Below the pieces are notes generated by a model. The model saw only the letters and a program-made list of their open reading frames with translations, was not told the origin of the DNA and made no database searches. Made by a program: the position numbers and the translations under genes. Source: Macrostomum lignano (lineage: Eukaryota). Taken from it: a stretch of 64,000 bases of DNA. The stretch covers positions 97,882 through 161,881 of the forward strand of contig NIVC01002389.1 in the NCBI GenBank assembly GCA_002269645.1. The letters are read 5' to 3'. Positions 1-64,000 of this stretch are shown here, one piece after another (positions within the stretch are counted from its first letter, which is position 1; each line of letters begins with the position of its first letter).

Positions 1-307
1 ACGCTATGTTAAAAGACAAGGGAAGACAAAGGGAAAAGAGGATCTTAAGAAAAAGTGATCGAGACAAAACTTCTTAAGCTCCAGTGGGCCCCGCCGACCA
101 TGCTCAACACTCTCAGAGTTATTAGTGCTCTAACCGTGCCGTGGGCCCGCCTTCATTCATTGAGTAAACTCTCGCTGAGTGGAGACAAAACTCAGTAAGT
201 GGCGGACATCAGGGATAAAGTTAGTAACGCTACATGTCGGCCATGTAAACTTTATGAGTAATCACTGCTGAAATCAAGCATGAGGGCTGCGCATGCGAAT
301 GAGGGCA

Positions 308-1270
308 GTAGAATGAGCAGGTGCTGTCATGAATGAGAGCACTGGAATGAGCAGTTGCTGTCATGAATGAGGGCAGTGGAATGAGCAGTTGCTGTCATGA
401 ATGAGGGCAGTGGAATGAGCAGTTGCTGTCATGAATGAAGGCACTGGAATGAGCAGTTGCTGTCATGAATGAGGGCAGTGGAATGAGCAGTTGCTGTCAT
501 GAATGAAGGCACTGGAATGAGCAGTTGCTGTCATGAATGAGGGCAGTGGAATGAGCAGTTGCTGTCATGAATGAAGGCACTGGAATGAGCAGTTGCTGTC
601 ATGAATGAGGGCAGTGGAATGAGCATTTGCTGTCATGAATGAGGGCAGTGGAATGAGCAGTTGCTGTCATGAATGAGGGCACTGGAATGAGCAGTTGCTG
701 TCATGAATGAGCAGGTGCTGTCATGAATGAAGGCACTGGAATGAGCAGGTGCTGTCATGAATGAGGGCAGTGGAATGAGCAGTTGCTGTCATGAATGAGC
801 AGTTGCTGTCATGAATGAGGGCACTGGAATGAGCAGTTGCTGTCATGAATGAGCAGTTGCTGTCATGAATGAGGGCTCTGGAATGAGCAGTTGCTGTCAT
901 GAATGAGGGCTCTGGAATGAGCAGTTGCTGTCATGAATGAGGGCACTGGAATGAGCAGGTGCTGTCATGAATGAGAGCACTGGAATGAGCAGTTGCTGTC
1001 ATGAATGAAGGCACTGGAATGAGCAGGTGCTGTCATGAATGAAGGCACTGGAATGAGCAGGTGCTGTCATGAATGAAGGCACTGGAATGAGCAGTTGCTG
1101 TCATGAATGAGCAGGTGCTGCATCATGACTGAGCAGGTGCTGTGTCATGACTGAGCAGGTGCTGTCATGACTGAGCAGGTGCTGCATCATGAATGAGCAG
1201 GTGCTGCATCATGAATGAGCAGGTGCTGCATCATGAATGAGCAGGTGCTGTTATGACTGAGCAGGTGTCA
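308..1270. repeat. Composite minisatellite (14-bp + 20-bp subunits, ~34-bp unit)
   Basis: GAATGAGGGCAGTG/GAATGAAGGCACTG alternates with GAATGAGCAGTTGCTGTCAT; only the 20/21-bp subunit remains at the right end. Confidence 0.95.
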
Positions 1271-2119
1271 TGCTGTGTCAAAGCTAAAAGTGCAGACTCC
1301 CAGGCTCTCACCGTCCCGCTGTCGGAGCATTACTGCTCAGGCAGCCAGGAACATCGCTGCCACCAGAACTCGGTGCAACTTCAATGCAACGGATGACTCT
1401 GCCGAGGAACCCCAGTGTCTGTCCGTATTTCAAGCACTTCCGGGCGTTTTCTAGTGTGTATTTATCGCGACTTGGACGCAAAAAAGATAAATTGCCGACA
1501 CAAAGAACGAGTTGACTGTTCCAGACAAAAGGACAAGCCTAAAAACTGGCATGGGCGGTGGCGGCGCTTACGTAGCCGAAGCACGTGAGGGGAGCAGGCG
1601 GATTCTAGAACTGGGACCCGCGATTGGCTGGGAGCAGTAATCTAGTCAGAAAAAGCAGAGCACAATATAATGCAGCCAGGCTGCATCGGGAGTCTGGTGG
1701 CCCGCATTCCCCACCCTCCCAACCAAACAGGGAATGGGAACGGTCGTGACTAGGAGAAGACGAAAGAGGGGGGAGGGAGGGGGGCAGACAAGAAAAATAA
1801 GGCAAGAGCTGGCTGGGTCTTGAAGGAGAAGCAAGGGATTTGCAATGCCCTTTCTTGCTCATACTCCCTAGCATCCAATCCAATGCAAAGCACTCTTCTG
1901 CATTGCCATTGTCTCCTGTGCCCGGGCAAAACCAGCAGCTGAATGGAGGTGAAAATATCCCAGCAATGCGGAGCTCCCAAAACAGGGCTGGCTGTACGCC
2001 CCCGCAACACACCGGTTATCTCTAAGGAAAAAATCAAGTAACACTGACAGCTGATAAGAGAACCTTTTGGTATATGGCCTAATTAGCTCTCGAAAATTTA
2101 ATATTTCAGATCCCTTACA

Positions 2120-2950
2120 CCGAACTCAGGATTGAGATCCCAAACCGAGGGAATTAGTTCCCAAACTGAGGGAGCCAGATCCCAAACTGAGGGAGTCAGA
2201 TCCCAAACTGAGGGATTGAGATCCCAAACTGAGGGATTGAGATCCCAAACTGAAGGAATAAGATCCCAAACTGAGGGATTGAGACCCCAAACTGAGGGAT
2301 TGAGATCCCAAACTGAGGAATTGAGATCCAAAACTGAAGGAATAAGATCCCAAACTGAGGGATTGAGACCCCAAACTGAGGGATTGAGATCCCAAACTGA
2401 GGAATTGAGATCCAAAAAAGTGAAGGAATAAGATCCCAAACTGAGGGATTGAGACCCCAAACTGAGGGATTGAGATCCCAAACTGAGGGATTGAGATCCC
2501 AAACTGAGGGATTGAGATACCAAACTGAAGGATTGAGATCCCAAACTGAGGGATTAAGTTCCCAAACTGAGGGATTGAGACCCCAAACTGAGGGATTGAG
2601 ATACCAAACTGAGGGATTAAGTTCCCAAACTGAGGGATTGAGATCCCAAACTGAGGGATTGAGATCCCAAACTGAGGGATTGACATCCCAAACTGAGGGA
2701 TTGACATCCCAAACTGAGGGATTGACATCCCAAACTGAGGGATTGACATCCCAAACTGAAGGATTAAGATCCCAAACTGAGGGATTGAGATCCCAGACTG
2801 AGAGATTAAGATCATAAACTGGGGGGTTGAGATCCCAGACTGAGAGATTAAGATCATAAACTGGGGGGGGTGGAGATCCCAAACTAAGGATTGAGATCCT
2901 AAACTGAGGGATTTAAATTCCAAACTGAGGGGTTAAGATCCCAAAATGAG
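2120..2950. repeat. 21-bp minisatellite
   Basis: Tandem AGATCCCAAACTGAGGGATTG, about 38 copies; it explains the periodic ORFs in all frames. Confidence 0.95.
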
Positions 2951-5861
2951 AATTACATAAGATCCCAAATCCTAAACAAAGCATATATCCCATAGAATTT
3001 TAGAGATCTATTCTAAAATGCAAAACAGCCCAGATGCATCTAGACTCATAGATGACTCAATCCGACAGCTTTAGAAATGCGATCTCAAATGACTGAACCT
3101 GTAAACAGCGCAGTTTACAGGCAGCGCTGGCCAGAGCTCACACAAGTCATTAATTTTTATTGCATTCTCAGGTTTGCCCTGCTGTGTCGATTGAAAACCG
3201 GGAGGGGGTGGGGCGGGTTGAAGCCGACAGGAATTAACTCCCAAAACTAATGAGCAGAGGAATGAGCCTAGGGGAGCATTGTTAGAGCACACACTGCGCA
3301 CGCAAACATGAGCAATGAAATTGAGCTGGCAAAAAGCATTGAGACACCATGCGATGAAATACTGTCTCAAAAATAAAAGTTTTTAGCAATTAGGAAAAGA
3401 AATATTCTAAACTGCAGAAAGGTTTTTGCAGAAAAGAAAGAAAGTGCAGAAAGTGCAGAAAAGAAACGATCCCACAAATTCATCACAACAAAATTCACGA
3501 ATTCAAAGTGGTGGAGCACTATTTTTGATGTTATATTTCCTTTAAGTTTCGATGAATTGAGTCTAACAACATCACTGGGGCGATCATTTTCACGCAGAAT
3601 TTAATTTTTTTACAACGTTTGACACGCTGACATTCCTACAATAAATGAGCTCTGCTCTCGGGTTGCACTAGAAAATTGGGCTATTTAGCCCCGTTATTGC
3701 AGCTGGCCTTGTCTGCAGAGCAATAAAATATTTTATGCCAAAAGCCTGGCGCCAAACAACCCAAAACTTATGCAATTGAGCGCTTCGTGTGCATCAATTT
3801 CTAGAAAATACAAATTGCCATTATTAGCCTACTAATAGTAGAACTACTTGAATTTCGGGACAAGTGATTAATAAAACAAAAAAATAAACTTAGCACTGCA
3901 GGCAAGATTTCAACTATTAGTTAAGTGTTGTTATACATATACTATCACCAATGTTGTTGACTTCAAAATCCAGAAATTGTAATGATTTGGCCATATGGGG
4001 TGATGGCCACCGTGCCACTTTTATGATAAAAAATTGCTACAATTATCATAGAAATTTAAGCTGTCTCATTAATTTCTAGAAATACAAATGGCATTGTCAG
4101 AGTATAAGATAATATAACTAATAAACATTTAAAAAGATGAAATTAATTGATTAAAGTATATACTAGCTATGCATAAAGTATTCAAATTTCATGCAAAATA
4201 TTAGTCTAAACATAGATACTAGAATAACTAGATAGACAACTCAGTATATCTGCATACAAGCTACTTTCAGTTTAGTAGTAACTGCTGAATCAGTAGTACC
4301 AAATTTCAATTAATACCTAGTACAAAATATATTTTAGAACTTAAAGTTACTTATTTTTTTGTTAAAAATTTAATGAATTGTAAAGCAAAAAAACTATTTA
4401 AGTTTAAATAATTTTCCTTATAATGTAAAGTTTCCTTATAATATATAGTATATAGGCCTGACTATAATATAGGGTGACTATGCATTTTTGGACATAAAAA
4501 ATAAGAAGAAATAAGGAAAATGAGAAATATATTCAGTATAGGTAGATTTGCATTGAAATGAAAAAGATTGAAGACAATATTTTCATTGAAGCAGAATGTT
4601 TCTAATATAGCAACATTAAAATAATGCTCCAATTCTTATATTTAAATTATTAGTAGTTATATAGGCATGTAGGAATTAGCATGCTTTGTTAGTATATGCC
4701 TAGTTACAACTAAGGCAGAGAGATACAACTGAGAGTTGACGAAGCCTCTTAGCGTTTATTAGATCGATACGCAGGTTAAATACGATACAACGATTGTTAC
4801 ATAACTGGGTATAAAAGATAGAGACAGGGGTGGGTGAAAAGCACGTACATGCTGTACAATAGCAACCCCCACCATGCTCTAGCGACTGGCGCATACAAGT
4901 ACACTTGCAACTTACTATAATTTGAATTAAATTAAAAAGTCTCTACAAAATGCCATTTCTCACCCAGGTTGCACTCTAGTTTCTTGATCTGCTCTTGTCT
5001 ATATGTTTCTAGCTTGTGCTAGAGGCTGCTAGCTAAGTAGCTGCCTTTCACTGCTCCTTTTGAGCTGACTAGCATAGGGATTATATAACTTATATATTTT
5101 TATCATAGCCAGTATGAATTGTATTTTAGGATCCAACCTGGCATACCAAATTGCTTTGTAAATGATTCTTTAAGCAATGAGATTCAATTTAGATAGATTT
5201 TCAACCATTAAATTCTTGTTAACCAGAACTACTTTCAACCAAAGCTTGGCCAATGGATAAAACCAATATAATTTAGATAGGCTTAGCTAATATACTCATA
5301 CCATGCCAATAGTTCTTGGCATTTTTGAATGTATTTTTGTCATTGAAAAGTTATGAGTAAAAGTTGTCTATATAAGAATTGGCTATTGTAAATTGTTAGA
5401 ATGTCTTAAATACTTTTGAATCAGTGTATAGAATAGCAAACTATACCCTGGCAATATTAGCTTCTTGGTGCATGATCTAGCTAGCCTCAGATAGCAATAT
5501 TGGGCAAAGTCCTAGTTTCTTGCATTAAATTATTTTTATACTAAATTTCAAACTAACAAACCTACAAACCAAAACCAATTTACTAAAGCATACTTTATAT
5601 ATGTAAGTCTTTAAACTGTGGAGGTCTTAAAAGTAGTACGAGAGGTATACTAAAAGTTTTGAGATATGGCTGACTCATAAGTCACAATTGCACAAATATT
5701 TATGTACATACTCTACCACCCTTAAGATGATTGGGTATAACTTTTCAGTCTTTGCACTCTTATCAATTTTTCACAATCACTCTTTAAAGTCAATACCCCC
5801 TACCAAACTATACTTGCTCCAATGGAGTTGACAAACCACAACTTTTGTGCCATGATAGTTT

Positions 5862-6100
5862 ATGACCAGCACCAGACTTTGTGGCCTGCTGCTGCACCAT
5901 GACAATGCCAGTGCACACACGGCTGCTGCAACATTGGCATTTCTGGCCAAGAATAGAGTCCAGTTAGTGATGCATCCTGCTTATTCCCCTGACCTGGCAC
6001 CCTGCAACTTCTTTCTCTTCCCTTTGGTGATGAACCAACTGCGTGGGACTTGGTTTGAAAGCCCTGAAGCAGCAAGATTCAAGTTTGAAGTGAGTGGTGT
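5862..6100 (+). pseudogene. Mariner (Tc1/mariner) transposase fragment
   Basis: LLHHDNASAHTA...HPAYSPDLAPCNFFLF matches the mariner HDNA and YSPDLAP motifs; the rest of the transposase is missing. Confidence 0.85.
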
Positions 6101-7199
6101 CAACAGTGCAAAAAGAACAGTGGGCTGGAGCCTGGACACAATGGTTTTACCGGATGAGGAAATGCGCACAAGCTTTAGTAAGCTTCAGTAAAACTTTAGT
6201 AATGCTTTAGCAAACACATTTTGGTTTGTTTATTTGAAATTTAATATCAAAATAATTTAATGTGAGAAACTAAGATATTGTCTAGCATTAGTAATAATGT
6301 AAAGTACTCATCATAAAGATTAGCATGATCTGAAATTAGCTAATGTAGCATGGTATTCAATCTCTTATAACTAACTTAAAAAAGGGAATGAGATTCTTAC
6401 TTGGCCAAAAAATAATTAAATATTTAGATAAAAGCGCATTCTTTTGTTATGTGATCTTTTCTATTGCACTGTTTTGTTATATAATCCTTTTCCACTTGGG
6501 CTATTTATTGCTATTGATTTATTATACAAAATCCCTAGCAAAAAGTCTAACAAATTTGTAACAAGTTTGTTTTTCTACATTTTTTATGCATAGTATAGAC
6601 TATATATCCCCTTTCACTTTTATCTTATGATCTAGTCTCATTAAAGGACATACTTATTTACATTGAAGGGATTGTAAGACAAAAATGAGGGGATATACAT
6701 GGTCCATAATCCAAAACTGACATTGCCTTGATTTTCTTAAAGGGGATTGTATAACAAAATAATACAAAAGAAAAGATTATATAATGAATCAACAGCAATG
6801 CACAGCACAAGTAAAAATGGATTGTATAATGAAATAATGCTAATATGAGTCTTCAAAAATCAAAATAAAGAAAAAATAGAGGTAGATAAAGAGAAAAATC
6901 CAAAAATCATTAGAAATAAGAATAAAAAGACTAGGCACACTGTATATAAAATAAAATATGCTATATTTATTATAGAATTATAGGGATAAATAAGCCTTGT
7001 TAGACTAGAGAACAGTTAAATATAAGTTTTAGTTAGAATCAGCAATCAGCTTTGCTGCTATAACTAATACTAAATATCTATTAGAATTATCAACAATTTA
7101 TTCAAACAAAAATCTAATTTTTAGTGTATAATATAAACATATAGATTATATCAACAAAAAACAATATATTCCATTGTTAAGAAAGTTCTTATGTTTTCT

Positions 7200-8170
7200 A
7201 GAACCTTCTTCCAAACTGAGTTTTTTTAAATATAGAAGTACTTTAAGAAACAAAGTATTTCATTGAGCCTATTATCTAGGGCTTCCTTATCAGTGAAAGT
7301 TTTGCTCTTTAAGGCATTGGTCAAGGCCAAAAAAAGATAATAGTTGCCAAGTGCTAGGTTGGGGAAATATGTAGGATGAGGCACCAGTTCCCAGCCAAGG
7401 TCTAGTAACTTTTGGCAAATCACCTTGGTAGTATAGGGGTGGGCATTATTGTGCAAGAATTGGATTGGGCCATGATTTGGTTGCTTCTATGCAATGGTGG
7501 CAGCCAATCTATCTAGTTTTTGACAGTATAGGTTGGCCATAATCAATGCATTGGGTGGTAGCACTTCATATAGGATCACACCTTTATAGTCCCACCAAAC
7601 ATAGCATCACCTTGCAGGGGTGGAGTCTAGCTTTAGGCTGTGGCTCAGGGGTCGCGTCTGCATCTACCTACAACTATTAATGCTTGATATTCATATATAA
7701 GTACCATTTTTCATTGCCAGTAACAATTGACTTCAGCCAATTATGCAAGAGAGTAGTGGCCACCTCTGTCTTACATTTGCAGTCCTAGTCAGACAATTCA
7801 TAGGGTACTTATTAAGTCAACTTGTGCACTTTTTTTCACTTGATGCAAGTGAGTGGCAATAGTTTGATGGTCTATCCCAAAGACTTGTGCCAACTCACAT
7901 TTGGTTTGTTGGGGGTCAGCTTCAATGAGTGTATACAGATAGTCATCATCCATCTCAGGACGCCTTGACTAAGGCAAATATTTGAGGCTTAAATCTCCTT
8001 GGCAAAAGCAAGCAAACCAATCTTGCACAGTGCATTCAAACACAATACTAGCACCAAATGCACTATTAATATGGCAGCTCAATTTGGCTGCTTTGATACT
8101 GAATTTGAAATCATAGAGTAAGACCATAAATATAGGCTTTGATAGTAACAATCATGAAAAGTAGTTTGTC
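7200..8170 (-). mobile_element. Degenerate mariner element (near full-length transposase pseudogene)
   Basis: The N-terminal HTH-like fragment (LLYDFKFSIKAAK...INSAFG...TVQDWFACF, 7969-8151) and the catalytic fragment (HNNAHPY...HPTYFPNLALGNYYLF, 7226-7456) are colinear on the minus strand, with stops between them. TIRs were not resolved. Confidence 0.8.
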
Positions 8171-10245
8171 AAGATTGCATACACCCACCTTTAATATATA
8201 CCCACACAGTAAGCTTCTAGAATGTGAGATAGGCCTTATTATTTAAAAACATTTTTTTAGAAAATGTTGTATTTGAAAGTAGGCCCCTATGGTAGGCCCT
8301 AATTCATTTAAACATATATACTATTAGAAATGTTGTAAATAGTATAAATATTATAAATTTTTAATTGTTTAAAACCACACGAAAAGGCATTTAAATACAT
8401 AAGCAGCTAGCAAGAACAGAATCAACTTGTTACTTGGTCCAGTACCTGTGAATTGGAATTTGATTCATTTAAAATCTTAAGCATTATTACTGACTTAGTT
8501 ATTTAGAAGCTTTAAAAGCCCCAAGATTGGGAGAACTGACTCCATTCTTAGAGAATGAGACATCTAGATTTAGAATATAAGAAATCACTTTAGAAGGCAG
8601 AAATCCTACTATAGGGTAGAATAGTCTAAACCTGAAATTCATAAGAAAATGCACAGTCACATAGTCATAGATCTTACACTTTGGTTGAGCCTGAAGGTGA
8701 GTTAGGACCCAAAGTAGGGCAAAGATAAAAAATAACAAAATAGGGACGTCTTGAACTTTAATTATACTTAAGTGGTTTAGTGGTGCAAAAAGATCAAGGA
8801 TTAATATACTTAAAACTCTGCTACTGCATCTAGATTACTAGATATTATATTATAATCGATTGAAGACTAGATACATAAAATCAATCTCCATGAAGAATCT
8901 TGTCACACTAAAACCCCTTCCCGATGCTCTATTTGTTAAACGAAAATATATTATACAAATGATGAAGAAAACTTAGACGAAAGATATAAAATGTTTTCTT
9001 TAATTCTAAAGCACCTCCATTTAGATATACTTAACTTCCAGCATTCTCGGAAATTCCATCGATTTGAATAGTTCACTAAAATAAAAGCTAAGACATAATA
9101 ATCTTTTCTACACCCTTTAGACTCTAATTTTATGCACATATTGCTTTTTAAAAGTAACAAATTTTATTCTATTCATTCTGTACATATTTTTTTAGATTTA
9201 TCACACGGAAATGCACATTCCTGTAAAGTTGTAAACCACACCTTTCTTCGCAGCAATTCAATTTCCATCAATTTAGTCGATTTTCCTGTTTTGATCTCCT
9301 CAAGTCGTCGAGATGCTTCCTTATCTGCTATAAGCCAGATATTTTCTGTTGTTTTCCTTATTTGGAATTCTGCAATATTTTTTCTTACTTCCTCGTTCCT
9401 TATTTTCTATGAATAGTCATGTGATGCCTTAATGCCCATTGCCCAAGACTGCTAGTGTTTCCTGGTTCCTGAAGGAGACTATTATTTCCTATATTTGTGG
9501 CCTAATTATATTCAATGCACGCTGTGGTTTTAAAAAATATTATTAAATATTATCAAATAAAAACTATTAGTATCTTTTTATTATTTTAAAAACGTTTTTA
9601 TATTCCTAAATTACTATTAATAATATTATTATGTGAAAATCGATATACTTTAATAACTTTATTGGTGTATGTTTTCAATAAAAAGACTTGTTCTTGCTAA
9701 AAACAATTTAGTAATTGTTGCAAATTATATGTTTAAAAATCTAATCTAGTTCTATGAACGCATTTTATATATTGATTATGCGTAAGACTTAATCAAGTAA
9801 TAAAAAATATTTTTTTTGTTTTATTCTATCATAGTTTAATTTACAAAACCTTTAAATCTTTATATTAGGTAAATTGTAAAGCCTACTTCAAAAATTTTTG
9901 CCTAATTTTGTTTTTAAGCAAAAGTTGGCAAGCATATTTATAGTCAAAAGTAAGTTAATATGCCAAATATGTATGTTTATATATAATTAACATTTTTTTC
10001 CTAAAGTGCTAAACTAACTATATTATACCAGATCAATAAACATAAAAGCTTGAGAATTATAGTTTTTTAAAAGTGAAAGTATATAAGATGTGAATCAGGA
10101 AAAGAAGTGTCATTTGTAAATAGATTTCAAATCTTCAAAGCCAAAACTGTTATCAAATTTCCCCTTATGAGCTTGCAGACAGTCATAGGAGACTAACTAT
10201 TCGCTAGATAACAAACAAGTCTAAAAAAACAACAGTTCAAGCTTA

Positions 10246-13200
10246 ATGGCGGACTCGGACACAGACAGTTCGAGCTCGGGTGGCTGGTCCAACTCTGGTG
10301 GTGAGGCTGAAGCGCCGGCGGCTGCTGCGGCAGAGGCTGCGGTTGCAGTGGCGGTGGCGACTGCGGCGGCGGAGTCGGCCAGCAGCTCCTCCAATGCCGA
10401 CCCAGAAGAGGCTTTGGCAGTGGCGGCGGCTGCTGAATCTGAGGCGGACAGCAGCGAAGAGGACGAAGGCAACCCGTTCGACGCGATTCGCGAAGGCCTG
10501 GACCGGCTGGCCGGCAGCGAGGCAGAGCGCCAATTCGTAGCCGACTTCGTCTCCAGCGACGCTGTGGCGCTGCTGTGCGACCTGACGGAGTTCCTGGACA
10601 CCGAGCTGCAGACTTTCCGGCTAAGCGACCAGTTCAAGGCCAGCGTGGCCGGCCTGTCCGAGCTGGTGGCCGAAGCCATGGAGTCCATCGATGCTGAACG
10701 GCTGTCTGGCGAGTTTCAGGTGAGCGTTGAATGATTAGTCAAGGCAGCAGTTTTTCTATTTGTCCTCCAATTTCCCAATTTTGCTGCTCGGCCTCGAAAA
10801 AAATTTGACGCAAAAGTTTTTAGCCCTTAAAACAAAACTTCAAAAACAAAATTATATTTTTAAATAGCAGATTTTTTTCTTCAAAATAAGACCATTGGCA
10901 ATAAAATCTGTTAGTACATAATCTGGGATCTCGGGATCTAGAGCCATAGCATCCGGGATTTGGGGATTTAGAGTCACAGCATCCGGGATCTGGGGATCTA
11001 GAGCCATAGCATCCGGGATTTGGAGATTTAGAGTCACAGCATCCGGGATCTGGGGATCTAGAGTCACAGCATCCGGGATCTGGGGATCTAGAGTCATAGC
11101 ATCCGGGATCTGGGGATCTAGAGTCATAGCATCCGGGATCTGGGGATCTAGAGTCATAGCATCCGGGATCTGGGGATTTTGAGTCATAGCATCCAGGATG
11201 AATGGGGATCTAGGGGATCTAAGATCTCTGGGGATCTAGAGTCATAGCATCCGGGATTTAGGGATTTGGAGCCATTGCATCCGGGATCTGGGGATCTAGA
11301 GCCATAGCATCCAGGATCTGGAGATTTTGAGCCATATCATCATAAATCTGGTAACTGAAATAATTCTCACCTGTCATTACTCGCCATCAACCCGCACTCG
11401 CAGCCGGACGTCTCTGAGCTGACGAGCCTGCTATCCTCGATGAAGCTGTCCAGCTTCCTAGCCAGCATGGCCGAGGTCGCCAAAGGCGAGTACGAGCCGG
11501 AGCTTGGCGAGCTGCCAGAAGATTTCTTTGATGAGTACAGCTCGGGCAGCGAGGACAGCAACTCGGTGGATTCGTCCGACAGGGAAAGTGAGTCGTCGGT
11601 TAAGAGGGGGGAGTGCTTGACTTACTTGACTTGACTTAGCTGCAGGGTGGTCCGTAGACACAGCGGGGAGGCGAGGGTCACCCATTCCGCTAGCCCCTGA
11701 AGGCCCTCAAACAGGCAGAGGCGTGGGGCCAGTCAAGGCGGTCCGCCAGTCCAGCGTGATCTTCCGTAGGGAAGAAAGAGGCTCGTCTTGTCGCCCGGAG
11801 GAGCCGGATGAGCCGTGGGATGCTGTCGGGCTGGCCGACCCCGTCAATAGACGGGTTCGGCCCGAGGTAGCGTAGCCGGTCTCTGGTAAAGAAAGGGCAG
11901 TGACAGACAAAGTGCTGAGCATCTTTATTGTTCGCAAAAGGGCAAAGTTCACTCTCGAGGTCGCCTGGGAGGAAGCAGTGCGGTGAAGTGCTTGTTTGTC
12001 TTTAGCTTTTAGCGGAGGGGTGTTTTCAAAAGTGCGGAAGACGGGTGGCGGGCTACCAAACGACTCTCCTTTCTTTTAACACCAATCGTTTCTCCACAAA
12101 GGCTTCCGCGTCCCTTCGAACTCCGCGGCCGCCGCCTCCGCCGCCTCGCCCCTGGTCGCCGGGGGCGTCAACGGCGACGCTCCGGACACGACGCGGTCGC
12201 GACCGAGCGGCAAGCAGGTCAGCTACATCGGCCTGCCGCCTGAGCAGCCGCAGCCGCCGCCTCAGCAGCGGCATTCCTCTGTGCAATTGCGCAACCCCAG
12301 CGGCTTAGGCGGAGCCTCGAACTCGGCCTATCGGCATAGCAACCTGGTGGAACGCCAGGTGTCAATCAATAAGGATCCCAGCGAGCCGCTCGGCTTCACC
12401 GTGGCCAGAGAGTACGTGGCCCAGTACGACAAGCAGATGATCATGGTTGAGCGGGTCATGATGGACGGCCCCATCGACAGGGAGGGCGTGTTTCAGGTGA
12501 GTCTCGGCTCGCTCGACAAACCCGAATGTTCACAGATTAACACAAGCACTGTTTAAAAACCCAAACCTTTAAAATCCGAGTGTTTACGAACCCAGAATAT
12601 TCACAACTTTTAATGTTCACAAACCTGACACTATAGTCCACATCCCTAAATCTTCACAAACCTGAATTTCCACATCCCCAAATCTTCACAAACCTGAACG
12701 TTCACATCCCCATGTCTTCACAAACCTGAATGTTCATATGCCAGAATGTTCACAAACCTGACCTTTCACATCCCCAAGTCTTCACAAACCTGAACGTTCA
12801 CATGCCCGAATGAATGTTCACAAACCTGAATGTTCGCATGCCCAAGTTTTCACAGACCTGAATGTTTACATCCCCAAATCTTCACAAACCTGAATGTTCG
12901 CTTGCCCAAATCTTCACAAACCTGAATGTTCACATGCCCGAATGAATGTCCACAAACCTGACCTTTCACATCCCCAAGTCTTCACAAACCTGAATGTTCA
13001 CATCCCCAAATCTTCACAAACCTGAATGTTCACATCCCCAAGTCTTCACAAACCTGAACGTTCACAACCCCAAGTCTTCACAAACCTGAATGTTCGCTTG
13101 CCCAAATCTTCACAAACCTGAATGTTCACATGCCCGAATGAATGTCCACAAACCTGACCTTTCACATCCCCAAGTCTTCACAAACCTGAATGTTCACATC

Positions 13201-15874
13201 CCCAAATCTTCACAAACCTGAATGTTCACATCCCCAAGTCTTCACAAACCTGAATGTTCACATCCCCAAGTCTTCACAAACCTGAATGTTCACATCCCCA
13301 AGTCTTCACAAACCTGAATGTTCACATCCCCAAGTCTTCACAAACCTGAATGTTCACATCCCCAAGTCTTCACAAACCTGAATGTTCACATCCCCAAGTC
13401 TTCACAAACCTGAATGTTAACATCCCCAAGTCTTCACAAACCTGAATGTTAACATCCCCAAGTCTTCACAAACCTGAATGTTCACATCCCCAAGTCTTCA
13501 CAAACCTGAATGTTCACATCACCAAATGTTCACAAATCGGCAACTTTTCGAACCGCAGGTGGGCGACCTGATCACGGAGATCAATGAGCAGCCGCTGGAG
13601 TCGCCAGAAGCTCTTCAACGAATGCTTCGCCAGCTGTCGGGCAACGTGACCTTCACTGTCCTCACTCCAGCCTTTAAAAGTGTGCGATCTGACCACAGCA
13701 CCGTGTACCTTCGAGCCTGCTTCGAGTACCGGCCGGACTTTGACACCCTGCTGCCCACCCGGGATCTGGGACTCCGCTTCGTCTGCGGCGACATCCTGCA
13801 GGTGGTGAACCAAGAGGACCCGAACTACTGGCAGGCGCGGCTGGTTGGCAAGCCCGGCAAGACCAAGCTGATCCCCTCGCAGCAGCTCGAGGAGAAGCGC
13901 AAGGCATTCATCCCCGTGCGCAAGGATGCGCAGGCCCGGCAGGCCAGTGGTGAGCGAGGAATTTGGGAGGGAGTGGCTGAGCACACTGTATCAGTAATTT
14001 AGCTTTGAAGTTGTTATACCCATATATATTAAATTATTTGTCCTATTTTAATCTTGAATAAATTATTCCATTTTTAAGTTGCAAAGACGTAAACTTTACA
14101 TAGATTTAACCTTGATTTTCTGTTATTGCTTTGCTATCTACTATGAGTAGCCCGTTGAAAATGTTACCGTGACAAAAATCGCTAAAAAGTCATTGCAAAC
14201 AACGCACGAGTGACTCTCTAGCGATTCTAGAGCGACTCTTGTAACCGTTTAGCGACTCCAAAAAAAACGATTGTAATACACTGGAAAGGCGAATCGAGTT
14301 GTATAGAGTCGTCAAAGAGTCTTCATGTTAGCGCTGAACTCTCTACTAACTCAAGTAGACTAAATAGAGTTGCTGTAAAAGCAAAATGCGATTCTAATGC
14401 ACAAAGTGACTCCAGCACGCCTAGCTTAGCTAATTTTTTTATTTCCCACTTATATTTATTCATGGCACCTGATTATAGCGCACCTATTATATTATCAGCC
14501 CATCTAATTCGCTTGGCAACGCACTAATACGCACGGCCGCCCCCCCTCTCTCTTCCTCGTCAATCCCCCTGCCCGAATCCAGCGGCCTCCTGCGCCCCAC
14601 TTGCAGCTGGCAAGCAGCCGGGCAAGGGCAGAGTGAAGAAGACCATCTTCAGCGCCGAGACTGCAGCCGAGTTCGACCGGGCGGAGATCTGGACCTACGA
14701 GGAGGTGGTGATGTGCCCGCCGGAGCCGCTCACCTGCCTGGTGCTGGTCGGGCCGCCCGGCATCGGCCGGCGCACGGTGAAGAAGTGGCTGTGCCAGCGC
14801 CTGCCAGACAGGTTCGCCGAGGTCAAGCCGGTCAGCAGCAACTCCAGAAGGCGAGACGGCGCCGCCCATGCCAGCAAGGAGGCCATGCGGAAGGCCATCG
14901 CCGCCGGCGAGTTCCTGGAATACGGCGACTTCCAAGGCGAGCTAATCGGAGTCCGACTGGCCGACATTGAGGCCGTGTCGCGGCCGCGGTTGCAGGAGGA
15001 CGACGGTGAGGAGGAGCGGCTGACGGCGGTGGTGGACTGCCTGTGCCCGTCCATCAAGCTGCTGCGCAGCGGCCGCTTCAAGCCCTACGTGGTGTTCATG
15101 GCCGCGCCAGCCGTGGAGATCCAGCAGGTGCGTGGGCGGTTTTATATTTGAATTCTGAGACTTGTCATCGCGTTCTAAGAATTCGCCTTCTGATAGAATG
15201 GAACTGCTAGCCATTTAAATATTGGGTTTTAAGTTATTCTTGCATTTTTTCTTTCTTAAGTAATCGGGCTTCAAATCCCCCTGTAAAGATTTTATTCGAA
15301 TCCTAAAGTTTATAATCGGCCTTCAAATTCTTAAAATCTGTCTTAGAATTTTTAATCAAGACTTAATCAAGAATCGGCCTTCAAATCTTGTGTCAAGAAT
15401 CGGCTTTCAAATCTTTAGTGAAGAATCGGCCTTTAAGTCCTTAATCAAGAATCGGCCTTTAAAAATTTAGTTAATAATCGGCCTTCAAATATTTAGTCAA
15501 GAATCGGCCTTCAAATCTTCAGTCAAAAATCGGCCTTCAAATCCTGATTCAAACAGCTGTTCTATACTCAGTTAGAATCGGCATTCCCCATGACTGTGAC
15601 TTTTAATGCATCCCCCTTGCAGGTGCTGCAGGACAAGGGCCGATCGCAGGGCGTCCTGAGCCGCACGCGGACCCAAGAGGAGATGCAGCGCGCGGTGAAC
15701 AAGAGCATCCGGATGGAGCGGCTGTACCGTCCCCTGTTCGACCTGGCCGTTCTGTGCGACAACTTGGAGTCGGTCTATCAGAAAATTGTCACCTGTGTTG
15801 AATCTGTGGAGGCCAACGGCAGGTGGCTGCCCGCCAGTTGGGTGAACGACATGGAGGACCAGCCCACTGCTTGA
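10246..15874 (+). CDS. MAGUK p55/MPP-subfamily scaffold protein (L27-like, PDZ, SH3, GK); 6 coding exons, ~738 aa
   Basis: Exons 10246-10719, 11404-11587, 12102-12496, 13559-13949, 14607-15127 and 15623-15874 have GT-AG junctions with matching phases (total 2217 nt). PDZ: KDPSEPLGFTV...VGDLITEINEQ. SH3: YLRACFEY...LRFVCGDILQVVNQEDPNYWQAR. GK: LVLVGPPGIGRR, FLEYGDFQGELIG. Confidence 0.9.
10920..11335. repeat. 30-bp intronic minisatellite (MAGUK intron 1)
   Basis: Tandem GCATCCGGGATCTGGGGATCTAGAGTCATA. Confidence 0.95.
12590..13535. repeat. 32-bp intronic minisatellite (MAGUK intron 3)
   Basis: Tandem CTTCACAAACCTGAATGTTCACATCCCCAAGT, ending about 25 nt before the acceptor at 13558. Confidence 0.95.
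15295..15545. repeat. ~26-bp intronic minisatellite (MAGUK intron 5)
   Basis: Repeated AATCGGCCTTCAAATCTT... units. Confidence 0.85.
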
Positions 15875-16539
15875 ATGTGGCAACCACTGGTTAGTAACCG
15901 TGATGTTTACGTTAGTTACCTTGTTTTTTATCGAACGATTCAGCCGATTCCAATGACGTGTTTCAATATATTCGCTTTGCATCTACTTAGAGTAGGCAGT
16001 ACCGAGTTTCTTTAGCTTTATATTTATCATGTTGTAGCAACACGCTTGGTCTGTTTGATTCCGCGCTTAAAATGATTAATTCGAAATGAATGCGACTGCA
16101 GTCAGCAGAGTTCTGTTGCTCAAATTTTAAATTAATTTGATTTCTTAACTGACGCCGTGTTCTATCAATAATAATGTGTCATTTATCTGACATATGGCCG
16201 CTAATTGATCCACCTTTTATCCTTATCTAATCTTCCAGACTGTTGTTACTGACTTTTAACGTTGTTTTTTACTAATAATTGATTAGGCGTTACAATTATT
16301 TTCGCCGATTTACTTTTTCTGTACTAACTGGTTGAGTAGGCTTCGAGTTTTAGTTCTGTTTTATTTACTTATTAACTCATGCCGCTTTTTATCTTGCTGT
16401 GATGCTAGCGTTTAATCCGTTTAGTTTGTCTTGTTTTATTGACACTGGCTTCTCTTGGTTTCACTATGATATAACTGCCCGCTCATTATCAGGTAAAATC
16501 GGGAGCTTCACGTGCTCCTCAAGGGTGTTAAAAAATTCT

Positions 16540-17082
16540 TTTAATTGGCGCCGCTGTAAGGGTTTAATTGGCGCCGCTGTAAGGGTTTAATTGGCGCCAC
16601 TTTAAGGGTTTAATTGGCGCCACTGTAAGGGTTTAATTGGCGCCGCTGTAAGGGTTTAATTGGCGCCGCTGTAAGGGTTTAATTGGCGCCGATGTAAGGG
16701 TTTAATTGGCGCCGCTGTAAGGGTTTAATTGGCGCCACTTTAAGGGTTTAATTGGCGCCACTTTAAGGGTTTAATTGGCGCCGCTGTAAGGGTTTAATTG
16801 GCGCCACTTTAAGGGTTTAATTGGCGCCACTGTAAGGGTTTAATTGGCGCCACTGTAAGGGTTTAATTGGCGCCACTTTAAGGGTTTAATTGGCGCCACT
16901 TTAAGGGTTTAATTGGCGCCACTGTAAGGGTTTAATTGGCGCCACTGTAAGGGTTTAATTGGCGCCACTGTAAGGGTTTAATTGGCACCGCTGTAAGTGT
17001 CTAATTTCGCGCCGCTGTAAGGGTTTAATTGGCACCGCTGTAAGTGTCTTATTAGCGCCGCTGTAAGGGTTTAATTGGCGCC
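16540..17082. repeat. 23-bp tandem array
   Basis: AATTGGCGCC(G/A)CT(G/T)TAAGGGTTT, about 23 copies. Confidence 0.95.
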
Positions 17083-17429
17083 AAAGTTTCGGATAAGCCA
17101 GAATAAGCTCTCAGGCACATTTGAGGGCCTGAGAGTTCTCTCTGTTATAAGTCCTTTGTTCATATTTGGTCAGCAGGTAGAATTCCACTGTCTCTAATTA
17201 ATTAATTGACCCATTCCGACACATTCCATAAATTTGTACCCTTTTTCATTTTGCCTTAATTGCTGATTTATTATTCTTGTTTGTGTGTGACGTTTTTATT
17301 AAATATAAGTTTTCGTTTGCATGACCCAACACCTGCTTTTGCAGTATTTTTCATTATATTATCATTGCCCTAAATTATATTAACATTAAACTGCCCGCTT
17401 AATATATAATAACTACCTGTAAATACCTG

Positions 17430-17558
17430 AGTAGTATGGGATAACAGAACTCTGCCGCAGGAATTTCCGTGGAAAAGCCATGGGCCCTAGTGAGTGAACA
17501 TACGGGCCCATGTAAATCCATTGAGCGACTCTGCCGCAGGGAAAGCCATGGAAATTCC
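17430..17558 (+). repeat. Left terminal inverted repeat of the Polinton
   Basis: Reverse complement of 33227-33355, with 7 mismatches in 129 bp by manual alignment. Confidence 0.95.
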
Positions 17559-17668
17559 ATGGGGGGCACATCGGGTGGGCATGGGGGCCCGGTGAGATAA
17601 CAAAGCGCATGCTGGTATATGTACTGAAGGAAACTCATTATTGCACCCACCCCACTCCGCCTAGAAAG

Positions 17669-17678
17669 TATATATAAG
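17669..17678 (+). promoter_or_regulatory. Candidate TATA box for the PC4-domain gene
   Basis: TATATATAAG about 80 nt upstream of ATG 17753, just inside the left TIR. Confidence 0.4.
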
Positions 17679-17752
17679 ATGGGCGATTTTTTGAGGTTGG
17701 CTTCATGACGAAAGGAATTTTTGTGCATCCTTCTTAAAGAAACATATCATTA

Positions 17753-18481
17753 ATGGATCTCTGTGACGGCTTCAAAGTTCAAGTGCAAGAGTACGAAGGT
17801 CATCGCTTTATTGCAATCCGACGTTTCTTCTCCTCTGAAAGCGGGCTCAGAGCGGGCATCCCTGGCTTTAACCTCAATGCATACCAATGGGAGAAGTTGA
17901 AGCAGCTGAAACGCCAGCTTGTGCACTCGGCAGTCAATCGGCACAGCGTCACAGTCAAGCTTGGCTTTGATAAACTCGTTGTGGTCAGCAGGGGTATCAT
18001 CTGGCTGAAGCGCCTGCCGGAAGACTGTACAGAGGATTATCTGCGGCGGAACTCAGTGGCGCTGACTCCCCGTCTATGGGGAGAACTCTGGAAGAAGGCC
18101 GAGTGGATCGACAACGAGCTGCGAGAGAAGTCGGCGGAGAGTGAGTATCAGCTGGAGGCCGAGGACATCAAGCATGAGGGCCAAGAAACTCTGCCGGTCA
18201 GCGAAGAAGAAGAAGAAGAAGAGAAGAGGCTGCGCATCGTCGAGTCGGACAATGCAACCAGCTCGCCTGTTCTGCCAGAGACTTCAGTCGGGCGCATACC
18301 CCAGCAAGACAGCGACCTGTCGCACGACCCACTGTGGTACCGGTTCCGTGCTGCTTCAGGGCTCGGCAACAGCGGCTGTCACAAACGAAAGCTTCCGTGG
18401 CCCCTGCGCAGGCAAAATGCAATCAAGTTGCCCAAAGTGATCAATGGTGGAGAGGATGGTGACGCAGACAAAAGTGCTTGA
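17753..18481 (+). CDS. Polinton protein with tandem PC4 (transcriptional coactivator p15/ssDNA-binding) domains and an acidic tail
   Basis: FKVQVQEYEGHRFIAIRRFF...GIPGFNLNAYQWEKLKQL resembles PC4 (VREFKGKVLIDIREYW...GRKGISLNPEQWSQLKE). A second degenerate copy ends NSVALTPRLWGEL. AATAAA cluster downstream at about 18607-18620. Confidence 0.75.
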   Translation: MDLCDGFKVQVQEYEGHRFIAIRRFFSSESGLRAGIPGFNLNAYQWEKLKQLKRQLVHSAVNRHSVTVKLGFDKLVVVSRGIIWLKRLPEDCTEDYLRRNSVALTPRLWGELWKKAEWIDNELREKSAESEYQLEAEDIKHEGQETLPVSEEEEEEEKRLRIVESDNATSSPVLPETSVGRIPQQDSDLSHDPLWYRFRAASGLGNSGCHKRKLPWPLRRQNAIKLPKVINGGEDGDADKSA

Positions 18482-18701
18482 TAACTTTTTAAGTGACTAT
18501 GCGTGGACATTGCTATGCCATCTGTATTGATGTCTAACAGTTCTATTTATCCAGCTTTTTCAGCTTATTCATTAATGTCCTATTAAATGAGCTCGTTTAA
18601 AATTAAAAATAAAATAAAATAAGCATCTCTCTCTATAGTTATGCTAGTTTACTGGTGAACTTAAGAATGCGAAATGAGTTTAATTTTTTCTCTAATTAAA
18701 A

Positions 18702-19769
18702 ATGGAAAAGATTTACTTTAACCCTGAGCAGCCAGCAAGCTTTTCTGGCTGCAATAAATTTATTAATGAAGTTCGCACGCAGGGTATCCGAGTGAGTGAA
18801 AAAGCTGCGAAAAACTGGCTTAACGATCAGACAGTCTACACATTACATAAGCCAGCAAGGAGGAATTATCCGAGGGCCCCAATCATAGTTCGAAGTATTG
18901 ATGACCAATGGGAGTTGGATCTGGTGGAGATGATTCCTTTTTCCAAGTATAATAACGGCTACAGGTATATTCTAACATGCATTGATGTGCTGTCCAAGTA
19001 CGGATGGGCGAGGGCATTAAAGAACAAGTCTTCTATTGAAGTGAAGTCGGCATTCGAGAGCATATTAAGAAGTTCAAAGCGGCAACCGCGCACTGTTCGC
19101 ACTGATCAGGGGAAAGAGTTTATCAACTCTACTTTTCGCCAATGCTGTATGGAAAGGGGAATCCTGGCATTCCCAACCAACAGTGAGCAGAAGGCGGCTG
19201 TCATTGAACGATGGAACCGAACTTTAAAGAGCAAAATGTGGCGCTACTTCACTCACAACAGCACTCTGCATTGGCTTGATGTGTTGCCTAAGCTAGTGAA
19301 GTCCTACAACAAAACATACCACAGAAGCATACGAATGGCCCCAACGAATGTCAGCCAGGAGAACGAGTCCGAGGTCTGGATGAGCCTATATGACGGGAAA
19401 GCGATTGAAACTGTGGAAAAGCTGGGAAAGCCAAAGTTCAGCGAAAACCAGTCTGTGCGGATTTCCAATGCACCCAGGCTTTTTAGAAAAGGGTACAAGG
19501 CCAACTGGAGCGAAGAAGTGTACACGGTGGTGTCCAGAGCTCCAAAGCATTATCCCTACATGTACAAGATAAAAGACATGAAAGGAGAAGAGATTCGTGG
19601 GCTTTTTCACGAGCATGAACTGCAGGCCGTTCCGGAGTCGCAGCGGCTGTATGTGATTGAAAAGATTTTGAAGACTGAGAAGCGGCAGGGAAAGATCCGA
19701 TATCTGGTCAAGTGGGCCGGCTACGACTCCACTGACTGGGTGGATGAGAAGGACTTAAGAAAAGTGTAA
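18702..19769 (+). CDS. Retroviral-like (rve) integrase with C-terminal chromodomain
   Basis: DDE triad WELDLVEM / RTDQGKEF / VIERWNRTLK; chromodomain YVIEKIL...YLVKWAGY...WV; intact 355 aa. Confidence 0.95.
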   Translation: MEKIYFNPEQPASFSGCNKFINEVRTQGIRVSEKAAKNWLNDQTVYTLHKPARRNYPRAPIIVRSIDDQWELDLVEMIPFSKYNNGYRYILTCIDVLSKYGWARALKNKSSIEVKSAFESILRSSKRQPRTVRTDQGKEFINSTFRQCCMERGILAFPTNSEQKAAVIERWNRTLKSKMWRYFTHNSTLHWLDVLPKLVKSYNKTYHRSIRMAPTNVSQENESEVWMSLYDGKAIETVEKLGKPKFSENQSVRISNAPRLFRKGYKANWSEEVYTVVSRAPKHYPYMYKIKDMKGEEIRGLFHEHELQAVPESQRLYVIEKILKTEKRQGKIRYLVKWAGYDSTDWVDEKDLRKV

Positions 19770-19799
19770 GATGCCGACATTGTGCAGCCATTCCCAATT

Positions 19800-20609
19800 A
19801 TGAGAAGCATCATCATTAACAGCGAAAATGCTGAAGGTACTCCTGCTGACTTTCATTTTCACCTGCCTTCACCTATTTACTTGGATCGAAATGTGGACTA
19901 TGAGGCAGGTCTGGCTGAAATCCATCTGCCTGCTGCATGGTTCAATGTTGACGAGCCTTACTGCTTCACTGTCTCAGATGGAAGAGAGCATGAGGCCTTG
20001 GTTCTTCAACCCGGACGCTTTGCTAGAGTGGAGGAGTTGGTGGAGCGCATGAATGAGCTGCTGGCCAACTCTGAGTCACTGTTCTTCGATGCAATGAGTG
20101 AGAGGGAGTCTGAAATGGAGGCTGATGAGTCTGGTTTAATGGGGCGGAGCAGCGCTAGAGATATTGGCATAAAGTTTGAGATCCAAGAATTGAGAACGGT
20201 AGTGCTCAACAACACGGCTCGAGCAGAATTATTCCTTCCATCAAGTAAAATTCTGCAGTGGCTGGGATTCGGAAATCAGTCCGTGAAAATTCCACCTGGG
20301 CGCCAAGTTTCCATGTACCACATTGGCTGCCCGCCCACCAATCTGATCAACGTGCATTGTAGCATTGTGGAGTCAACTAATTGCAACTGGAATTCCCTGC
20401 TGCGAACTGTGAACATGAATCCTGAAGCCGGATGGGGAAGCTACTGGAGCAAAGTGTTTAAGAAAACAGTTTTCTTCCCCATTCAGAAAACAAATTTTCT
20501 ACACAGCATTCGAGTTCAACTGCGAGACATCTTTGGCTTCTCACTGACTGCTCATAGCGGCAGCCCTGTTCTGCTCACAATTCTGATACGTGAGAGACCA
20601 ATGCAATGA
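19800..20609 (+). CDS. Minor capsid protein (penton, single jelly-roll)
   Basis: IIINS...ADFHFHLPSPIYL...YEAGLAEIHLPAAWFNV at the N-terminus and LHSIRVQLRDIFG...VLLTILIR at the C-terminus; lies between integrase and the core/MCP genes. First ATG at 19800. Confidence 0.8.
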   Translation: MRSIIINSENAEGTPADFHFHLPSPIYLDRNVDYEAGLAEIHLPAAWFNVDEPYCFTVSDGREHEALVLQPGRFARVEELVERMNELLANSESLFFDAMSERESEMEADESGLMGRSSARDIGIKFEIQELRTVVLNNTARAELFLPSSKILQWLGFGNQSVKIPPGRQVSMYHIGCPPTNLINVHCSIVESTNCNWNSLLRTVNMNPEAGWGSYWSKVFKKTVFFPIQKTNFLHSIRVQLRDIFGFSLTAHSGSPVLLTILIRERPMQ

Positions 20610-21020
20610 ACTATCAGCAGCTGATTCGGCAGTATTCAGGGACTCGGACGGGAAATGAAAAGTCCATGCTCTATGGCTGCGGGAGTTTTCCTGGAATAAT
20701 GACTTACCAGCCTCCTCCAGCACCTTCCATAACATCATCATCATCATTAGCATCAAAGCCTGTACAAACCAGCAGTAGCAGCAGAAGCAATAGTACGAGT
20801 AATAGAAACATAGGAAATCAAGGACAGGCTAAAAAGGTGAATAAAAAGCAGGTGCGCATGAAGAAGAAGAAAAAAGTGGCGAAGCACGCAAAACAAGCAA
20901 GGTCAGAACAAGCAAGCAACCTAAGAAAAGAACGACTAAAACACAGACCAAGAAAACAGGCAAAGAAAACAAAAAGTGGGCAAAGAAACTGTGAAGCGTG
21001 TTCTGGACTCACTCTCATAG
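20606..21020 (+). CDS. Basic putative core/DNA-condensing protein (adenovirus pVII-like); apparent frameshift near the C-terminus
   Basis: K/R-rich C-terminal half. LYGCG matches the adenain cleavage consensus (M/L/I)xGx/G. As read, the frame runs on into the MCP N-terminus; a +1 frame gives ...VGKETVKRVLDSLS* ending at TAG 21018-21020. Confidence 0.55.
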
Positions 21021-21022
21021 CA

Positions 21023-22305
21023 ATGGCTTACGGATTCAACCCGAGACTCGATTTGTTCAAGTCCCCCGTGCTGCAGACTGCTATTGAAAAATCACGTATG
21101 TTGATATTCACCCCGTGAACTCTATTTCTACTAACTCACCAATTGAATTCGACTGCCATCCATCGGCTGATGAGTACACTGATCTGCTGAGCTCATTCCT
21201 GTATATTCGCTGTCGCCTAGTCCGGCTTGGCGGGGCTTTGATGAGGGAGGAGGTTCGGAATGCCGATGGAGTTGTCACTGAGCGCAGAGACAGTGGGGTG
21301 CACCCAGAAAACTTTGTCCTATCTACGGCATTCTCAGATGTAATCGTGAGCATCAACCAGCGCATTGTCTCTGGCGGAGACCAGCTCTACCCCTACCATG
21401 CCTACCTAAAAGCTCTCATGAGCTCATCCGATGCTCAGCAGTTAAATTTCTACCCCGCCGGATTCCTGGAACCCGAAACTGCTGCTGAGGGGCATGCCGA
21501 GAGACACAGGGAGTCCCGCTGGGTGGAGTATGCGGGACCGCTGCTCAGCGACATCTTCCAGTGTCCTGTTCTGCTGCTGAACAATTTACACCTGCACATC
21601 AAGCTGATGCCCAGTGAAGCTGCATTTGCCATCCGAACCCCAGATGAGAACAACACAGCCTACCGAATTGAAATTTCCCATTGTATTCTGAACCTGCGCC
21701 GAGTCAAAGTGGCGCCTCACATCAGCCTAGCGCATGAGCAGGGACTTACCAATCAGAACGCACTTTACCCCATCGAGCGAACCGAAATGCAAAACTTCAT
21801 TCTACCCCAGGGAATTCAGTCAAAAAACATTGAAGGATTCACCCATGGCAAACTGCCGAAGTTCGTTATGCTGGTCTTCGTGAACCACCGAGCCTTCAAT
21901 GGCCATCACCATTCCAGCCCCTTCGAGTTCCAGAGCTTCAACCTCAGCCAGCTAGCACTAAAGAAAGGTGGTGAAGCCATGTGCCACGCTGCATTTGCAC
22001 CTGAGAATAATTCATTCGTGAGAGAGTACTTGCACTACCTGAAAAGCTGTCAGTCTGCCAGCCCTACCAACTCGGTTCCGTGGGTCCCCTACCAGTTGTT
22101 CTCCAACGGCAACACAGCTTTCGCATTCGATCTCACGCCTGAGGGAGCGGCCCTGTGGTACGGACAGAAGGAGGGAAATTTGCGGCTGGAGATTCGCTTC
22201 CGACAGGCCCTGGAGGAGCCTGTATCTCTGATTGTTATGTGCCTGTATGACTCACTGATTGAGGTCACGAAGCACAGGGAGATTCTGCTAGATTTTCCAT
22301 CCTAG
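21023..22305 (+). CDS. Major capsid protein (hexon/double jelly-roll, Polinton PY-like), ~427 aa; 1-nt frameshift at 21111-21114
   Basis: MAYGFNPRLDLFKSPVLQTAIEKS lies in the upstream frame. PIEFDC, YPYHAYLKALM, RRVKVAPH...ALYPIERTE, AFNG...SPFEF, AFAFDLTP and GNLRLEIRF lie in the 21115 frame. One extra C in the CCCC run restores a single ORF. Confidence 0.9.
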
Positions 22306-22328
22306 GAGTACGCTGGCGCAACGCTAAT

Positions 22329-22847
22329 ATGGATGCTTTTCAACTGCTTAAACTGGCTAAAAGCTTTTTGCCACAAAATAACTATTTAATTATTGTCTTG
22401 AATTCAATAAATAAAACATCTTATGCTTTAAACTTTATTCAGCGAGCAACTCTCAAAAGAAATTTATCTCGATGTAGGTTTATTTTCTTTCTGCTTCAGT
22501 ACGGCTCGTCCTTTGGTCACTGGGTGGTTTGTTATGCCAATAAGGAGAATTCCATAGAACTCTTTAACTCTCTGGGCTGGGACTCAAGCACTTTAGAGAT
22601 CATTCACAGAGCACTGAAATCCTTTTGGTATTCTCCATTCTACTTACGTAGCAATGTGAATCGAATTCAGAGCTGCAACTCTGCTAAATGCGGTTTGTTC
22701 TGTCTCTTGTTTGCCTATCAAAAGTTTCGTTTCAAGCGCTCGTTTGAGTGGGTTCTGCGGCACCTCCATGCAAATCAGCAGAGCCACTTGAATGAAAGAA
22801 TTCTGCAAAGGTTTGAGAGTTGCTTAAGAAAAAATAAATTTAATTAG
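22329..22847 (+). CDS. Adenain-like cysteine (maturation) protease
   Basis: GHWVVC...ELFNSLG...RIQSCNSAKCGLFC (catalytic His and Cys, oxyanion Gln). Confidence 0.88.
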   Translation: MDAFQLLKLAKSFLPQNNYLIIVLNSINKTSYALNFIQRATLKRNLSRCRFIFFLLQYGSSFGHWVVCYANKENSIELFNSLGWDSSTLEIIHRALKSFWYSPFYLRSNVNRIQSCNSAKCGLFCLLFAYQKFRFKRSFEWVLRHLHANQQSHLNERILQRFESCLRKNKFN

Positions 22848-22880
22848 ACTTTTAAAATCAAGGATTTAGCTCAACAGGCG

Positions 22881-23534
22881 ATGGAAACACGTGAGCGGAT
22901 AAACTGTTATGATGTGCGCCTGCGACAAGGAAGCTGCATGATTGTCAGCGGGCCTACAAATGCAGGAAAGACAACCTTCGTGAAACATCTGATACAATAC
23001 AAGGATGTCATGTTTGATGTGAAGCCTGGGAGAGTTCTGTGGTACTACGGAATTTCACAAGCAGCACACTCTGAGCTCAGCAGTCTCGGCGTGCACTTGC
23101 AGCAGGGATTTCCCAGCAGTATCGAGACCGCACTGAGACCCAATGACCTGGTTGTATTTGATGACCTGATTGAAGAAACTTCCAATTCTGCTGCAATGCG
23201 AAATGTTTTCACTGGAATTGCCCATCATTTGCCCTGCTTTCTGGTTATGCTGACCCAAAATGTATTTTTTAAAGGGAAGGAGTTGCGAACAATGAGTCTG
23301 AATGCGATGTACTTTGTGATCATGAAGAACCCCAGAGACCAGCTGCAGATTGCGGCGCTGGGCAGGCAGTGTTTTGCTGAGAAGCCCGGCTTTCTGCTGT
23401 CAGTGTTCAAGCACGTGACATCGCACGGCAGGGGAGCCTACCTGCTCCTGGATTTTCACCCTTCCACCCCTGATGAGCTGCGGGTCCGGGCTCGAATCCT
23501 GCCCAATCAGCGACCCCACCTGGTTTACACTTAA
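22881..23534 (+). CDS. A32/FtsK-HerA family DNA packaging ATPase
   Basis: Walker A GPTNAGKT, Walker B LVVFDDL, AHH and LTQN motifs, SLNAMYFVIMKNPRD. Confidence 0.95.
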   Translation: METRERINCYDVRLRQGSCMIVSGPTNAGKTTFVKHLIQYKDVMFDVKPGRVLWYYGISQAAHSELSSLGVHLQQGFPSSIETALRPNDLVVFDDLIEETSNSAAMRNVFTGIAHHLPCFLVMLTQNVFFKGKELRTMSLNAMYFVIMKNPRDQLQIAALGRQCFAEKPGFLLSVFKHVTSHGRGAYLLLDFHPSTPDELRVRARILPNQRPHLVYT

Positions 23535-23581
23535 GAATAACAGCCGAGATTTTGCCATTTGCTCTATATTCTGCAACACTA

Positions 23582-23899
23582 ATGATAATGGAAACATTCG
23601 ACTCACATGAAAGTTTGTTTGATGTTCTCGCCTCACCGAAATATTCCATCAGCTTTAAACGTCTGTTGATCAGAGCGGGTCCAAAAGCAGTACATGAATT
23701 TCTCATTGAGGCCTGCTATAACCTATTGCAAAACACTCTGTCGTTCTCACTCACTGAAAAGGCAGCGCTAGTGAAGCAAAAGCAAATAATCCGCAAAATT
23801 TCTACACATAGAAGAGCTGCGGATCTGCTAAATACGGGTTTTATCAAAATTCTCTACATTCTAATAAAGCTAGTGAAGAAAAAGAAACAAAATGAATAA
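23582..23899 (+). CDS. Conserved small Polinton protein of unknown function
   Basis: LIEACYNLLQNTL...KAALVKQKQIIRKI pattern and its position after the ATPase; first ATG at 23582. Confidence 0.65.
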   Translation: MIMETFDSHESLFDVLASPKYSISFKRLLIRAGPKAVHEFLIEACYNLLQNTLSFSLTEKAALVKQKQIIRKISTHRRAADLLNTGFIKILYILIKLVKKKKQNE

Positions 23900-24584
23900 G
23901 TTCTCAGAAATGGTTCTGATCCCCAAGTCAGAATACGACATGCTCACACAGAATTTGAAGCCAGTTGAGTCTGAACTCGACACTGCTGTGAGATATGCGC
24001 AGAGGAAATGCAATGATATTTTGCTTGCCGAGGATTGCCCAGACGATGTGAAAGCTGCCATGTACCATGATGCGATGAAGAGTTTGCTGGCCAAGCGCAA
24101 GCGGACTGGAAAGGATGATGCGGTACCTGCGAGTGATGCAAAGATGCTGAAAACTGATATTGCACCAAGCAGCTGGGGGGAAAAGATCACCCAATCCGTG
24201 CCGCAGAAGTTTAAAGCGAGAGCCCGCAGTCTATGGGCCATCCTATCTGGCAATCCTTCTCTGATTCGGGTGTCCGAAAATGGCGAGGCGCAAATTTGTG
24301 GGAAGACAATACCCTCCTCAAACATCCTGGATTTGTTTCACAGTGCCGTGAGGGATTCGAAATGTGCCAGCGAGCCGGTGGGCTGGAGTGAGTTTGTCTC
24401 ATTGCTCCAAGATAAAAAGCTTAACATCCCAGCTTCGGCCATAGGAAAGTCAGTTAGGCAGCTAATTTCTAAACCTGCTGTTTCTCCAGAGGCCGCCCCT
24501 GCTCATCATACAGTTAAAGGATTCGGGAGTGGGAGAGCTTGGCTACAGCTGAACAGGAAAAAACTATTTAAGAAGGGGAACTGA
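23892..24584 (+). CDS. Conserved Polinton protein of unknown function (possible virion protein)
   Basis: MVLIP N-terminal motif, ENGE...GKTIPSSNILDLF, and C-terminal VKGFG (possible protease site) followed by W; overlaps the upstream ORF by 8 nt. Confidence 0.65.
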   Translation: MNKFSEMVLIPKSEYDMLTQNLKPVESELDTAVRYAQRKCNDILLAEDCPDDVKAAMYHDAMKSLLAKRKRTGKDDAVPASDAKMLKTDIAPSSWGEKITQSVPQKFKARARSLWAILSGNPSLIRVSENGEAQICGKTIPSSNILDLFHSAVRDSKCASEPVGWSEFVSLLQDKKLNIPASAIGKSVRQLISKPAVSPEAAPAHHTVKGFGSGRAWLQLNRKKLFKKGN

Positions 24585-24624
24585 GTCGGCTTCCCGATAT
24601 CAGGCATCTTGAAACCATCCGATC

Positions 24625-25470
24625 ATGAACTATATTGACTTCCAAGGCTTCCCACGCGAGAGATCGAGCAGAGATTTCGTTGTGAAGGAGCTAGCCATTG
24701 CCCAAGTCCGGGCAGGCAGTTACCATATCACTCATCACGTGTACGCCTCTCCGTTCTCATGGGAGCGAATCTCACCTGAGATGCAGGTGCATTACAGAAA
24801 GCTCTCAAAGAATTTGCATCATTTCAAGTGGACAGATGGATCCCGATCGTACATGCATTTGGCAAATGACATTCTAAACATTGCTTACGGCCCCACCTGG
24901 ACAAGCGGGGTGAAAAAGTCCATCTTTCTGACTGAGCTGCTTGGCAGACAGGTGTACAACCTAGAGGATCTGGGATCACCTTTGATTCAAGCATCTGATA
25001 CTGGTTGTGCAGTGAAAAATGTATTGCTCTACTACAACTGGCTGAAGCCAAAGTTCTGTATCAACTTAAGAAGCGAGGTGTGCCCGCACCACTCAAAGGC
25101 TCTCAAAGACAGCACCACTGACAGAAAGGACTCTCTAAATGAGTACACCTGCGACAGCCCTGCGAGTGACCAATCTGGTTGGCGGCGTGGATCTGAGGCT
25201 GGCTGGAGGCAGGGGTGCCCAGTTGCCTCTGCGGGAACTGGCTCTCAGCATGGCTCATGTCATCTATCGCCCCGTCTGGCCCCGAGTGCTCATCAAGAGG
25301 ATGCGGAATCCCAGAGTGACTCTGTTGCTCTATCCGACTGGACAACTGAGTATCTGTGGCGCCCGGAGCTACTCGGCCTCAGTCAAGGCTGCCCGTCGCT
25401 TCGTGGCTATGCTGCATCGCAGAGTTCCGCCTCAACTGCTGCCTCGTCAATCCGTTTGTGTCCGAATTAA
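24625..25470 (+). CDS. Polinton accessory protein, probable RNase H/DEDD-exonuclease-like fold in the first ~140 aa
   Basis: YIDFQGF...FVVKELAI...HHFKWTDG...KSIFL...VYNLEDLG...CAVKNV..YYNWL. The last ~110 codons overlap the TBP-like ORF. Confidence 0.5.
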   Translation: MNYIDFQGFPRERSSRDFVVKELAIAQVRAGSYHITHHVYASPFSWERISPEMQVHYRKLSKNLHHFKWTDGSRSYMHLANDILNIAYGPTWTSGVKKSIFLTELLGRQVYNLEDLGSPLIQASDTGCAVKNVLLYYNWLKPKFCINLRSEVCPHHSKALKDSTTDRKDSLNEYTCDSPASDQSGWRRGSEAGWRQGCPVASAGTGSQHGSCHLSPRLAPSAHQEDAESQSDSVALSDWTTEYLWRPELLGLSQGCPSLRGYAASQSSASTAASSIRLCPN

Positions 25471-25705
25471 GACTATTACTGCTTATGGAAAAATAGACTT
25501 GCCCAAGGCTCTATCACTAAGAAACCTCTGTGAAGTGCTACCGAATGCGAAATATGAACCTGAAAGTTTTACTGCTTTAGTTTGTCAGCTTCAATACTGC
25601 AAGTGTACGCTTTTTCACAATGGCTCATTTGTGCTCAGCGGAGCAAAGTCTAAGCATATGCTACAATCAGACCGTTCCCTATTAGCTTGCTTGCTTTCAA
25701 ACTGA
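25139..25705 (+). CDS. TATA-binding-protein (TBP)-like protein, complete two-repeat core, 188 aa
   Basis: Repeat 1: LRVTNLVGGVDL...RMRNPRVTLLLYPTGQLSICGARS...AARRF (TBP: LQNIVSTVNL...[24 protein letters not shown]...AARKY). Repeat 2: YEPESFTALV...TLFHNGSFVLSGAKS (TBP: YEPELFPGLI...LIFVSGKVVLTGAK). AATAAA signals follow the stop. Confidence 0.85.
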   Translation: MSTPATALRVTNLVGGVDLRLAGGRGAQLPLRELALSMAHVIYRPVWPRVLIKRMRNPRVTLLLYPTGQLSICGARSYSASVKAARRFVAMLHRRVPPQLLPRQSVCVRIKTITAYGKIDLPKALSLRNLCEVLPNAKYEPESFTALVCQLQYCKCTLFHNGSFVLSGAKSKHMLQSDRSLLACLLSN

Positions 25706-26265
25706 AATAAATAAAAAGAAAGAATAAATCGCGGCTTGTTTAATTAAAATATTCAAATTAATTCTCTCTCATGCACTAGCTTTTTTGTCTTCATTTTTAA
25801 TTGCAATGAAAAACCAGTGGTGAACATCTTGTAGAGATAAACAAATAGCAAGCTAAAAGCAAATACGAGCAAGCAGATAAACCACTACAAAAATAGGAAA
25901 AAATAGTCCAAAAGCAGATGGAATATATTAAAACTTATAAAGCAATATCAGGATTCAAAAAACCAACCACAAAGTACAGGTAAAATTAGAAAAAAATAAA
26001 ACTCTCACATGCCATCACCGCAAACACCACCACCACCACTAACGAAGCATTGGTTTCATTATCATCATCGCGCAATTGTAAGTAAATATTGTGAAGCAAA
26101 AAATTGTTGCTAGCCTCAGCAGATGATCAAAGTTTTTATTGCATGCGGAAAAAATCCTATTTAGATTAGCGGTTAACCTTTATTCAATGTCAAAGAAAGA
26201 AACTTTGAAATCGCAAAGAAATTATTGTTTTTGTTTAGCAAGCTTGTTGTACTCATTATTCAATT

Positions 26266-26353
26266 TCAAAGTAGTCGGCGCCGTTTTGATGATTTCTGCT
26301 GCTGTTGCTGCTGCTGCTGTTGTTGTTGTTGTTGTTGTTGTTGCTGCTGTTGC

Positions 26354-26422
<69 letters not shown>

Positions 26423-29400
26423 AGCAGCCGAATGTGACCAAATGGGAGACTATAGTTAGGGCTCAGCCAAGCGCGCTTGTCTTCCCAAATGCTTAAGGCA
26501 CACTTCCGCTGCTGCAAAGTGTACAGTCGGTGATGGATGCTGGCAATACGATGAACAACGACAGAATGGCTGCAGAGCTCATTGAACACCCTTAGGTAGT
26601 CACTGTGAGCCAGCTCTTTCTTAACAATGCATCCTTGAACTCCTTTGGCCTTCTTCTTTTCCGCGGCTTGGCTACTCGCCTTGAATGAGTAAAGCTTCGG
26701 CCTTAGGAGCAGCCACTCCTCAAAGCGAGCACCGGCTGCTTCATCCTTAATGCAGCCAAGTCGCGCTTTTAAATCATTCGAGAATAGCGCGTGCTCTTGA
26801 GGATAGTTTGAAGTGTCGAGCAGCTGCTTCGACTTCAACAGCGGTAGAACTTTAGACTGAACGCTCATGTTGCTGATTGAGAGAAAGAAAGAATCGGTAT
26901 CACCACCGCATAGCTTGATGACACCTCCATCGTTCTCTATCCAGGGCTTCAGTTTGTCGTAAAACAGCTCGTACATAATCATTTTCGAAAAGTCTAGGAC
27001 GCATTGCCCGATAAAAATAGGCCGATCGAGCTTTAATTTTGTCTTTTGCAGTTCCAAAACGCTTAGTGAATCAGTAATTATGATAAAATTGGTAATTGTC
27101 GGCTTGGCAAGCAGTACCTTTACCTTTTCCACGTTGGTGCAGACTCGAATATCACGCCGCTTTCGCACATTCTCCATAGTTTTGCCGAATAGCGCGTTAT
27201 TCTTTAACTTGTAGAAATCCTTTTCGAAGTTGGTTTTCGCTGCAGCCCGCTTCTGGCTATTTTTCTCGACGTAGGCAGCAAAGAGAGGCTCTTGGTGAAA
27301 CTCAATCATGCGATTGATGCGTCTAACCCGCATTCCATGGTTCAGGTAGAACGCCAAAATAGAGGAATGAACCACATAGGAAGGCTTATCGTGACAAGTG
27401 AGCATCAGCTTCTCTGTCGGATGATAGGTGGAGTTCTCCGTACCGACCTTTTCCCACAGCTGCTGCATGTATTCAGGAAATTCCCTGAAATTCGGGGCAG
27501 CCTTTTCCGGTGCAAATGGTAGGTCTTCGGTGGTTTCGTGAATCTCTGGGGGATACTCAAGGTCAACATCAAAGAGGTAGGCGAGTGGATCGGTTAGCTT
27601 GAGTCCTCGAATGCGATCTTCAGTCCACAAAAGCAGCTCATCATCGTCCAGCCAACGGAATCCTCCGACTGGTAAGTTCATAGTGAGCGCCTGTCCATAC
27701 AGGTTGTTTGCATCCACAGCAAGAAGCTCGGTGAGGCCAGCATGAATAGTAGGAGTGCCACCATCAACATCCTCATTGCTGTCAACACCAGTGCTGGCGC
27801 CCGCTGCTGAGGTAGCCTGCACTTTGTGGATGTTAACAAACGACATGCCGCCGCGAATGCCGCGCTCAAACAGCGAATACATCTGCGCATCTGTTAGCAG
27901 TTCAATCCCTGACTTGATGGATTTCAATGCCGAAGCGAATGATAGGCCTGGTGTCGAAATAAAATGGACTGGATCAAGGCCATCCTCTTGCATGCTGATC
28001 TTGCGAAAATTTTCAAAAATATCAGCCAACTGCCTGATGTCGAGCTCGAGGTAGCACAGCATGTACTCTTTTAGATTTGAAACCTGAAATTCTCGCCAGG
28101 CGCGTTGAGCATGCTCATAGTCAGAGTTGGTGCAGTGGCTCTTAGTCAGAGCATTGTAGAAGCTCTCTTGGCTGGGAAGCACGGCATCCTTCAGCACGTC
28201 TGAATTTTTAAGATAGTCATACGGGAAAACTCCCTTGCTGAAAAGCACTTCGGATGATAGCAGTGGGAATCTGCTGCTGCGTAGGCGACTAGTGATACGA
28301 CATTCAGCCTCTGGTAAATTTTTGATGAGCTGTGAGAGGCTGGCATTAAGAAATTGATTCGAATCAATGAACTGAATAGTAAAATTTAAAGGCTTGATCT
28401 TGCCCTCACTCTCATACTCGCCGATTTTAAATTCGATTTTCATCGACAGAAACTGCTCTGGATTCAGAGGGATGACGGAGATTTTCCAACCCTCCATCAG
28501 ACCCAAAGCGGATGACATCATGAGATGGAGATCGTACCCCTTGAAATTGTGGAACACGACGGGAAGGAAAGACCTCTTTAGTCTGGCCTTCATATTACAA
28601 TCAGCACACGCAGCTCCCCGAAATTCTCCGCTGAGGTGGTCGTGATCCCAATGTTTATTGGACCCTTCCGTGAATTCGCTTCTACAATAGCAGCAAGCTG
28701 TGGCTTCTCTGAACTGTCGCCCTGCCATCTCTGTTCTTATCGCTGCTTGTCGACTGAACTCCGTGTTCCAGCCGTAAACTTCACGAGCGAGCTTCTCCAG
28801 CGATTGCAGGAAATCGGAAATGCACTTATTAGGATCGTCGCTGACAAAAGTGCTCACTTTATCATCCGCTCCTCTGGGCGCTAGACCAGTCATCCCTTCT
28901 CTGTGCAGCACGATGTAGCCAGCAGCAACAGCAATGTGCTCAGTTAACTTCTTCGTTGCTATACCAGCAATCGAATCTTCTTGGCATGGAGCATTCAATG
29001 CTTCGAAGTCGGCGTAAACAACAAATGGCGGACTAATTGTTTTTTCCCATGATGAGAATCGGAGAATATTATTCCTTTCATCTGGCAACTCTTCCTTGAC
29101 GTTGATCACTCCAGGTTGACAAGGAGCTCGGCTGTGTTCTTCAAAGGCTGCATCACTATGAAAGGGCAGCAAGCAGCGCTCACACCACTTCCGCCGATGC
29201 AGAGCTGCCTTGCTATTAAGAAGCCTGTTGATGCTTGAAACAGCACACCAATGACCCGAGGCCTCGTCTTCTGATGGTGGAATAAATAAGAGTAGAACAA
29301 CTTCTCGATCTTTAATTGTAGCTGCAGTAGGCAAGCGGAGGACTTGAGCGCTCTCTTTCTCCCAGATGAAAACCGTGAAGCAAAGTCTCGGGTTCAGTCT

Positions 29401-30578
29401 CTCAACAATGGAAAGGTCGGTGACATTGATTGGCAAGTCAATTCCACTCATGTTAAGTTCATCCAGCCAGTCAGTGTAGGAAGACTCGCGTTGCGCTGAT
29501 TTCTTTATTTTGTTGTCTTCCTTGTGCAGAAAAGCAAGGCATGCGTAAAGAAAGCAATTTACACCATTGCTTGGAGGACAAATAACCGCCTTCTTCCGAA
29601 GAAGTGGAGTCGGTAGAATAAATTCCGCAGCATGCCCCGTGTAGTAGGAAACTCGTTCGACGAGAGCTGAGTAAAGTTCAAAAAAATTGATTTTTTCAAT
29701 TATCCAGCCACTACCGTTGGTGTTGTAGACATCGACTTTGCGCTCCAGCTCTGTAAACTGCTGTCTCCACCAATCATCAAACTCCTGTATATCTACCACC
29801 AATCCGAGTTGTGTGCTCATCCATTTATCCTCCCCCTTGACAGCTTCTGACGCCTGCACTCTGACCATGCGCAAATTCAGTTTGATCTGAGCTTTAACAG
29901 AGCAATTATCCGAAGAGTCGAAGCGAATTTCAAGACACTGCTGCACTGCGATTTTGCAGAAATCGAGAAACTCGAATGTTTCAGTGGCAGCTCCAGGTGT
30001 AAATCGATGAACTTGAAGAACATCTTCGTGAGCGCTGGTTTTTAACGCCAGGGTGAATGAAGGTCCTACAATTGAAGAAGGGAAGATAGTATTAAAAATA
30101 TTTATGGAAAGTGGAAATGATGAGAAATGTCTCTGGGAGTTATGGAAGTCGAATATTTTATTGCCCTTTTTTACACTTACGAGTATACTATTTATCCTAC
30201 TACCTTATATCTAGATTTAATATTTTTTTATTAATCAATACGAGCTACGTATAAGTGTAAAAAAAGAATTTGAAGAGTTATTATTGAAGAAATAGATGGA
30301 GTTCTGCTTTCGCATTTTTGTCAATTCATCTAATGAGGAATAAAAATGTCTCATTATTGTGAGTTCTCCGGCTTAATCCTGTTGGGAACCATTTGGGAAT
30401 TGTTGTGTAGGCGAGAAAAATATAAATAATTCCGTTGCTAAGAGACAGGAATGCAACAAACAGAAATGCATGAGTTCATAAAACCAGCAATGGAATGAAA
30501 AAACTTACCACTCGGTCCAAATTCGTGGCTGACAGCTGGGTCCACCGGCTCGTCCTCTTGACTCGATGAGGTGGCCAT
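26266..30578 (-). CDS. Protein-primed family-B DNA polymerase (pPolB); 2 exons (30578-30509, 30065-26266), ~1289 aa
   Basis: Exonuclease motifs YADFE, FHNFKGYD and ELDIRQL; polymerase motifs DANNLYG, KLKNNALFGK, GDTDS, RPKLY and KAKGV; endonuclease-VII-like DHDHLSGEFRGAACADCN. The frame stays open upstream of 29946 through a TTGTAG acceptor, and a phase-1 ATG exon ending G|GTAAGT joins it in frame. Confidence 0.93.
26296..26421. repeat. CAG/CAA trinucleotide tract encoding C-terminal polyQ of pPolB
   Basis: About 42 codons, almost all Gln, immediately after the conserved LPFGH end motif. Confidence 0.95.
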
Positions 30579-31269
30579 TACAGAGAATTAATATTAGAAA
30601 TAGAGCGACATTTAGTGAAGAACTCAATGCTGCTGAAATTCCAGTGTAAAAGTGTTGTTTGATAAATTTAACCCAAGTGCAATTCTGTCAGAGATGTAGT
30701 GGAGTGATAAATTTCCAGCATTCAGAGCTCTATGGAGCAGAAATTGAATCTAACCAAAGTCATGCTTGACAAACCAAATTCATGTCATTCTAAACATTGG
30801 GTATCATAGATCATCAATCCCATATTATACTCATAGAGTTGAGTAGATGCTGTGAACCTAACGGTAATTCTATAAGCGAGTGAACCTATAACTTCTTCGA
30901 AGATATTCACATGATTGAAAAAAAAAAACAAGTAATGAATTCAACAAAGTCCAAGAAAGTGCAAAAGCTTTCATTAAAAGCAACCATCAATCCATTATAT
31001 TTCTGGTAAAGCATTTCGCAATGCAAAAAATCATGCTCGTTAGTCACCCTACTAATTAAAGCTGCTTATTAAAGCTTTATTATAAGAATAAGTTTGAACA
31101 GTAAGCCTAAATTATTTTCTTTTTCACTTTGTTTATGAGAAACCTGTATGAGCACGATGAGGTGCAACGTAATTAGTTAATATTTATGCAGGGTAGAATG
31201 CATTGGTTTTACCCTAAAAATCTACAAATCTCGTTTCCCCTACTTTTAAATACTTTGAACTGGGACACT

Positions 31270-32418
31270 TTAAGAGCTACTTAAGCGAATGCGAGTTCCT
31301 CCCCCAAGGTCAATAAAATACTCGCCCTCGACTCTGCTCGGTAGTACCAGCTGAATGCAGACTGACGGTGGCATCGGTGGCATGGCTTCTACGACTGGGA
31401 TGTCACCGGTTTGGATTTCTGGTGCAGCCGGTGGAGTAGGAGGTTCGAATTCTCGCAGGAGATCGGATAGGCTTGCTTCTGCCATCATTCTGGCTTGCTC
31501 CATATTTTTTCCTGCGACTGGAACAGGCCTGTAGGGTGGCATCTGTTGCTGCTCAGCTTCTTCATTTGCCAGCTCAACAGGCTCCAAATCGACATCCTCG
31601 AAGAAGGCAGTATCCAACTCCGAAGGAGCTGCAAAACCAGTGGAATCGTCAGCTGGGAGGCCGGCATCAGCAGTTGGAAGGCCGGCACTGTCAGCTGGGA
31701 GGCCGGCATCAGTAGTTGGAAGGCCGGCACCGTCAGCTGGGAGGCCAGCATCAGTAGTTGGAAGGCCGGCACCGTCAGCTGGGAGGCCGGCATCAGTAGT
31801 TGGAAGGCCGGCACCGTCAGCTGGGAGGCCGGCATCAGTAGTTGGAAGGCCGGCACCGTCAGCTGGGAGGCCGGCATCAGTAATTGGAAGGCCGGCACCG
31901 TCAGCTGGGAGGCCGGCATCAGTAGTTGGAAGGCCGGCACCGTCAGCTGGGAGGCCGGCATCAGCAGCTGGCGCAGCGGTTGAACCAAAAAAATCTGATT
32001 GCTGCTCCACAGCGGCAAGTGCAGCGGCAAGCAGATCAAAGTTTGCATCGGTAGCGTGCTGAAAATCTTCATCAGGCTGCTGAAAGACGCCCTGAATTGT
32101 CTGGCTGAGTGCGCTGACCGGTGCTCGACTGCGCTCGATAATGTTGAGCTGCTCTTGACGCTGGGCAGCCTCCAAGGCAGCAAAGCGGGCTCGTTTTAAA
32201 TCTCCAGGTGAGCTCCAGTTAATAATAATGTGGTTTTTGTGAGCTCGAACTTGCTGGCGCACATTAAAGAGCTCACGCGTCTGGCACTCGTGGCAAAGCA
32301 GCCAGCGACTGACATTGCAGCTGCTTTTCATTTTGTGACGTTTTAAGCCACCGAGCTCACATGAGTTGCAGGAAATGCATACCTCGTACACATATGAAGG
32401 GCAGCGCGATTTATTCAT
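31270..32418 (-). CDS. Polinton accessory protein: Cys-rich N-terminus with LxCxE, 14-aa repeat, acidic/Pro-rich C-terminus
   Basis: 382-aa ORF starting with ATG. CISC/CHEC pairs, LLCHE at aa 40-44, (ADGAGLPTTDAGLP)n, and LSDLL near the C-terminus. Confidence 0.7.
   Translation of the reverse strand: MNKSRCPSYVYEVCISCNSCELGGLKRHKMKSSCNVSRWLLCHECQTRELFNVRQQVRAHKNHIIINWSSPGDLKRARFAALEAAQRQEQLNIIERSRAPVSALSQTIQGVFQQPDEDFQHATDANFDLLAAALAAVEQQSDFFGSTAAPAADAGLPADGAGLPTTDAGLPADGAGLPITDAGLPADGAGLPTTDAGLPADGAGLPTTDAGLPADGAGLPTTDAGLPADGAGLPTTDAGLPADSAGLPTADAGLPADDSTGFAAPSELDTAFFEDVDLEPVELANEEAEQQQMPPYRPVPVAGKNMEQARMMAEASLSDLLREFEPPTPPAAPEIQTGDIPVVEAMPPMPPSVCIQLVLPSRVEGEYFIDLGGGTRIRLSSS
31648..31966. 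repeat. In-frame 42-bp (2x21-bp) coding tandem repeat
   Basis: GTCAGCTGGGAGGCCGGCATCAGTAGTTGGAAGGCCGGCACC, about 7.5 copies. Confidence 0.95.
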
Positions 32419-32559
32419 TCCAAATTTTTTAATGTTTGAATAGAAAAATCAAATTGAAGTTAAATTCAAATTAGAAGTAGAAACTTATGTCCCGTATTCA
32501 AGTATACGGTGTCTTATATACCTCGCTTATTCGAATCTGTGTTAATAAAAACATAGCCG

Positions 32560-32605
32560 CTATGTTTACAGCTTAGCTATGTTTACAGCTTAGCTATGTT
32601 TACAG
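32560..32605. promoter_or_regulatory. Triple forkhead-type motif repeat (17-bp period)
   Basis: CTATGTTTACAG at 32560, 32577 and 32594, 140-190 nt upstream of the ATG at 32418. Confidence 0.45.
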
Positions 32606-33226
32606 TCAGTAACCCAGCCGTCTCAGAAACCGGTTTTTTAAAATAATTTTATTAGAAAACCCAGATACAGAGCCTCTATTGAAAGCATACATGTACAAAA
32701 GTTCCTTTGCACTTGCCGCCAACTGGAACTCCCGACCAGACTGGGGAGCAATAAAACTGATAATTATTGAGCGTCCAATTCCATTTAGCAACACACCCAC
32801 CACCCCAAGAAAGGGGGAGATGCTTGGCTATTATAATCTTATTAAAGCAGCATCTTGTTATTGAAACTTTTGCCTAATTAATAGGCAAAAGTTTCAATTA
32901 ATTCCAAAATTCCAAAATCCTTAAATTCCAAAATCAAGTGATTTTTCAACAGTTGGTAGCTCAAATTTTAGACATGAATTGCAAATTGATTTTATTGTAA
33001 TCATTGAAATAAAGACACGCCCCTCCTCCTTTTACGATACCCGATGGAATATTAAATGTCATTCAGAAGCAAAGCATTGCCTGGTTTTATGAACCGAACC
33101 GCCTGTGTCCGTCGTAGCAGAACACGCATTTGCCAATACTCATTCATTGCGGTTAACGGAATTCCCGCGGAGCCCCAACCCATTCGCAAATACTTGCACC
33201 AATGTACTCTCACTAGGAGGTCTCAC

Positions 33227-33355
33227 GGAATTTCCATGGCCTGCCCTGCGGCAGAGTCGCTCAATGGATTTACATAGGCCCGTATGTTCACTCACTAGGG
33301 CCCATGGCTTTTCCACGGAGGTTCCTGCGGCGGAGTTCTGTTGTCCCATACTACT
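33227..33355 (-). repeat. Right terminal inverted repeat of the Polinton
   Basis: Ends ...CCCATACTACT and is followed by the TSD TACCTG. Confidence 0.95.
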
Positions 33356-33679
33356 TACCTGTAACGATACGCATCGCGCGAACCGGTTTTGCGGTGAAAC
33401 TAAAATATTTTGTACTTTAATTTCGACTTTTTTCCTTGTGGCTTCTCATCAACAATGCGAGATGATTCACGAGCTACGAGTTTCTATGTCCCCTTTGTTG
33501 CCTTCCTATTGTGCTTACGTATATTGATTTTAGTACTGTCAGCTCCATCAATTGTATTCTCGAGGTCAAAATTACAGGAACTGCTGCGATGTATTTAGGT
33601 ATTCATTATTAAGATATTAAGATGCTTTCGGTTGATGAAATTTCTTGTACTAGCTTGCCGCGGCTAATGGTGAGGGATC

Positions 33680-34060
33680 TTGGGAAGCGGAGGTAAGGAT
33701 GTGGGATCTGGGAAGCGAAGGTAAGGGTGAGGAATCTGGGAAGCGGAGGGTAAGGATGAGGGATCTGGGAATAAGAGGTTAGCAGCGGGCTAAGGATGAG
33801 GGATCTGGGAAGCGGAGGTTAGCAGTGGGCTAAGGATGAGGGATCTGGGAATAAGAGGTTAGCAGCGGGCTAAGGATGAGGGATCTGGGAATAAGAGGTT
33901 AGCAGCGGGCTAAGGATGAGGGATCTGGGAATAAGAGGTTAGCAGCGGGCTAAGGATGAGGGATCTGGGAATAAGAGGTTAGCAGCGGGCTAAGGATGAG
34001 GGATCTGGGAATAAGAGGTTAGCAGCGGGCTAAGGATGAGGGATCTGGGAAGAAGAGGTA
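33680..34060. repeat. 40-bp minisatellite
   Basis: GGATGAGGGATCTGGGAATAAGAGGTTAGCAGCGGGCTAA, about 7 near-perfect copies plus a degenerate left end. Confidence 0.95.
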
Positions 34061-34781
34061 CGCTCGTAGCTTCGCTAAAACGACAATTAGCAATCTGTAA
34101 CGAAGTTAAAGTTCTGATCTTAAGTATATACACGAATAAATCCTAAAACTTGTGCAGCACACGAAGCTTTATTTACTGTACATCATATGTATATCGTTTC
34201 CCAGTGGCTATGCGCTTTACTTTTGTCTGTCATAAAAACTGTCATTGTCTATACCCAAAAGCCACCTTCATAGCATTAGGAAATAGGATCGCGTACGAGT
34301 ACATTTTAGTGGCTCAGTCAGCTGGCTCTCTGAGCTTGGGCGCCAAGAATTAGCTATACTGTTCCTACCCAAAAATATTCGCTTCTTACAGACTTACAGC
34401 ACTACATTCCCAAATTCTTCTCATTATAATTATGTGAGCGTATGCAGTGTCTGCAGCTATCCTGCACTCCGTTTACTATATTGAATAGACATTCCGTTTT
34501 AATGGCAATTTTTGCTACACGATTCAAGTTGCTGATACTTTTTGTATTAAATATAATGAAAAGGGAGATGATTTTATCAAAGCATCCAGCCATTGCAGCC
34601 AGGAATGATTTACTGACAATATTTTGTCTGTATCATCTCTATTTGTTAGTTTTTTGCTATTTTAAGATGCATTTATAGTTAATTCTTTATTAAGTGGTTG
34701 AGTAAGCTACATGTACGTAAATTCATCAAGAATTAGACAACTTTTTTGCGTCGACGGACTTCTCTAAGTTTTCTACACAAG

Positions 34782-35718
34782 TGTAGTGATCCGCTAGTAG
34801 ATGTTAGGCGTCCCACTTGTCAGCAGTCTCCCTCGTCCTCGCCCTGGGATGCTGTCTGCCGCTGGTCAGCTTCCCGCCCCCCTTGGCCCGTCTGTTGCTG
34901 CCCTTGGCCTGTTCTGCCCTTCTGCGTCTCTGTTCTCAGCCCTTAGCTTCTCTGCTGTGGGCTGTCTCTGTTTCGTTCCCGTCCCGTTTTCCTCTGTCAT
35001 GTGAGCAAGTCACATGACAGACTCTGCGTTCTTCGAGTCCTAAAGTGTAGTAAACATGTTTACTGCACTCGTTGGCCCTGTTTACCGGGAGAATCACGTG
35101 CTTTCGGAACCCTCCCTTCTCTAAGGAGAGGAGTGACTCATGTTGCTAAAAATAGCAACTGAGTCACAGCCGCGTGTACTCTGGCCGGAGACCTCAAGTG
35201 ACGTCAGTTCTAAAAATAGAACGAGTCACGAGGTCTTGTGCGTGGGTGTTTCCCGGCTATAAATAGGACCCCTCTCCCCTTGTTTCCGTCAAGGTGGCTT
35301 CTTATCTGCGGAGAATTCACTAAGATCCCGTGTGCGTCAGTGTCTAACTAAGTGCCCTTTGCGTACTGAATCCGTTTGTACTGGTCTGACTGAGACCCCA
35401 CTAAAGCCCAAGCCTAAGGGAGGCTAACACTGCCTTCCCAGTCACCCCTGAGCCCGGCGGGGATCTGCTGATCAGGACGCCTTGTTCATTTATCTGCAAA
35501 TCTGCACGCTGTGCTGAGTTCGTTGACTTCGTTATTTCGTTCCGACGGGAAGCTCACCTCACCGAAGGCCGAGACCTGAAGGAACTGGTGGCAGCATTAC
35601 CTACGCTACTGAGATTTGAGAGAACTTCCCTCTGAAGAGGCTCGAGACTTAAGGTAATCCGCAAGGGCCTAAACCGGGAAGAAACCCCACTGTACTTCAC
35701 TGGTGGCAGCGGTGGGAT
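34782..35718 (+). mobile_element. 5' LTR (~918 bp) plus primer-binding site of a Gypsy-type element; internal region absent
   Basis: Begins TGTAGTG and ends CTTCA; TATAAATA at 35258; followed after 1 nt by the PBS-type sequence TGGTGGCAGCGGTGGGAT at 35701. No partner LTR was found in the window. Confidence 0.65.
35050..35266 (+). promoter_or_regulatory. Dense TF-motif block and TATA box in LTR U3
   Basis: Palindrome GTAAACATGTTTAC at 35050; CACGTG 35095; TGACTCA 35134; CTAAAAATAG 35146 and 35210; TGAGTCA 35160; TGACGTCA 35199; CTATAAATAG 35257. Confidence 0.6.
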
Positions 35719-36131
35719 TCAAAGACCTACCAGGCCACCCCAAGAAAACCCAAAGTATTTCACAAGTATACAACAACAACAACACGGTCAGCGTCACAGG
35801 GTCCGCCTCAGGGCCAGGTCGTGAACGAACACCACGCCGTCGGCCGAATCCGGAGCTCCGTCGTTAGCGAGCAGGCAGTCGGCGAAACGCCGAGATCGCG
35901 CCTGTCCGCACACCGCCGAGGTAGACGAACTGCTGACAACGCGGAAGCTCTGTCGCCTTTCCATCAGCACTTCGGCACAAAATTGCACGCCGGCACAGTA
36001 CGACGGTTTTCTGCGTGTTGACAACGAGGCGGACACTCGCCGCAACATCAAATGTAGTTTTTTGCAGTTGTCGCTGGGCGCATTCGACAGTTGAGGACAG
36101 CAGAGGGCGAGATCGTCGACATATAGCCAAC

Positions 36132-37733
36132 TGTGGGTATGGCTTGCTTTTCCGGGATCACAAATTTGTTGAGGTCTCGAAGGTCTTGGCATATTCTGAC
36201 GCCTCCAGACGACTTCGGTACAACGACCATGCGAGACACCCACGGTGTGGGACCGGTTACCGGCTCGATGACGTCCAAGTCCAGTAAGCCCTGCAGCTCT
36301 TTTTCCACTGCTGTCTTTAGGTGGACCGGAACTCGGGCTGGTGGATGGCAGACCGGGATGGCATCTTCTTGGAGTCGCACTGATACCTCGACGCCTTTGA
36401 CGCAGCCGAGCCCTGTGAAGACATTCTTGTGCTTCTGCAAGACTGTCCTCAGTTGTGGATCATTCGGAAGGTTTGCTTCGACAGCGCTGACGTCGGCGAG
36501 CGGCTTCGGCCGGCGAATTTCGAGCAAACCGAGTTCAAAGGCGGCTTGGCGCCCGAGTAATGTAGCACCCCGCCCTTCCATCACGTAGAACGGCGTCTTG
36601 CAGCAGTTCTTGCCCACGGTGATTACAAGATGCGACATTCCTTTGATGTTGAGCGGGGCAGATGCGCCGTACGCCTTGATGACGCGGTTGGTATGGAGAA
36701 GTTGCACTCCGTGGAGCTTCTTGAATGTCTCATCGCTCATGATGTTGCAGCTGGCCCCGCTGTCTACCATCATATCTAGAGGCTCACCTCCAACCAGGAC
36801 TCGCACTGTCACATCTTCTGGGTACTGCACCCGGTCAGCGGGCAGAGTGAAGACGTCCTCAGCAATGCTTTCGTCGGTGTAGAGAATTTGTGCTTCTTCA
36901 GTTGACACAGAGTTCACTTTCGAATATCGAGCCGCGCCTGCATTGCCCCGACGGCACGCCTTTGCCAAATGGTTCGGTTTTCCGCAGTTGCTGCAAGTTT
37001 TGCCTCTAGCAGCTTCACAGTTGCTGTGGCCGGATTCACCGCATCTGTAGCAGGTGAGGGATTGACTTGTTGATTGTGGTGGGCGGTCCAAATTACTTCT
37101 TCTGTTTGGCTGTTGTTGCCGATGCCGTTGCCGTTGTGTGGTGCCTTGCTGGCTGATAGCAGCGACGGTCGAGTCCTTCGATTGCTCGATTGCGGTTGCT
37201 TGCGCTTCTGAAGCTTCGTGGGCTCTCGCACACTTGAGAGCGTCGCTGAGCGAAATGTCAGATTCTCGCAGTAGTCGGCGACGAAGTGCGTCAGAGAGGC
37301 AGGTGGCGACCAACTGATCACGAATGATGGAATCTCGAAGTTCTCCGAAGTCGCAGGTGTCAGCGGATGCTTTCATCCGAGCGTACCAGTTGTCTATGGT
37401 CTCTCCCAGCTGTTGTGTGCACTGCCGAAACTGATACCGTGCGAAGACCAGGTTCTTTCGGTCGTTGAAATAGTTGGTCAGTTCGGCCAGAAGCCTCTCC
37501 AGCGATTCTTTCGTGTCTTCGTGATTGGCCTGCACTTCTCTGATGATCTCGGCTAGCTCTCTGCCCCCCGTGTAGGAGAGCAGCTTGCACTTTTGTTTTT
37601 CTTCTGAGATTCCAGACGCTGCGATGAAGTCATCGAATCTGCTTGACCAGGCCGCCCACTGCTTGCTTGAGTTTTGAGAGTCACTGGATGGATTGAATGG
37701 CTCGGGCGGTGGCAGAGAAATAAAGTTTGCCAT
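36132..37733 (-). pseudogene. Gypsy gag-pro-pol ORF truncated in RT
   Basis: ATG at 37733 (MANFISLPPPEPF). Zinc knuckles CYRCGESGH..C and CSNCGKPNHLAKAC; protease VDSGAS; RT start PWVSRMVVVPK...VRICQDLRDLNK...AIPT. No stops up to the junction. Confidence 0.9.
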
Positions 37734-37999
37734 GGCGCTTGTTTGTCCGATGGCTTGCGACGCCAATGTAGAAAAGTCAATGCCGCGATATGGTGCTAGG
37801 CAGGCATGAAGAATAACTCAAGGGCCGCTTGCACTTAGCAGGGCCGGCTTATATTTGGCTATGACTAATTGCGTAATACGAGCTAAATCAATTATTGAAG
37901 TGAGTGGTTGGCTGTACGTACTTGTACGGGGCAGTGATAGCGCTGGACCAAGTGAGCGAGGGAGAGAGAGAGAGGGAGGCAGATGTACACTGCCCCACA
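36132..37999 (-). mobile_element. Truncated Ty3/Gypsy provirus: 233-bp 5' LTR, PBS, gag, protease, start of RT
   Basis: LTR 37999-37767 (TGTGGGG...TTCTACA, internal TATAA) followed by PBS TGGCGTCGC. 5-bp TSD CCAAC at 36127-36131 and 38000-38004. Confidence 0.9.
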
Positions 38000-39399
38000 C
38001 CAACCATGCTGAGCCGCCTCTCCGGTTGACGTCGACCCACGCGTCACCGCAACAGAAAGCCGGCGTCGGTCAAGCACCAGAACGAACAGGAACGGCGCGA
38101 ACGTATCTCTTTGAAGCAACCCGGAGGACGTCTCAAAGAAGTCTGATAGGCCGTCCGGTGTTGGAACAGCAGCTTGCGTATCGTGGTACATCGCCATGAT
38201 AGCGGAGATACGCCGCTCTTTGGCACGTTGTACGCTCGGAGCCGATCCTTTAGGAGCACAGAACTGACGACCGAGTCGAATGCCTTCTTGAAATATATGA
38301 AGATGAAAATCAGGATCGATTGGCGTACCCGTGCCTCCTCCATGACTCGGCGAAGAGCTGGGATCTACGTCACGTGCTGCGATGGGACGATGAGTTCTTC
38401 TCAGGACGCAAGTACGGATCCAGCACTGCGGCTACAACCCCGTTACCAGCAGCATCGAGTTGAATAACTTCGCAGCGCAGGAGTGAAGGCAGATGCCTCG
38501 ATACTTCTCAAGCTTTATGGTGCCCGGCAATTCTTAGGAATTGCGACGATGTACGTCGTGGTCCATTCTTTGGGTGCTCCTCACCGAAGAGCACGCAATT
38601 CATCACTCTGCATGGCGACCTCCCTCAAGCTGGCCACACAATGATGCGCAGCCCCTCGATGGGCATGGGCACTGCACCTCGTCCGGACCCAGCACTTTCC
38701 CGCCTGGTGGCTGGTGACATCAAGCATGTGTGTATGTATACAGTAGTGCATTATCATTTACATTTATAAGAGTGATCTACATATTTAACTGAATAAAATT
38801 TGAGCTTAGTGCAACATGACCTATAATAAATGCATCATTCACATGAATGTTTCATTCACATGACTCATTGAATAGTTTGCTCTAACATCTTACTTGATTG
38901 CACAGTCAGTGTTCAGTGTAACGTCCCAATCTTAGCTGACGATTGAGTGATGTTACATATCGTGCATCGCGCTTTGCCTATAATGCGAGTAGTGAGTGAA
39001 GACGCAGTCGTCCCCAAATTAATTGAATCTATCTTAAAACACAAGAGAGAGTGAGTAATGTACATGTACCAGTTAATGTACTAGTGAAGGTCGTTAGCAA
39101 GTTGCTGGCCCCGTGCTGTTGCTGTGGGAGTTTTGTTGAGTTTCTAAGACACACAGAACCACAGCTAATACGAGCTATAGAAGTAACAACTTTTTAAATA
39201 GACTTTATCCTGTCTTTCTCAATCTCTGAAACTGAACCTATTTTATACTCAGAAATCCTTATGCTGAGCCAGGGTTCACTTATTTTCAGAATCATCCTGT
39301 TCGCTTCGCAGTAAATATCTAAAATATCTGAAATCTAATCAATCAATATGCACATTACCCTAATGTATTCAGAGGTAATTTTACGTAAACCATGGCGTT

Positions 39400-40150
39400 T
39401 TTTAAGCAATCATTCCAAGAAACCACTACTTAAATCCGTTTGTGGTAGGCCGATCTACCACTGGACTACTGGGGTGGACGGCGGCAGATCTCCCGCGGGC
39501 GACGACAGGAGGACGACCGGACCCCAAGTGACGGACTGACGTCATTGTTTTCAACTATTGTTCCCTTGGTTGTTCCCCCGGCTGTCCCCGCCTTTGTTCC
39601 CCCACCTGTTCCCTCTTTTGTTCCCTCTGTTGGCCCCGGTTGTTTTAGTGATTCCAGTGGGCGGGTTTTTCTCGTTTCCCATCGTTGTCCCTCCCCTTGT
39701 CCCATCCTCTGTCCCATCCCCGGGTTTTCCCATGTTAACTTATTATATATTGTGTGAAGTTCGGGCATATTTTTGCTCATGCCTCTGGCCTCTTGCCTCT
39801 TGCCTCTTTCCTTTTTCCGTTTCCGTTTTTTCGTTTAATATTTAGTGTGAGTTTGATCGTTTATTAGTTATTTAGTTTTGCTCTAACAGTTGCTCACCCT
39901 CGGCACCGCCGAATCAAGCTCGATCGTACGCAATTATAATAACAGTTTGTTTCTTTAATAATCGGTTAATATTAATAATAATAAGAAGCTCAGTTATATT
40001 AAATATTTATTCCGTCAAACTTAATCGAAGCCATTAGTTTTTATTGAGTTCTTTGCCCGCGGGGCGTAAAATAACCAATCAGTCTCAACTCAAAGAAAGC
40101 TCTGAGACCCTCAACGTTCCGTAAAACGACATTTACGGTGGTGGCAGCGC
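39400..40150 (+). mobile_element. Possible second LTR/leader remnant
   Basis: GC-rich block with TGACGTCA at 39537, followed by the PBS-like TGGTGGCAGCG at 40139. Ends are not defined. Confidence 0.3.
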
Positions 40151-43100
40151 TACTTTACTACTGAGAGTAACACAACTAGCAATCTCGACGAATTACGAGT
40201 TTACGGTGTCTGAGGACCCATTCTGAACGACTCGGGCCGCTACTAGACCGCTCGACTGCGATTACGACCACCCTCCCCCCGGAATTGAGGACCCGGCAGA
40301 CGGAGTAACCAAGGAGAAGAATCAGCGCATCAATTCGTGCATTTTCCGGCTTTATTCGTGCTTCTACAACGCCGGCGGCAATTCAAACGAGGAATCCGCC
40401 CCACCTCACTGGTGTCAGCAAATTTTCGAAACCGAGAGTTTCCAAGAAAAAATTCTTCTCCACCCCCACCTCACCGTTATTCTTCACGTCTCTACGACTA
40501 CGAGGAGTAGCGATGTACTCTGGCCAGCTGGTTTAAATTCATTTTTGTATTTTTATATAATTAGGTTGGGTGTGAAGGTTGGTAGTGTTGGCAGCAATTA
40601 TTTAAATTATTTAACGGGCTTGCACGAATTTATATATACTATCTATAGGCCTAATTACTGTACAGTGTAGTGAGTGTAGTCCACAATATTTTTTTTACAA
40701 AAAATTAAAATTGTTTTTAGCCTTTAGGGATAGGCTAGGCCTAACCTAATAGGTGATAAGTGAATTAATTTTTCCTATGTGTTGGCCTATTTAGCAAAAA
40801 TATGCATTTTTTTAATATTACTATCACTTTTCTACTTATAGTTTTATAAGATAACCCTATTAACCCAAGTGCCAAGCCAGACTCCAGACAGGTTACTATG
40901 TATGCCAGCCAGATAGGGATAGGGCTTTAAAAAACTGATACTTACCTATTATCAATTATATCAATTATATCAATCAATTTATAAAAAATAAATAAAAATT
41001 AGTTTTATTTTCAAATAAAAAATTGGTAATTTTAGTATAAAAGGCATAAAAAATAATTAATAAAATGTAAAGCCAAAGTAATAAACTATTTTCTATATAG
41101 TAATTTTGTGAAGATTTGTAAAACTTTGTAAAAATAAAGTTAGAAAAATATCTTATATGCTAGAATTTTCTGGCATATATTAGCCATAGCTGGGAAGGTG
41201 GCAGTTTTTGGTGAATTTTCCGGCGCAAATTGGCCCTTTTTTTGGCACACACGGTGCACACGGCGTACAAGGAAAAATTGGAAATGCTTTGGCGGCGCAC
41301 ATGGCGCATGGCGCTGAAAAAATATATAGTTACACTTCATTATACTTTGCAAAATATATAGTGTCAGGCCTAATTCCATAATTTGTAAAATAGAATTATG
41401 TAAATTACATAAATTACGTAAATCACGATATAAAATACGTAAATGAAATTCAAATTTGTCTACCGTAAATTCCTTATGGTAGAATAAATACCTTACCTTA
41501 CCTTACCTTACCTTAGACTTACCTTATCATGGCGCGCTGCGGCGCACAAAATCTTTTCTTCATGGCGCACGGTACACAGTGCTCAAAAGCCATCAAAATA
41601 GTTCCGGCGCACACTGTGCCACCTTCCCGACTATGGTATATTAGGGGCCTAGCCCTTCATAGTTCATTGGCATCCTTTTATCTAAAAAAGTTGTATATGG
41701 CAAACAAAAAGTGGTATATAAAGTTTTTTGAAAATAGGTATAAGTACCTTCTAGTTTCTGTAACAAAGGGTTGAACATTTCAAAAAAGCTTTAAAAAGGC
41801 CATACTCTAGATCATGTAATAGTATATATATACCCAAAAATTCAGGTGTGCATTGGCCTTATATGCCAAAAGTAACATGCACAGTTGGCATGCATCCTTG
41901 AGAAAATAGTATACATGTACACCCGGCATGCACTTTGTAGAATCACGCATGAGAGTTATTGTGAAGTTAAAAAAAGTTGATTTTTAAGCATAAATTTCAA
42001 GCTTTCCATTTTTTCAAGCTTGTAAAAAACATTTAAACAAATCTTTGTGTGTATCAGTTTTCCACTGTAAATAGTATCATTTAAATAGCATAAAAAATCA
42101 ACCAAATTATCTGTAAAATAGGGTCTATTATTATGGAATTTAAAAAAGTCATTGTTGCAACACTCGCATATTTTTTTAAAAACTAGGCATGTACTAAATT
42201 TTCTTTGGCGTGCATTTGTAATTATTCAATTTTTGTTTAGGCATGCACCTAGCATGATCCAGACTATGGTAAAAAGGTAGTAGTTAAAAGGTAATATAAG
42301 AGTGCAAATAAAAAATAAATTTTATAGGGCTATTATAAAGAATTCCCTATTAGAATAAATGTTGAAAACTCACAGACATGCACTTTAGAAAGAGTCAAAT
42401 TATTTTACCGCATTTTAGTAAGGTGGGGGCAGAGAAAAAAAAACTTTGAAATCAGTCGGTTGCTGACATCAATAGGGTGGGGCGGTTCAACTTTGAATTG
42501 CTACCTATGTTGACTGTTGATGGCACTCATAAAGCCAGAAAATTTCACAAACTGATATGTTTAGCTTCTTCTTTGATACTCTGTCTGTTGGGTCCTCAAT
42601 TCTGAGGGGAGGGTAGTCATAATTCGCAGTCAAGCAGTCTTTTAATGGCACAGTTGTTTAGTTGGGTCTTCAGATTCATATTGTACCACTATGGTATTTG
42701 GTATCCTGGGTCCTATTTCTTAGAGGCAAATTGAAAACTTATATGCCAGCTAGTATCAGTGAAAAAGTTAAAAATCAAACAAAAAACCAAAATTTATACT
42801 TTACCCTATATATATTCCTAAGTCTCTCTAACCCAAAATTTGCCAAAGGTCTTCAAAATCTTTTTTATAAGATGGCTATTTAAATTTAAATTTAATATAG
42901 ACAAACCATTTATGTTTAGTAATGAAGTATGAGTAATATGTACTTAATTGAATTGTTGGTTTTTAGCATTAGTAAAATAAAATAAGTCAGAGGTGTTAAT
43001 AAATAAACATAGTGTTTAATTGGCTAGTCAATGGAAATAGTAGGTCCTATTCAAGCATAAATGATTTATAAATTCACTGTGTCTATTTTTTGTCAGTCAA

Positions 43101-43634
43101 TGAAATTATTCTATTAATAAACTTGTAGCTATAGACACATTAGAATAATTTTTTGCCAGGAATGCTTTAGAAGAAACAAGGACTACTATAGTAGACCTAG
43201 GATCAAAGATTAGACCAACACATGATGCCATAAAAATTGAACACAGTTGAAAAATCCTAGAAATTTTCAGAGATTCCACATAACTGTTTTATCTGTTTGA
43301 TCAATTGTTCTTATATTTTATGCTATTGAACACAGTTGTATCTATGAGTATATCTAAATTTTCAGCTGACTTGAGCATTCCTATAAAAAAGTGACCTCAG
43401 TCCAGAAACGTAAGACACCCAATTGTATAATTGAATTAATTTTTTCCTTATATATGTCTATTAGAACACTACTATAGGTATACTATTGCATACTCTTACT
43501 ATTAATTCGAGAAATAAACTTTCTAAGCCTGTTAAAGTTACTTAATTCAGTGATGACAAAACAAATAACTTCAGCCAATTATTGATGCAAACAAGCCTCG
43601 CAATGTTAGGCGCCTACTAGCTTAGCTTTAAACG

Positions 43635-46087
43635 ATGGCAGCCAACCGAGCTACACAGCAAAAGCGCCGATCTGTGAGTTTCATTAGAATTGTGCTCAAA
43701 TAATACCTGTAATTCCTTCAAAAGTATCCATATGCACTAAAAATCGCCGTACAATCTCTAAATCATCTATTTACAGCCACACAGGTCATTCCTGTACATC
43801 CCCACAGATCATTTCTGTACATCCTCACAGCTCATTTCTGTACAACATCCCTACAGATCATTTCTGTACATCCCCACAGATCATTTCTGTACATCCCCAC
43901 AGATCATCCCTGTACATTCCCACAGATTCCCACAGATTCCCACAGATCATCCCTGTACATTCCCACAGATTCCCACAGATCATCCCTGTACATTCCCACA
44001 GATTCCCACAGATCATCCCTGTACATTCCCACAGATCATCCCTGTACATTCCCACAGATCATCCCTGTACATACCCACAGATCATCCTTGTACATTCCCT
44101 CAGATTCCCACAGATCATCCCTGTACGTCCCCACAGATCATCCCTGTACATACCCACAGGTCATCCCTGTACATACCCACAGATCATCTCTTCTACCTCC
44201 ACACAGATCATTCCTGTACATACCCACAGATCATCCCTGTACATACCCACAGATCATTCCTGTACATACCCACAGATCATCCCTGTACATACCCACAGAT
44301 CATCCCTGTACATACCCACAGATCATCCCTGTGTACATCCCTGCAGATAATCCCTGTTCACCGCAGGCACAGAGCTGCTTATTGCTGAGCAAGAAACCCA
44401 TTTACTCACAATTTCATTCACAGGGCTGTCTGAAAGGTGGTGCAGCCGCCGAGGCTTCAGCATCGCCGTCGCCTTCAGATGCGAATGCTGACGACCTCCA
44501 GCTGCCGGGCTGGGGCGGTCAGAGCCCGGTGGCACCTCGTTACGCCCTGTCAATGCTGGACTCTGGGTTGAAAATTCGACTCACAGCTCGGCGCGAGCTG
44601 CACGAGGAGCTGGAGCAGCAAGGGCCGGACAATGACTCCAGTGAGTGCTGAGCTGCTTCCAATCAGCTGTTTCAGTTGTGAAGGGGCGAGAAATGACTAG
44701 TGAATGACTCTGAGCAAATTTTTCCTTCTAGAAGCAGCAGCAGCCTCGCCAAAACCAGAGCCTATGCCAATGCCGCCCGAGCTTCTGGAATCTGATGGCG
44801 AAGAGCTGCTGGAAGAGGGCGGCGACAGTGACATTGAGGATGCCGCGGCGCCCCAGCCGCAGACGCCGCCGCCACCGCGAAACACAGTCGAGATTGTGTA
44901 CACTGTGAATAGCGTGCAGCTGTCAGCGAGTGGCACCATTGACTTCAGCTCGAGCTGCCCACCCCTCAGCATCAAGCGGTTAATCCCGATCGCCTCTGTG
45001 CCGTTGGGTTCTACTCGGCAGCCGCCAGCACTGGCCACAGTGCGCGGAGCCGGCCTCGGCCTGGCCAGGCTGGTGGACAGGCTGCACGATCGGCAGCTCG
45101 GGCTGCTAGCTGATGCCGACTACGGCGAAGGCGAGGGCGAGTCTCCGCTACTCCTGCTGCCTGCTGCCCGTCTGCCATGGGCCTCCCTGACTGTCCACCG
45201 CCTGCCCGAGGCAGCGCCGGCGGCCTCCATCGACCCGGCACCGCCGCCGGATTGGTGGCTGGCGTCCGACGGGCCCGACAGCGAAGTCAACCTCAACAGC
45301 CTGCGGCGGGTGAGTCCCGTGGCGGGTTGGCTGATTCTTCAGTGCCCCTCCCTGATTCTTCAGTGCCCCCCTGATTCTTTAGTGCCCCTCCCTGATTCTT
45401 CAGTGCCCCTCCCTGATTCTTCAGTGCCCCTCCCTGATTCTTCAGTGCCCCTCCCTGATTCTTCAGTGCCCCCCTGATTCTTTAGTGCCCCCCTCCCTGA
45501 TTCTTGAGTGCCCCTCCCTGATTCTTCAGTGCTCCTCCCTGATTCTTCAGTGCCCCTCCCTGATTCTTCAGTGCCCCTCCCTGGTTCTTCAGTCCCACTC
45601 CCTGATTATTCAGAGCCCCTCCCTGATTCTTTAGTGCCCCCCTCCCTGATTCTTGAGTGCCCCTCCCTGATTCTTGAGTGCCCCTCCCTGATTCTTGAGT
45701 GCCCCTCCCTGGTTCTTCAGTCCCACTCCCTGATTATTCAGAGCCCCTCCCTGATTCTTGAGTGCCCCTCCCTGATTCTTCAGTCCCATTCCCTAATTCT
45801 TTAGTGCCCCTCCCTGATTCTTCAGTCCACCCTCCGGACTATCAGTCTACCCTCCCTGATTTTCAGTCCACCATCCCTGATTTTCAGTCCACCCTCCCTG
45901 ATTTTCAGTCCACCATCCCTGATTTTCAGTCCACCATCCCTGATTTTCAGTCCACCATCCCTGATTTTCAGTCCACCTTCCCTAATTTTCATTCTGATTT
46001 TCAGTCCTATTACTGATCCCCTAGCTGGTGCCGCTACCCTGTACTGTTTTCGGAGAAGCCTCATCTAAAATCCAGTCAGCAAATTAA
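43635..46087 (+). CDS. Unknown host protein, 4 exons, ~298 aa
   Basis: Exons 43635-43673, 44424-44640, 44732-45309 and 46025-46087 have phase-consistent GT-AG junctions (897 nt) and GC-rich coding composition. No family was recognised. Confidence 0.6.
43780..44350. repeat. 23-bp intronic minisatellite
   Basis: Tandem CCCACAGATCATCCCTGTACATA. Confidence 0.95.
45330..46010. repeat. 21-bp intronic minisatellite
   Basis: Tandem CCCTCCCTGATTCTTCAGTGC, drifting to CCATCCCTGATTTTCAGTCCA; begins about 20 nt after the donor at 45310. Confidence 0.95.
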
Positions 46088-47340
46088 TTCACTGCATTGC
46101 TCATAAATTTTAGAGCAACATCTTCAGGCAGCAATTTGGTTAGTGCATCACAAAATGTCACCCGGAGGTCCTACTGGCCAGTAGTGCCAGTAGTAGTAGC
46201 TAACAGTAGTGACACACAGTTAACTTTCTGTACACTATTCTGGCGTATTTTTCAGTGTGCATTCAGCTGTTTTTTTTCTCAATTATAATTCTGTCAATCA
46301 TCGCTCATCTCCGGCTAAGCCTTGATCAATTTTCTCCCATCTTGCAAGTTCCTGTTTCCTGTAAAGTTTTTCTGCCACTAAGGATGTCATCTTTGCATAC
46401 GTAATTTATTCAGCTTTTTGTACAGTAAATTTAATTAAAAGTGTATGTAGATATTGGTTTTGCTAGATTTGTGTTAAAATAAATATTAATTTTATACTAA
46501 TAGTATTAGTTACAGTTTATTTTAGACATTACACTATGCCAAAGGCTGCAGCTGCTTATTTTTCTGCGTATAACTCGAAGTGGAGCTTTTTAAAAGCAGA
46601 GTTTGTCCTCTTGTTTTAAACAAATCTTGTTTTTTCCTAAACAAATAACTTGTCCTTTTACTCGAGAGTTAGAATTTAAAGATAATTTTGTTAAAAATCA
46701 GTAGCGCAACTGCCACCTGCCTCTTGTGTTGTTTTTTTGTACATAAAGTTTCATTCATTTTATCACGTCTGCAAACTTCTGTTTTTAAGAAATTAACTGC
46801 TTTGAGAAATAAATAAATTTTAAAAAAAAACAAATAAGACTCGTGATTGTTTAAAAGTTAACTAATTTGATATATGGATATTCTGTCCGAAGTGAATAAT
46901 CAATATTTACTTTATCCAGTGTCCAATGCAAGTAGATATTTTAGCAAATACAAAATGGCAACATGTAATTTTGTCAGTCTGCACAGACTCACTAACACAG
47001 CTAAGCCTAACTTAGGTAAGTAGTTTAGAGTCGGGGAAGACAGACAGGGGATCAGCCACTGCCAGCACAACATGGCTGGAACCCTGGGATAGGGTAAACT
47101 GAAGGTTAAATTATTATAGACAAACTAAAGTTGAGAAATGTACCTCAGTAGTGGTTGAAGTAAGCAATTAGTAAATTATTGCAATAGTATTACAATATAC
47201 ACTTTGACTCAACAAAATACTGAAGTAAATCAACCGCAGCTGGCCTCTACAGTTACGGCTCGAATAAATGTGCAATTTATGAAAGATTTTCAGCTTTGTT
47301 AATCTATGGTAAATTAATTACTACTCAGGCCAGTAATGCA

Positions 47341-48141
47341 TTATACTCGGGATTCCCTAGGCTCCGAACTCATGCTGGCAGCGGGGCGCCTGCTGCTGGC
47401 TGGCAAGCTTGCAGAATGAGCTGGCTGAATTGAAAGTTTTGCTTCTGGTCGCTGCTGCCGCTGCTGCGATGGCCGCAGACTCTGTCCGTCTTGTGGAGGC
47501 TTTGATGACCTGGCTACAGGAATCGGGGCCTCCCTATGCAAGTCATTATTTGCGGCGGCGGCGGCGGGGCTCTGCCTCAGCTGCGGCAGTATGCTCTCCA
47601 GAGTGCTCCGGACGTCCCTCGGCGTCGGCGCCGCAGACAATCGGCGCACTGCGGCCTCCGCATTCAGCAGGTCGAGCAGCAGGCGGCGCAGCTGCTTCTC
47701 CCATTCCTTGTCGTCGAAGTCTTTGTCGCCGGGCGCGGGTCGCAGCTGGTATTCCTGTACTTCGTTGCCATCTAAAGCCGATACGTAGCCCATGCATTTA
47801 AGCACTTCCTCGTGCAGAGCTACGTGTCTCAATGTGTGGATATAATAGCCCGTACAAGTTCTCACTTTGTGGTACTCCTGTTTCCAGGGAAACATCAGCA
47901 GGTTAAAGGTCATGTAAGCGAAGCTGTGGAATGCTGTTATCAACAGAGGCAGGCTTAGGCTACTATTGACATTTCTTAAAATCAGCTGCTGCATGAAAAT
48001 ATTGCGGCAAACTAACTTCTCCTTTGAATTAATCTCAGTGCATGCATCTTGGTGCACCTGCTGCCAATCAGATGGCCAGACCTCCAAGTTGTCTTTTAGG
48101 CTCCATGGTGGCTGTTGCTGGTCATCTGGAGGCCTCGCCAT
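47341..48141 (-). CDS. SPATA2: SPATA2/tamozhennic-like PUB-domain protein
   Basis: AFHSFAYMTFNLLMFPWKQEYHKVRTCTGYY...VLKCMGY resembles the SPATA2-family PUB motif NLLxFPWKKEF..IKTYTG.F...MGY. Further 3' exons cannot be excluded. Confidence 0.7.
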   Translation of the reverse strand: MARPPDDQQQPPWSLKDNLEVWPSDWQQVHQDACTEINSKEKLVCRNIFMQQLILRNVNSSLSLPLLITAFHSFAYMTFNLLMFPWKQEYHKVRTCTGYYIHTLRHVALHEEVLKCMGYVSALDGNEVQEYQLRPAPGDKDFDDKEWEKQLRRLLLDLLNAEAAVRRLSAAPTPRDVRSTLESILPQLRQSPAAAAANNDLHREAPIPVARSSKPPQDGQSLRPSQQRQQRPEAKLSIQPAHSASLPASSRRPAASMSSEPRESRV

Positions 48142-50111
48142 GCATCCAGGTTTTTGAGTTGAAATTCAAAAACTATCAAAATTATGAGGCAACTTTGTTA
48201 AATTAGTGCCTTCAATATATCAAACATCTACACAAGGATATTATAGTACATTAGTTGAATTACTTTTAAATCTTATATCTAAAGCTGAGTTGATCTCCTA
48301 GATGGCAGCCAGCAGGCAACTCAAATGTGGGACTTATATATATCAATGCAGAATTTTCCAATGCAACAAATAGGCTATATTAATGTTGAAAATTTCAAAA
48401 TTATGTTGGTTAAAAAAGCAAAAAACACTTATTAAAACTTTCTTTGGCCACTTTGCCTCTCTAGTAGAAAGGTGGTGGCATGTTTATAAAAAAGGGTTAG
48501 AGAGGAGACAGCTATCAATTTCTAACTGCCGCTATGTATTGGAAGAAGGTGGGTTGCTATATATTAAGTAAAGTAGGTGGCCCACATTTTATGCTCAATG
48601 CAAAAAACCAAAAACCCCCATCTTGGAAATGCAATTAAATTTAATTTTATTTATATAAAGCTAAACAGCTAAAAGTTGTTAAAAATTATAAGAGATTTTT
48701 TATAACTGTTGCAATTTTAAATTTACAATTAAACTATTTAAAAAAAGTCATCAAAGATATACCTGTAGTAGAATTAAAGGTTTAGCCTATAACTATATTT
48801 TGAATTAGCTCTTTTTTTGGCACAAAGGACAATAACAATAATATATATTATTTAATGTCAATGCAATAATTAGTATCAGTTTTTTCAATTCTTTTGGTTA
48901 GTCATGTATATAAAATTTATATTTTATTACATGTATTTTATATTGTGTAAATTTAATTGAAAAATCAAATATGAAAAGTGGTTAGAGTGAACATTGTGAT
49001 AGATAGTTAAAGAGATAATTGTTGGTTTGAATTTGAACTTTCACTCAATCTAAGTAGAATTTTTAGTGACAAAGCAATTGTTTTTTATTCTTTGAAAATG
49101 ATACTGATGATTGATATTCACTGATGTGATGGAGAGCTTCAGATAAAAAATCTGCAAGAGGAAGGATTAACAAAAAAGTATATAATCAATGTTTTTGTTT
49201 GGGAGCTATGCAGAAAGATGATAAGAAAACGGAAACCAAAGCAATTAAAATATTAATTACTCAGTGTTCCAAACATGTTCTGTACAGTAAGGAGCGAATC
49301 AGGAGCTGAGGTAATTTTATGGAACAGGCTTAATATAGTATTGTATAGTAATCGTTAATACGTTGCAAGAACACCCGTTTAAATACGATGTTATTGATAA
49401 ATACAACAAACAAGAACAGCCTTTTGTAATACTTTATTTTCAAAAAATTAGTAAATTTCTTTAAAATGCCGTGTAAAATGTGAAAATCTAAAAGTAGCAT
49501 ATATATTACTAGTAAATTTTGTTTTAACTTTTGTATCCACAACACTACCGAGTGCGGCAATTCAGTTTTCAACATCTTTTACTTTTCTGCACTGAGAACA
49601 GCTAAACGCAAGCGATTCGACTAGCACAGCGATTGTAGCGATAGTTAAATTCCTTAATGTATAACTTTCTAATGGTACATAAATATATTTAAAATTTAAG
49701 CATCCAAAATCGTTCCAAATCTGTCACATGTGGTTTCTTATTTCAGTATAAATTTTGTGAACGTACTAAGAGAAGTTTTTTATTCCACCTTGCCTAAAAA
49801 TTTTAAATTCTGTAGATGAGTATTTATATATTTTATTGCTTTAGATGGAGAAGAAAGCTGTGGTAGATACTGCAGCACAAAACATTTTTGCAGACAAGAG
49901 ATACAACTTTTATTTACATTCGTCAAGCTGAAAATCAAAATAATATACCTGAAACTAAAAACTATTAGCTTCTTGATGATCAGCAGGATTAATTAAAATT
50001 TTACCTGAATTAATAACCAGCTTACTTTCTATATGGTTTTTTATGTACCTAAATGAGATGAGCATTGAATATAATTTTGTTTCTAGCAAATGAATAACTG
50101 CATATACAAAT

Positions 50112-50394
50112 GGCAATGGCTTGAGTTCCGGCACCGGAACCCATTTTCTAACGGCTACGGATCCGGCATGAGATATAGATGGAACATTATATTTTTCTTT
50201 CTACATGTGGCTGATATTGAGATTTTGTTCTAGATTAAAATTAAAGACAATATGATAAGATTCAGGACGAGATGCTTCTAATATCCAGACTTCTTAAGAT
50301 ATGTTCTTAGCAGTCTTTATATGCTTCTATACGGCACTGCCGGATCCCTAGCTGTTAGAAAACGGGTTCCGGTACCGGAACTCTAGCCATTACC
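50112..50394. mobile_element. 283-bp MITE with ~60-bp TIRs and 9-bp TSD (Merlin- or MULE-type)
   Basis: Left end GGCAATGGCTTGAGTTCCGGCACCGGAACCC...; right end ...GGGTTCCGGTACCGGAACTCTAGCCATTACC. TATACAAAT is duplicated at 50103-50111 and 50395-50403. Confidence 0.9.
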
Positions 50395-51039
50395 TATACA
50401 AATACTTTTCTATTTTGTGCATGGGATTTAGCTAAGGCTATTTACATTTTGCATTTCACACAATGACAGTATATTATGCAATATATATATTTATATTTTT
50501 TTATATATATATATTTATATATTTATATTTTATTTTATTTATTACCTTTCTATTAGTATAAAGAACTTCTAAATTACTCAATAACTTTTCTTGAGTACTA
50601 TTCCGCCGTACACGGTGAAACTGCAGAATTATATCACCATCGCATTGTTTGGTGCCTTCTATCGCATTCTATCCCTCAACTTTATTTTAGAAGTCTGTTC
50701 CTAGCTATAATAAAGTGGCTTCTGTAGTATGTGTTGCGTAATTGAAGACTTGAACTCATTTGATGTGTAATTAAATATTAGAGAATAAATAGAATGAAAA
50801 GCCTAAAATGCATTCAAGTTTTCAAAAATGAATGAATAGTTGCAATTTTATTGATCCAAATTCAAACTTTCAGGAAGTAAATTTTTATATATTCATACAA
50901 AGTAAAAAGCATATTACTATGCTTTGCTCTGAAGCAGCCCCTAAGAATTTTGGCTGTTCTCACTCATAGTTAAGGTTTTTTTAAATCATTGCACTTGATT
51001 AACTCTGCAGCGCCAATAGACTTGCTAAAAATAGCGATC

Positions 51040-52098
<1,059 letters not shown>

Positions 52099-52464
52099 AG
52101 GACGTTATTTCAGCTAAAAATATTTTGAGACACGATGTGAGGATTTTTGCATATTTTAATGTAATCTGTAGAGAAAAAATATGAAATATAATTATTGATG
52201 CGAAGTTTTTACCGTAGCAAATGAACTAAGCTAGAAGTTTATGTCCTAAACCTGTTGTCTGTTATTCTTTCCATCTATTGTCTGTATTTTTTCAAAAAAA
52301 TCTTTCAACCAAAATTTGTCTGTCTTTTGGTTTAATCCACAATAAATACTTCTACAGTGCTGCTGGCGTTCTGTCCTTATGCACGAAATTTGTTTTTGTT
52401 TTTTTAAGAAAATATATCAGCATTGACTAGCGGGCCAGCACTGCTTTCAGTAGGGCTGGCAGCA

Positions 52465-52840
52465 GGATGTCAGTAGGGATGTCAGTAGAGATGTCAGTAG
52501 GGATGGCAGCAGGATGTCAGTAGGGATGGCAGCAGGATGTCAGTAGGGATGTCAGTAGAGATGTCAGTAGGGATGGCAGCAGGATGTCAGTAGGGATGGC
52601 AGCAGGATGTCAGCAGGAATAGCAGCAGGATGTCAGCAGGAATATCAGCAGGATGTCAGAAGGGATGGCAGCAGGATGTCAGAAGGGATGGCAGCAGGAT
52701 GTCAGTAGGGATGGCAGCAGGATGTCAGTAGAAGTGGCAGCAGGATGTCAGTAGGGATGGCAGCAGGATGTCAGTAGAAGTGGCAGCAGGATGTCAGTAG
52801 GGATGTCAGCAGGATATCAGAAAGGATCCCAGCAGGATGG
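52465..52840. repeat. ~23-bp minisatellite (11/12-bp subunits)
   Basis: ATGTCAGTAGGGATGGCAGCAGG-type units. Confidence 0.9.
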
Positions 52841-53004
52841 ACATACAAGCTAAAAGAACATCAGGGAAAAATCACTGGTGCACCTGCTTCCCTCGCTAAT
52901 ACTTCGGCAGACAAAACCTACACACGGGTTTCCAATTCAGCCAGTCACCGTGAGCAGAGCTCCAAGCCGCGCAGAAGCCCCAAGCGCCGCAGTCGGTCAT
53001 CAGC

Positions 53005-56000
53005 ATGACGGAGCCGCCGCAGCCGCAGCTGCACCAGCGGCCGGCCACGGTGGCCGCCTGCGCCCGTCTCGGCCGAGTCGTCAGCGACCCCGCACGCCGG
53101 CGCCGCTACCGCGCTGGCGGCGCTTCCAGCGCAAAGTGGCGACCTTTGGCGGTGCCTCCGCAGCCGCAGAAAGAGGTGCTTTGGAGTCTAGTAGAGTTGC
53201 AGTTAGTCTGTTCAAACATAACTTCAAAACATATAATCAGGTTAAAAAACTGAAACCAATCCCAAACATCTCCCAAACCACGACTAAACATCTCCTAAAC
53301 CATGACTTAAGCATCTCCTGAACCATGCCTAAGCAACTCCTGAACCATGACTTAAGCATCTCCTGAACCATGCCTAAGCATCTCCTGAACCATGACTAAG
53401 CATCTCCTGAACCATGCCTAAGCATCTCCTGAACCATGCCTAAGCATCTCCTGAACCATGCCTAAGCATCTCCTGAACCATGCCTAAGCATCCTGAACGA
53501 TGTCTAAGCATCTCCTGAACCACGACTAAGAATCTCCTGAACCATGACTAAACATCTTCCGAAACGTGACTAAGCATCTCCTGAATCGTGACTAAACATC
53601 ACCTAAGCCATGACTAAGAATCTCCTGAACCATGACTAAGCATCTCCTGAACCATGACTAAACATCTTCCGAAACGTGACTAAGCATCTCCTGAATCGTG
53701 ACTAAACATCACCTAAGCCATGACTAAGCATCTCCTGAACCATGACTAAACATCTTCCGAAACGTGACTAAGCATCTCCTGAATCGTGACTAAACATCAC
53801 CTAAGCCATGACTAAGCATCTCCTGAATCGTGACTAAACATCACCTAAGCCATAACTAAGCATCTCCTGAACCATGACTAAGCATCTCCTGAACCATGAC
53901 TAAACATCTTCCGAAACGTGACTAAGCATCTCCTGAATCGTGACTAAACATCACCTAAGCCATGACTAAGCATATCCTGAACCATGCCTAATGCATGCAC
54001 AAAAATTTCAACAAGCAAACACAAGATAAAAAAAGCACACCAAATGCTCTTGCTTTCATCCACACCCTGCTTAAACCTGCTTCTCACTAAGAACTGAAGC
54101 TGCAATGCAGTGAAAATCACCCATTCTGCTCTCCTGAACCCAATCGAACCGATACCTTCTTCACACTCAAGCCCGAGCGCGGCTTCGCCCTCTTCTCCTC
54201 GCTCACTGCCCGACGCCGTCAAGAGGCCGCTGATTTGACTCCGTCGACTCCGCCGACGCCGCTGGACGCCGGCCAGCTGTTCGCTGCAGAGCCAACGGCC
54301 GCATCAGCGTCCAGCAACGACGCTCTGGTTGGCCACCTGCGCGAGCGAGTCGATGCCCTGGCCAGCCTGCTCGAGGAGGAGCGCCAACGTCGATGCGCTG
54401 AGGTGGCGGAGCTGACGGCCGAGGCTGGCAGGTCGCTGGCGCGCCAGGCCCAGATGCAGGAGGCTGAGGTGGCCGAGCTGGCGGCCCAGCAGAGGGCTGA
54501 GCTGGCCCGCATCGCCGAAGAGAACGCCAAGATGGTAGGTGCCTTCCAACAGGGACCCAACCCTAACCCTAACCCTAACCCTAACCCTAACCCTAACCCT
54601 AACCCTAACCCTAACCCTAACCCTAACCCTGATTCGTTGTTAATTGAAATTTAGGTTAAACCAGCAGCTCATCATTAAGAATTGATAGTAAAAGAAAAAT
54701 CTGATTTTTAAAGAAACAGGTATCATGTTTTTAGGTTTGTTCAGACCAGTTTTCATTAACTGAATCCTTGCATTTTGTTATGCAACTCTGATATTGTTGA
54801 AAAATGATTTAATCCAAACTAAAACCTGCAAGTAGCATCAGGCAGCTCTAAAAGTACTTTCGCCAATCTTGCGCAGCTGCAGGCCGAGGCAGATCGCCGA
54901 CGCGAGTCGCTCAGTCAGCTCGAGTCTCGCATCGAATATCTTGACGGCGGCTTTCACAGTTTTGTGCAGGCCAGCGGTCGCCGCTTCGAAGCGCGCTGGT
55001 CAGCGCGGGCCGCCGAGCTGACAGCCGAGAACGAGGCAGCTGCTAGGCAAATGGCGGAGCTGGCCGCGGCCAGGGCGGCCCAGGAGACGGAGGACCAGCT
55101 GTCGGCGGCGCGGGCGGCCAATGCGGCGGCAACGGAGCAGCTGCGTCGGCGCCAAGCCGAAGCGCTGGAGGAGTTACGGCAGTTGCACGCGCCAGACGAG
55201 GCCGCAATGCTGCAGCTGGCGGCTACAGACGCGGAGGTCAAGGTGAGTAGGGAGGGAAAAGTCGGAATTTGTAGTCTACACTCGGCGATATTCTTTTTTA
55301 CTCGAACATGTTTGCGGCATTGATTATATCTATGGCACAATCTCTCTTGGTTAGTACGGGATTGATTATGTCTATGGCACAATCCCCCTGGCTAGTGCGG
55401 GATTGATTATGTCTATGGCACAATCTCTCTTGGTTAGTACGGGATTGATTATGTCTATGGCACAATCCCCTGGCTAGTGCGGGATTGATAATGTCTATGG
55501 CACAATCTGCCTGGATTATTCCCCTATAGACGGCGGATTCTACAATGCTGCTGAGTTTTATATGGAAAGCCTATATCTCTGGGTGTAGTTTGTACATCGT
55601 ATGACAAAGAAGTAGTGAAGTTTTACGTAAAAGTTTGCCTCGAACTCATAAATACACGTAGTGACTCCAGTGCTTCAATCAATACAAACATGCGTAGCTA
55701 TACTTGTAATCCTTTGCTGAAGAAGTGAAGGATTGCCAAACATTTTGAGTAGCGAAATCCATTTGAGCAGGCTTAAATCTGAGTAAGGTGTACAACGGCC
55801 CCGATTTTTCAATGTTAGACATGTACACTCTCTGTGTTTTCGGGGTTGACCCTCAGAGGCAAGAGTTAAACAAGAGCATTTAGACAAGTTCTGCCGTCCG
55901 CCTCGAACTTGCAGAGCAAACAGTCGCAGCTTCAGTCGCTGCGCCAGCAGCTCAACTCCAGGGCGCGCGATCTTCGCGAGGCCCGACGCCAGCTGGCCGA

Positions 56001-56232
56001 TGCCCAGACGGAGCTGCGTGCGGCGGCCGCGGCAGATGCCAGCAACAATGTTGAGCGCCTGGCGGAAGTCGAGGCGGCCTGGCAGGAGCGGCTGACTCGG
56101 CAGCGGACGGAGCTCGAGGATCTGCGCCGGGCCTGCGAAGAAGTCGGTGCGCCCATCGCGTCGCGGACGACTTCTCGGCGGCCGGCGGCAACGCGGCAGA
56201 GACGCGCCAGCTTCCCAGCCTCATCAGTCTAA
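53005..56232 (+). CDS. Ala/Glu/Arg-rich coiled-coil protein, at least 4 exons; start uncertain
   Basis: Exons ~53005-53175, ~54224-54534, 54877-55242 and 55915-56232. The last two junctions are phase-0 GT-AG. Heptad-rich sequence (LRERVDALASLLEEERQRR; LQSLRQQLNSRARDLREARRQL). Confidence 0.55.
53290..53990. repeat. 22-bp intronic minisatellite with an 88-bp higher-order repeat
   Basis: CATGACTAAGCATCTCCTGAAC monomers; a four-monomer cycle recurs in the right half. Confidence 0.9.
54561..54630. repeat. Interstitial telomeric repeat (CCCTAA)n
   Basis: About 11.7 perfect copies, starting 26 nt after the donor at 54535. Confidence 0.97.
55310..55510. repeat. ~42-bp intronic tandem repeat
   Basis: GATTGATTATGTCTATGGCACAATC... 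about 5 copies. Confidence 0.9.
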
Positions 56233-57999
56233 AGCTTAAGATAAAAGTCAAACTGTGACAAATCATTTTGCTCAACTAATTCGTAGCATTAGCTTAGCTT
56301 ACTTCGTCATTCGAATTTCTCATGACACATTCGTCATTTGCGAATCTCTTGACGCTTGTTTGAAGGAGAACAAATTTCAAAGTATGTGAAAACAATCTAA
56401 GTTGGAAATCATTGCACTCATTGTAATATATCGCAGTAACCACAGAAAATTTAGGAAACTACGTGTTCATGTACATGTCGAAATAGATTTGCCGAGAATG
56501 TTGTACATTGCCTCGTAGTCCTGTAACCCCCTCTGTAACTTCTAACGGCCGCAGACTAGATAGGGGTTCCACTAAAGGAAAATTACCCATCTAGTGGGGT
56601 GAACCCACGGTGGACCCAGACTAGAATATCCTAGTACGAGTCCCGGGGGTACACTGGTGAGGTTTTTTGGGAGGCGTCTTGATAGGCTGTCTTTGGACAA
56701 GAGGATTACGGGATTCACTATTATTCTAGAATCAGAATTCGAGAAGGGAAACCCGCCGGTTTTCTATTTTTAGACTGCAGAAGGGAAACCCGCCGGTTTT
56801 CTATTTTTAGACTGCAGGACCCCGAGGCTACCGAGTCCACAAGTCCTTAAGTCCAGTCGAGCTACGTACCATAGACCAGTGTTCTTTTCTTTTATGGAAT
56901 CCCTGTCCGTTGCAAGCAATGCTCTGCCATGTAGCCACTAACCCGCCTAACCCTCTACATAAGACTATATTGATATCACTCTTGCAACTTGTGCGTGCGT
57001 GAATGTAAATTGCAGAAAAGTGTGCTCCAAACAGACCTAGCCGCCCAACCCCAACTGTGCCCACCCCAAACTCCAAACCTGATAATAAAAATCGTTAACT
57101 TTGCAACCACCGATGTTGAACAAAGACTAGCTATTCCTATCTCCTCTCAACCCCCACCTCACGCCCCGTGGCCGCCACCCCCACGAATTTTGACCCACGA
57201 ATGTACATTACAAAGAGGCCCCATATAGGCCTAACCCCACCCCAAACTGTGGCCTCCCTAACCTCCACAACCCCCCATTTTTAACGTTTAATGTACATCC
57301 CCCCGCACCCTGCGTCCTCTAAATACTTTTCAACTCCTGGCTTCTGGTTCTCTTGCCGTAATTGCCACAAGCATGCTTTAATTTATACTTTAATGCAATT
57401 ACATTACACGTACATGTACATGTACATGTAGGGCTTCTGTAGCGCAAAGCAGCACCACAAAAGTAGGACAAGTATTTAATTTTAACCCAAGCATTTCAGC
57501 GCACCCATCCCAAGCACTGCAGTCTCGGCTTCGAACTCGATTAATTTCTTCCACAAAAAAGCACTTTAAACAATCCATTTTGTCATTCTTCCTAAATCGC
57601 TATTTTGTTTTGCCGCTAGTTTTGACAGCTTTTCTTTTAGTAGCAGCAGTCCATTATTGCTGGAATTCGAGTTAAGTGGGACAACTGCTGAGTTATTGAA
57701 TTCCTGCCCTGCTTTCTTTGTTATATTAATAAACATTTTTATATTGTTTGCTTTTGCCAGAATTTTTTGCTGCCTAGCTATTGCACATCTCTTCTGCAAA
57801 CGCGGAGAAGTTTCTGTCTTTTTGTTGGGCTTGCCTTTCAGTAATTAAAAGGTGAAGAATGTTGCTTGGCGTAACCTAAAATGATTACGAAGTATTAACA
57901 AGAATTTCATGCCTTTTTCAAACTGAGGCTAAAATTAAGGTAATATTGTTCTGTCTAGATTCATTTGTAGTCACTAATCCCTTCTGGACAGATTAGTAG

Positions 58000-58700
58000 C
58001 ACAACCAGTCACACTATTGGTCACTAAATTGGTGACACGTTTGCTCAAACGAACGGTCACATGGTTTATCACACAGTTAAACACACAATAAATCACCTTT
58101 GATCGCGTGATCGATCGGTCATGAGATTGGCCACACATTTTATCACAAGACTGCTCATACGGTTGATCAGAGGATTGGTCACACGGTTAATCATAGGATT
58201 GGTCACCTGTTCGATCATATTATTGGTCACACAGTTGATTTTAGGATTGGTCACACGATTGATTATAGGATTGGTCACACGGTTGGTCATAGGATTGGTC
58301 ACATGGTTGGTCATAGGATTGGTCACATGGTTGGTCATAGGATTGGTCACATGGTTGGTCATAGGATTGGTCACATGGTTGGTCATAGGATTGGTCACAT
58401 GGTTGGTCATAAGATTGGTCACACGGTGGGTCATAGGATTGGTCACACGACTGATCATAGGATTGGTCACACGGTTGGTCATAGGATTGGTCACATGGTT
58501 GGTCATAAGATTGGTCACACGGTGGGTCATAGGATTGGTCACACGACTGATCATAGGATTGGTCACACGGTTGGTCATAGGATTGGTCACACGGTTGGTC
58601 ATAAGATTGGTCACACGGTTGGTCATAGGATTGGTCACACGGTTGGTCATAGCATTAGTCACACGGTTGATCATAGGATTGGTCACAAGATGGCTCACAC
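58000..58700. repeat. 24-bp (2x12) minisatellite
   Basis: GGTCATAGGATTGGTCACA(C/T)GGTT, with a degenerate left part. Confidence 0.95.
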
Positions 58701-60273
58701 AGCGAAAATGAGGAACTTCGCAGCTCAGTGACGCTCCTGCATTTATAACGGATCACCGGACTCAATCTGCAATTCAGTGATCCGTTCAGCTTATAGGAAG
58801 CCAGCTCCAATTTGATGAAGGAGGCTGATCAGTTTACAATGTCGCAGGGAGAAAGTCTGAATTATATTGCCTGCACATCCGCCTTCGCTGCAGGCCTCGA
58901 TTTTTTATACTTGGGAAGCGGCTTGAAAAGCGAACCAGACTTGGTCTTCAATCTTTTCCTACTTGGCGATGCAGCCAAGCCCCATTCATCACCACCGCAC
59001 TGTGACTCTCTGGTCTTCGCGGCATCGGACAAGGATATAAACCCGCGCCTGCTCCCGCTAGGCTTTTTTAGCAACTCTTTCTTTGAAAGAGAACATACGG
59101 AGAATTATCCCCTACCTGCTGAGAAACCGGAACAGCCGGAAGGGCCGGGCGGGCGGGAACACGAGAAACTGCTTGGGTGACGAGGAAGGCCCATTGTGAG
59201 CTTGAGTCCTGTGTCCGTCAGCCGGCGCCATGGGATGAAGCATCAACCAACCAATCTTCTCAATACCAGCTCCAGCTTCTTTTATCCATCCACATCTTTC
59301 TTTATTCCTCTATTTTTCCTTCTCGGCACCTCTCGCCCCCATGCGGCGAGGACAAGCTTATCCCATTCTATAGTTTATTTTGCCGCGACGTGTTTTTAGG
59401 GTGGTTCAAAAAATACTACTCTATGGTGAGTCTTCGGGATTGCGAAGGAAAGGATAGGAAAGAATGTAGTCAGTTTTCCTGACTACTGGTGATACTGTGT
59501 ACAAGACAGAGCAGCTCAGTGGTAAACATTAATTTGGGATTTGAGCACGAAAGGACCAACACCCAAGGCAACAGAGAGTGTACATGCCTGTCGATTAGAA
59601 ACTAGAAAATCAAGGCTGCTGTACACCCTGTGTGAGCGTGGGCCTTCGTACAGTTACAGAATTTAAAAATCATTTGAGGAAGCAGGTACAAGCTCGCACC
59701 AAACCATCGATAACCCAGTCTGTATGGCGATTCTTTCTTGGGCCACCCTCTCTGCTCCCGCCTGCACCCAACACCTACCGCTCAGTTTCCCTGAACTTGT
59801 TGTCGGCTCTCAGTGGTGAATCGGGTTCTGAGACGGGGGTTGTTGGGCGGGTGGCAGGCGCTATCGCCCCTCTCTCCCGGCCAGCACGCTACACCGACAC
59901 TGAGAGCCCGCCCTGCCGCCTCCTCCCGTGCCACTGGGGCTGCAGGAATCGGAAATGTTGCCCCCAACGAATGCATTGACGCCGCTGCTGGAAGCTGAAA
60001 GGCCCGATGACGGAGGCTGGGAGCCTAAGAGTGGGAGGGGGGAGGGGGGCCCTCACAAAGGGCGACCCCGGCATTGGAGCGCTGTTTGATGCCCCGGAGG
60101 GTCCCGTGACCAGCTGGGAGCCCGACTTCCACAAGTCGTAAGTCATGTCACCGGGGCGGCCGCCGCTGGCGTCTCCATTCTCTCGGCCGCCCCACCCCCC
60201 GCTCTTCCACAATACAAATGCTGGAGTCCCGCGGCCTCTGCGCTCTCCGATCCGCCTCGCTCTCTTTGGTTAT

Positions 60274-60431
60274 TATATATCTGCTGCTTTCGGTCCCCCA
60301 GCTTCAGACAGTTGGGAAACGAAAATTCTTGTAGAATAAGTCGCGAGCTAAAGATTTGAACTTGACCCAGCAACCGGCTAGCGACCGAACCGAGGAAGCA
60401 GCAGCACTAACACTAACCGTCGGAGGTAAGC
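60274..60431 (+). promoter_or_regulatory. Candidate Pol II core promoter with non-coding first exon
   Basis: TATATAT at 60274, an Inr-like TCAG about 30 nt later, a strong GAG|GTAAGC donor at 60426, and a GC-rich upstream region. Confidence 0.3.
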
Positions 60432-60499
60432 ATCGGGGCTGTCCTTTTTAGCTCTGGAAATATTTTTGCTCAAAAATCATCTGCTGCTGTCAGCTCTCC

Positions 60500-60900
60500 A
60501 TCAAGAGGGGTGGATGCGCCCCCCACCCGGATTTAGACGTATTACGCGTCTGTGCAGCTGGAGTTGAAATGCATGCCAACGGCCTACTGACCCCTCGATT
60601 AATAATGCACTCCGGTTGCCGTAGCAGCACAAACAATAATATTGGGCAAATGTGCAACCGACAGCTCAGCCGCAGCTATTGCTGCGTACGGCTGTTCAGT
60701 CCAAGGACTGGGGGTCGCCACACACACCCTCAATTACCCCAGCTAATGCTGGCTACCATTTTATAGCTGGGTGGACTGAAGCAATGCAGAGTTAAGTGCC
60801 TTGCTTAGGGGACACAAATTGTTCCGAGTGGGCCGAGAATCGAACCCCCGACCTTTCAGCCGTGAGTTCGACGCTCTAAACACTAGGCTTCAACAACCCC
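60500..60900 (-). mobile_element. tRNA-derived CORE-type SINE
   Basis: Minus strand reads A-box-like GCCTAGTGTTTAG, B-box GGTTCGATTC, then CORE-like GCAAGGCACTTAAC...CAGTCCACCCAGCT..AAATGG. The 3' boundary is approximate. Confidence 0.7.
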
Positions 60901-62246
60901 TACTCTGAATCTGGATCTAAACCTACTCAAAGCACAAAGCAATTTTATTAGACTTGTCCTCCGTATGAACAATGGTCTGAAGACAGCTATTAGCTTACTT
61001 AAAGTAGTCAGTTCCGGTGGGAAAAGAGAAAATATCTGACCAAAATTAGTTTCAGCGGGTTGGGAGAAAAACTAATTTCTTATTTCCTTACAGCTCATCT
61101 CGCTAGGAAGGGATTAGGGGAGTTTTAAGTTTGATAAGACCAGGTGAGAGAGACAGAGAGAAGACAGGTCGACTTTCAGTCAGACGACATCCCATCTTTC
61201 ATTCTCGCAGCTAGCTGGGAGCTCGTTATCCCATGGGGTCTGGGCGGTGGGGATTTCCCCCCAGCCTCTAATGAGGCGCGGGTTTCAGAAGTGCGCGCGA
61301 CCGGGCCAGCGCCGACTCTCCCGCTGCGGCATTGTCTGTCCGGGGGGCGGCTTAAGAGGCAGTCGGCGGGAGCAGAAAGGGCAAGGGGGAGGCTGGCCAA
61401 GGCGCCCCTCATCCCCGAGAAAACTCAGCATGTCCGAAGGGCAAAACCGGGATGGAAGAGATGAAGAAGCAGGAAAAGTTGATAATGGTGATGCCGCGCG
61501 GCTCTCAGCTGGATGAAGCAATGGAGTCTGGGGAGGGGAAGTGTACTGCAGTGGGAGGAACAAACAAATTCTCTCATGGTGAGCATGCCGTGCATGCGGC
61601 AGCGCCTCCAGCAAGATGGGGATCTAATATTATTCTTGCTGGTTTACTCAGCATGGAGACTTCTGCTCACCACTGGATGGGAACTCAAGAGCCGGAACTC
61701 TGCTCAGCGAGAGAGAGGAGGGCGAGAGCAGCCTTGAGGATTTGGAGACTTTTTGTCACCGGGAAGAAACTAGAAGGGGGAAAATTGTGAACGGGTTCTG
61801 ATCCCCGGCAACTGCAGCTGCTACTGGTCTGCGCCCAGCATCTCAAATGTCGACCCTCCCTCGGCAGCCTACCGGAATGGGGAGAATTCTCCCACCCCTC
61901 TTTTCCTCTCTTGGCCAACCCTCAGAAACTGCCCCCCCTCCACCCACTCTGCTCCCCTGGTTCTGCCGGCCCTTATTCGCCAGCTTCCCAACCTGAAATT
62001 CCCGACCTGGGAAGGCGAGAGGCTGGCAGAGCTGCTTCAACAGAGAGGCGCCCCAGCGGACTAATCAGGGTTGGCGCCACCTGCTGGCCTCGGGTTTCAG
62101 CCACTGGCTGGATTATTAACTCGATTCGCTCCGCCGGAGACCGCGCTTTGCTCAGTTATCAACAAATCCCCGGTGGAGAATGCGAGCGGCGAAGATGAGA
62201 GAAAATTGAGGTGAAAATTGAAACTCAATGACCTTCAGTTGCCGTC

Positions 62247-62277
<31 letters not shown>

Positions 62278-62689
62278 GGTTGTTGATATCGCATGGCACC
62301 GCCGAACCATGGGTGAGTTGCAGAGAATATCGAGTGACTGCCGGTGTGACGCAAGCAGCCGATACAGCTTCCAAGAAGGGATTGCAGAGCACAAGGCACA
62401 AACTGGTGCATGTAGGATGTACAATACTTCAAGCAGATTCCATCTGACACAGTGGAATGCATCAATGATCATTGAATCTAATCTATTTGAACATTTGCTG
62501 TAATTAGTTGCACTTTTACTCGCCCAGTTAGCGGGTCCCTGCAAACAGAAGTGCTCCCGCCCACTGCTTCAATCCAAGTTAAAATTAATTTGTACCATGT
62601 CAGGTTTCTACAGACCAATGACGATACATTATCCAGTAGACTGAAAATCATCAGCACAATGAGACCCATTCTCGTCCAGAAGCATGACC

Positions 62690-63475
62690 ATCAGCACAAT
62701 GACCCAATCTCAACCATAAGCATTACCATCAGCACAATGACCCATTCTCAACCATAAGCATGACCATCAGCACAATGACTCATTCTCAACCATAAGCATG
62801 ACCATCAGCACAATGACCCATTCTCAACCATAAGCATGACCATCAGCACAATGACCCATTCTCAACCAAAAGCATTACCATAGCACAATGACCCATTCTC
62901 AACCAAAAGCATTACCATCAGCACAATGACCCATTCTCAACCATAAGCATGACCATCAGCACAATGACCCATTCTCAACCATAAGCATGACCATCAGCAC
63001 AATGACCCATTCTCAACCAAAAGCATTACCATAAGCACAATGACCCATTCTCAACCAAAAGCATTACCATCAGCACAATGACCCATTCTCAACCATAAGC
63101 ATGACCATCAGCACAATGACCCATTCTCAACCATAAGTATGACCATCAGCACAATGACCCATTCTCAACCAAAAGCATTACCATAAGCACAATGACCCAT
63201 TCTCAACCAAAAGCATTACCATCAGCACAATGACCCAATCTCAACCATAAGCATTACCATCAGCACAATGACCCATTCTCAACCATAAGTATGACCATCA
63301 GCACAATGACCCATTCTCAACCAAAAGCATGACCATCAGCACAATGACCCATTCTCAACCAAAAGCATGACCATCAGCACAATGACCCAATCTCAACCAA
63401 AGGCATTACCATCAGCACAATGACCTATTCTCAACCATAAGCATGACCATAGGCACAATGACCCATTCTCTTACA
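62690..63475. repeat. 38-bp minisatellite
   Basis: CATCAGCACAATGACCCATTCTCAACCA(T/A)AAGCAT(G/T)AC, about 20 copies. Confidence 0.95.
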
Positions 63476-64000
63476 AAAGCATGCAAATCAGATACTTGAG
63501 TGCTCAAGCTGCTCATGCAAGCAAGCAAACTCGAACCAAACCCAGTCAGGCCTGGAAAAGCAGGGAGTTCCGCTGCGGAGCCCCAGCAACACGCATAATT
63601 CCTTGGCTACATGGACACCTAATTGGAAATTCGATATAAGCCCAGAGCAAGGGGCTGATGCAGACCAGAGGCTGGGCAACTAAGCAAGAGTTGATGTCGT
63701 CTCCCCTCACTCCGAAGCCAGGGCTAATTTTTGAGGGATCACACGCGGAGCAACAATCGCTCACTGAGCATGAATACGTGCTCCAGAGCCGCTGTCCCTG
63801 AGCAGCTTTGCCTGCCTGCCTGCTCAGAGTAATTGGATAAAACGCCGGCGGTCTGCTCTGCTCTTGTTTGCTGGAGAATTGCAAAAGAGAAAGCGGTAGG
63901 GATGCAGGAAACTGTAGAAACATAGGCAGAGCGCATCTATCCTAGCCGCTTGACGTGTAGATGGAGTTTTCTGGCTTGCATAGCACAATCAATGATTCAA

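What the first reader, a model, noticed from the sequence alone, without database searches (positions are those of the whole stretch)
17424..33361. Complete, nearly intact endogenous Polinton/adintovirus-like element
Both AGTAGT termini, 129-bp TIRs and a perfect 6-bp TSD (TACCTG) are visible. The full replication (pPolB, integrase) and virion (MCP, penton, protease, ATPase, core) modules are present, with only 1-2 homopolymer frameshifts. It may be a recently active or reactivatable virus-like element, probably of an invertebrate lineage (inference).
Basis: partly seen in the sequence, partly recalled or inferred. Interest (0 to 1): 0.75.

Follow-up and report, generated by a model that had tools for sequence, protein, structure and literature searches.

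The report
Flatworm Polinton carrying its own TBP
This is a nearly intact 16-kb virus-like Polinton integrated in a flatworm genome; unusually, it encodes its own TATA-binding protein, and most of its inner genes share an unusual TATA-like sequence, which suggests it may switch on its own genes.

Summary
Confirmed: a 15,926-bp Polinton/Maverick (17430-33355) with AGTAGT ends, 129-bp TIRs (7 mismatches, so not perfect) and a TACCTG TSD. The host is most likely Macrostomum, judged from the closest named homologs. pPolB, integrase-chromo, adenain-type protease and double-jelly-roll MCP are shown; penton, packaging ATPase and core are less firmly assigned. MCP is broken once; two further breaks are possible.

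The element encodes a full two-repeat TATA-binding protein (25139-25705; Pfam 1e-22, TM about 0.8 to solved TBPs). It is conserved in a divergent family, and one Macrostomum gene model joins it to MCP and ATPase pieces. The heptamer TTAAGAA lies 41-73 nt upstream of 6 of 11 plus-strand genes (0 of 5000 in two nulls), 148 nt upstream of a seventh, and a variant precedes MCP. The two terminal genes have canonical TATATAAG boxes instead.

Best reading: host TBP starts the terminal genes, and the element's TBP reads a private TATA variant on the integrase and virion genes. Binding and expression are untested, and activity is not shown. New variant of a known kind.

The parts
17424..17429 (.). Left target-site duplication TACCTG
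17430..17558 (+). Left TIR, 129 bp, starts AGTAGT, contains internal subrepeats
17669..17678 (+). Canonical TATA box (TATATATAAG), 84 nt upstream of the PC4 ATG
17753..18481 (+). PC4/p15-like ssDNA-binding or coactivator protein, 242 aa
   Evidence: Pfam PC4 E 8e-5, 22.5 bits, below the cutoff of 25; PDB PC4 E 0.005
18661..18667 (+). TTAAGAA motif, 41 nt before the integrase ATG (intergenic)
18702..19769 (+). rve integrase with C-terminal chromodomain, 355 aa, DDE residues visible
   Evidence: Pfam rve 1.8e-12, Chromo 3.3e-5
19755..19761 (+). TTAAGAA motif, 45 nt before the penton ATG
19800..20609 (+). Probable minor capsid protein (penton), 269 aa
   Evidence: position; Atlas features 0.97-0.98 to Preplasmiviricota and Sputnik V18/19 clusters, recognition 2288 below the 2300 guide; no Pfam hit
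20458..20464 (+). TTAAGAA motif, 148 nt before the core ATG
20606..21020 (+). Basic core/PW-like protein with an adenain-type site LYGCG; as assembled it runs in frame into the MCP start, possibly a second break
   Evidence: the name PW is by position (PMC8097293)
20920..20927 (+). Motif variant CCTAAGAA, 103 nt before the MCP ATG
21023..22305 (+). [quoted passage not shown]
   Evidence: homologs 77% and 76% identical match in two frames; model of the unaltered 3' ORF pLDDT 79.7; Foldseek E 5e-14 to 5e-13 to iridovirus, Sputnik, mavirus and PBCV-1 capsids
22329..22847 (+). Adenain/Ulp1-type maturation protease, 172 aa; His64, Gln114 and Cys121 present, Asn80 where an acid is usual
   Evidence: Pfam Peptidase_C5 23.8 bits, above the cutoff of 21.3; residue roles recalled
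22824..22830 (+). TTAAGAA motif, 57 nt before the ATPase ATG
22881..23534 (+). P-loop ATPase, probable genome-packaging ATPase, 217 aa
   Evidence: Walker A/B in the sequence; 62% to a segment of Macrostomum model P0019; family not confirmed
23531..23537 (+). TTAAGAA motif, 51 nt before the PM-like ATG; overlaps the ATPase stop
23582..23899 (+). PM-like ORF, 105 aa (named by position)
   Evidence: gene order as in PMC8097293
23892..24584 (+). PZ-like ORF, 230 aa, adenain-type site VKGFG near the C-terminus
   Evidence: 59% to a segment of P0019
24568..24574 (+). TTAAGAA motif, 57 nt before the next ATG
24625..25470 (+). ORF resembling a DEDD-type exonuclease (resemblance recalled, no database hit); overlaps the TBP gene by 332 nt, possibly a lost stop
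   Evidence: 100% identical over 219 aa to unnamed model P0020
25066..25072 (+). TTAAGAA motif, 73 nt before the TBP ATG
25139..25705 (+). TATA-binding protein homolog, 188 aa, both repeats; AATAAA directly after the stop (25706, 25723)
   Evidence: Pfam TBP 1.3e-22, two stretches; PDB 8e-17; model pLDDT 92, TM about 0.8 to TBPs
26266..30065 (-). Protein-primed DNA polymerase B, main exon: TP-like N-terminus (inferred), vOTU Cys/His, exonuclease with EndoVII/HNH insert, palm, poly-Gln tail
   Evidence: domain order from PMC11161782
30066..30508 (-). Predicted 443-nt phase-1 intron of pPolB (GTAAGT ... TGTAG)
   Evidence: no transcript evidence
30509..30578 (-). Predicted 70-nt first exon of pPolB; the alternative is a phase-1 GC donor at 31325 inside the Oncoid-like ORF
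   Evidence: automated M. lignano models P0168, P0171 and P0172 use the alternative join
31270..32418 (-). Oncoid-like ORF, 382 aa: paired CxxC, one LxCxE (residue 40), 21/42-bp repeat
   Evidence: definition in PMC8502044; homologous segments in P0171 and P0172
32513..32520 (-). Canonical TATA box (TATATAAG), 102 nt upstream of the Oncoid-like ATG
33227..33355 (-). Right TIR, 129 bp
33356..33361 (.). Right target-site duplication TACCTG

Best explanation
A recently integrated Polinton (Beta-adintovirus-like provirus) of a Macrostomum flatworm, from a lineage that carries its own TATA-binding protein and uses it to run a two-tier transcription programme on host RNA polymerase II. Shown: the element anatomy, the TBP gene with a full saddle fold, its conservation in a family, and the TTAAGAA motif upstream of the inner genes with canonical TATA boxes at the two terminal genes. 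From established Polinton biology: protein-primed replication from the TIRs, integrase insertion with a 6-bp TSD, capsid assembly with protease maturation. Inferred: (1) host TBP opens the terminal TATATAAG promoters (PC4; the Oncoid-like ORF and perhaps spliced pPolB); (2) the element's TBP, with a remodelled DNA-binding face but an intact TFIIB-binding EPE loop, binds YTTAAGAA and recruits host Pol II to the integrase, capsid, ATPase and accessory genes; (3) the motif before the TBP gene itself gives positive feedback, a plausible latent/active switch. As assembled, this copy has a broken MCP and would need a sibling's capsid. The element identity alone is about 0.97 certain; the stated confidence is for the TBP-motif mechanism.
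For: TBP: Pfam 1.3e-22, PDB 8e-17, fold TM 0.74-0.84 to solved TBPs. Family: 5 hits at 66-94% identity, plus 84%, 85% and 48% members; five near full-length relatives keep both repeats, with N12, V14, E140-P141-E142, F144 and F159 invariant. Linkage in other copies: M. lignano model P0019 joins MCP, ATPase, PZ and TBP segments in window order; P0021 holds TBP plus sequence matching the antisense strand of the Oncoid-like ORF. Motif: best 7-mer in 6 of 11 upstream windows of 110 nt; 0 of 5000 random-window and 0 of 5000 shuffle nulls reach 6; 6 of the 8 hits in the block fall in windows covering 14.9% of it, P = 2.4e-4. Dinucleotide nulls for 7-mers at widths 60-200: 0, 0, 0, 0 and 2 of 600. 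The motif occurs in all three codon phases and once intergenic; 10 plus-strand against 2 minus-strand hits in the element. Spacing of 41-73 nt suits a TATA-like site with short 5' UTRs (inference). Precedent for the logic: EBV BcRF1 reads TATT late promoters (PMC4922670 abstract).
Against: No binding, start-site or expression data. The motif could not be checked in sibling DNA. PRO, PZ and pPolB lack it within 200-300 nt; MCP has only a variant at -103 and core has it at -148; 1 hit lies mid-integrase and 2 lie antisense in pPolB. The 110-nt window was chosen after a first look at 150 nt, and 6-mer tests are weaker at two widths (11 and 13 of 600). The TBP has lost canonical DNA contacts in the first repeat (Phe to Pro with an adjacent Trp, Phe to Tyr) and the second Asn, so it may not bind DNA. 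Wild-type TBP has been crystallised on T(-30) and G(-26) TATA variants (1qna, 1qn5 titles), so host TBP might read the motif. Linkage evidence rests on automated gene models.
Confidence: 0.5

Rival explanations
1. The motif is a real promoter element but is read by host TBP/TRF or another host factor; the element's TBP is a decoy or modulator that titrates TFIIB, NC2 or Mot1 and does not bind DNA specifically.
For: YTTAAGAA differs from a classical TATA box by changes that wild-type TBP tolerates singly (1qna, 1qn5; mapping recalled). The terminal TATA boxes also end in TAAGA. First-repeat DNA contacts are altered while the EPE loop is invariant.
Against: The replacement residues on the DNA face (W47, P48, Y65, S71, C73, T112, K155) are invariant in all 6 family members aligned, down to 46% identity, which fits a new specificity better than decay. 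The contrast between terminal canonical boxes and inner variant boxes is unexplained if one host factor reads both.
Confidence: 0.25
2. The motif is a TAAG-type late initiator read by the RNA polymerase of a co-infecting large DNA virus, so the element behaves like a virophage; the TBP is incidental or acts on the helper.
For: The motif contains TAAG, the baculovirus late promoter core (recalled). Adintovirus virions co-purified from baculovirus-infected insect cells (PMC8502044 Discussion). Shared promoter motifs with helper viruses are known for mavirus (recalled; related papers seen only as listings).
Against: The conserved word is longer than TAAG (TTAAGAA). The element has a predicted spliceosomal intron, canonical TATA boxes and AATAAA signals, which point to host nuclear Pol II. 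No helper was seen in the window or sought elsewhere.
Confidence: 0.1
3. The inner genes form one polycistronic unit resolved by SL trans-splicing or alternative splicing, and the motif is an RNA-processing or translation signal.
For: Genes from integrase to TBP are mostly spaced -8 to 47 nt, with a strong AATAAA after TBP. About 30% of M. lignano genes are SL trans-spliced and 15% lie in operons (PMC8629364 abstract). Good acceptors precede MCP, PRO and the 24625 ORF.
Against: Acceptor scores upstream of the 11 starts are not above those of 149 other ATGs (P = 0.29). The motif does not resemble a branch point or acceptor.
Confidence: 0.1
4. An ordinary decaying Polinton: the TBP is a passenger and the motif is a chance product of Lys/Arg-rich gene ends.
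For: Several hits lie in Lys/Arg codons near the 3' ends of upstream ORFs (LRKV, LRKN, FKKG). The TIRs differ by 5.4%.
Against: Composition-preserving nulls do not reproduce the motif, and it spans three codon phases and one intergenic site. The TBP is conserved across a family down to 46-48% identity. 5.4% TIR divergence by neutral ageing predicts 10-13 premature stops and none was seen in 3,830 codons.
Confidence: 0.05

Closest known systems
Polintons/Mavericks (class Polintoviricetes), e.g. vertebrate Mavericks (PMC8097293) and nematode Polintons (10.1101/2023.08.22.554363)
   Same: Size (15.9 kb; 13-25 kb reported), AGTAGT ends, TIRs, 6-bp TSD, pPolB + integrase, gene runs INT-mCP-PW-MCP-PRO and ATP-PM-PZ.
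   Different: Both runs lie on one strand here. Extra TBP and PC4 genes. A predicted intron in pPolB, whereas intact vertebrate Mavericks were reported intronless. Shared TTAAGAA motif; no report of it appeared in the listings.
Beta adintoviruses (PMC8502044)
   Same: Divergent OTU-bearing PolB with only a weak PF03175 match (52 bits), integrase with chromodomain, adenain, an Oncoid-like LxCxE/CxxC ORF upstream of PolB.
   Different: Beta placement is inferred, with no tree against reference sequences. GasderminX and Cupiennin were not tested. TBP is named in that paper only in the legend of Fig. [quoted passage not shown]
EBV BcRF1 and the beta/gamma-herpesvirus late initiation complex (PMC4922670, abstract)
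   Same: Works like the proposed mechanism: a viral TBP-like protein reads a non-canonical TATA word on structural genes and uses host Pol II.
   Different: BcRF1 acts in a six-protein viral complex of a large virus. Here a recognisable two-repeat TBP stands alone in a 16-kb element, and binding is not shown.
Cellular TBP/TRF family and TBPs of large DNA viruses (NCLDV, mirusviruses, nimaviruses; recalled)
   Same: Saddle fold, two repeats, EPE loop, both second-repeat Phe.
   Different: Only about 20-25% identical to any solved TBP in structural alignments. First-repeat DNA contacts are replaced and there is a small insertion after the first strand. The donor is unresolved; archaeal TBPs score best, probably a divergence effect.

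Membership tests
Polinton/Maverick | Protein-primed family B polymerase with exonuclease and polymerase motifs | tested here: met
   PF03175 above cutoff; Exo I-III and Pol A-C motifs visible; full-length homologs at 48-50%
Polinton/Maverick | Retroviral-like (rve) integrase | tested here: met
   PF00665 1.8e-12
Polinton/Maverick | TIRs (46-1500 bp) with AG-type end motif and 5-8 bp TSD | tested here: met
   129-bp TIRs, AGTAGT ends, 6-bp TSD; ranges
Polinton/Maverick | [quoted passage not shown] | tested here: met
   gene broken once in this assembly
Polinton/Maverick | [quoted passage not shown] | tested here: inconclusive
   position and Atlas lead only; no Pfam or PHROG hit; not folded
Polinton/Maverick | Adenain/Ulp1 protease | tested here: met
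   Peptidase_C5 above cutoff; Asn at the usual acid position
Polinton/Maverick | FtsK/A32-type packaging ATPase | tested here: inconclusive
   P-loop present in the canonical position; no specific family hit
Beta adintovirus | OTU-bearing PolB of the divergent (non-PF03175-type) class | tested here: inconclusive
   vOTU-type Cys and His motifs visible; weak PF03175 score; Endonuclease_7 also in 11 of 30 homologs; no reference tree
Beta adintovirus | GasderminX and Cupiennin accessory genes | not tested
   no reference sequences in hand; PM-, PZ- and PW-like ORFs named by position only
Adintovirus as an active virus | Virions or free linear genomes | not testable with these tools
   no reads or samples
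TBP family | Two-repeat saddle fold | tested here: met
TBP family (canonical TATA-binding type) | Four intercalating Phe and two central Asn | tested here: not met
   2 of 4 Phe kept (F144, F159), the others are Pro48 (Trp47 adjacent) and Tyr65; 1 of 2 Asn kept; residue roles recalled
TBP family | Sequence-specific DNA binding and TFIIB recruitment | not testable with these tools
   EPE loop invariant; needs a binding assay
Virophage-like helper-dependent element | Promoter motif shared with a helper giant virus | not testable with these tools

The most novel reading that the evidence does not exclude
A lineage of flatworm Polintons has its own basal transcription factor: a specificity-shifted TBP that recognises a private TATA variant (YTTAAGAA) placed before the integrase and virion genes and before its own gene. 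This would be a self-amplifying early-to-late switch in a 16-kb integrating virus, convergent with herpesvirus BcRF1/TATT, and the first concrete mechanism for how an animal Polinton controls latency and capsid-gene expression.
Probability: 0.4. Interest if true: 0.82.

Novelty: new variant of a known kind. Interest (0 to 1): 0.62.

Why it matters
How animal Polintons turn their genes on, and whether they do so unaided, is open; the papers read here report capsid genes and selection but no promoter logic. This element offers a candidate factor and a candidate cis-site, in what is probably a laboratory regeneration model with genome and transcriptome data. The idea can be tested with existing 5'-end RNA data and one binding assay. 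If right, it adds a naturally re-specified TBP and shows that even small integrating DNA viruses can privatise Pol II initiation. Without the TBP and motif, the finding would be an ordinary near-intact Polinton.

Tried and rejected
Second copy or solo TIR in the window: blastn found none. MCP relatives in bacterial and archaeal genomes: 63 pattern matches, none confirmed. Source names for the unnamed sibling proteins could not be looked up, so P0005-7, P0009-15, P0020-22, P0169 and P0170 have no confirmed organism or context.

TIR divergence as an age clock: rejected, because it predicts 10-13 stops (4-5 at the lower 95% bound) against 0 seen. Caveat: the 11 ORFs were picked as open frames, and the core ORF, the 24625 ORF and the 5' piece of MCP were left out. 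Splice-acceptor enrichment before starts: not significant (P = 0.29). PHROGs: 1 weak P-loop hit among 11 proteins. PDB sequence searches for the 24625 ORF, protease and ATPase gave nothing significant.

My first guess that pPolB lacks an OTU domain was dropped after reading PMC11161782 and the sequence. Equating the HNH insert with the nematode/oomycete pPolB2 clade was not adopted: that clade lies within Group 2, and no tree was built. No TBP tree was built: identity to all outside TBPs is only about 30% and the hits are unnamed. No complex prediction was run.

Literature: polinton + TATA-binding protein 5 papers, maverick + polinton + TBP 2, polinton + Macrostomum 1, polinton + PC4 1, mavericks + TATA + cargo + transcription factor 0, polinton + promoter motif + late 20, polinton + taag 17. 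From the listings none describes a TBP or this motif in an animal Polinton; only the papers were opened from these lists. Two 2026 preprints have no TBP or TATA text. The supplement text of PMC8502044 had no TBP, TATA, PC4 or Macrostomum hit, but one possibly cut file was searched and figure images are not held. Subscription papers and Repbase are not covered.

Full report
1. Observation. The sequence shows TACCTG (17424-17429), AGTAGT from 17430, ACTACT ending at 33355 and TACCTG again (33356-33361). The element is 15,926 bp, 46.0% GC against 42.3% and 45.1% in the flanks. The TIRs pair over 129 bp with 7 mismatches, 6 of them transitions, and are the longest of 29 inverted pairs in the window. 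No second copy lies in the window. The insertion is about 1.55 kb downstream of the stop of a host PDZ-SH3-guanylate-kinase gene, between tandem arrays.

2. Gene content. Plus strand: PC4-like (17753), integrase-chromo (18702), probable penton (19800), basic core-like ORF (20606), MCP (21023), protease (22329), ATPase (22881), PM-like (23582), PZ-like (23892), a DEDD-like ORF (24625; resemblance recalled) and TBP (25139). Minus strand: pPolB and an Oncoid-like ORF. Integrase, protease and pPolB pass Pfam cutoffs. The unaltered 3' MCP ORF, folded with 9 homologs (pLDDT 79.7), matches iridovirus, Sputnik, mavirus and PBCV-1 capsids at E 5e-14 to 5e-13. The penton rests on position and an Atlas lead just under its recognition guide. 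The ATPase has Walker A/B but no packaging-family hit. pPolB shows vOTU-type Cys/His motifs, an EndoVII/HNH insert and all exonuclease and polymerase motifs (domain order from PMC11161782, passages). Its frame is open 112 codons upstream of the first ATG. A phase-matched 443-nt GT-AG intron and a 70-nt first exon are predicted; a phase-matched GC donor in the Oncoid-like ORF is the alternative and is the join made by three automated M. lignano models. Intact vertebrate Mavericks were reported intronless (PMC8097293, passages).

3. Host and siblings. The closest named homologs of the TBP and pPolB are Macrostomum lignano models (2 of 5 TBP hits; 3 of the top 5 of 30 pPolB hits), as is one of 11 MCP hits. 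The host is therefore inferred to be Macrostomum; the flanking host genes were not searched for homologs. An unnamed model, P0020, is 100% identical to the 24625 ORF over 219 aa and may be this locus.

4. Intactness and age. MCP is broken once: homologs match 21023-21115 in one frame and 21088-22302 in another. A 5-A run is adjacent, but the break was not shown to lie in it. The core ORF runs in frame into the MCP start while another frame ends in a stop 2 nt before the MCP ATG, so a second break is possible. The 24625 ORF overlaps TBP by 332 nt, possibly a lost stop. Eleven ORFs, 3,830 codons, have no premature stop. If the 5.4% TIR difference had built up after insertion, 10-13 stops would be expected (4-5 at the lower 95% bound, P of none 0.004-0.015), and zero stops bounds decay at 0.6-0.8%. 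These ORFs were chosen as open, and the core, 24625 and 5' MCP pieces were excluded. The TIR mismatches therefore probably predate insertion. By eye, all 5 mismatches that the TIR's internal subrepeats can polarise fall on the right arm (P about 0.06, weak). Recent insertion is supported; activity is not shown.

5. The TBP. The 188-aa ORF matches Pfam TBP with two stretches (1.3e-22) and 35 distinct PDB sequences, best 8e-17. The model (9-sequence alignment, pLDDT 92) superposes on solved TBPs at TM 0.74-0.84 and 20-25% identity. Close relatives: 5 at 66-94%. Among 778 hits in the representative library, 5 reach 1e-30 (98, 68, 84, 85 and 48%), then identity drops to about 30%. M. lignano model P0019 strings together MCP, ATPase, PZ and TBP segments in window order at 90, 62, 59 and 77% identity, and P0021 holds TBP plus sequence matching the antisense strand of the Oncoid-like ORF. 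So the gene belongs to the element family and is not a one-off insertion; these are automated models. Against canonical TBPs (residue roles recalled), the second repeat keeps both intercalating Phe and the TFIIB-binding EPE loop. The first repeat has Pro (Trp adjacent) and Tyr in place of its two Phe, and the second Asn is Thr. The replacements are invariant in all 6 family members aligned.

6. The motif. A 6-mer count over 150 nt upstream of 13 starts put TAAGAA first (8 of 13). On follow-up TTAAGAA occurs 10 times on the plus strand and twice on the minus strand of the element, against 6 and 7 in the 48 kb outside. It lies 41, 45, 51, 57, 57 and 73 nt before integrase, penton, PM, ATPase, the 24625 ORF and TBP, and 148 nt before core; CCTAAGAA lies 103 nt before MCP. 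Six of 8 hits in the gene block fall in 110-nt upstream windows that cover 14.9% of it (P = 2.4e-4). As the best of all 7-mers it reaches 6 of 11 genes, which 0 of 5000 random-window sets and 0 of 5000 shuffles matched. Dinucleotide nulls at widths 60, 80, 100, 150 and 200 gave 0, 0, 0, 0 and 2 of 600 for 7-mers, 0, 0, 0, 0 and 1 for 8-mers, and 11, 0, 13, 1 and 0 for 6-mers. The 110-nt width was chosen after the first look. The motif sits in all three codon phases and once intergenic. Against it: PRO, PZ, PC4, pPolB and the Oncoid-like ORF lack it, one hit is mid-integrase and two are antisense in pPolB. PC4 and the Oncoid-like ORF, at the two ends, have canonical TATATAAG boxes at -84 and -102; PZ overlaps PM by 8 nt and may be translationally coupled (inference). 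Splice acceptors are not enriched before starts (P = 0.29).

7. How it most likely works. Replication, integration and capsid assembly follow the known Polinton scheme. For expression I infer two tiers on host Pol II. Host TBP opens the terminal promoters. The element's TBP then reads YTTAAGAA before the integrase, virion and accessory genes, and before its own gene, which would give positive feedback. I put this at 0.5. Rivals: host TBP reads the motif and the element TBP is a decoy (0.25; wild-type TBP was crystallised on T(-30) and G(-26) variants, titles); a helper-virus TAAG late promoter (0.1; PMC8502044 Discussion, reports adintovirus virions from baculovirus-infected cells); an RNA-processing signal in a trans-spliced operon (0.1; PMC8629364 abstract); chance (0.05).

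8. Comparison with what is known. It is a Polinton: 5 of 7 defining features were tested and met, 2 were inconclusive, none failed. Beta-adintovirus placement is inferred from the definitions in PMC8502044 (section 3.1), without a tree. It works like EBV BcRF1/TATT (PMC4922670 abstract) but is not that system. A TBP label exists in the legend of Fig. 5 of PMC8502044 and its preprint, so a TBP in a midsize linear DNA virus is not unprecedented; which element carries it could not be seen. Searches (listings), term searches of two 2026 preprints and one supplement file showed no report of a TBP or this motif in an animal Polinton, or of Macrostomum Polintons. Subscription papers, Repbase and figure images were not covered. 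Papers seen: PMC8502044 (passages; sections 3.1, 3.2, 3.4, part of 3.3, Discussion; supplement text search), 10.1101/697771 (passages), 10.1101/2023.08.22.554363 (passages, two sections), PMC11161782 and PMC8097293 (passages), PMC4922670 and PMC8629364 (abstracts), 10.64898/2026.10.13.758929 and 10.64898/2026.06.19.733378 (term search only).

9. Verdict. A real, recently integrated, nearly intact Polinton, ordinary in its core and unusual in carrying a family-conserved TBP and a statistically solid TATA-like motif on its inner genes. New variant of a known kind; interest 0.62. The private-TBP switch has probability about 0.4 in its strongest form and would deserve about 0.82.

Noticed in passing
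window 12080-15874 (+): Host MAGUK p55-type gene pieces (PDZ, SH3, guanylate kinase); last exon ends about 1.55 kb before the element.
   Followed up: partly
window 17414-17429 and 33356-33365: The target site sits in a short tandem duplication: TACCTGTAAA precedes the left TSD and TACCTGTAAC begins the right flank.
   Followed up: no
window 26290-26430 (-): In-frame CAG/CAA microsatellite gives pPolB a long poly-Gln tail before a basic C-terminus; homologs P0168-P0170 lack it.
   Followed up: partly
window 22329-22847 (+): The protease has Asn80 where adenain/Ulp1 proteases usually have the catalytic acid (recalled); could be a lineage trait or a lesion.
   Followed up: no
window 33227-33355: All 5 TIR mismatches that internal subrepeats can polarise lie on the right arm, hinting at a recombinant or unequal ends (by eye).
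   Followed up: partly
window 31600-32010 (-): 21/42-bp tandem repeat inside the Oncoid-like ORF; sibling models carry a different repeat in the same protein.
   Followed up: no
window 32556-32605: Three copies of a short repeat (CTATGTTTACAG, 17-bp period) just upstream of the right-end TATA box; possible enhancer.
   Followed up: no
window 36048-37817 (-): Gypsy-like gag-protease ORF (zf-CCHC, aspartyl protease, PNMA) 2.7 kb right of the element.
   Followed up: partly
window 40261-40319 / 42565-42623 and 5496-5562 / 6223-6289: Inverted repeat pairs (59 nt at 83%, 67 nt at 81%) that may be ends of old non-autonomous DNA transposons.
   Followed up: no
window 47341-48165 (-): ORF with a SPATA2 PUB-like domain.
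   Followed up: no
Atlas hits for window 25139-25705: Nearest clusters are other TBP-domain clusters with mixed nematode, chordate and viral labels; some may be carried by other mobile elements.
   Followed up: no
window 175-1222, 2024-2976, 12559-13546, 16425-17114, 33668-34099, 51171-52000, 53254-54084, 58021-58700, 62541-63596: Many minisatellite arrays (periods 8-40 bp) throughout the host sequence.
   Followed up: no

Follow-up and report, generated by a model that had tools for sequence, protein, structure and literature searches.

How an integrated Polinton turns on its virion genes without an RNA polymerase of its own is a question bound up with whether particles form, and it is raised by Macrostomum lignano contig NIVC01002389.1 (GCA_002269645.1), where a 15.9-kb Polinton flanked by TIRs and a TSD lies inside the 64,000-nt stretch of DNA analyzed here (the window). 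Both genes that characterize Polintons/Mavericks (adintoviruses), pPolB and an rve integrase, are present, as are the TIRs and the 6-bp TSD, and contigs from 3 listed runs pass from 17429 straight into the right flank of the element, showing that an empty site exists. In agreement with the first-pass annotation, no RNA polymerase family was detected by Pfam in the 13 ORFs scanned, and no TFIIB was found by Pfam in these 13 ORFs or when profiles of three unknown ORFs were compared with PDB sequences. Pfam matches in the element were obtained for the integrase, the C5 protease and pPolB; within the virion module the protease scored above the cut-off, the ATPase gave weak P-loop matches only, and the capsid genes, which had no match, were named by position and are putative. 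We take 19800..20609 to encode the minor and 21023..22305 the major capsid protein, and the ORF at 24625..25470 to be DEDD-exonuclease-like by its motifs. The element comprises the following features.

17424..17429 (left copy) and 33356-33361 (right copy), no strand: 6-bp TSD, read directly from the sequence
17430..17561, plus strand: left TIR, 132 nt, 94% complementary to 33224-33355
17753..18481, plus strand: tandem PC4/PUR-like ssDNA-binding protein with acidic tail (profile and model)
18702..19769, plus strand: integrase, rve with chromodomain (Pfam)
19800..20609, plus strand: putative minor capsid protein (position; no Pfam match)
20606..21118, plus strand: small basic ORF, its 3' part entering the major-capsid frame in the window copy
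21023..22305, plus strand: putative major capsid protein, its 5' part out of frame in the window copy (position)
22329..22847, plus strand: C5 (adenain-like) protease (Pfam), without a box of its own
22881..23534, plus strand: packaging ATPase (P-loop; weak Pox_A32 match)
23582..24584, plus strand: two conserved ORFs of 105 and 230 aa, function not assigned (no TFIIB match by sequence)
24625..25470, plus strand: DEDD-exonuclease-like ORF (motifs; no database match)
25139..25705, plus strand: TBP-like protein, core only, 188 aa (Pfam, model, alignment)
26266..29868, minus strand: listed part of the element
31270..32418, minus strand: Zn-binding/acidic-repeat ORF at the 'Oncoid' position (alignment; LxCxE not conserved)
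33224..33355, minus strand: right TIR, pairing with the left TIR

Contigs of four runs that are presumably RNA extend over genes, TIR and flank without distinction, and resolve neither starts nor strand.

The TBP core proposed by the first-pass annotation was recovered by Pfam as two repeats of PF00352 (E 1.3e-22). A model of the protein (pLDDT 79) matched human TBP with Z 18.4 and an rmsd of 2.4 across 171 residues and displayed the two-repeat saddle fold of the family, with residues 4-188 making up the TBP fold and the N-terminal domain that binds the Pol II CTD being absent. The gene is intact and shows purifying selection (dN 0.19-0.42, dS at least 1.65, in the half that is not overlapped by another ORF), the tail of the exonuclease-like ORF running over TBP codons 1-110 in a different frame. 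Six diverged Polinton lineages of the M. lignano genome carry a TBP-like gene, and scored TBP matches in the genome numbered at least 150 for group A and 76 for group B. Identity to host TBP and TRF2 is about 25-30%, and in a quick tree, whose outside sequences were 40 of 80 length-filtered matches, the TBP-like proteins did not cluster with the host TBP/TRF2 genes, groups A and B lying together on one side of a branch with support 76, a tentative grouping.

Residues of the DNA face were compared among group-A clades that are only 35% identical to one another, using yeast residue numbers. N69, F190, F207, E186 and E188 are invariant in 16/16 rows, and further positions are replaced yet uniform (F99 by P, F116 by Y, V122 by S/T, T124 by C, Q158 by K, N159 by T, V161 by T/S). 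The set by which a canonical TBP reads TATA (four intercalating Phe, N69/N159, V122 and P191) is not conserved: group A keeps two Phe and N69, and F99, F116, V122, N159 and P191 are replaced in all 16 rows. Group B has the same P99, Y116, T122, S159 and T161 as group A. The acidic stirrup that contacts TFIIB is retained, as E186 and E188 in 16/16 group-A rows and as D/E in group B. A proline at one of the four intercalating Phe positions could also mean weakened DNA binding.

Upstream of the genes, a sense-strand TAAGAA box was found 42-149 nt 5' of 8 of the 10 internal genes (background 0.19, P 5e-5; the box was spotted first by eye, and the search windows and some start codons were fixed afterwards). 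Canonical TATA boxes precede 12 of 15 terminal/early genes versus 2 of 57 internal genes. The boxes of the window's element are listed here.

17671..17678, plus strand: canonical TATA box (TATATAAG) of the PC4-like gene, presumably an early-type promoter
18660..18667, plus strand: TAAGAA box of the integrase, intergenic, conserved amid otherwise dissimilar flanks
19754..19761, plus strand: TAAGAA box of the putative minor capsid gene, within the integrase 3' end
20457..20464, plus strand: TAAGAA box of the small basic ORF
20920..20927, plus strand: TAAGAA box of the major capsid gene
22823..22830, plus strand: TAAGAA box of the ATPase, within the protease 3' end
23530..23537, plus strand: TAAGAA box of the 105-aa ORF
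24567..24574, plus strand: TAAGAA box of the exonuclease-like ORF
25065..25072, plus strand: TAAGAA box of the TBP-like gene (a canonical TATA box stands at that place in lineage A2)
32513..32520, minus strand: canonical TATA box of the Zn/acidic ORF, presumably an early-type promoter

The group-A genes without a box are the protease and the 230-aa ORF. At the minor-capsid box the codons are identical in 7/7 rows reaching it, although synonymous sites are saturated. Distances from box to gene range over 21-149 nt, never less than about 20 nt from the start codon, more scatter than is expected of a strict -30 element, unless 5' leaders vary. As a candidate promoter element, the TAAGAA box is new here. 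The genes, the fold, the selection on the TBP-like gene and the boxes, with their distribution and conservation, are shown by the analysis.

The box was also followed across lineages. In lineage A2 it precedes 6/10 genes (P 6e-4). In group B, the second TBP lineage, TATAAGCA takes the place of the TAAGAA box; TATAAG[CT]A occurs at 14/27 group-B genes, the integrase and ATPase mostly lacking it. The best de novo hexamer was TATAAG (19/47 windows versus 4.3 expected, P 2e-9 before 4096-fold correction). Capsid families without a TBP match had a box at 1/7 and 0/7 genes. In control family W, two of the start positions used do not fall on an ATG, and the sequence of control family X stops short of its ends. 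Two lineage-B3a copies have boxes and no TBP in the left end retrieved, and a sister copy, 99.9% identical to them over 1.9 kb, does have TBP. A candidate for a capsid-only satellite proved to be a full family, and this idea was dropped.

The two TBP groups differ at P191, which is lost in 16/16 group-A rows and retained in 5/5 group-B sequences, and their boxes differ at positions 1-2, where TA occurs at 4/24 sites in group A versus 14/20 in group B. This proline of TBP favors T at box position 1, according to PMC12529657. By sequence comparison, T at position 1 disappears in step with the loss of the T-favoring proline, and as homologous sites are not independent, this link amounts to two lineages' worth of evidence.

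Taken together, the explanation that we hold to be fairly probable is a two-tier programme in which the TBP-like protein would act as a late-promoter factor of altered specificity, working like the herpesvirus vTBP. In the first tier, the canonical TATA boxes of the terminal genes, encoding the PC4-like SSB and the Zn/acidic regulator, would be read by host TBP/TFIID, as would the canonical TATA that serves the TBP gene, or the block it belongs to, in lineages A2 and B. In the second tier, the TBP-like protein would bind a variant box whose position 6 is G (NNTAAGAA for group A, TATAAGCA for group B), located at the virion-module genes and in group A also at the integrase, and the retained acidic stirrup would bring in host TFIIB and Pol II. 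Positive feedback would arise in the window's lineage, where the TBP gene itself has the box. Binding, timing and TFIIB recruitment are steps that we infer from these patterns, which suggest that an altered TBP and a matching box could form a minimal built-in early-to-late switch on host RNA polymerase.

The proline at an intercalating position and the retained TFIIB contacts would also fit a different arrangement, in which the box works as a weak variant of TATA for host TBP and the viral protein serves as a decoy for TFIIB, Mot1/NC2 or TAFs, or as a repressor of host promoters. Group-B boxes do start with TATA, and going by the title of entry 1qn5, wild-type TBP has been crystallized with a TATA variant that carries G(-26), which means that TATAAG might be read weakly by host TBP. 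However, the DNA-face substitutions are invariant rather than decaying, group-A boxes (C-T-T-A-A-G) differ from TATA at three positions, and across families the box goes with the presence of TBP, which makes this arrangement unlikely.

The first-pass annotation had proposed another role for the TBP-like protein, as one part of a joint initiation complex with the tandem PC4 protein and an E1A-like LxCxE activator. Its double PC4 domain is confirmed by sequence for repeat 1 (PF02229, E 8e-5, 22.5 bits, under the cut-off of 25; E 2.6e-7 for its profile against PC4 structures), repeat 2 being seen only in the predicted fold, and BLASTP of the two halves against each other revealed no similarity. 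The model (pLDDT 87.6) consists of two sheet-plus-helix units, both with the PC4 ssDNA-binding fold, and aligned with PUR-alpha across 117 residues (Z 10.2, rmsd 3.9) and, within residues 1-63, with human PC4 (Z 6.4). It shares its fold with PC4/Sub1, with PUR-alpha and with the PC4-like SSB of phage T5, repeat 1 resembling PC4 and the single-chain tandem PUR-alpha, but it has two repeats per chain, and it travels with pPolB rather than TBP. To judge from PDB names cellular PC4 is a Pol II coactivator, and the survey of co-occurrence did find all three genes together in lineage A1 (TBP and PC4 in 15/15 elements retrieved, which were chosen for having both, and the Zn ORF in 11/15) and PC4 adjoining TBP in A2. 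They are uncoupled elsewhere: the Zn ORF was found in 0/7 A2 elements retrieved, the 10 retrieved lineage-B elements with TBP gave 0 PC4 matches, and the TIR-bounded family Y has PC4 and pPolB without TBP. With PC4 in TBP-less PolB elements and missing from TBP lineage B, the tandem PC4 protein is probably a replication SSB, and its main task would be to bind ssDNA during protein-primed replication, a role that we infer. In its place group B has an ORF that weakly resembles DUF2738/DUF5871/Pox_I3 clusters (scores 0.84-0.89), which have an SSB role; sequence searches with this SSB-like ORF and with the exonuclease-like, 105-aa and 230-aa ORFs yielded no informative match. Phage PC4-like proteins are likewise described as putative SSBs in PMC8545432.

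The third member is the Zn/acidic ORF. Its Zn-binding residues (eight Cys/His invariant in 6/6 rows) and acidic repeat tail are as predicted, and LxxLL was seen by eye in 4/8 rows, but LxCxE occurs in 3/8 rows and its Cys simply opens a CxxC; the idea of an Rb-binding motif was rejected. Pfam detected no family for the N-terminal domain of the window's ORF. Paired CxxC 5' of PolB, part of the 'Oncoid' definition in PMC8502044, are present, and a conserved LxCxE followed by a CK2 site is not, the window having by eye no (S/T)xx(D/E) directly after. A joint complex of the three proteins is quite unlikely, and the redirection of host Pol II that the first-pass annotation envisaged is upheld through the TBP-like gene and its box, not as a three-part system.

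Two further readings dispense with a TBP-box pair. The baculovirus late motif is (A/G/T)TAAG. The box core matches it, ATG distances vary, and PLVs are reported to use helper promoters, so that TAAG could be a baculovirus/nudivirus-type late initiator for a helper virus RNA polymerase, the TBP-like gene doing something else; but beyond TAAG the box is lineage-specific (AA versus CA, and positions 1-2) and tracks the TBP lineage, it keeps its minimum distance from the start codon, and it is missing from capsid families without a TBP match, and we consider this very unlikely. It is highly improbable that the box is not a promoter but a signal for RNA processing, be it 3' end formation or the trans-splicing of a polycistronic transcript. 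The genes are co-oriented and tightly packed, and several boxes do fall within the 3' end of the gene before them, but the TBP box is mid-ORF, the integrase box is intergenic and 3' of AATAAA signals, and the block's last gene has AATAAA at its end and no box.

The late-promoter factor favored here has a counterpart in the herpesvirus vTBP (KSHV ORF24), which, according to PMC7498053 and PMC12529657, is likewise a TBP-fold protein of a nuclear DNA virus that encodes no RNA polymerase, with a more polar DNA face and a variant box at structural genes (TATTWAA in beta/gammaherpesvirus late promoters), early genes having ordinary TATA; in the Polinton this division is a matter of sequence. ORF24, which has several domains, binds to the Pol II CTD, is without the TFIIB acidic residues and depends on five partners, whereas the Polinton protein, as known from sequence, is a bare 188-aa core that keeps these residues and is paired with TAAGAA/TATAAGCA. 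With cellular TBP and TRF2/TBPL1 (PF00352) it shares the fold (Z about 18), two repeats, N69, F190, F207 and the acidic stirrup, but it has no N-terminal extension and carries the DNA-face substitutions. Viral TBP folds of Nucleocytoviricota were the next structural matches in BFVD, but at identities of at most 20%. Most Nucleocytoviricota with TBP homologues encode their own RNA polymerase. Adintoviruses/Polintons/Mavericks (Starrett et al. 2021, PMC8502044) are the same type of element, and two of the three parts that the first-pass annotation grouped are already annotated in adintoviruses: 'Oncoid' genes with CxxC and LxCxE stand 5' of PolB, and the lancelet adintovirus 'MOSUB' is a PC4-like protein by its BFVD label. 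In the text available, 'TBP' is a gene label in the Fig. 5 legend for MELD viruses and related elements, accompanied there by no promoter box, residue analysis or transcription model. One supplement of PMC8502044 gave no match, and a literature search whose coverage left out most subscription journals, Repbase annotations and bioRxiv supplements returned no paper on a Polinton TBP-promoter system. Relatives outside this genome were not confirmed in viral contigs (TBP, ATPase and integrase queries) or metagenome contigs, so no Polinton of another animal serves as control; among 1.84 billion representatives, 7 fell below E 1e-40 (4 labelled Macrostomum lignano, 3 without organism label), and the PC4 profile gave 1 relative under length limits that excluded full-length forms.

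A bolder version, which we advance only tentatively, is that an old Polinton TBP clade and its boxes co-diversified into orthogonal TBP-promoter pairs, each a single 190-residue protein redirecting host TFIIB-Pol II, with G6 read by the remodelled N-terminal lobe and T1 relaxed where the proline was lost; the assignment of TBP lobes to box bases is our assumption. The TBP and its predicted cognate box make the switch question directly testable with one small protein and one 8-bp site, and the structural rules of TATA recognition can be probed as well, with two naturally occurring TBP-box pairs whose residues co-vary. The switch would be a simpler, apparently independent answer to a task for which herpesviruses use six proteins. 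If the pairs are orthogonal, they would constitute the smallest viral late-transcription system known and would supply a natural library of TBPs with altered specificity, and co-resident Polinton families would possibly keep separate late programmes.

The element is a Polinton bounded by 132-nt terminal inverted repeats (TIRs) and a 6-bp target-site duplication. Its plus strand encodes, in this order, a PC4-like protein, integrase, putative minor capsid protein, a basic ORF, putative major capsid protein, protease, ATPase, two unknown ORFs, an exonuclease-like ORF and a TBP-like protein, and its minus strand encodes pPolB and a Zn/acidic ORF (window coordinates):

17430-33355, Polinton
17753-18481, plus strand, PC4-like protein
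25139-25705, plus strand, TBP-like protein (188 aa)
30510-30577, minus strand, probable first exon of pPolB (short; GTAAG donor)
31270-32418, minus strand, Zn/acidic ORF

Contigs from public runs join both flanks without the element, and because an empty site thus exists the insertion is probably recent. The major capsid gene of this copy is out of frame in its 5' part, and no canonical TATA was seen by eye directly upstream of the short pPolB exon. The closest named database proteins to those of the element are labelled Macrostomum lignano. Left of the insertion, at 13478-15874, lie host exons that resemble a MAGUK/p55 gene.

The first-pass annotation had combined the TBP-like, PC4-like and Zn/acidic ORFs into one Pol II transcription toolkit, and their co-occurrence was surveyed in elements fetched from the same genome. 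In the window's own TBP lineage A1 (TBPs 69-100% identical), TBP and PC4 were present in 15/15 elements, which had been selected for carrying both, and the Zn/acidic ORF in 11/15, two of the four misses stopping at a contig end. In lineage A2 (TBP 35% identical), TBP and PC4 occurred in six of seven fetched elements and the Zn/acidic ORF was found in none of the seven. Group B (which includes lineages B3a, B3b and B4), whose major capsid is 34-36% identical to that of A2, carries another lineage of TBP, located upstream of pPolB in 10 of the elements fetched; two further elements had no TBP at their left end, two more were fetched at insufficient length, and no match to the PC4 profile was found in the fetched elements. 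Family Y consists of TIR-bounded elements of about 9-10 kb (three seen with both TIRs) that carry pPolB and tandem PC4 and gave no TBP, capsid or integrase match. The capsid-bearing families X and W gave no match to a broad TBP profile, which detected held-out group-B TBPs with E values of 1e-16 or lower; coverage of W extended over about 13.5 kb, and that of X stopped short of the element ends. PC4 thus goes with the polymerase and TBP with some of the capsid families, and the three-part toolkit is left unsupported by the TBP without PC4 of group B, the PC4 without TBP of family Y and the result for the Zn/acidic ORF in A2.

Further features of these copies were observed. Family Y (L117:397-9368; L110-L111; L102-L103) has dozens of copies, with a PC4 promoter similar to that of the window. 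The mosaic copy L016 (G000:C393) matches the window at 94-100% identity over the stretch from PC4 through the exonuclease-like ORF and at 53% in pPolB, with a switch point within the TBP gene that separates the two repeats. Several A2 copies (L043-L044, L040, L046) have lost most of pPolB and kept TBP, PC4 and virion genes, i.e., they are non-autonomous derivatives; the A2 contig C114 retains a long pPolB. In group B, an ORF adjoining TBP and absent from group A by profile weakly resembles nucleocytovirus DUF2738/DUF5871/Pox_I3 clusters (0.84-0.89; a lead only). In both B4 copies (L088:2169-3590, minus strand; L087) the TBP-like frame is continuous with that of a deoxynucleoside kinase (Pfam dNK, E 7e-24), and in B3b the two are separate neighbours. 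Group-B TBP frames (L077:1445; L088; L116:2315; L118) have no upstream ATG and start at an apparent splice acceptor, which makes splicing to an exon further upstream probable.

Given this distribution of PC4 and TBP, the PC4-like protein is most simply read as the SSB of protein-primed replication, which may have an additional side role in transcription. PC4-like proteins of phages are described as putative SSBs (PMC8545432). The proposed tandem PC4 domain held for repeat 1, detectable by sequence; repeat 2 was visible only in the predicted model, whose best match is PUR-alpha. The best viral match is a MOSUB-labelled protein of a lancelet adintovirus. In the Zn/acidic ORF the Cys/His cluster is invariant and the acidic repeat tail variable; a 36-bp tandem repeat at 31640-31970 varies in unit and copy number among subfamilies while the frame remains open. 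The Cys of its LxCxE doubles as the first one of a CxxC; the LxCxE is retained in 3/8 rows, and Rb binding through it is unsupported. An early acidic regulator is plausible, and Starrett et al. place 'Oncoid' genes at a matching position (PMC8502044).

The remaining member of the proposed trio proved to be a true two-repeat TBP core. It was compared with the host TBP from the same genome over 16 group-A rows, in yeast numbering. N69, V71, E186, E188, F190 and F207 are kept in 16/16 rows, and F99>P, F116>Y, V122>S/T, T124>C, Q158>K, N159>T, V161>T/S and P191>S/T/N are uniform changes in 16/16. Group B shares P99, Y116, T122, S159 and T161 with group A and keeps P191. dN/dS is well below 1, and such uniform change of the predicted DNA face across these distances is more in keeping with a new specificity than with decay. 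A quick tree did not place the TBP-like proteins with host TBP or TRF2, and its support of 76 neither establishes nor rejects a single origin of groups A and B (hhalign 94.8%).

A variant box accompanies these TBPs. TAAGAA lies upstream of 8/10 plus-strand internal genes of the window whose upstream regions were read, at the corresponding sites of the other A1 copies inspected and upstream of 6/10 A2 genes; in group B, TATAAG[CT]A precedes 14/27 genes. The top de novo hexamers were TATAAG with one element per lineage (19/47 search windows vs 4.3 expected, P 2e-9) and TAAGAA with three deep lineages (14/27 vs 3.5, P 8e-7); both survive 4096-fold correction, with a search window chosen after the motif had been seen. 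Control families without a TBP match had the box in 1/7 (X) and 0/7 (W; two W starts misplaced) genes. Canonical TATA was found at 2/57 internal genes vs 12/15 terminal or early-block genes, the A2 TBP gene being counted in both sets. Inside coding DNA the box is conserved even at synonymous positions: for the integrase, with dS of 2 or more and a single codon in 1/26 invariant Leu/Arg columns, the box codons are the same in 7/7 rows reaching the site, A2 included, and in the protease in 9/9 such A1 rows.

In an alignment with TATAAAAG, position 6 is G in both boxes and lies in the half presumably read by the N-terminal TBP lobe, where V122 and F116 are changed. TA occupies positions 1-2 in 14/20 group-B vs 4/24 group-A sites. 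The proline P191 is said to favour T at position 1 (PMC12529657), and TA would be a neat fit to its presence in B and loss in A, a comparison of two lineages. In place of the box, genes of families W and X (L112, L119, L097) have an A-run directly before the ATG, and these families may use another transcription route, e.g., a helper virus; copies of the W capsid gene number at least 98, with 97-100% identity.

In A1 and A2 alike, the frame of the exonuclease-like ORF remains open over the first 107-129 codons of TBP, with an unchanged phase (window 25139-25470). Synonymous shuffles gave P 0.006-0.024 for each of 10 sequences, and between distant subfamilies TBP dS is 0.36-0.69 in the overlap, below the 1.1-1.45 of the upstream gene's free 5' part, which points to probable conserved dual coding of a Ser/Gly/Arg-rich tail. 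The putative first exonuclease motif (24625-24650) has Gln in A1 vs Glu in A2, so the A1 enzyme may be inactive.

In its proposed working, predicted from sequence, the TBP-like/box pair is like the herpesvirus vTBP/TATT system (PMC7498053, PMC12529657). However, it is not a member of that system, because the TBP-like protein, unlike vTBP, has no Pol II-binding domain and retains the TFIIB residues. A figure legend that covers MELD viruses and related elements carries a TBP label (PMC8502044), and the literature searched, which took in few subscription journals, yielded no account of a Polinton TBP paired with a cognate box.

Against a mechanism based on this pair stand the binding of host TBP to a G(-26) variant in crystals, the spread of box distances (21-149 nt), the lack of a box at several virion genes, and a box core that resembles the baculovirus late motif. 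No element-encoded TFIIB was found by sequence. Canonical TATA precedes the TBP gene of A2, and the group-B TBP lies inside a block opening with canonical TATA in at least one lineage. The A1 TBP gene is itself preceded by TAAGAA, and its earliest transcription would therefore have to come from leaky starts or from starts further upstream. The two-part hypothesis of a TBP-like factor and a variant box is nevertheless well supported by the sequence comparisons, from which we infer each step of the mechanism: host TFIID would fire the terminal TATA promoters first, and the TBP-like protein would then read the variant box of the virion genes and, with its acidic stirrup kept, hand these genes over to host TFIIB and Pol II.

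What the first reader, a model, noticed from the sequence alone, without database searches (positions are those of the whole stretch)
25139..25705. Polinton-encoded TATA-binding-protein homolog
This is a full two-repeat TBP saddle without an N-terminal extension, inside the TIRs. The four DNA-kinking Phe positions are aromatic (W47, Y65, F144, F159). The repeat-1 Asn is kept (N12), the repeat-2 Asn is lost, and the acidic YEPE stirrup that contacts TFIIB is kept. It is far too divergent to be a recent host retrocopy yet has an intact ORF, which implies selection. TBP homologs are established in large NCLDVs, but one in a 16-kb Polinton lacking RNA polymerase is unexpected. It could be an alternative-specificity TBP or a decoy for TFIIB.
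Basis: partly seen in the sequence, partly recalled or inferred. Interest (0 to 1): 0.92.

Follow-up and report, generated by a model that had tools for sequence, protein, structure and literature searches.

The report
Polinton-encoded TBP with its own box
A virus-like Polinton transposon carries its own reshaped TATA-binding protein, and many of its genes sit behind a shared non-TATA box (CTTAAGAA), which suggests a one-protein switch that points the host's transcription machinery at the element's late genes.

Summary
The gene is real. ORF 25139-25705 is a two-repeat TBP (Pfam E 1e-22; AlphaFold/Foldseek TM about 0.8) inside a 15,926-bp Polinton with TIRs, a 6-bp target duplication and an empty-site allele. 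It occurs at about 170 loci in this genome, in two clades about 35% identical, and is under purifying selection (dN/dS about 0.16). One correction: the first Phe aligns to Pro48, not Trp47. The DNA face is remodelled; both TFIIB-binding glutamates are kept; no TFIIB or RNA polymerase was detected in the element. New here: CTTAAGAA occurs five times in the element, always 42-74 nt before an ATG of the integrase-to-TBP block, and is conserved across copies and reading frames. Canonical TATA boxes lie before the two TIR-proximal genes. Best reading (0.6): an altered-specificity TBP that reads this box and recruits host TFIIB/Pol II for late genes, like a minimal herpesvirus vTBP. Binding and expression are not shown. 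A 'TBP' label already appears in one adintovirus/MELD figure legend. This scan noted Polinton TBPs in two other genomes, one with a TATAAAC box (unchecked notes).

The parts
25139..25705 (+). TBP homolog, 188 aa, two repeats, no N-terminal tail; N12, P48 (Phe1 column), Y65, T112 (Asn2 column), E140/E142, F144, F159
17424..17429 (.). left target-site duplication TACCTG
   Evidence: empty-site joint 17423->33356 with 6 shared letters in 4 of 4 runs
33356..33361 (.). right target-site duplication TACCTG
17430..17561 (+). left TIR, begins AGTAGT
33224..33355 (-). right TIR, 94% to left
17669..17678 (+). canonical TATA box (TATATATAAG) 84 nt before the PC4 ATG
17753..18481 (+). PC4-like protein (single-strand DNA binding / coactivator fold)
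   Evidence: PF02229 E 8e-5, below curated cut-off; weak homolog also in clade B
18660..18667 (+). CTTAAGAA box, 42 nt before the integrase ATG (non-coding DNA)
18702..19769 (+). retroviral-type integrase with C-terminal chromodomain
   Evidence: PF00665 E 2e-12, PF00385
19754..19761 (+). CTTAAGAA box, 46 nt before the ATG of the 269-aa ORF (inside integrase codons Asp-Leu-Arg-Lys)
19800..20609 (+). 269-aa ORF, putative minor capsid protein (inferred from size and position; no Pfam hit)
20606..22305 (+). basic core-like ORF and putative major capsid protein; in this copy the capsid gene is in pieces in different frames near 20.6-21.3 kb, while many other copies show open frames of 450-460 codons
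   Evidence: capsid identity inferred, fold not tested
22329..22847 (+). adenain-type cysteine protease
   Evidence: PF00770 E 4e-5, above cut-off
22823..22830 (+). CTTAAGAA box, 58 nt before the ATPase ATG
   Evidence: also in divergent copy L084
22881..23534 (+). P-loop ATPase, putative packaging ATPase
   Evidence: weak P-loop Pfam hits only; Walker-A-like motif visible
23530..23537 (+). CTTAAGAA box spanning the ATPase stop codon, 52 nt before the 105-aa ORF
   Evidence: also in L084
23582..24584 (+). two conserved ORFs of unknown function (105 and 230 aa)
24567..24574 (+). TTTAAGAA variant box, 58 nt before the 281-aa ORF (TATAAGAA in other subfamilies)
24625..25470 (+). 281-aa ORF; N-terminal about 165 aa is a widespread unnamed domain with a weak Maelstrom-like lead; its tail overlaps TBP repeat 1 in the -1 frame
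25065..25072 (+). CTTAAGAA box, 74 nt before the TBP ATG
   Evidence: in 63 of 63 intact clade-A TBP loci held
25706..25711 (+). AATAAA directly after the TBP stop, end of the + strand block
   Evidence: read from sequence
26266..29868 (-). protein-primed DNA polymerase B
   Evidence: PF03175 E 7e-14
31270..32418 (-). 382-aa ORF with internal tandem repeats, unknown function
32513..32520 (-). canonical TATA box (TATATAAG) 102 nt before the 382-aa ORF

Best explanation
The ORF is a long-established Polinton gene for a stripped-down TBP that acts as the element's promoter-selectivity factor. Host TBP/TFIID would fire the TIR-proximal genes from ordinary TATA boxes. The element's TBP, with its DNA face rebuilt, would bind the CTTAAGAA / HWTAAGAA box in front of the integrase, capsid-block, ATPase and TBP genes. 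It would recruit host TFIIB through the kept Glu-Pro-Glu stirrup, and so bring host RNA polymerase II to late genes. Shown: fold, residues, selection, membership of the family, position and conservation of the box. Inferred: that the box is a promoter, that this protein binds it, the TFIIB contact, and the early/late order.
For: (1) TBP fold. (2) Purifying selection in both repeats: 13 copies, 78 pairs; median dN/dS 0.16 over 57 usable pairs for codons 6-110 and 0.17 over 59 for codons 111-178. (3) 126 of 137 ATPase loci listed have a TBP match within 7 kb downstream; clades A and B (33-37% identical) form one clade apart from host TBP and TRF2, SH-aLRT 93 and 98 in quick trees. (4) DNA-face substitutions are themselves conserved across the 13 family rows: Phe2->Tyr, Asn2->Thr, Thr124->Cys, Gln158->Lys in 13 of 13; Val161->Thr 12 of 13; N1, F3, F4 and both Glu kept in 13 of 13. 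(5) CTTAAGAA: 5 hits in the element, all + strand, 42-74 nt before an ATG. In 5,000 random sets of nine 100-nt windows no 8-mer was shared by 5 and no 7-mer by 6, the observed values. (6) The box is read as Leu-Arg in three genes, as a stop codon in one and as non-coding DNA in one. It stands before TBP in 63 of 63 intact clade-A loci. At the integrase end it is in 80 of the first 100 matches listed (of 159) while neighbouring Glu/Lys codons vary; TTA-AGA is expected for about 2% of Leu-Arg pairs. (7) Clade B has 8 looser HWTAAGAA hits, all on the gene strand, none on the other. (8) Three partial contigs of one TBP-less Maverick lineage show TATAAAT boxes before several genes and only one HWTAAGAA hit each. 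(9) Viral TBPs mostly lose the two glutamates and bring their own TFIIB (PMC7221094); here the glutamates stay and no TFIIB was detected in the element. (10) Precedent: herpesvirus vTBP with TATT boxes and polar replacements at V122, T124, V161, T215.
Against: No binding, transcription-start or expression data; the runs laid are contigs of guessed type with no splice joints. The motif was found after looking, and the copies are related and partly duplicated in the assembly (host TBP itself appears 3 times), so counts are not independent. 3 of 9 block genes (core, protease, 230-aa ORF) lack the box within 100 nt. In clade A the TBP gene sits behind the box, so something else must start it; in clade B it has a canonical TATAAAAG. 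Clade-B spacings are loose (about 12-135 nt) and one hit lies downstream of TBP. Phe1 is lost, and F116Y and L189S, both present here, are listed as DNA-binding-null in yeast TBP (PMC2265533). The box contains TAAG, the baculovirus late initiation motif (PMC9786725). The TBP-less control is one lineage and partial.
Confidence: 0.6

Rival explanations
1. Decoy or host shut-off factor: the protein binds DNA poorly and sequesters TFIIB/BRF through its stirrup; the box is read by something else.
For: Stirrup glutamates invariant; Phe1 lost and yeast-null substitutions present; TRF2-type proteins do not bind TATA DNA (PMC4422821).
Against: N1, Y65, F144, F159 and the new DNA-face residues are invariant across clades about 35% identical, which a protein-only decoy would not need. 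An element without its own polymerase would harm itself by removing TFIIB (inference).
Confidence: 0.14
2. The box is a weak TATA variant read by host TBP; the element protein is a TFIID-independent general booster with relaxed specificity.
For: Clade B and the 281-aa gene use TATAAGAA, one base from TATAWAAR; canonical boxes exist in the element.
Against: CTTAAGAA differs from TATAWAAR (consensus as in PMC4422821) at three of eight positions and is held fixed rather than drifting toward TATA.
Confidence: 0.12
3. The box is the late promoter of a large helper virus (TAAG, as in baculoviruses); the element is a satellite and its TBP serves another step.
For: Both clades' boxes contain (A/T)TAAG; TAAG is required by baculovirus RNA polymerase; virophages sharing helper promoters is recalled knowledge.
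Against: The extra AA after TAAG is conserved; the element has integrase, a host-type stirrup and canonical TATA boxes. No LEF-8 or LEF-9 match in the genome, though these blanks do not show absence.
Confidence: 0.09
4. The box is an RNA-processing signal (3'-end or trans-splicing) of a polycistronic block, unrelated to TBP.
For: Three copies lie at the 3' end of the upstream gene; flatworm trans-splicing is recalled knowledge.
Against: One copy lies 400 nt before the stop of its host ORF, one follows an AATAAA, the block ends in AATAAA without the box, and no consistent pyrimidine tract-AG follows it.
Confidence: 0.05

Closest known systems
Polintons / Mavericks / adintoviruses (Starrett et al. 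2021, PMC8502044; Barreat and Katzourakis 2021, PMC8097293)
   Same: pPolB, integrase, protease, ATPase, putative capsid genes, about 16 kb, (AGT)2 ends, 6-bp TSD. The Fig. [quoted passage not shown]
   Different: No text on TBP function or promoters in the passages and section read; the figure could not be seen, so which virus carries it is unknown. TBP/TATA had 0 hits in five other Polinton papers searched.
Beta/gamma-herpesvirus vTBP (KSHV ORF24 and homologs; PMC7498053, PMC12529657)
   Same: Virus without its own RNA polymerase uses a TBP-fold protein and a non-canonical box (TATT) for late genes; polar replacements on the DNA face.
   Different: ORF24 is a 752-aa multidomain protein that binds Pol II directly and needs five more viral factors; a section heading of PMC12529657 calls its model incompatible with TFIIB binding. 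This protein is a bare 188-aa saddle with the TFIIB stirrup intact. No homology beyond the fold was seen.
TBPs of large dsDNA viruses (NCLDV; Ravarani et al. 2020, PMC7221094)
   Same: Viral TBP fold; BFVD hits at 6-20% identity, best E 3e-10.
   Different: Those mostly come with viral TFIIB and have diverged stirrup glutamates; here the glutamates are kept, no TFIIB or RNA polymerase was detected, and the model is closer to cellular TBP (E 4e-13).
Cellular TBP and TRF2/TLF (PF00352)
   Same: Two-repeat saddle, N1, F3, F4, E-P-E.
   Different: 27% to host TBP, 24% to host TRF2-like protein; separate branch; Phe1->Pro, Phe2->Tyr, Asn2->Thr. The host TRF2-like protein instead has Tyr, Arg, His, Phe in the four Phe columns.

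Membership tests
Polinton/Maverick | protein-primed DNA polymerase B | tested here: met
   PF03175 E 7e-14
Polinton/Maverick | retroviral-type integrase | tested here: met
   PF00665 E 2e-12
Polinton/Maverick | TIRs with (AGT)2 ends and 6-bp TSD | tested here: met
Polinton/Maverick | adenain-type protease | tested here: met
   PF00770 above cut-off
Polinton/Maverick | A32/FtsK-type packaging ATPase | tested here: inconclusive
   only weak P-loop hits below cut-off
Polinton/Maverick | double jelly-roll major and single jelly-roll minor capsid proteins | tested here: inconclusive
   no Pfam hit; assigned by size, position and conservation; not folded
TBP fold family (PF00352) | two TBP repeats forming the saddle | tested here: met
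canonical TATA-binding TBP | four intercalating Phe | tested here: not met
   Pro48, Tyr65, Phe144, Phe159
canonical TATA-binding TBP | both central Asn | tested here: not met
   N12 kept, T112
canonical TATA-binding TBP | two C-lobe stirrup Glu for TFIIB | tested here: met
   E140, E142 in 13 of 13 family rows
canonical TATA-binding TBP | binds TATA DNA and TFIIB | not testable with these tools
   needs a binding assay
TRF2/TLF | orthology to animal TRF2 | tested here: not met
   24% to host TRF2-like protein; does not group with it in quick trees; no AU test run
herpesvirus vTBP (ORF24 group) | large multidomain protein with Pol II-binding N-terminal domain | tested here: not met
   188 aa, stop codon before the ATG
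herpesvirus vTBP (ORF24 group) | cognate non-canonical box before late genes | tested here: inconclusive
   box present and conserved; binding and timing untested
NCLDV TBP/TFIIB system | viral TFIIB and RNA polymerase in the same genome | tested here: not met
   none among 13 element ORFs scanned; none of the 15 PF00382 matches lies on this contig

The most novel reading that the evidence does not exclude
Small integrating DNA viruses of animals have evolved one-protein 'sigma-like' TBPs, each paired with its own promoter box and plugged into host TFIIB/Pol II. This family is one branch. The 39 unnamed 163-200-aa metagenomic TBPs that share the Asn2->Thr change (38 of 39) and keep the stirrup would be others. 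That would be a natural library of orthogonal TBP-box pairs and the early-to-late switch of Polintons.
Probability: 0.4. Interest if true: 0.9.

Novelty: new variant of a known kind. Interest (0 to 1): 0.78.

Why it matters
In the papers checked, how Polintons time their capsid genes without an RNA polymerase is not addressed. A conserved element-encoded TBP plus a matching box gives a concrete mechanism that can be tested with one small protein and a few oligonucleotides. It would parallel the herpesvirus vTBP strategy in an unrelated virus group, in a much simpler form. It would also show how far the highly conserved TBP surface can be re-specified while still using host TFIIB.

Tried and rejected
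Recent host retrocopy or decaying passenger: rejected (27% identity, dN/dS about 0.16, two old clades). TBP ORF as a shadow of the overlapping 281-aa ORF: rejected; in the overlap synonymous change exceeds non-synonymous in the TBP frame and the reverse holds in the other frame. W47 as Phe1: rejected by register. Expression: no RNA holder listed. Three runs guessed to be RNA and one guessed to be DNA all cover the element as contigs, with no splice joints; not used as evidence. Context of outside relatives: IMG/VR scans with the family profile, host TBP, P0098, P0030 and the ATPase profile found nothing; the JGI metagenome scan gave 35 loci of generic TBPs at 23-39%, none with Polinton genes. 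So P0003-5, P0010, P0024, P0161, P0162 and the 39 short TBPs have no neighbours seen. LEF-8/LEF-9 searches were blank and uninformative. A TBP-TFIIB complex was not predicted: no host TFIIB sequence was in hand, and a textbook pair tends to pass by likeness. Trees are quick IQ-TREE runs; the careful run did not finish and no AU test was run. The union of this family with the 39 short TBPs is only an open fork at 84. The integrase-to-capsid region of other clade-A subfamilies was not read in full; the box there is known only from the pattern search. Literature searches listed no paper on a Polinton TBP or box beyond the Starrett legend. The library lacks most subscription papers, figures cannot be seen, the one supplement of PMC8502044 had 0 hits, and the bioRxiv supplements are closed and may name the TBP-bearing virus.

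Full report
OBSERVATION. The ORF at 25139-25705 (+) encodes 188 aa and begins directly after an in-frame stop. It matches PF00352 twice, E 1.3e-22, and 35 of the 39 PDB sequences matched are TBPs or TBP fusions. An AlphaFold2 model from a 13-row alignment has pLDDT 89.7; the 44 Foldseek matches at E <= 0.001 are headed by TBP chains with TM about 0.8. Against the host's own TBP (27% identity), N12 is kept, the second Asn is T112, Y65, F144 and F159 occupy three of the Phe columns, and E140/E142 are the stirrup glutamates. The first Phe column is P48; W47 sits on the preceding Arg. W47 could still stand in structurally; that was not testable.

THE ELEMENT. It spans 17430-33355 (15,926 bp) with 132-nt TIRs at 94%, AGTAGT ends and TACCTG on both sides. 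An empty-site joint skipping the element stands in 4 of 4 runs laid, so this insertion is polymorphic or has an unoccupied paralogous site. Genes: PC4-like, integrase with chromodomain, putative minor and major capsid, protease, ATPase, three unknown ORFs, TBP (all +), and pPolB and a 382-aa ORF (-). The capsid labels are inferred from size and position. Nearest named relatives are annotated in Macrostomum lignano.

FAMILY AND SELECTION. The protein gave 151 matches in the genome (150 of 228 candidates scored); 92 of the best 95 rows are near full length without stops (counted by eye). A second clade (B), 33-37% identical, has about 36 loci and lies in Polintons with capsid 43-47% and ATPase 42-45% identical and another gene order. 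After merging fragments (second fragments of a place were left out of the TBP lists), 126 of 137 ATPase loci have a TBP match within 7 kb downstream; conversely 103 of 134 clade-A and 21 of 36 clade-B TBP loci have a listed ATPase, the ATPase list being capped. The assembly holds host TBP three times, so loci overcount insertions. Other pPolB families exist on contigs with no listed TBP match (all capped), so TBP looks lineage-specific here. Nei-Gojobori dN/dS on 13 chosen copies: median 0.16 (57 of 78 pairs usable, max 0.25) for codons 6-110 and 0.17 (59 of 78, max 0.33) for codons 111-178. Relatives at 46-72% identity (clade A) and around 60% to clade B occur in Logan, ENA and JGI data, without visible context. 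In quick trees A and B form one clade (SH-aLRT 93 and 98) away from host TBP and TRF2. BFVD viral TBPs are only 6-20% identical. The donor cannot be named.

THE DNA FACE. Yeast numbering follows the tables in PMC12529657 (abstract and section 15 read) and PMC2265533 (passages). Across 13 family rows N69, L114, F190, F207, E186 and E188 equivalents are invariant, while F116->Y, T124->C, Q158->K and N159->T are also invariant, V122->S/T, V161->T/S and P191->S/T/N. Replacements that are themselves fixed across 35%-identical clades point to a retooled surface rather than decay (inference). Against this, F116Y and L189S are DNA-binding-null in yeast TBP. PMC7221094 (passages and section 11) identifies the two glutamates as the TFIIB contact and reports that viral TBPs mostly lose them and come with viral TFIIB. 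Here they are kept, and no TFIIB or polymerase subunit was found among 13 element ORFs.

THE BOX. Listing the sequence upstream of each ATG showed a shared CTTAAGAA. It has 9 hits in the window (3.8 expected, 0 of 100 shuffles reach 9). Five lie in the element, all on the + strand, 42, 46, 58, 52 and 74 nt before the ATGs of integrase, the 269-aa ORF, ATPase, the 105-aa ORF and TBP; TTTAAGAA lies 58 nt before the 281-aa ORF. Of nine block genes, 5 share the 8-mer and 6 the 7-mer within 100 nt; 5,000 random sets never exceeded 4. Core, protease and the 230-aa ORF lack it in that range. The box is read in different frames, and is present before TBP in 63 of 63 intact clade-A loci and before ATPase, the 105-aa ORF and TBP in the divergent copy L084. 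At the integrase end, 80 of the first 100 listed matches (159 in all; reversed control 74) of a degenerate Glu-Lys-Asp-Leu-Arg-Lys pattern spell it exactly, in three variants that differ only in the flanking Glu and Lys codons and include clade B. Clade B has 8 HWTAAGAA hits in L120 and L121, all on the gene strand, at about 12-135 nt from starts for most, one near 170 nt and one downstream of TBP; its TBP gene has TATAAAAG at 53 nt. TATAWAWR on the strand of an adjacent gene occurs in the window element only before PC4 and the 382-aa ORF, 2 of 4 hits. Three partial IMG/VR contigs of one Maverick lineage (integrase 40%) have no TBP in the part held, TATAAAT boxes before several genes and one HWTAAGAA hit each.

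MECHANISM. Most likely (0.6): host TBP starts the TIR-proximal genes; the element TBP binds the box, recruits host TFIIB and directs Pol II to the integration and particle genes, with positive feedback on its own gene in clade A. Spacing of 42-74 nt fits a box about 30 nt before a start plus a short leader (TATA position from PMC4422821, passages). Every functional step is inferred. Rivals: TFIIB decoy (0.14), weak TATA read by host TBP (0.12), helper-virus TAAG promoter (0.09; PMC9786725, passages), RNA-processing signal (0.05).

WIDER FAMILY. A profile of four short unnamed TBPs near this clade retrieved 35 more, 163-200 aa, on contigs up to 21.8 kb. 38 of these 39 have Thr at the second Asn and 37 keep both glutamates. 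Their union with this family is weakly supported and their context unseen; that they are viral is a guess.

WHAT IS KNOWN. PMC8502044 (passages, section 3.4, supplement search) and its preprint 10.1101/697771 (passages) list TBP in figure legends for MELD viruses, with no discussion; the figure was not seen. Term searches in PMC11296320, PMC11131425, PMC10748475, PMC8097293 and 10.64898/2026.06.19.733378 found no TBP or TATA. PMC10675990 mentions TBPs in mirusvirus-like elements (passage). Herpesvirus vTBP is the functional analogue (PMC7498053 passages). Two unchecked notes of this scan describe Polinton TBPs in other genomes, one with a TATAAAC box; I saw them after the analysis above and count them as leads, not support.

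VERDICT. A real, conserved, selected Polinton gene; it works like a herpesvirus vTBP on the best reading but is not a member of that family, nor a canonical TBP. New variant of a known kind. Interest 0.78.

Noticed in passing
window 25470-25705 and copies L010-L078: TBP repeat 2 is swapped among deeply diverged variants: synonymous divergence 0.53-0.83 in all 36 pairs, even where repeat 1 and upstream genes differ by 0.1 or less. A recombination break lies near codons 110-120, and pPolB variants assort separately.
   Followed up: partly
window 25138-25470: The 281-aa ORF stays open for 107-111 codons over TBP repeat 1 in 62 of 63 clade-A loci (chance about 1-3%), yet its tail shows no amino-acid constraint. 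Unexplained.
   Followed up: partly
window 24625-25125: Widespread unnamed domain (Atlas clusters mostly arthropod; weak Maelstrom lead at 0.88), also present in TBP-less Mavericks L123 and L124.
   Followed up: partly
window 17753-18481: PC4-like gene behind a canonical TATA box in clade A and present in clade B; could be a single-strand DNA-binding protein for replication or a coactivator.
   Followed up: no
P0030, P0088, P0092, P0098, P0172-P0206: 39 unnamed short metagenomic TBPs with the Asn2->Thr signature, on contigs up to 21.8 kb.
   Followed up: partly
G000 contigs such as C2506, C4799, C173, C2285, C1704: Several further pPolB-bearing families in the genome with no listed TBP match on those contigs.
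   Followed up: no
window 36048-37733 (-): Gag-protease ORF (zinc knuckle, aspartyl protease, PNMA) of an LTR retrotransposon next to the Polinton.
   Followed up: no
window 26266-26440: Long CAA/CAG run giving a poly-Gln C-terminus to pPolB.
   Followed up: no
L037-L042: Host TRF2-like gene, three copies, with a long low-complexity C-terminus.
   Followed up: no
window 175-1222, 2024-2976, 12559-13546, 16425-17114, 51171-52000, 53254-54084, 58021-58700, 62541-63596: Many minisatellite arrays with units of 8-38 nt outside the element.
   Followed up: no
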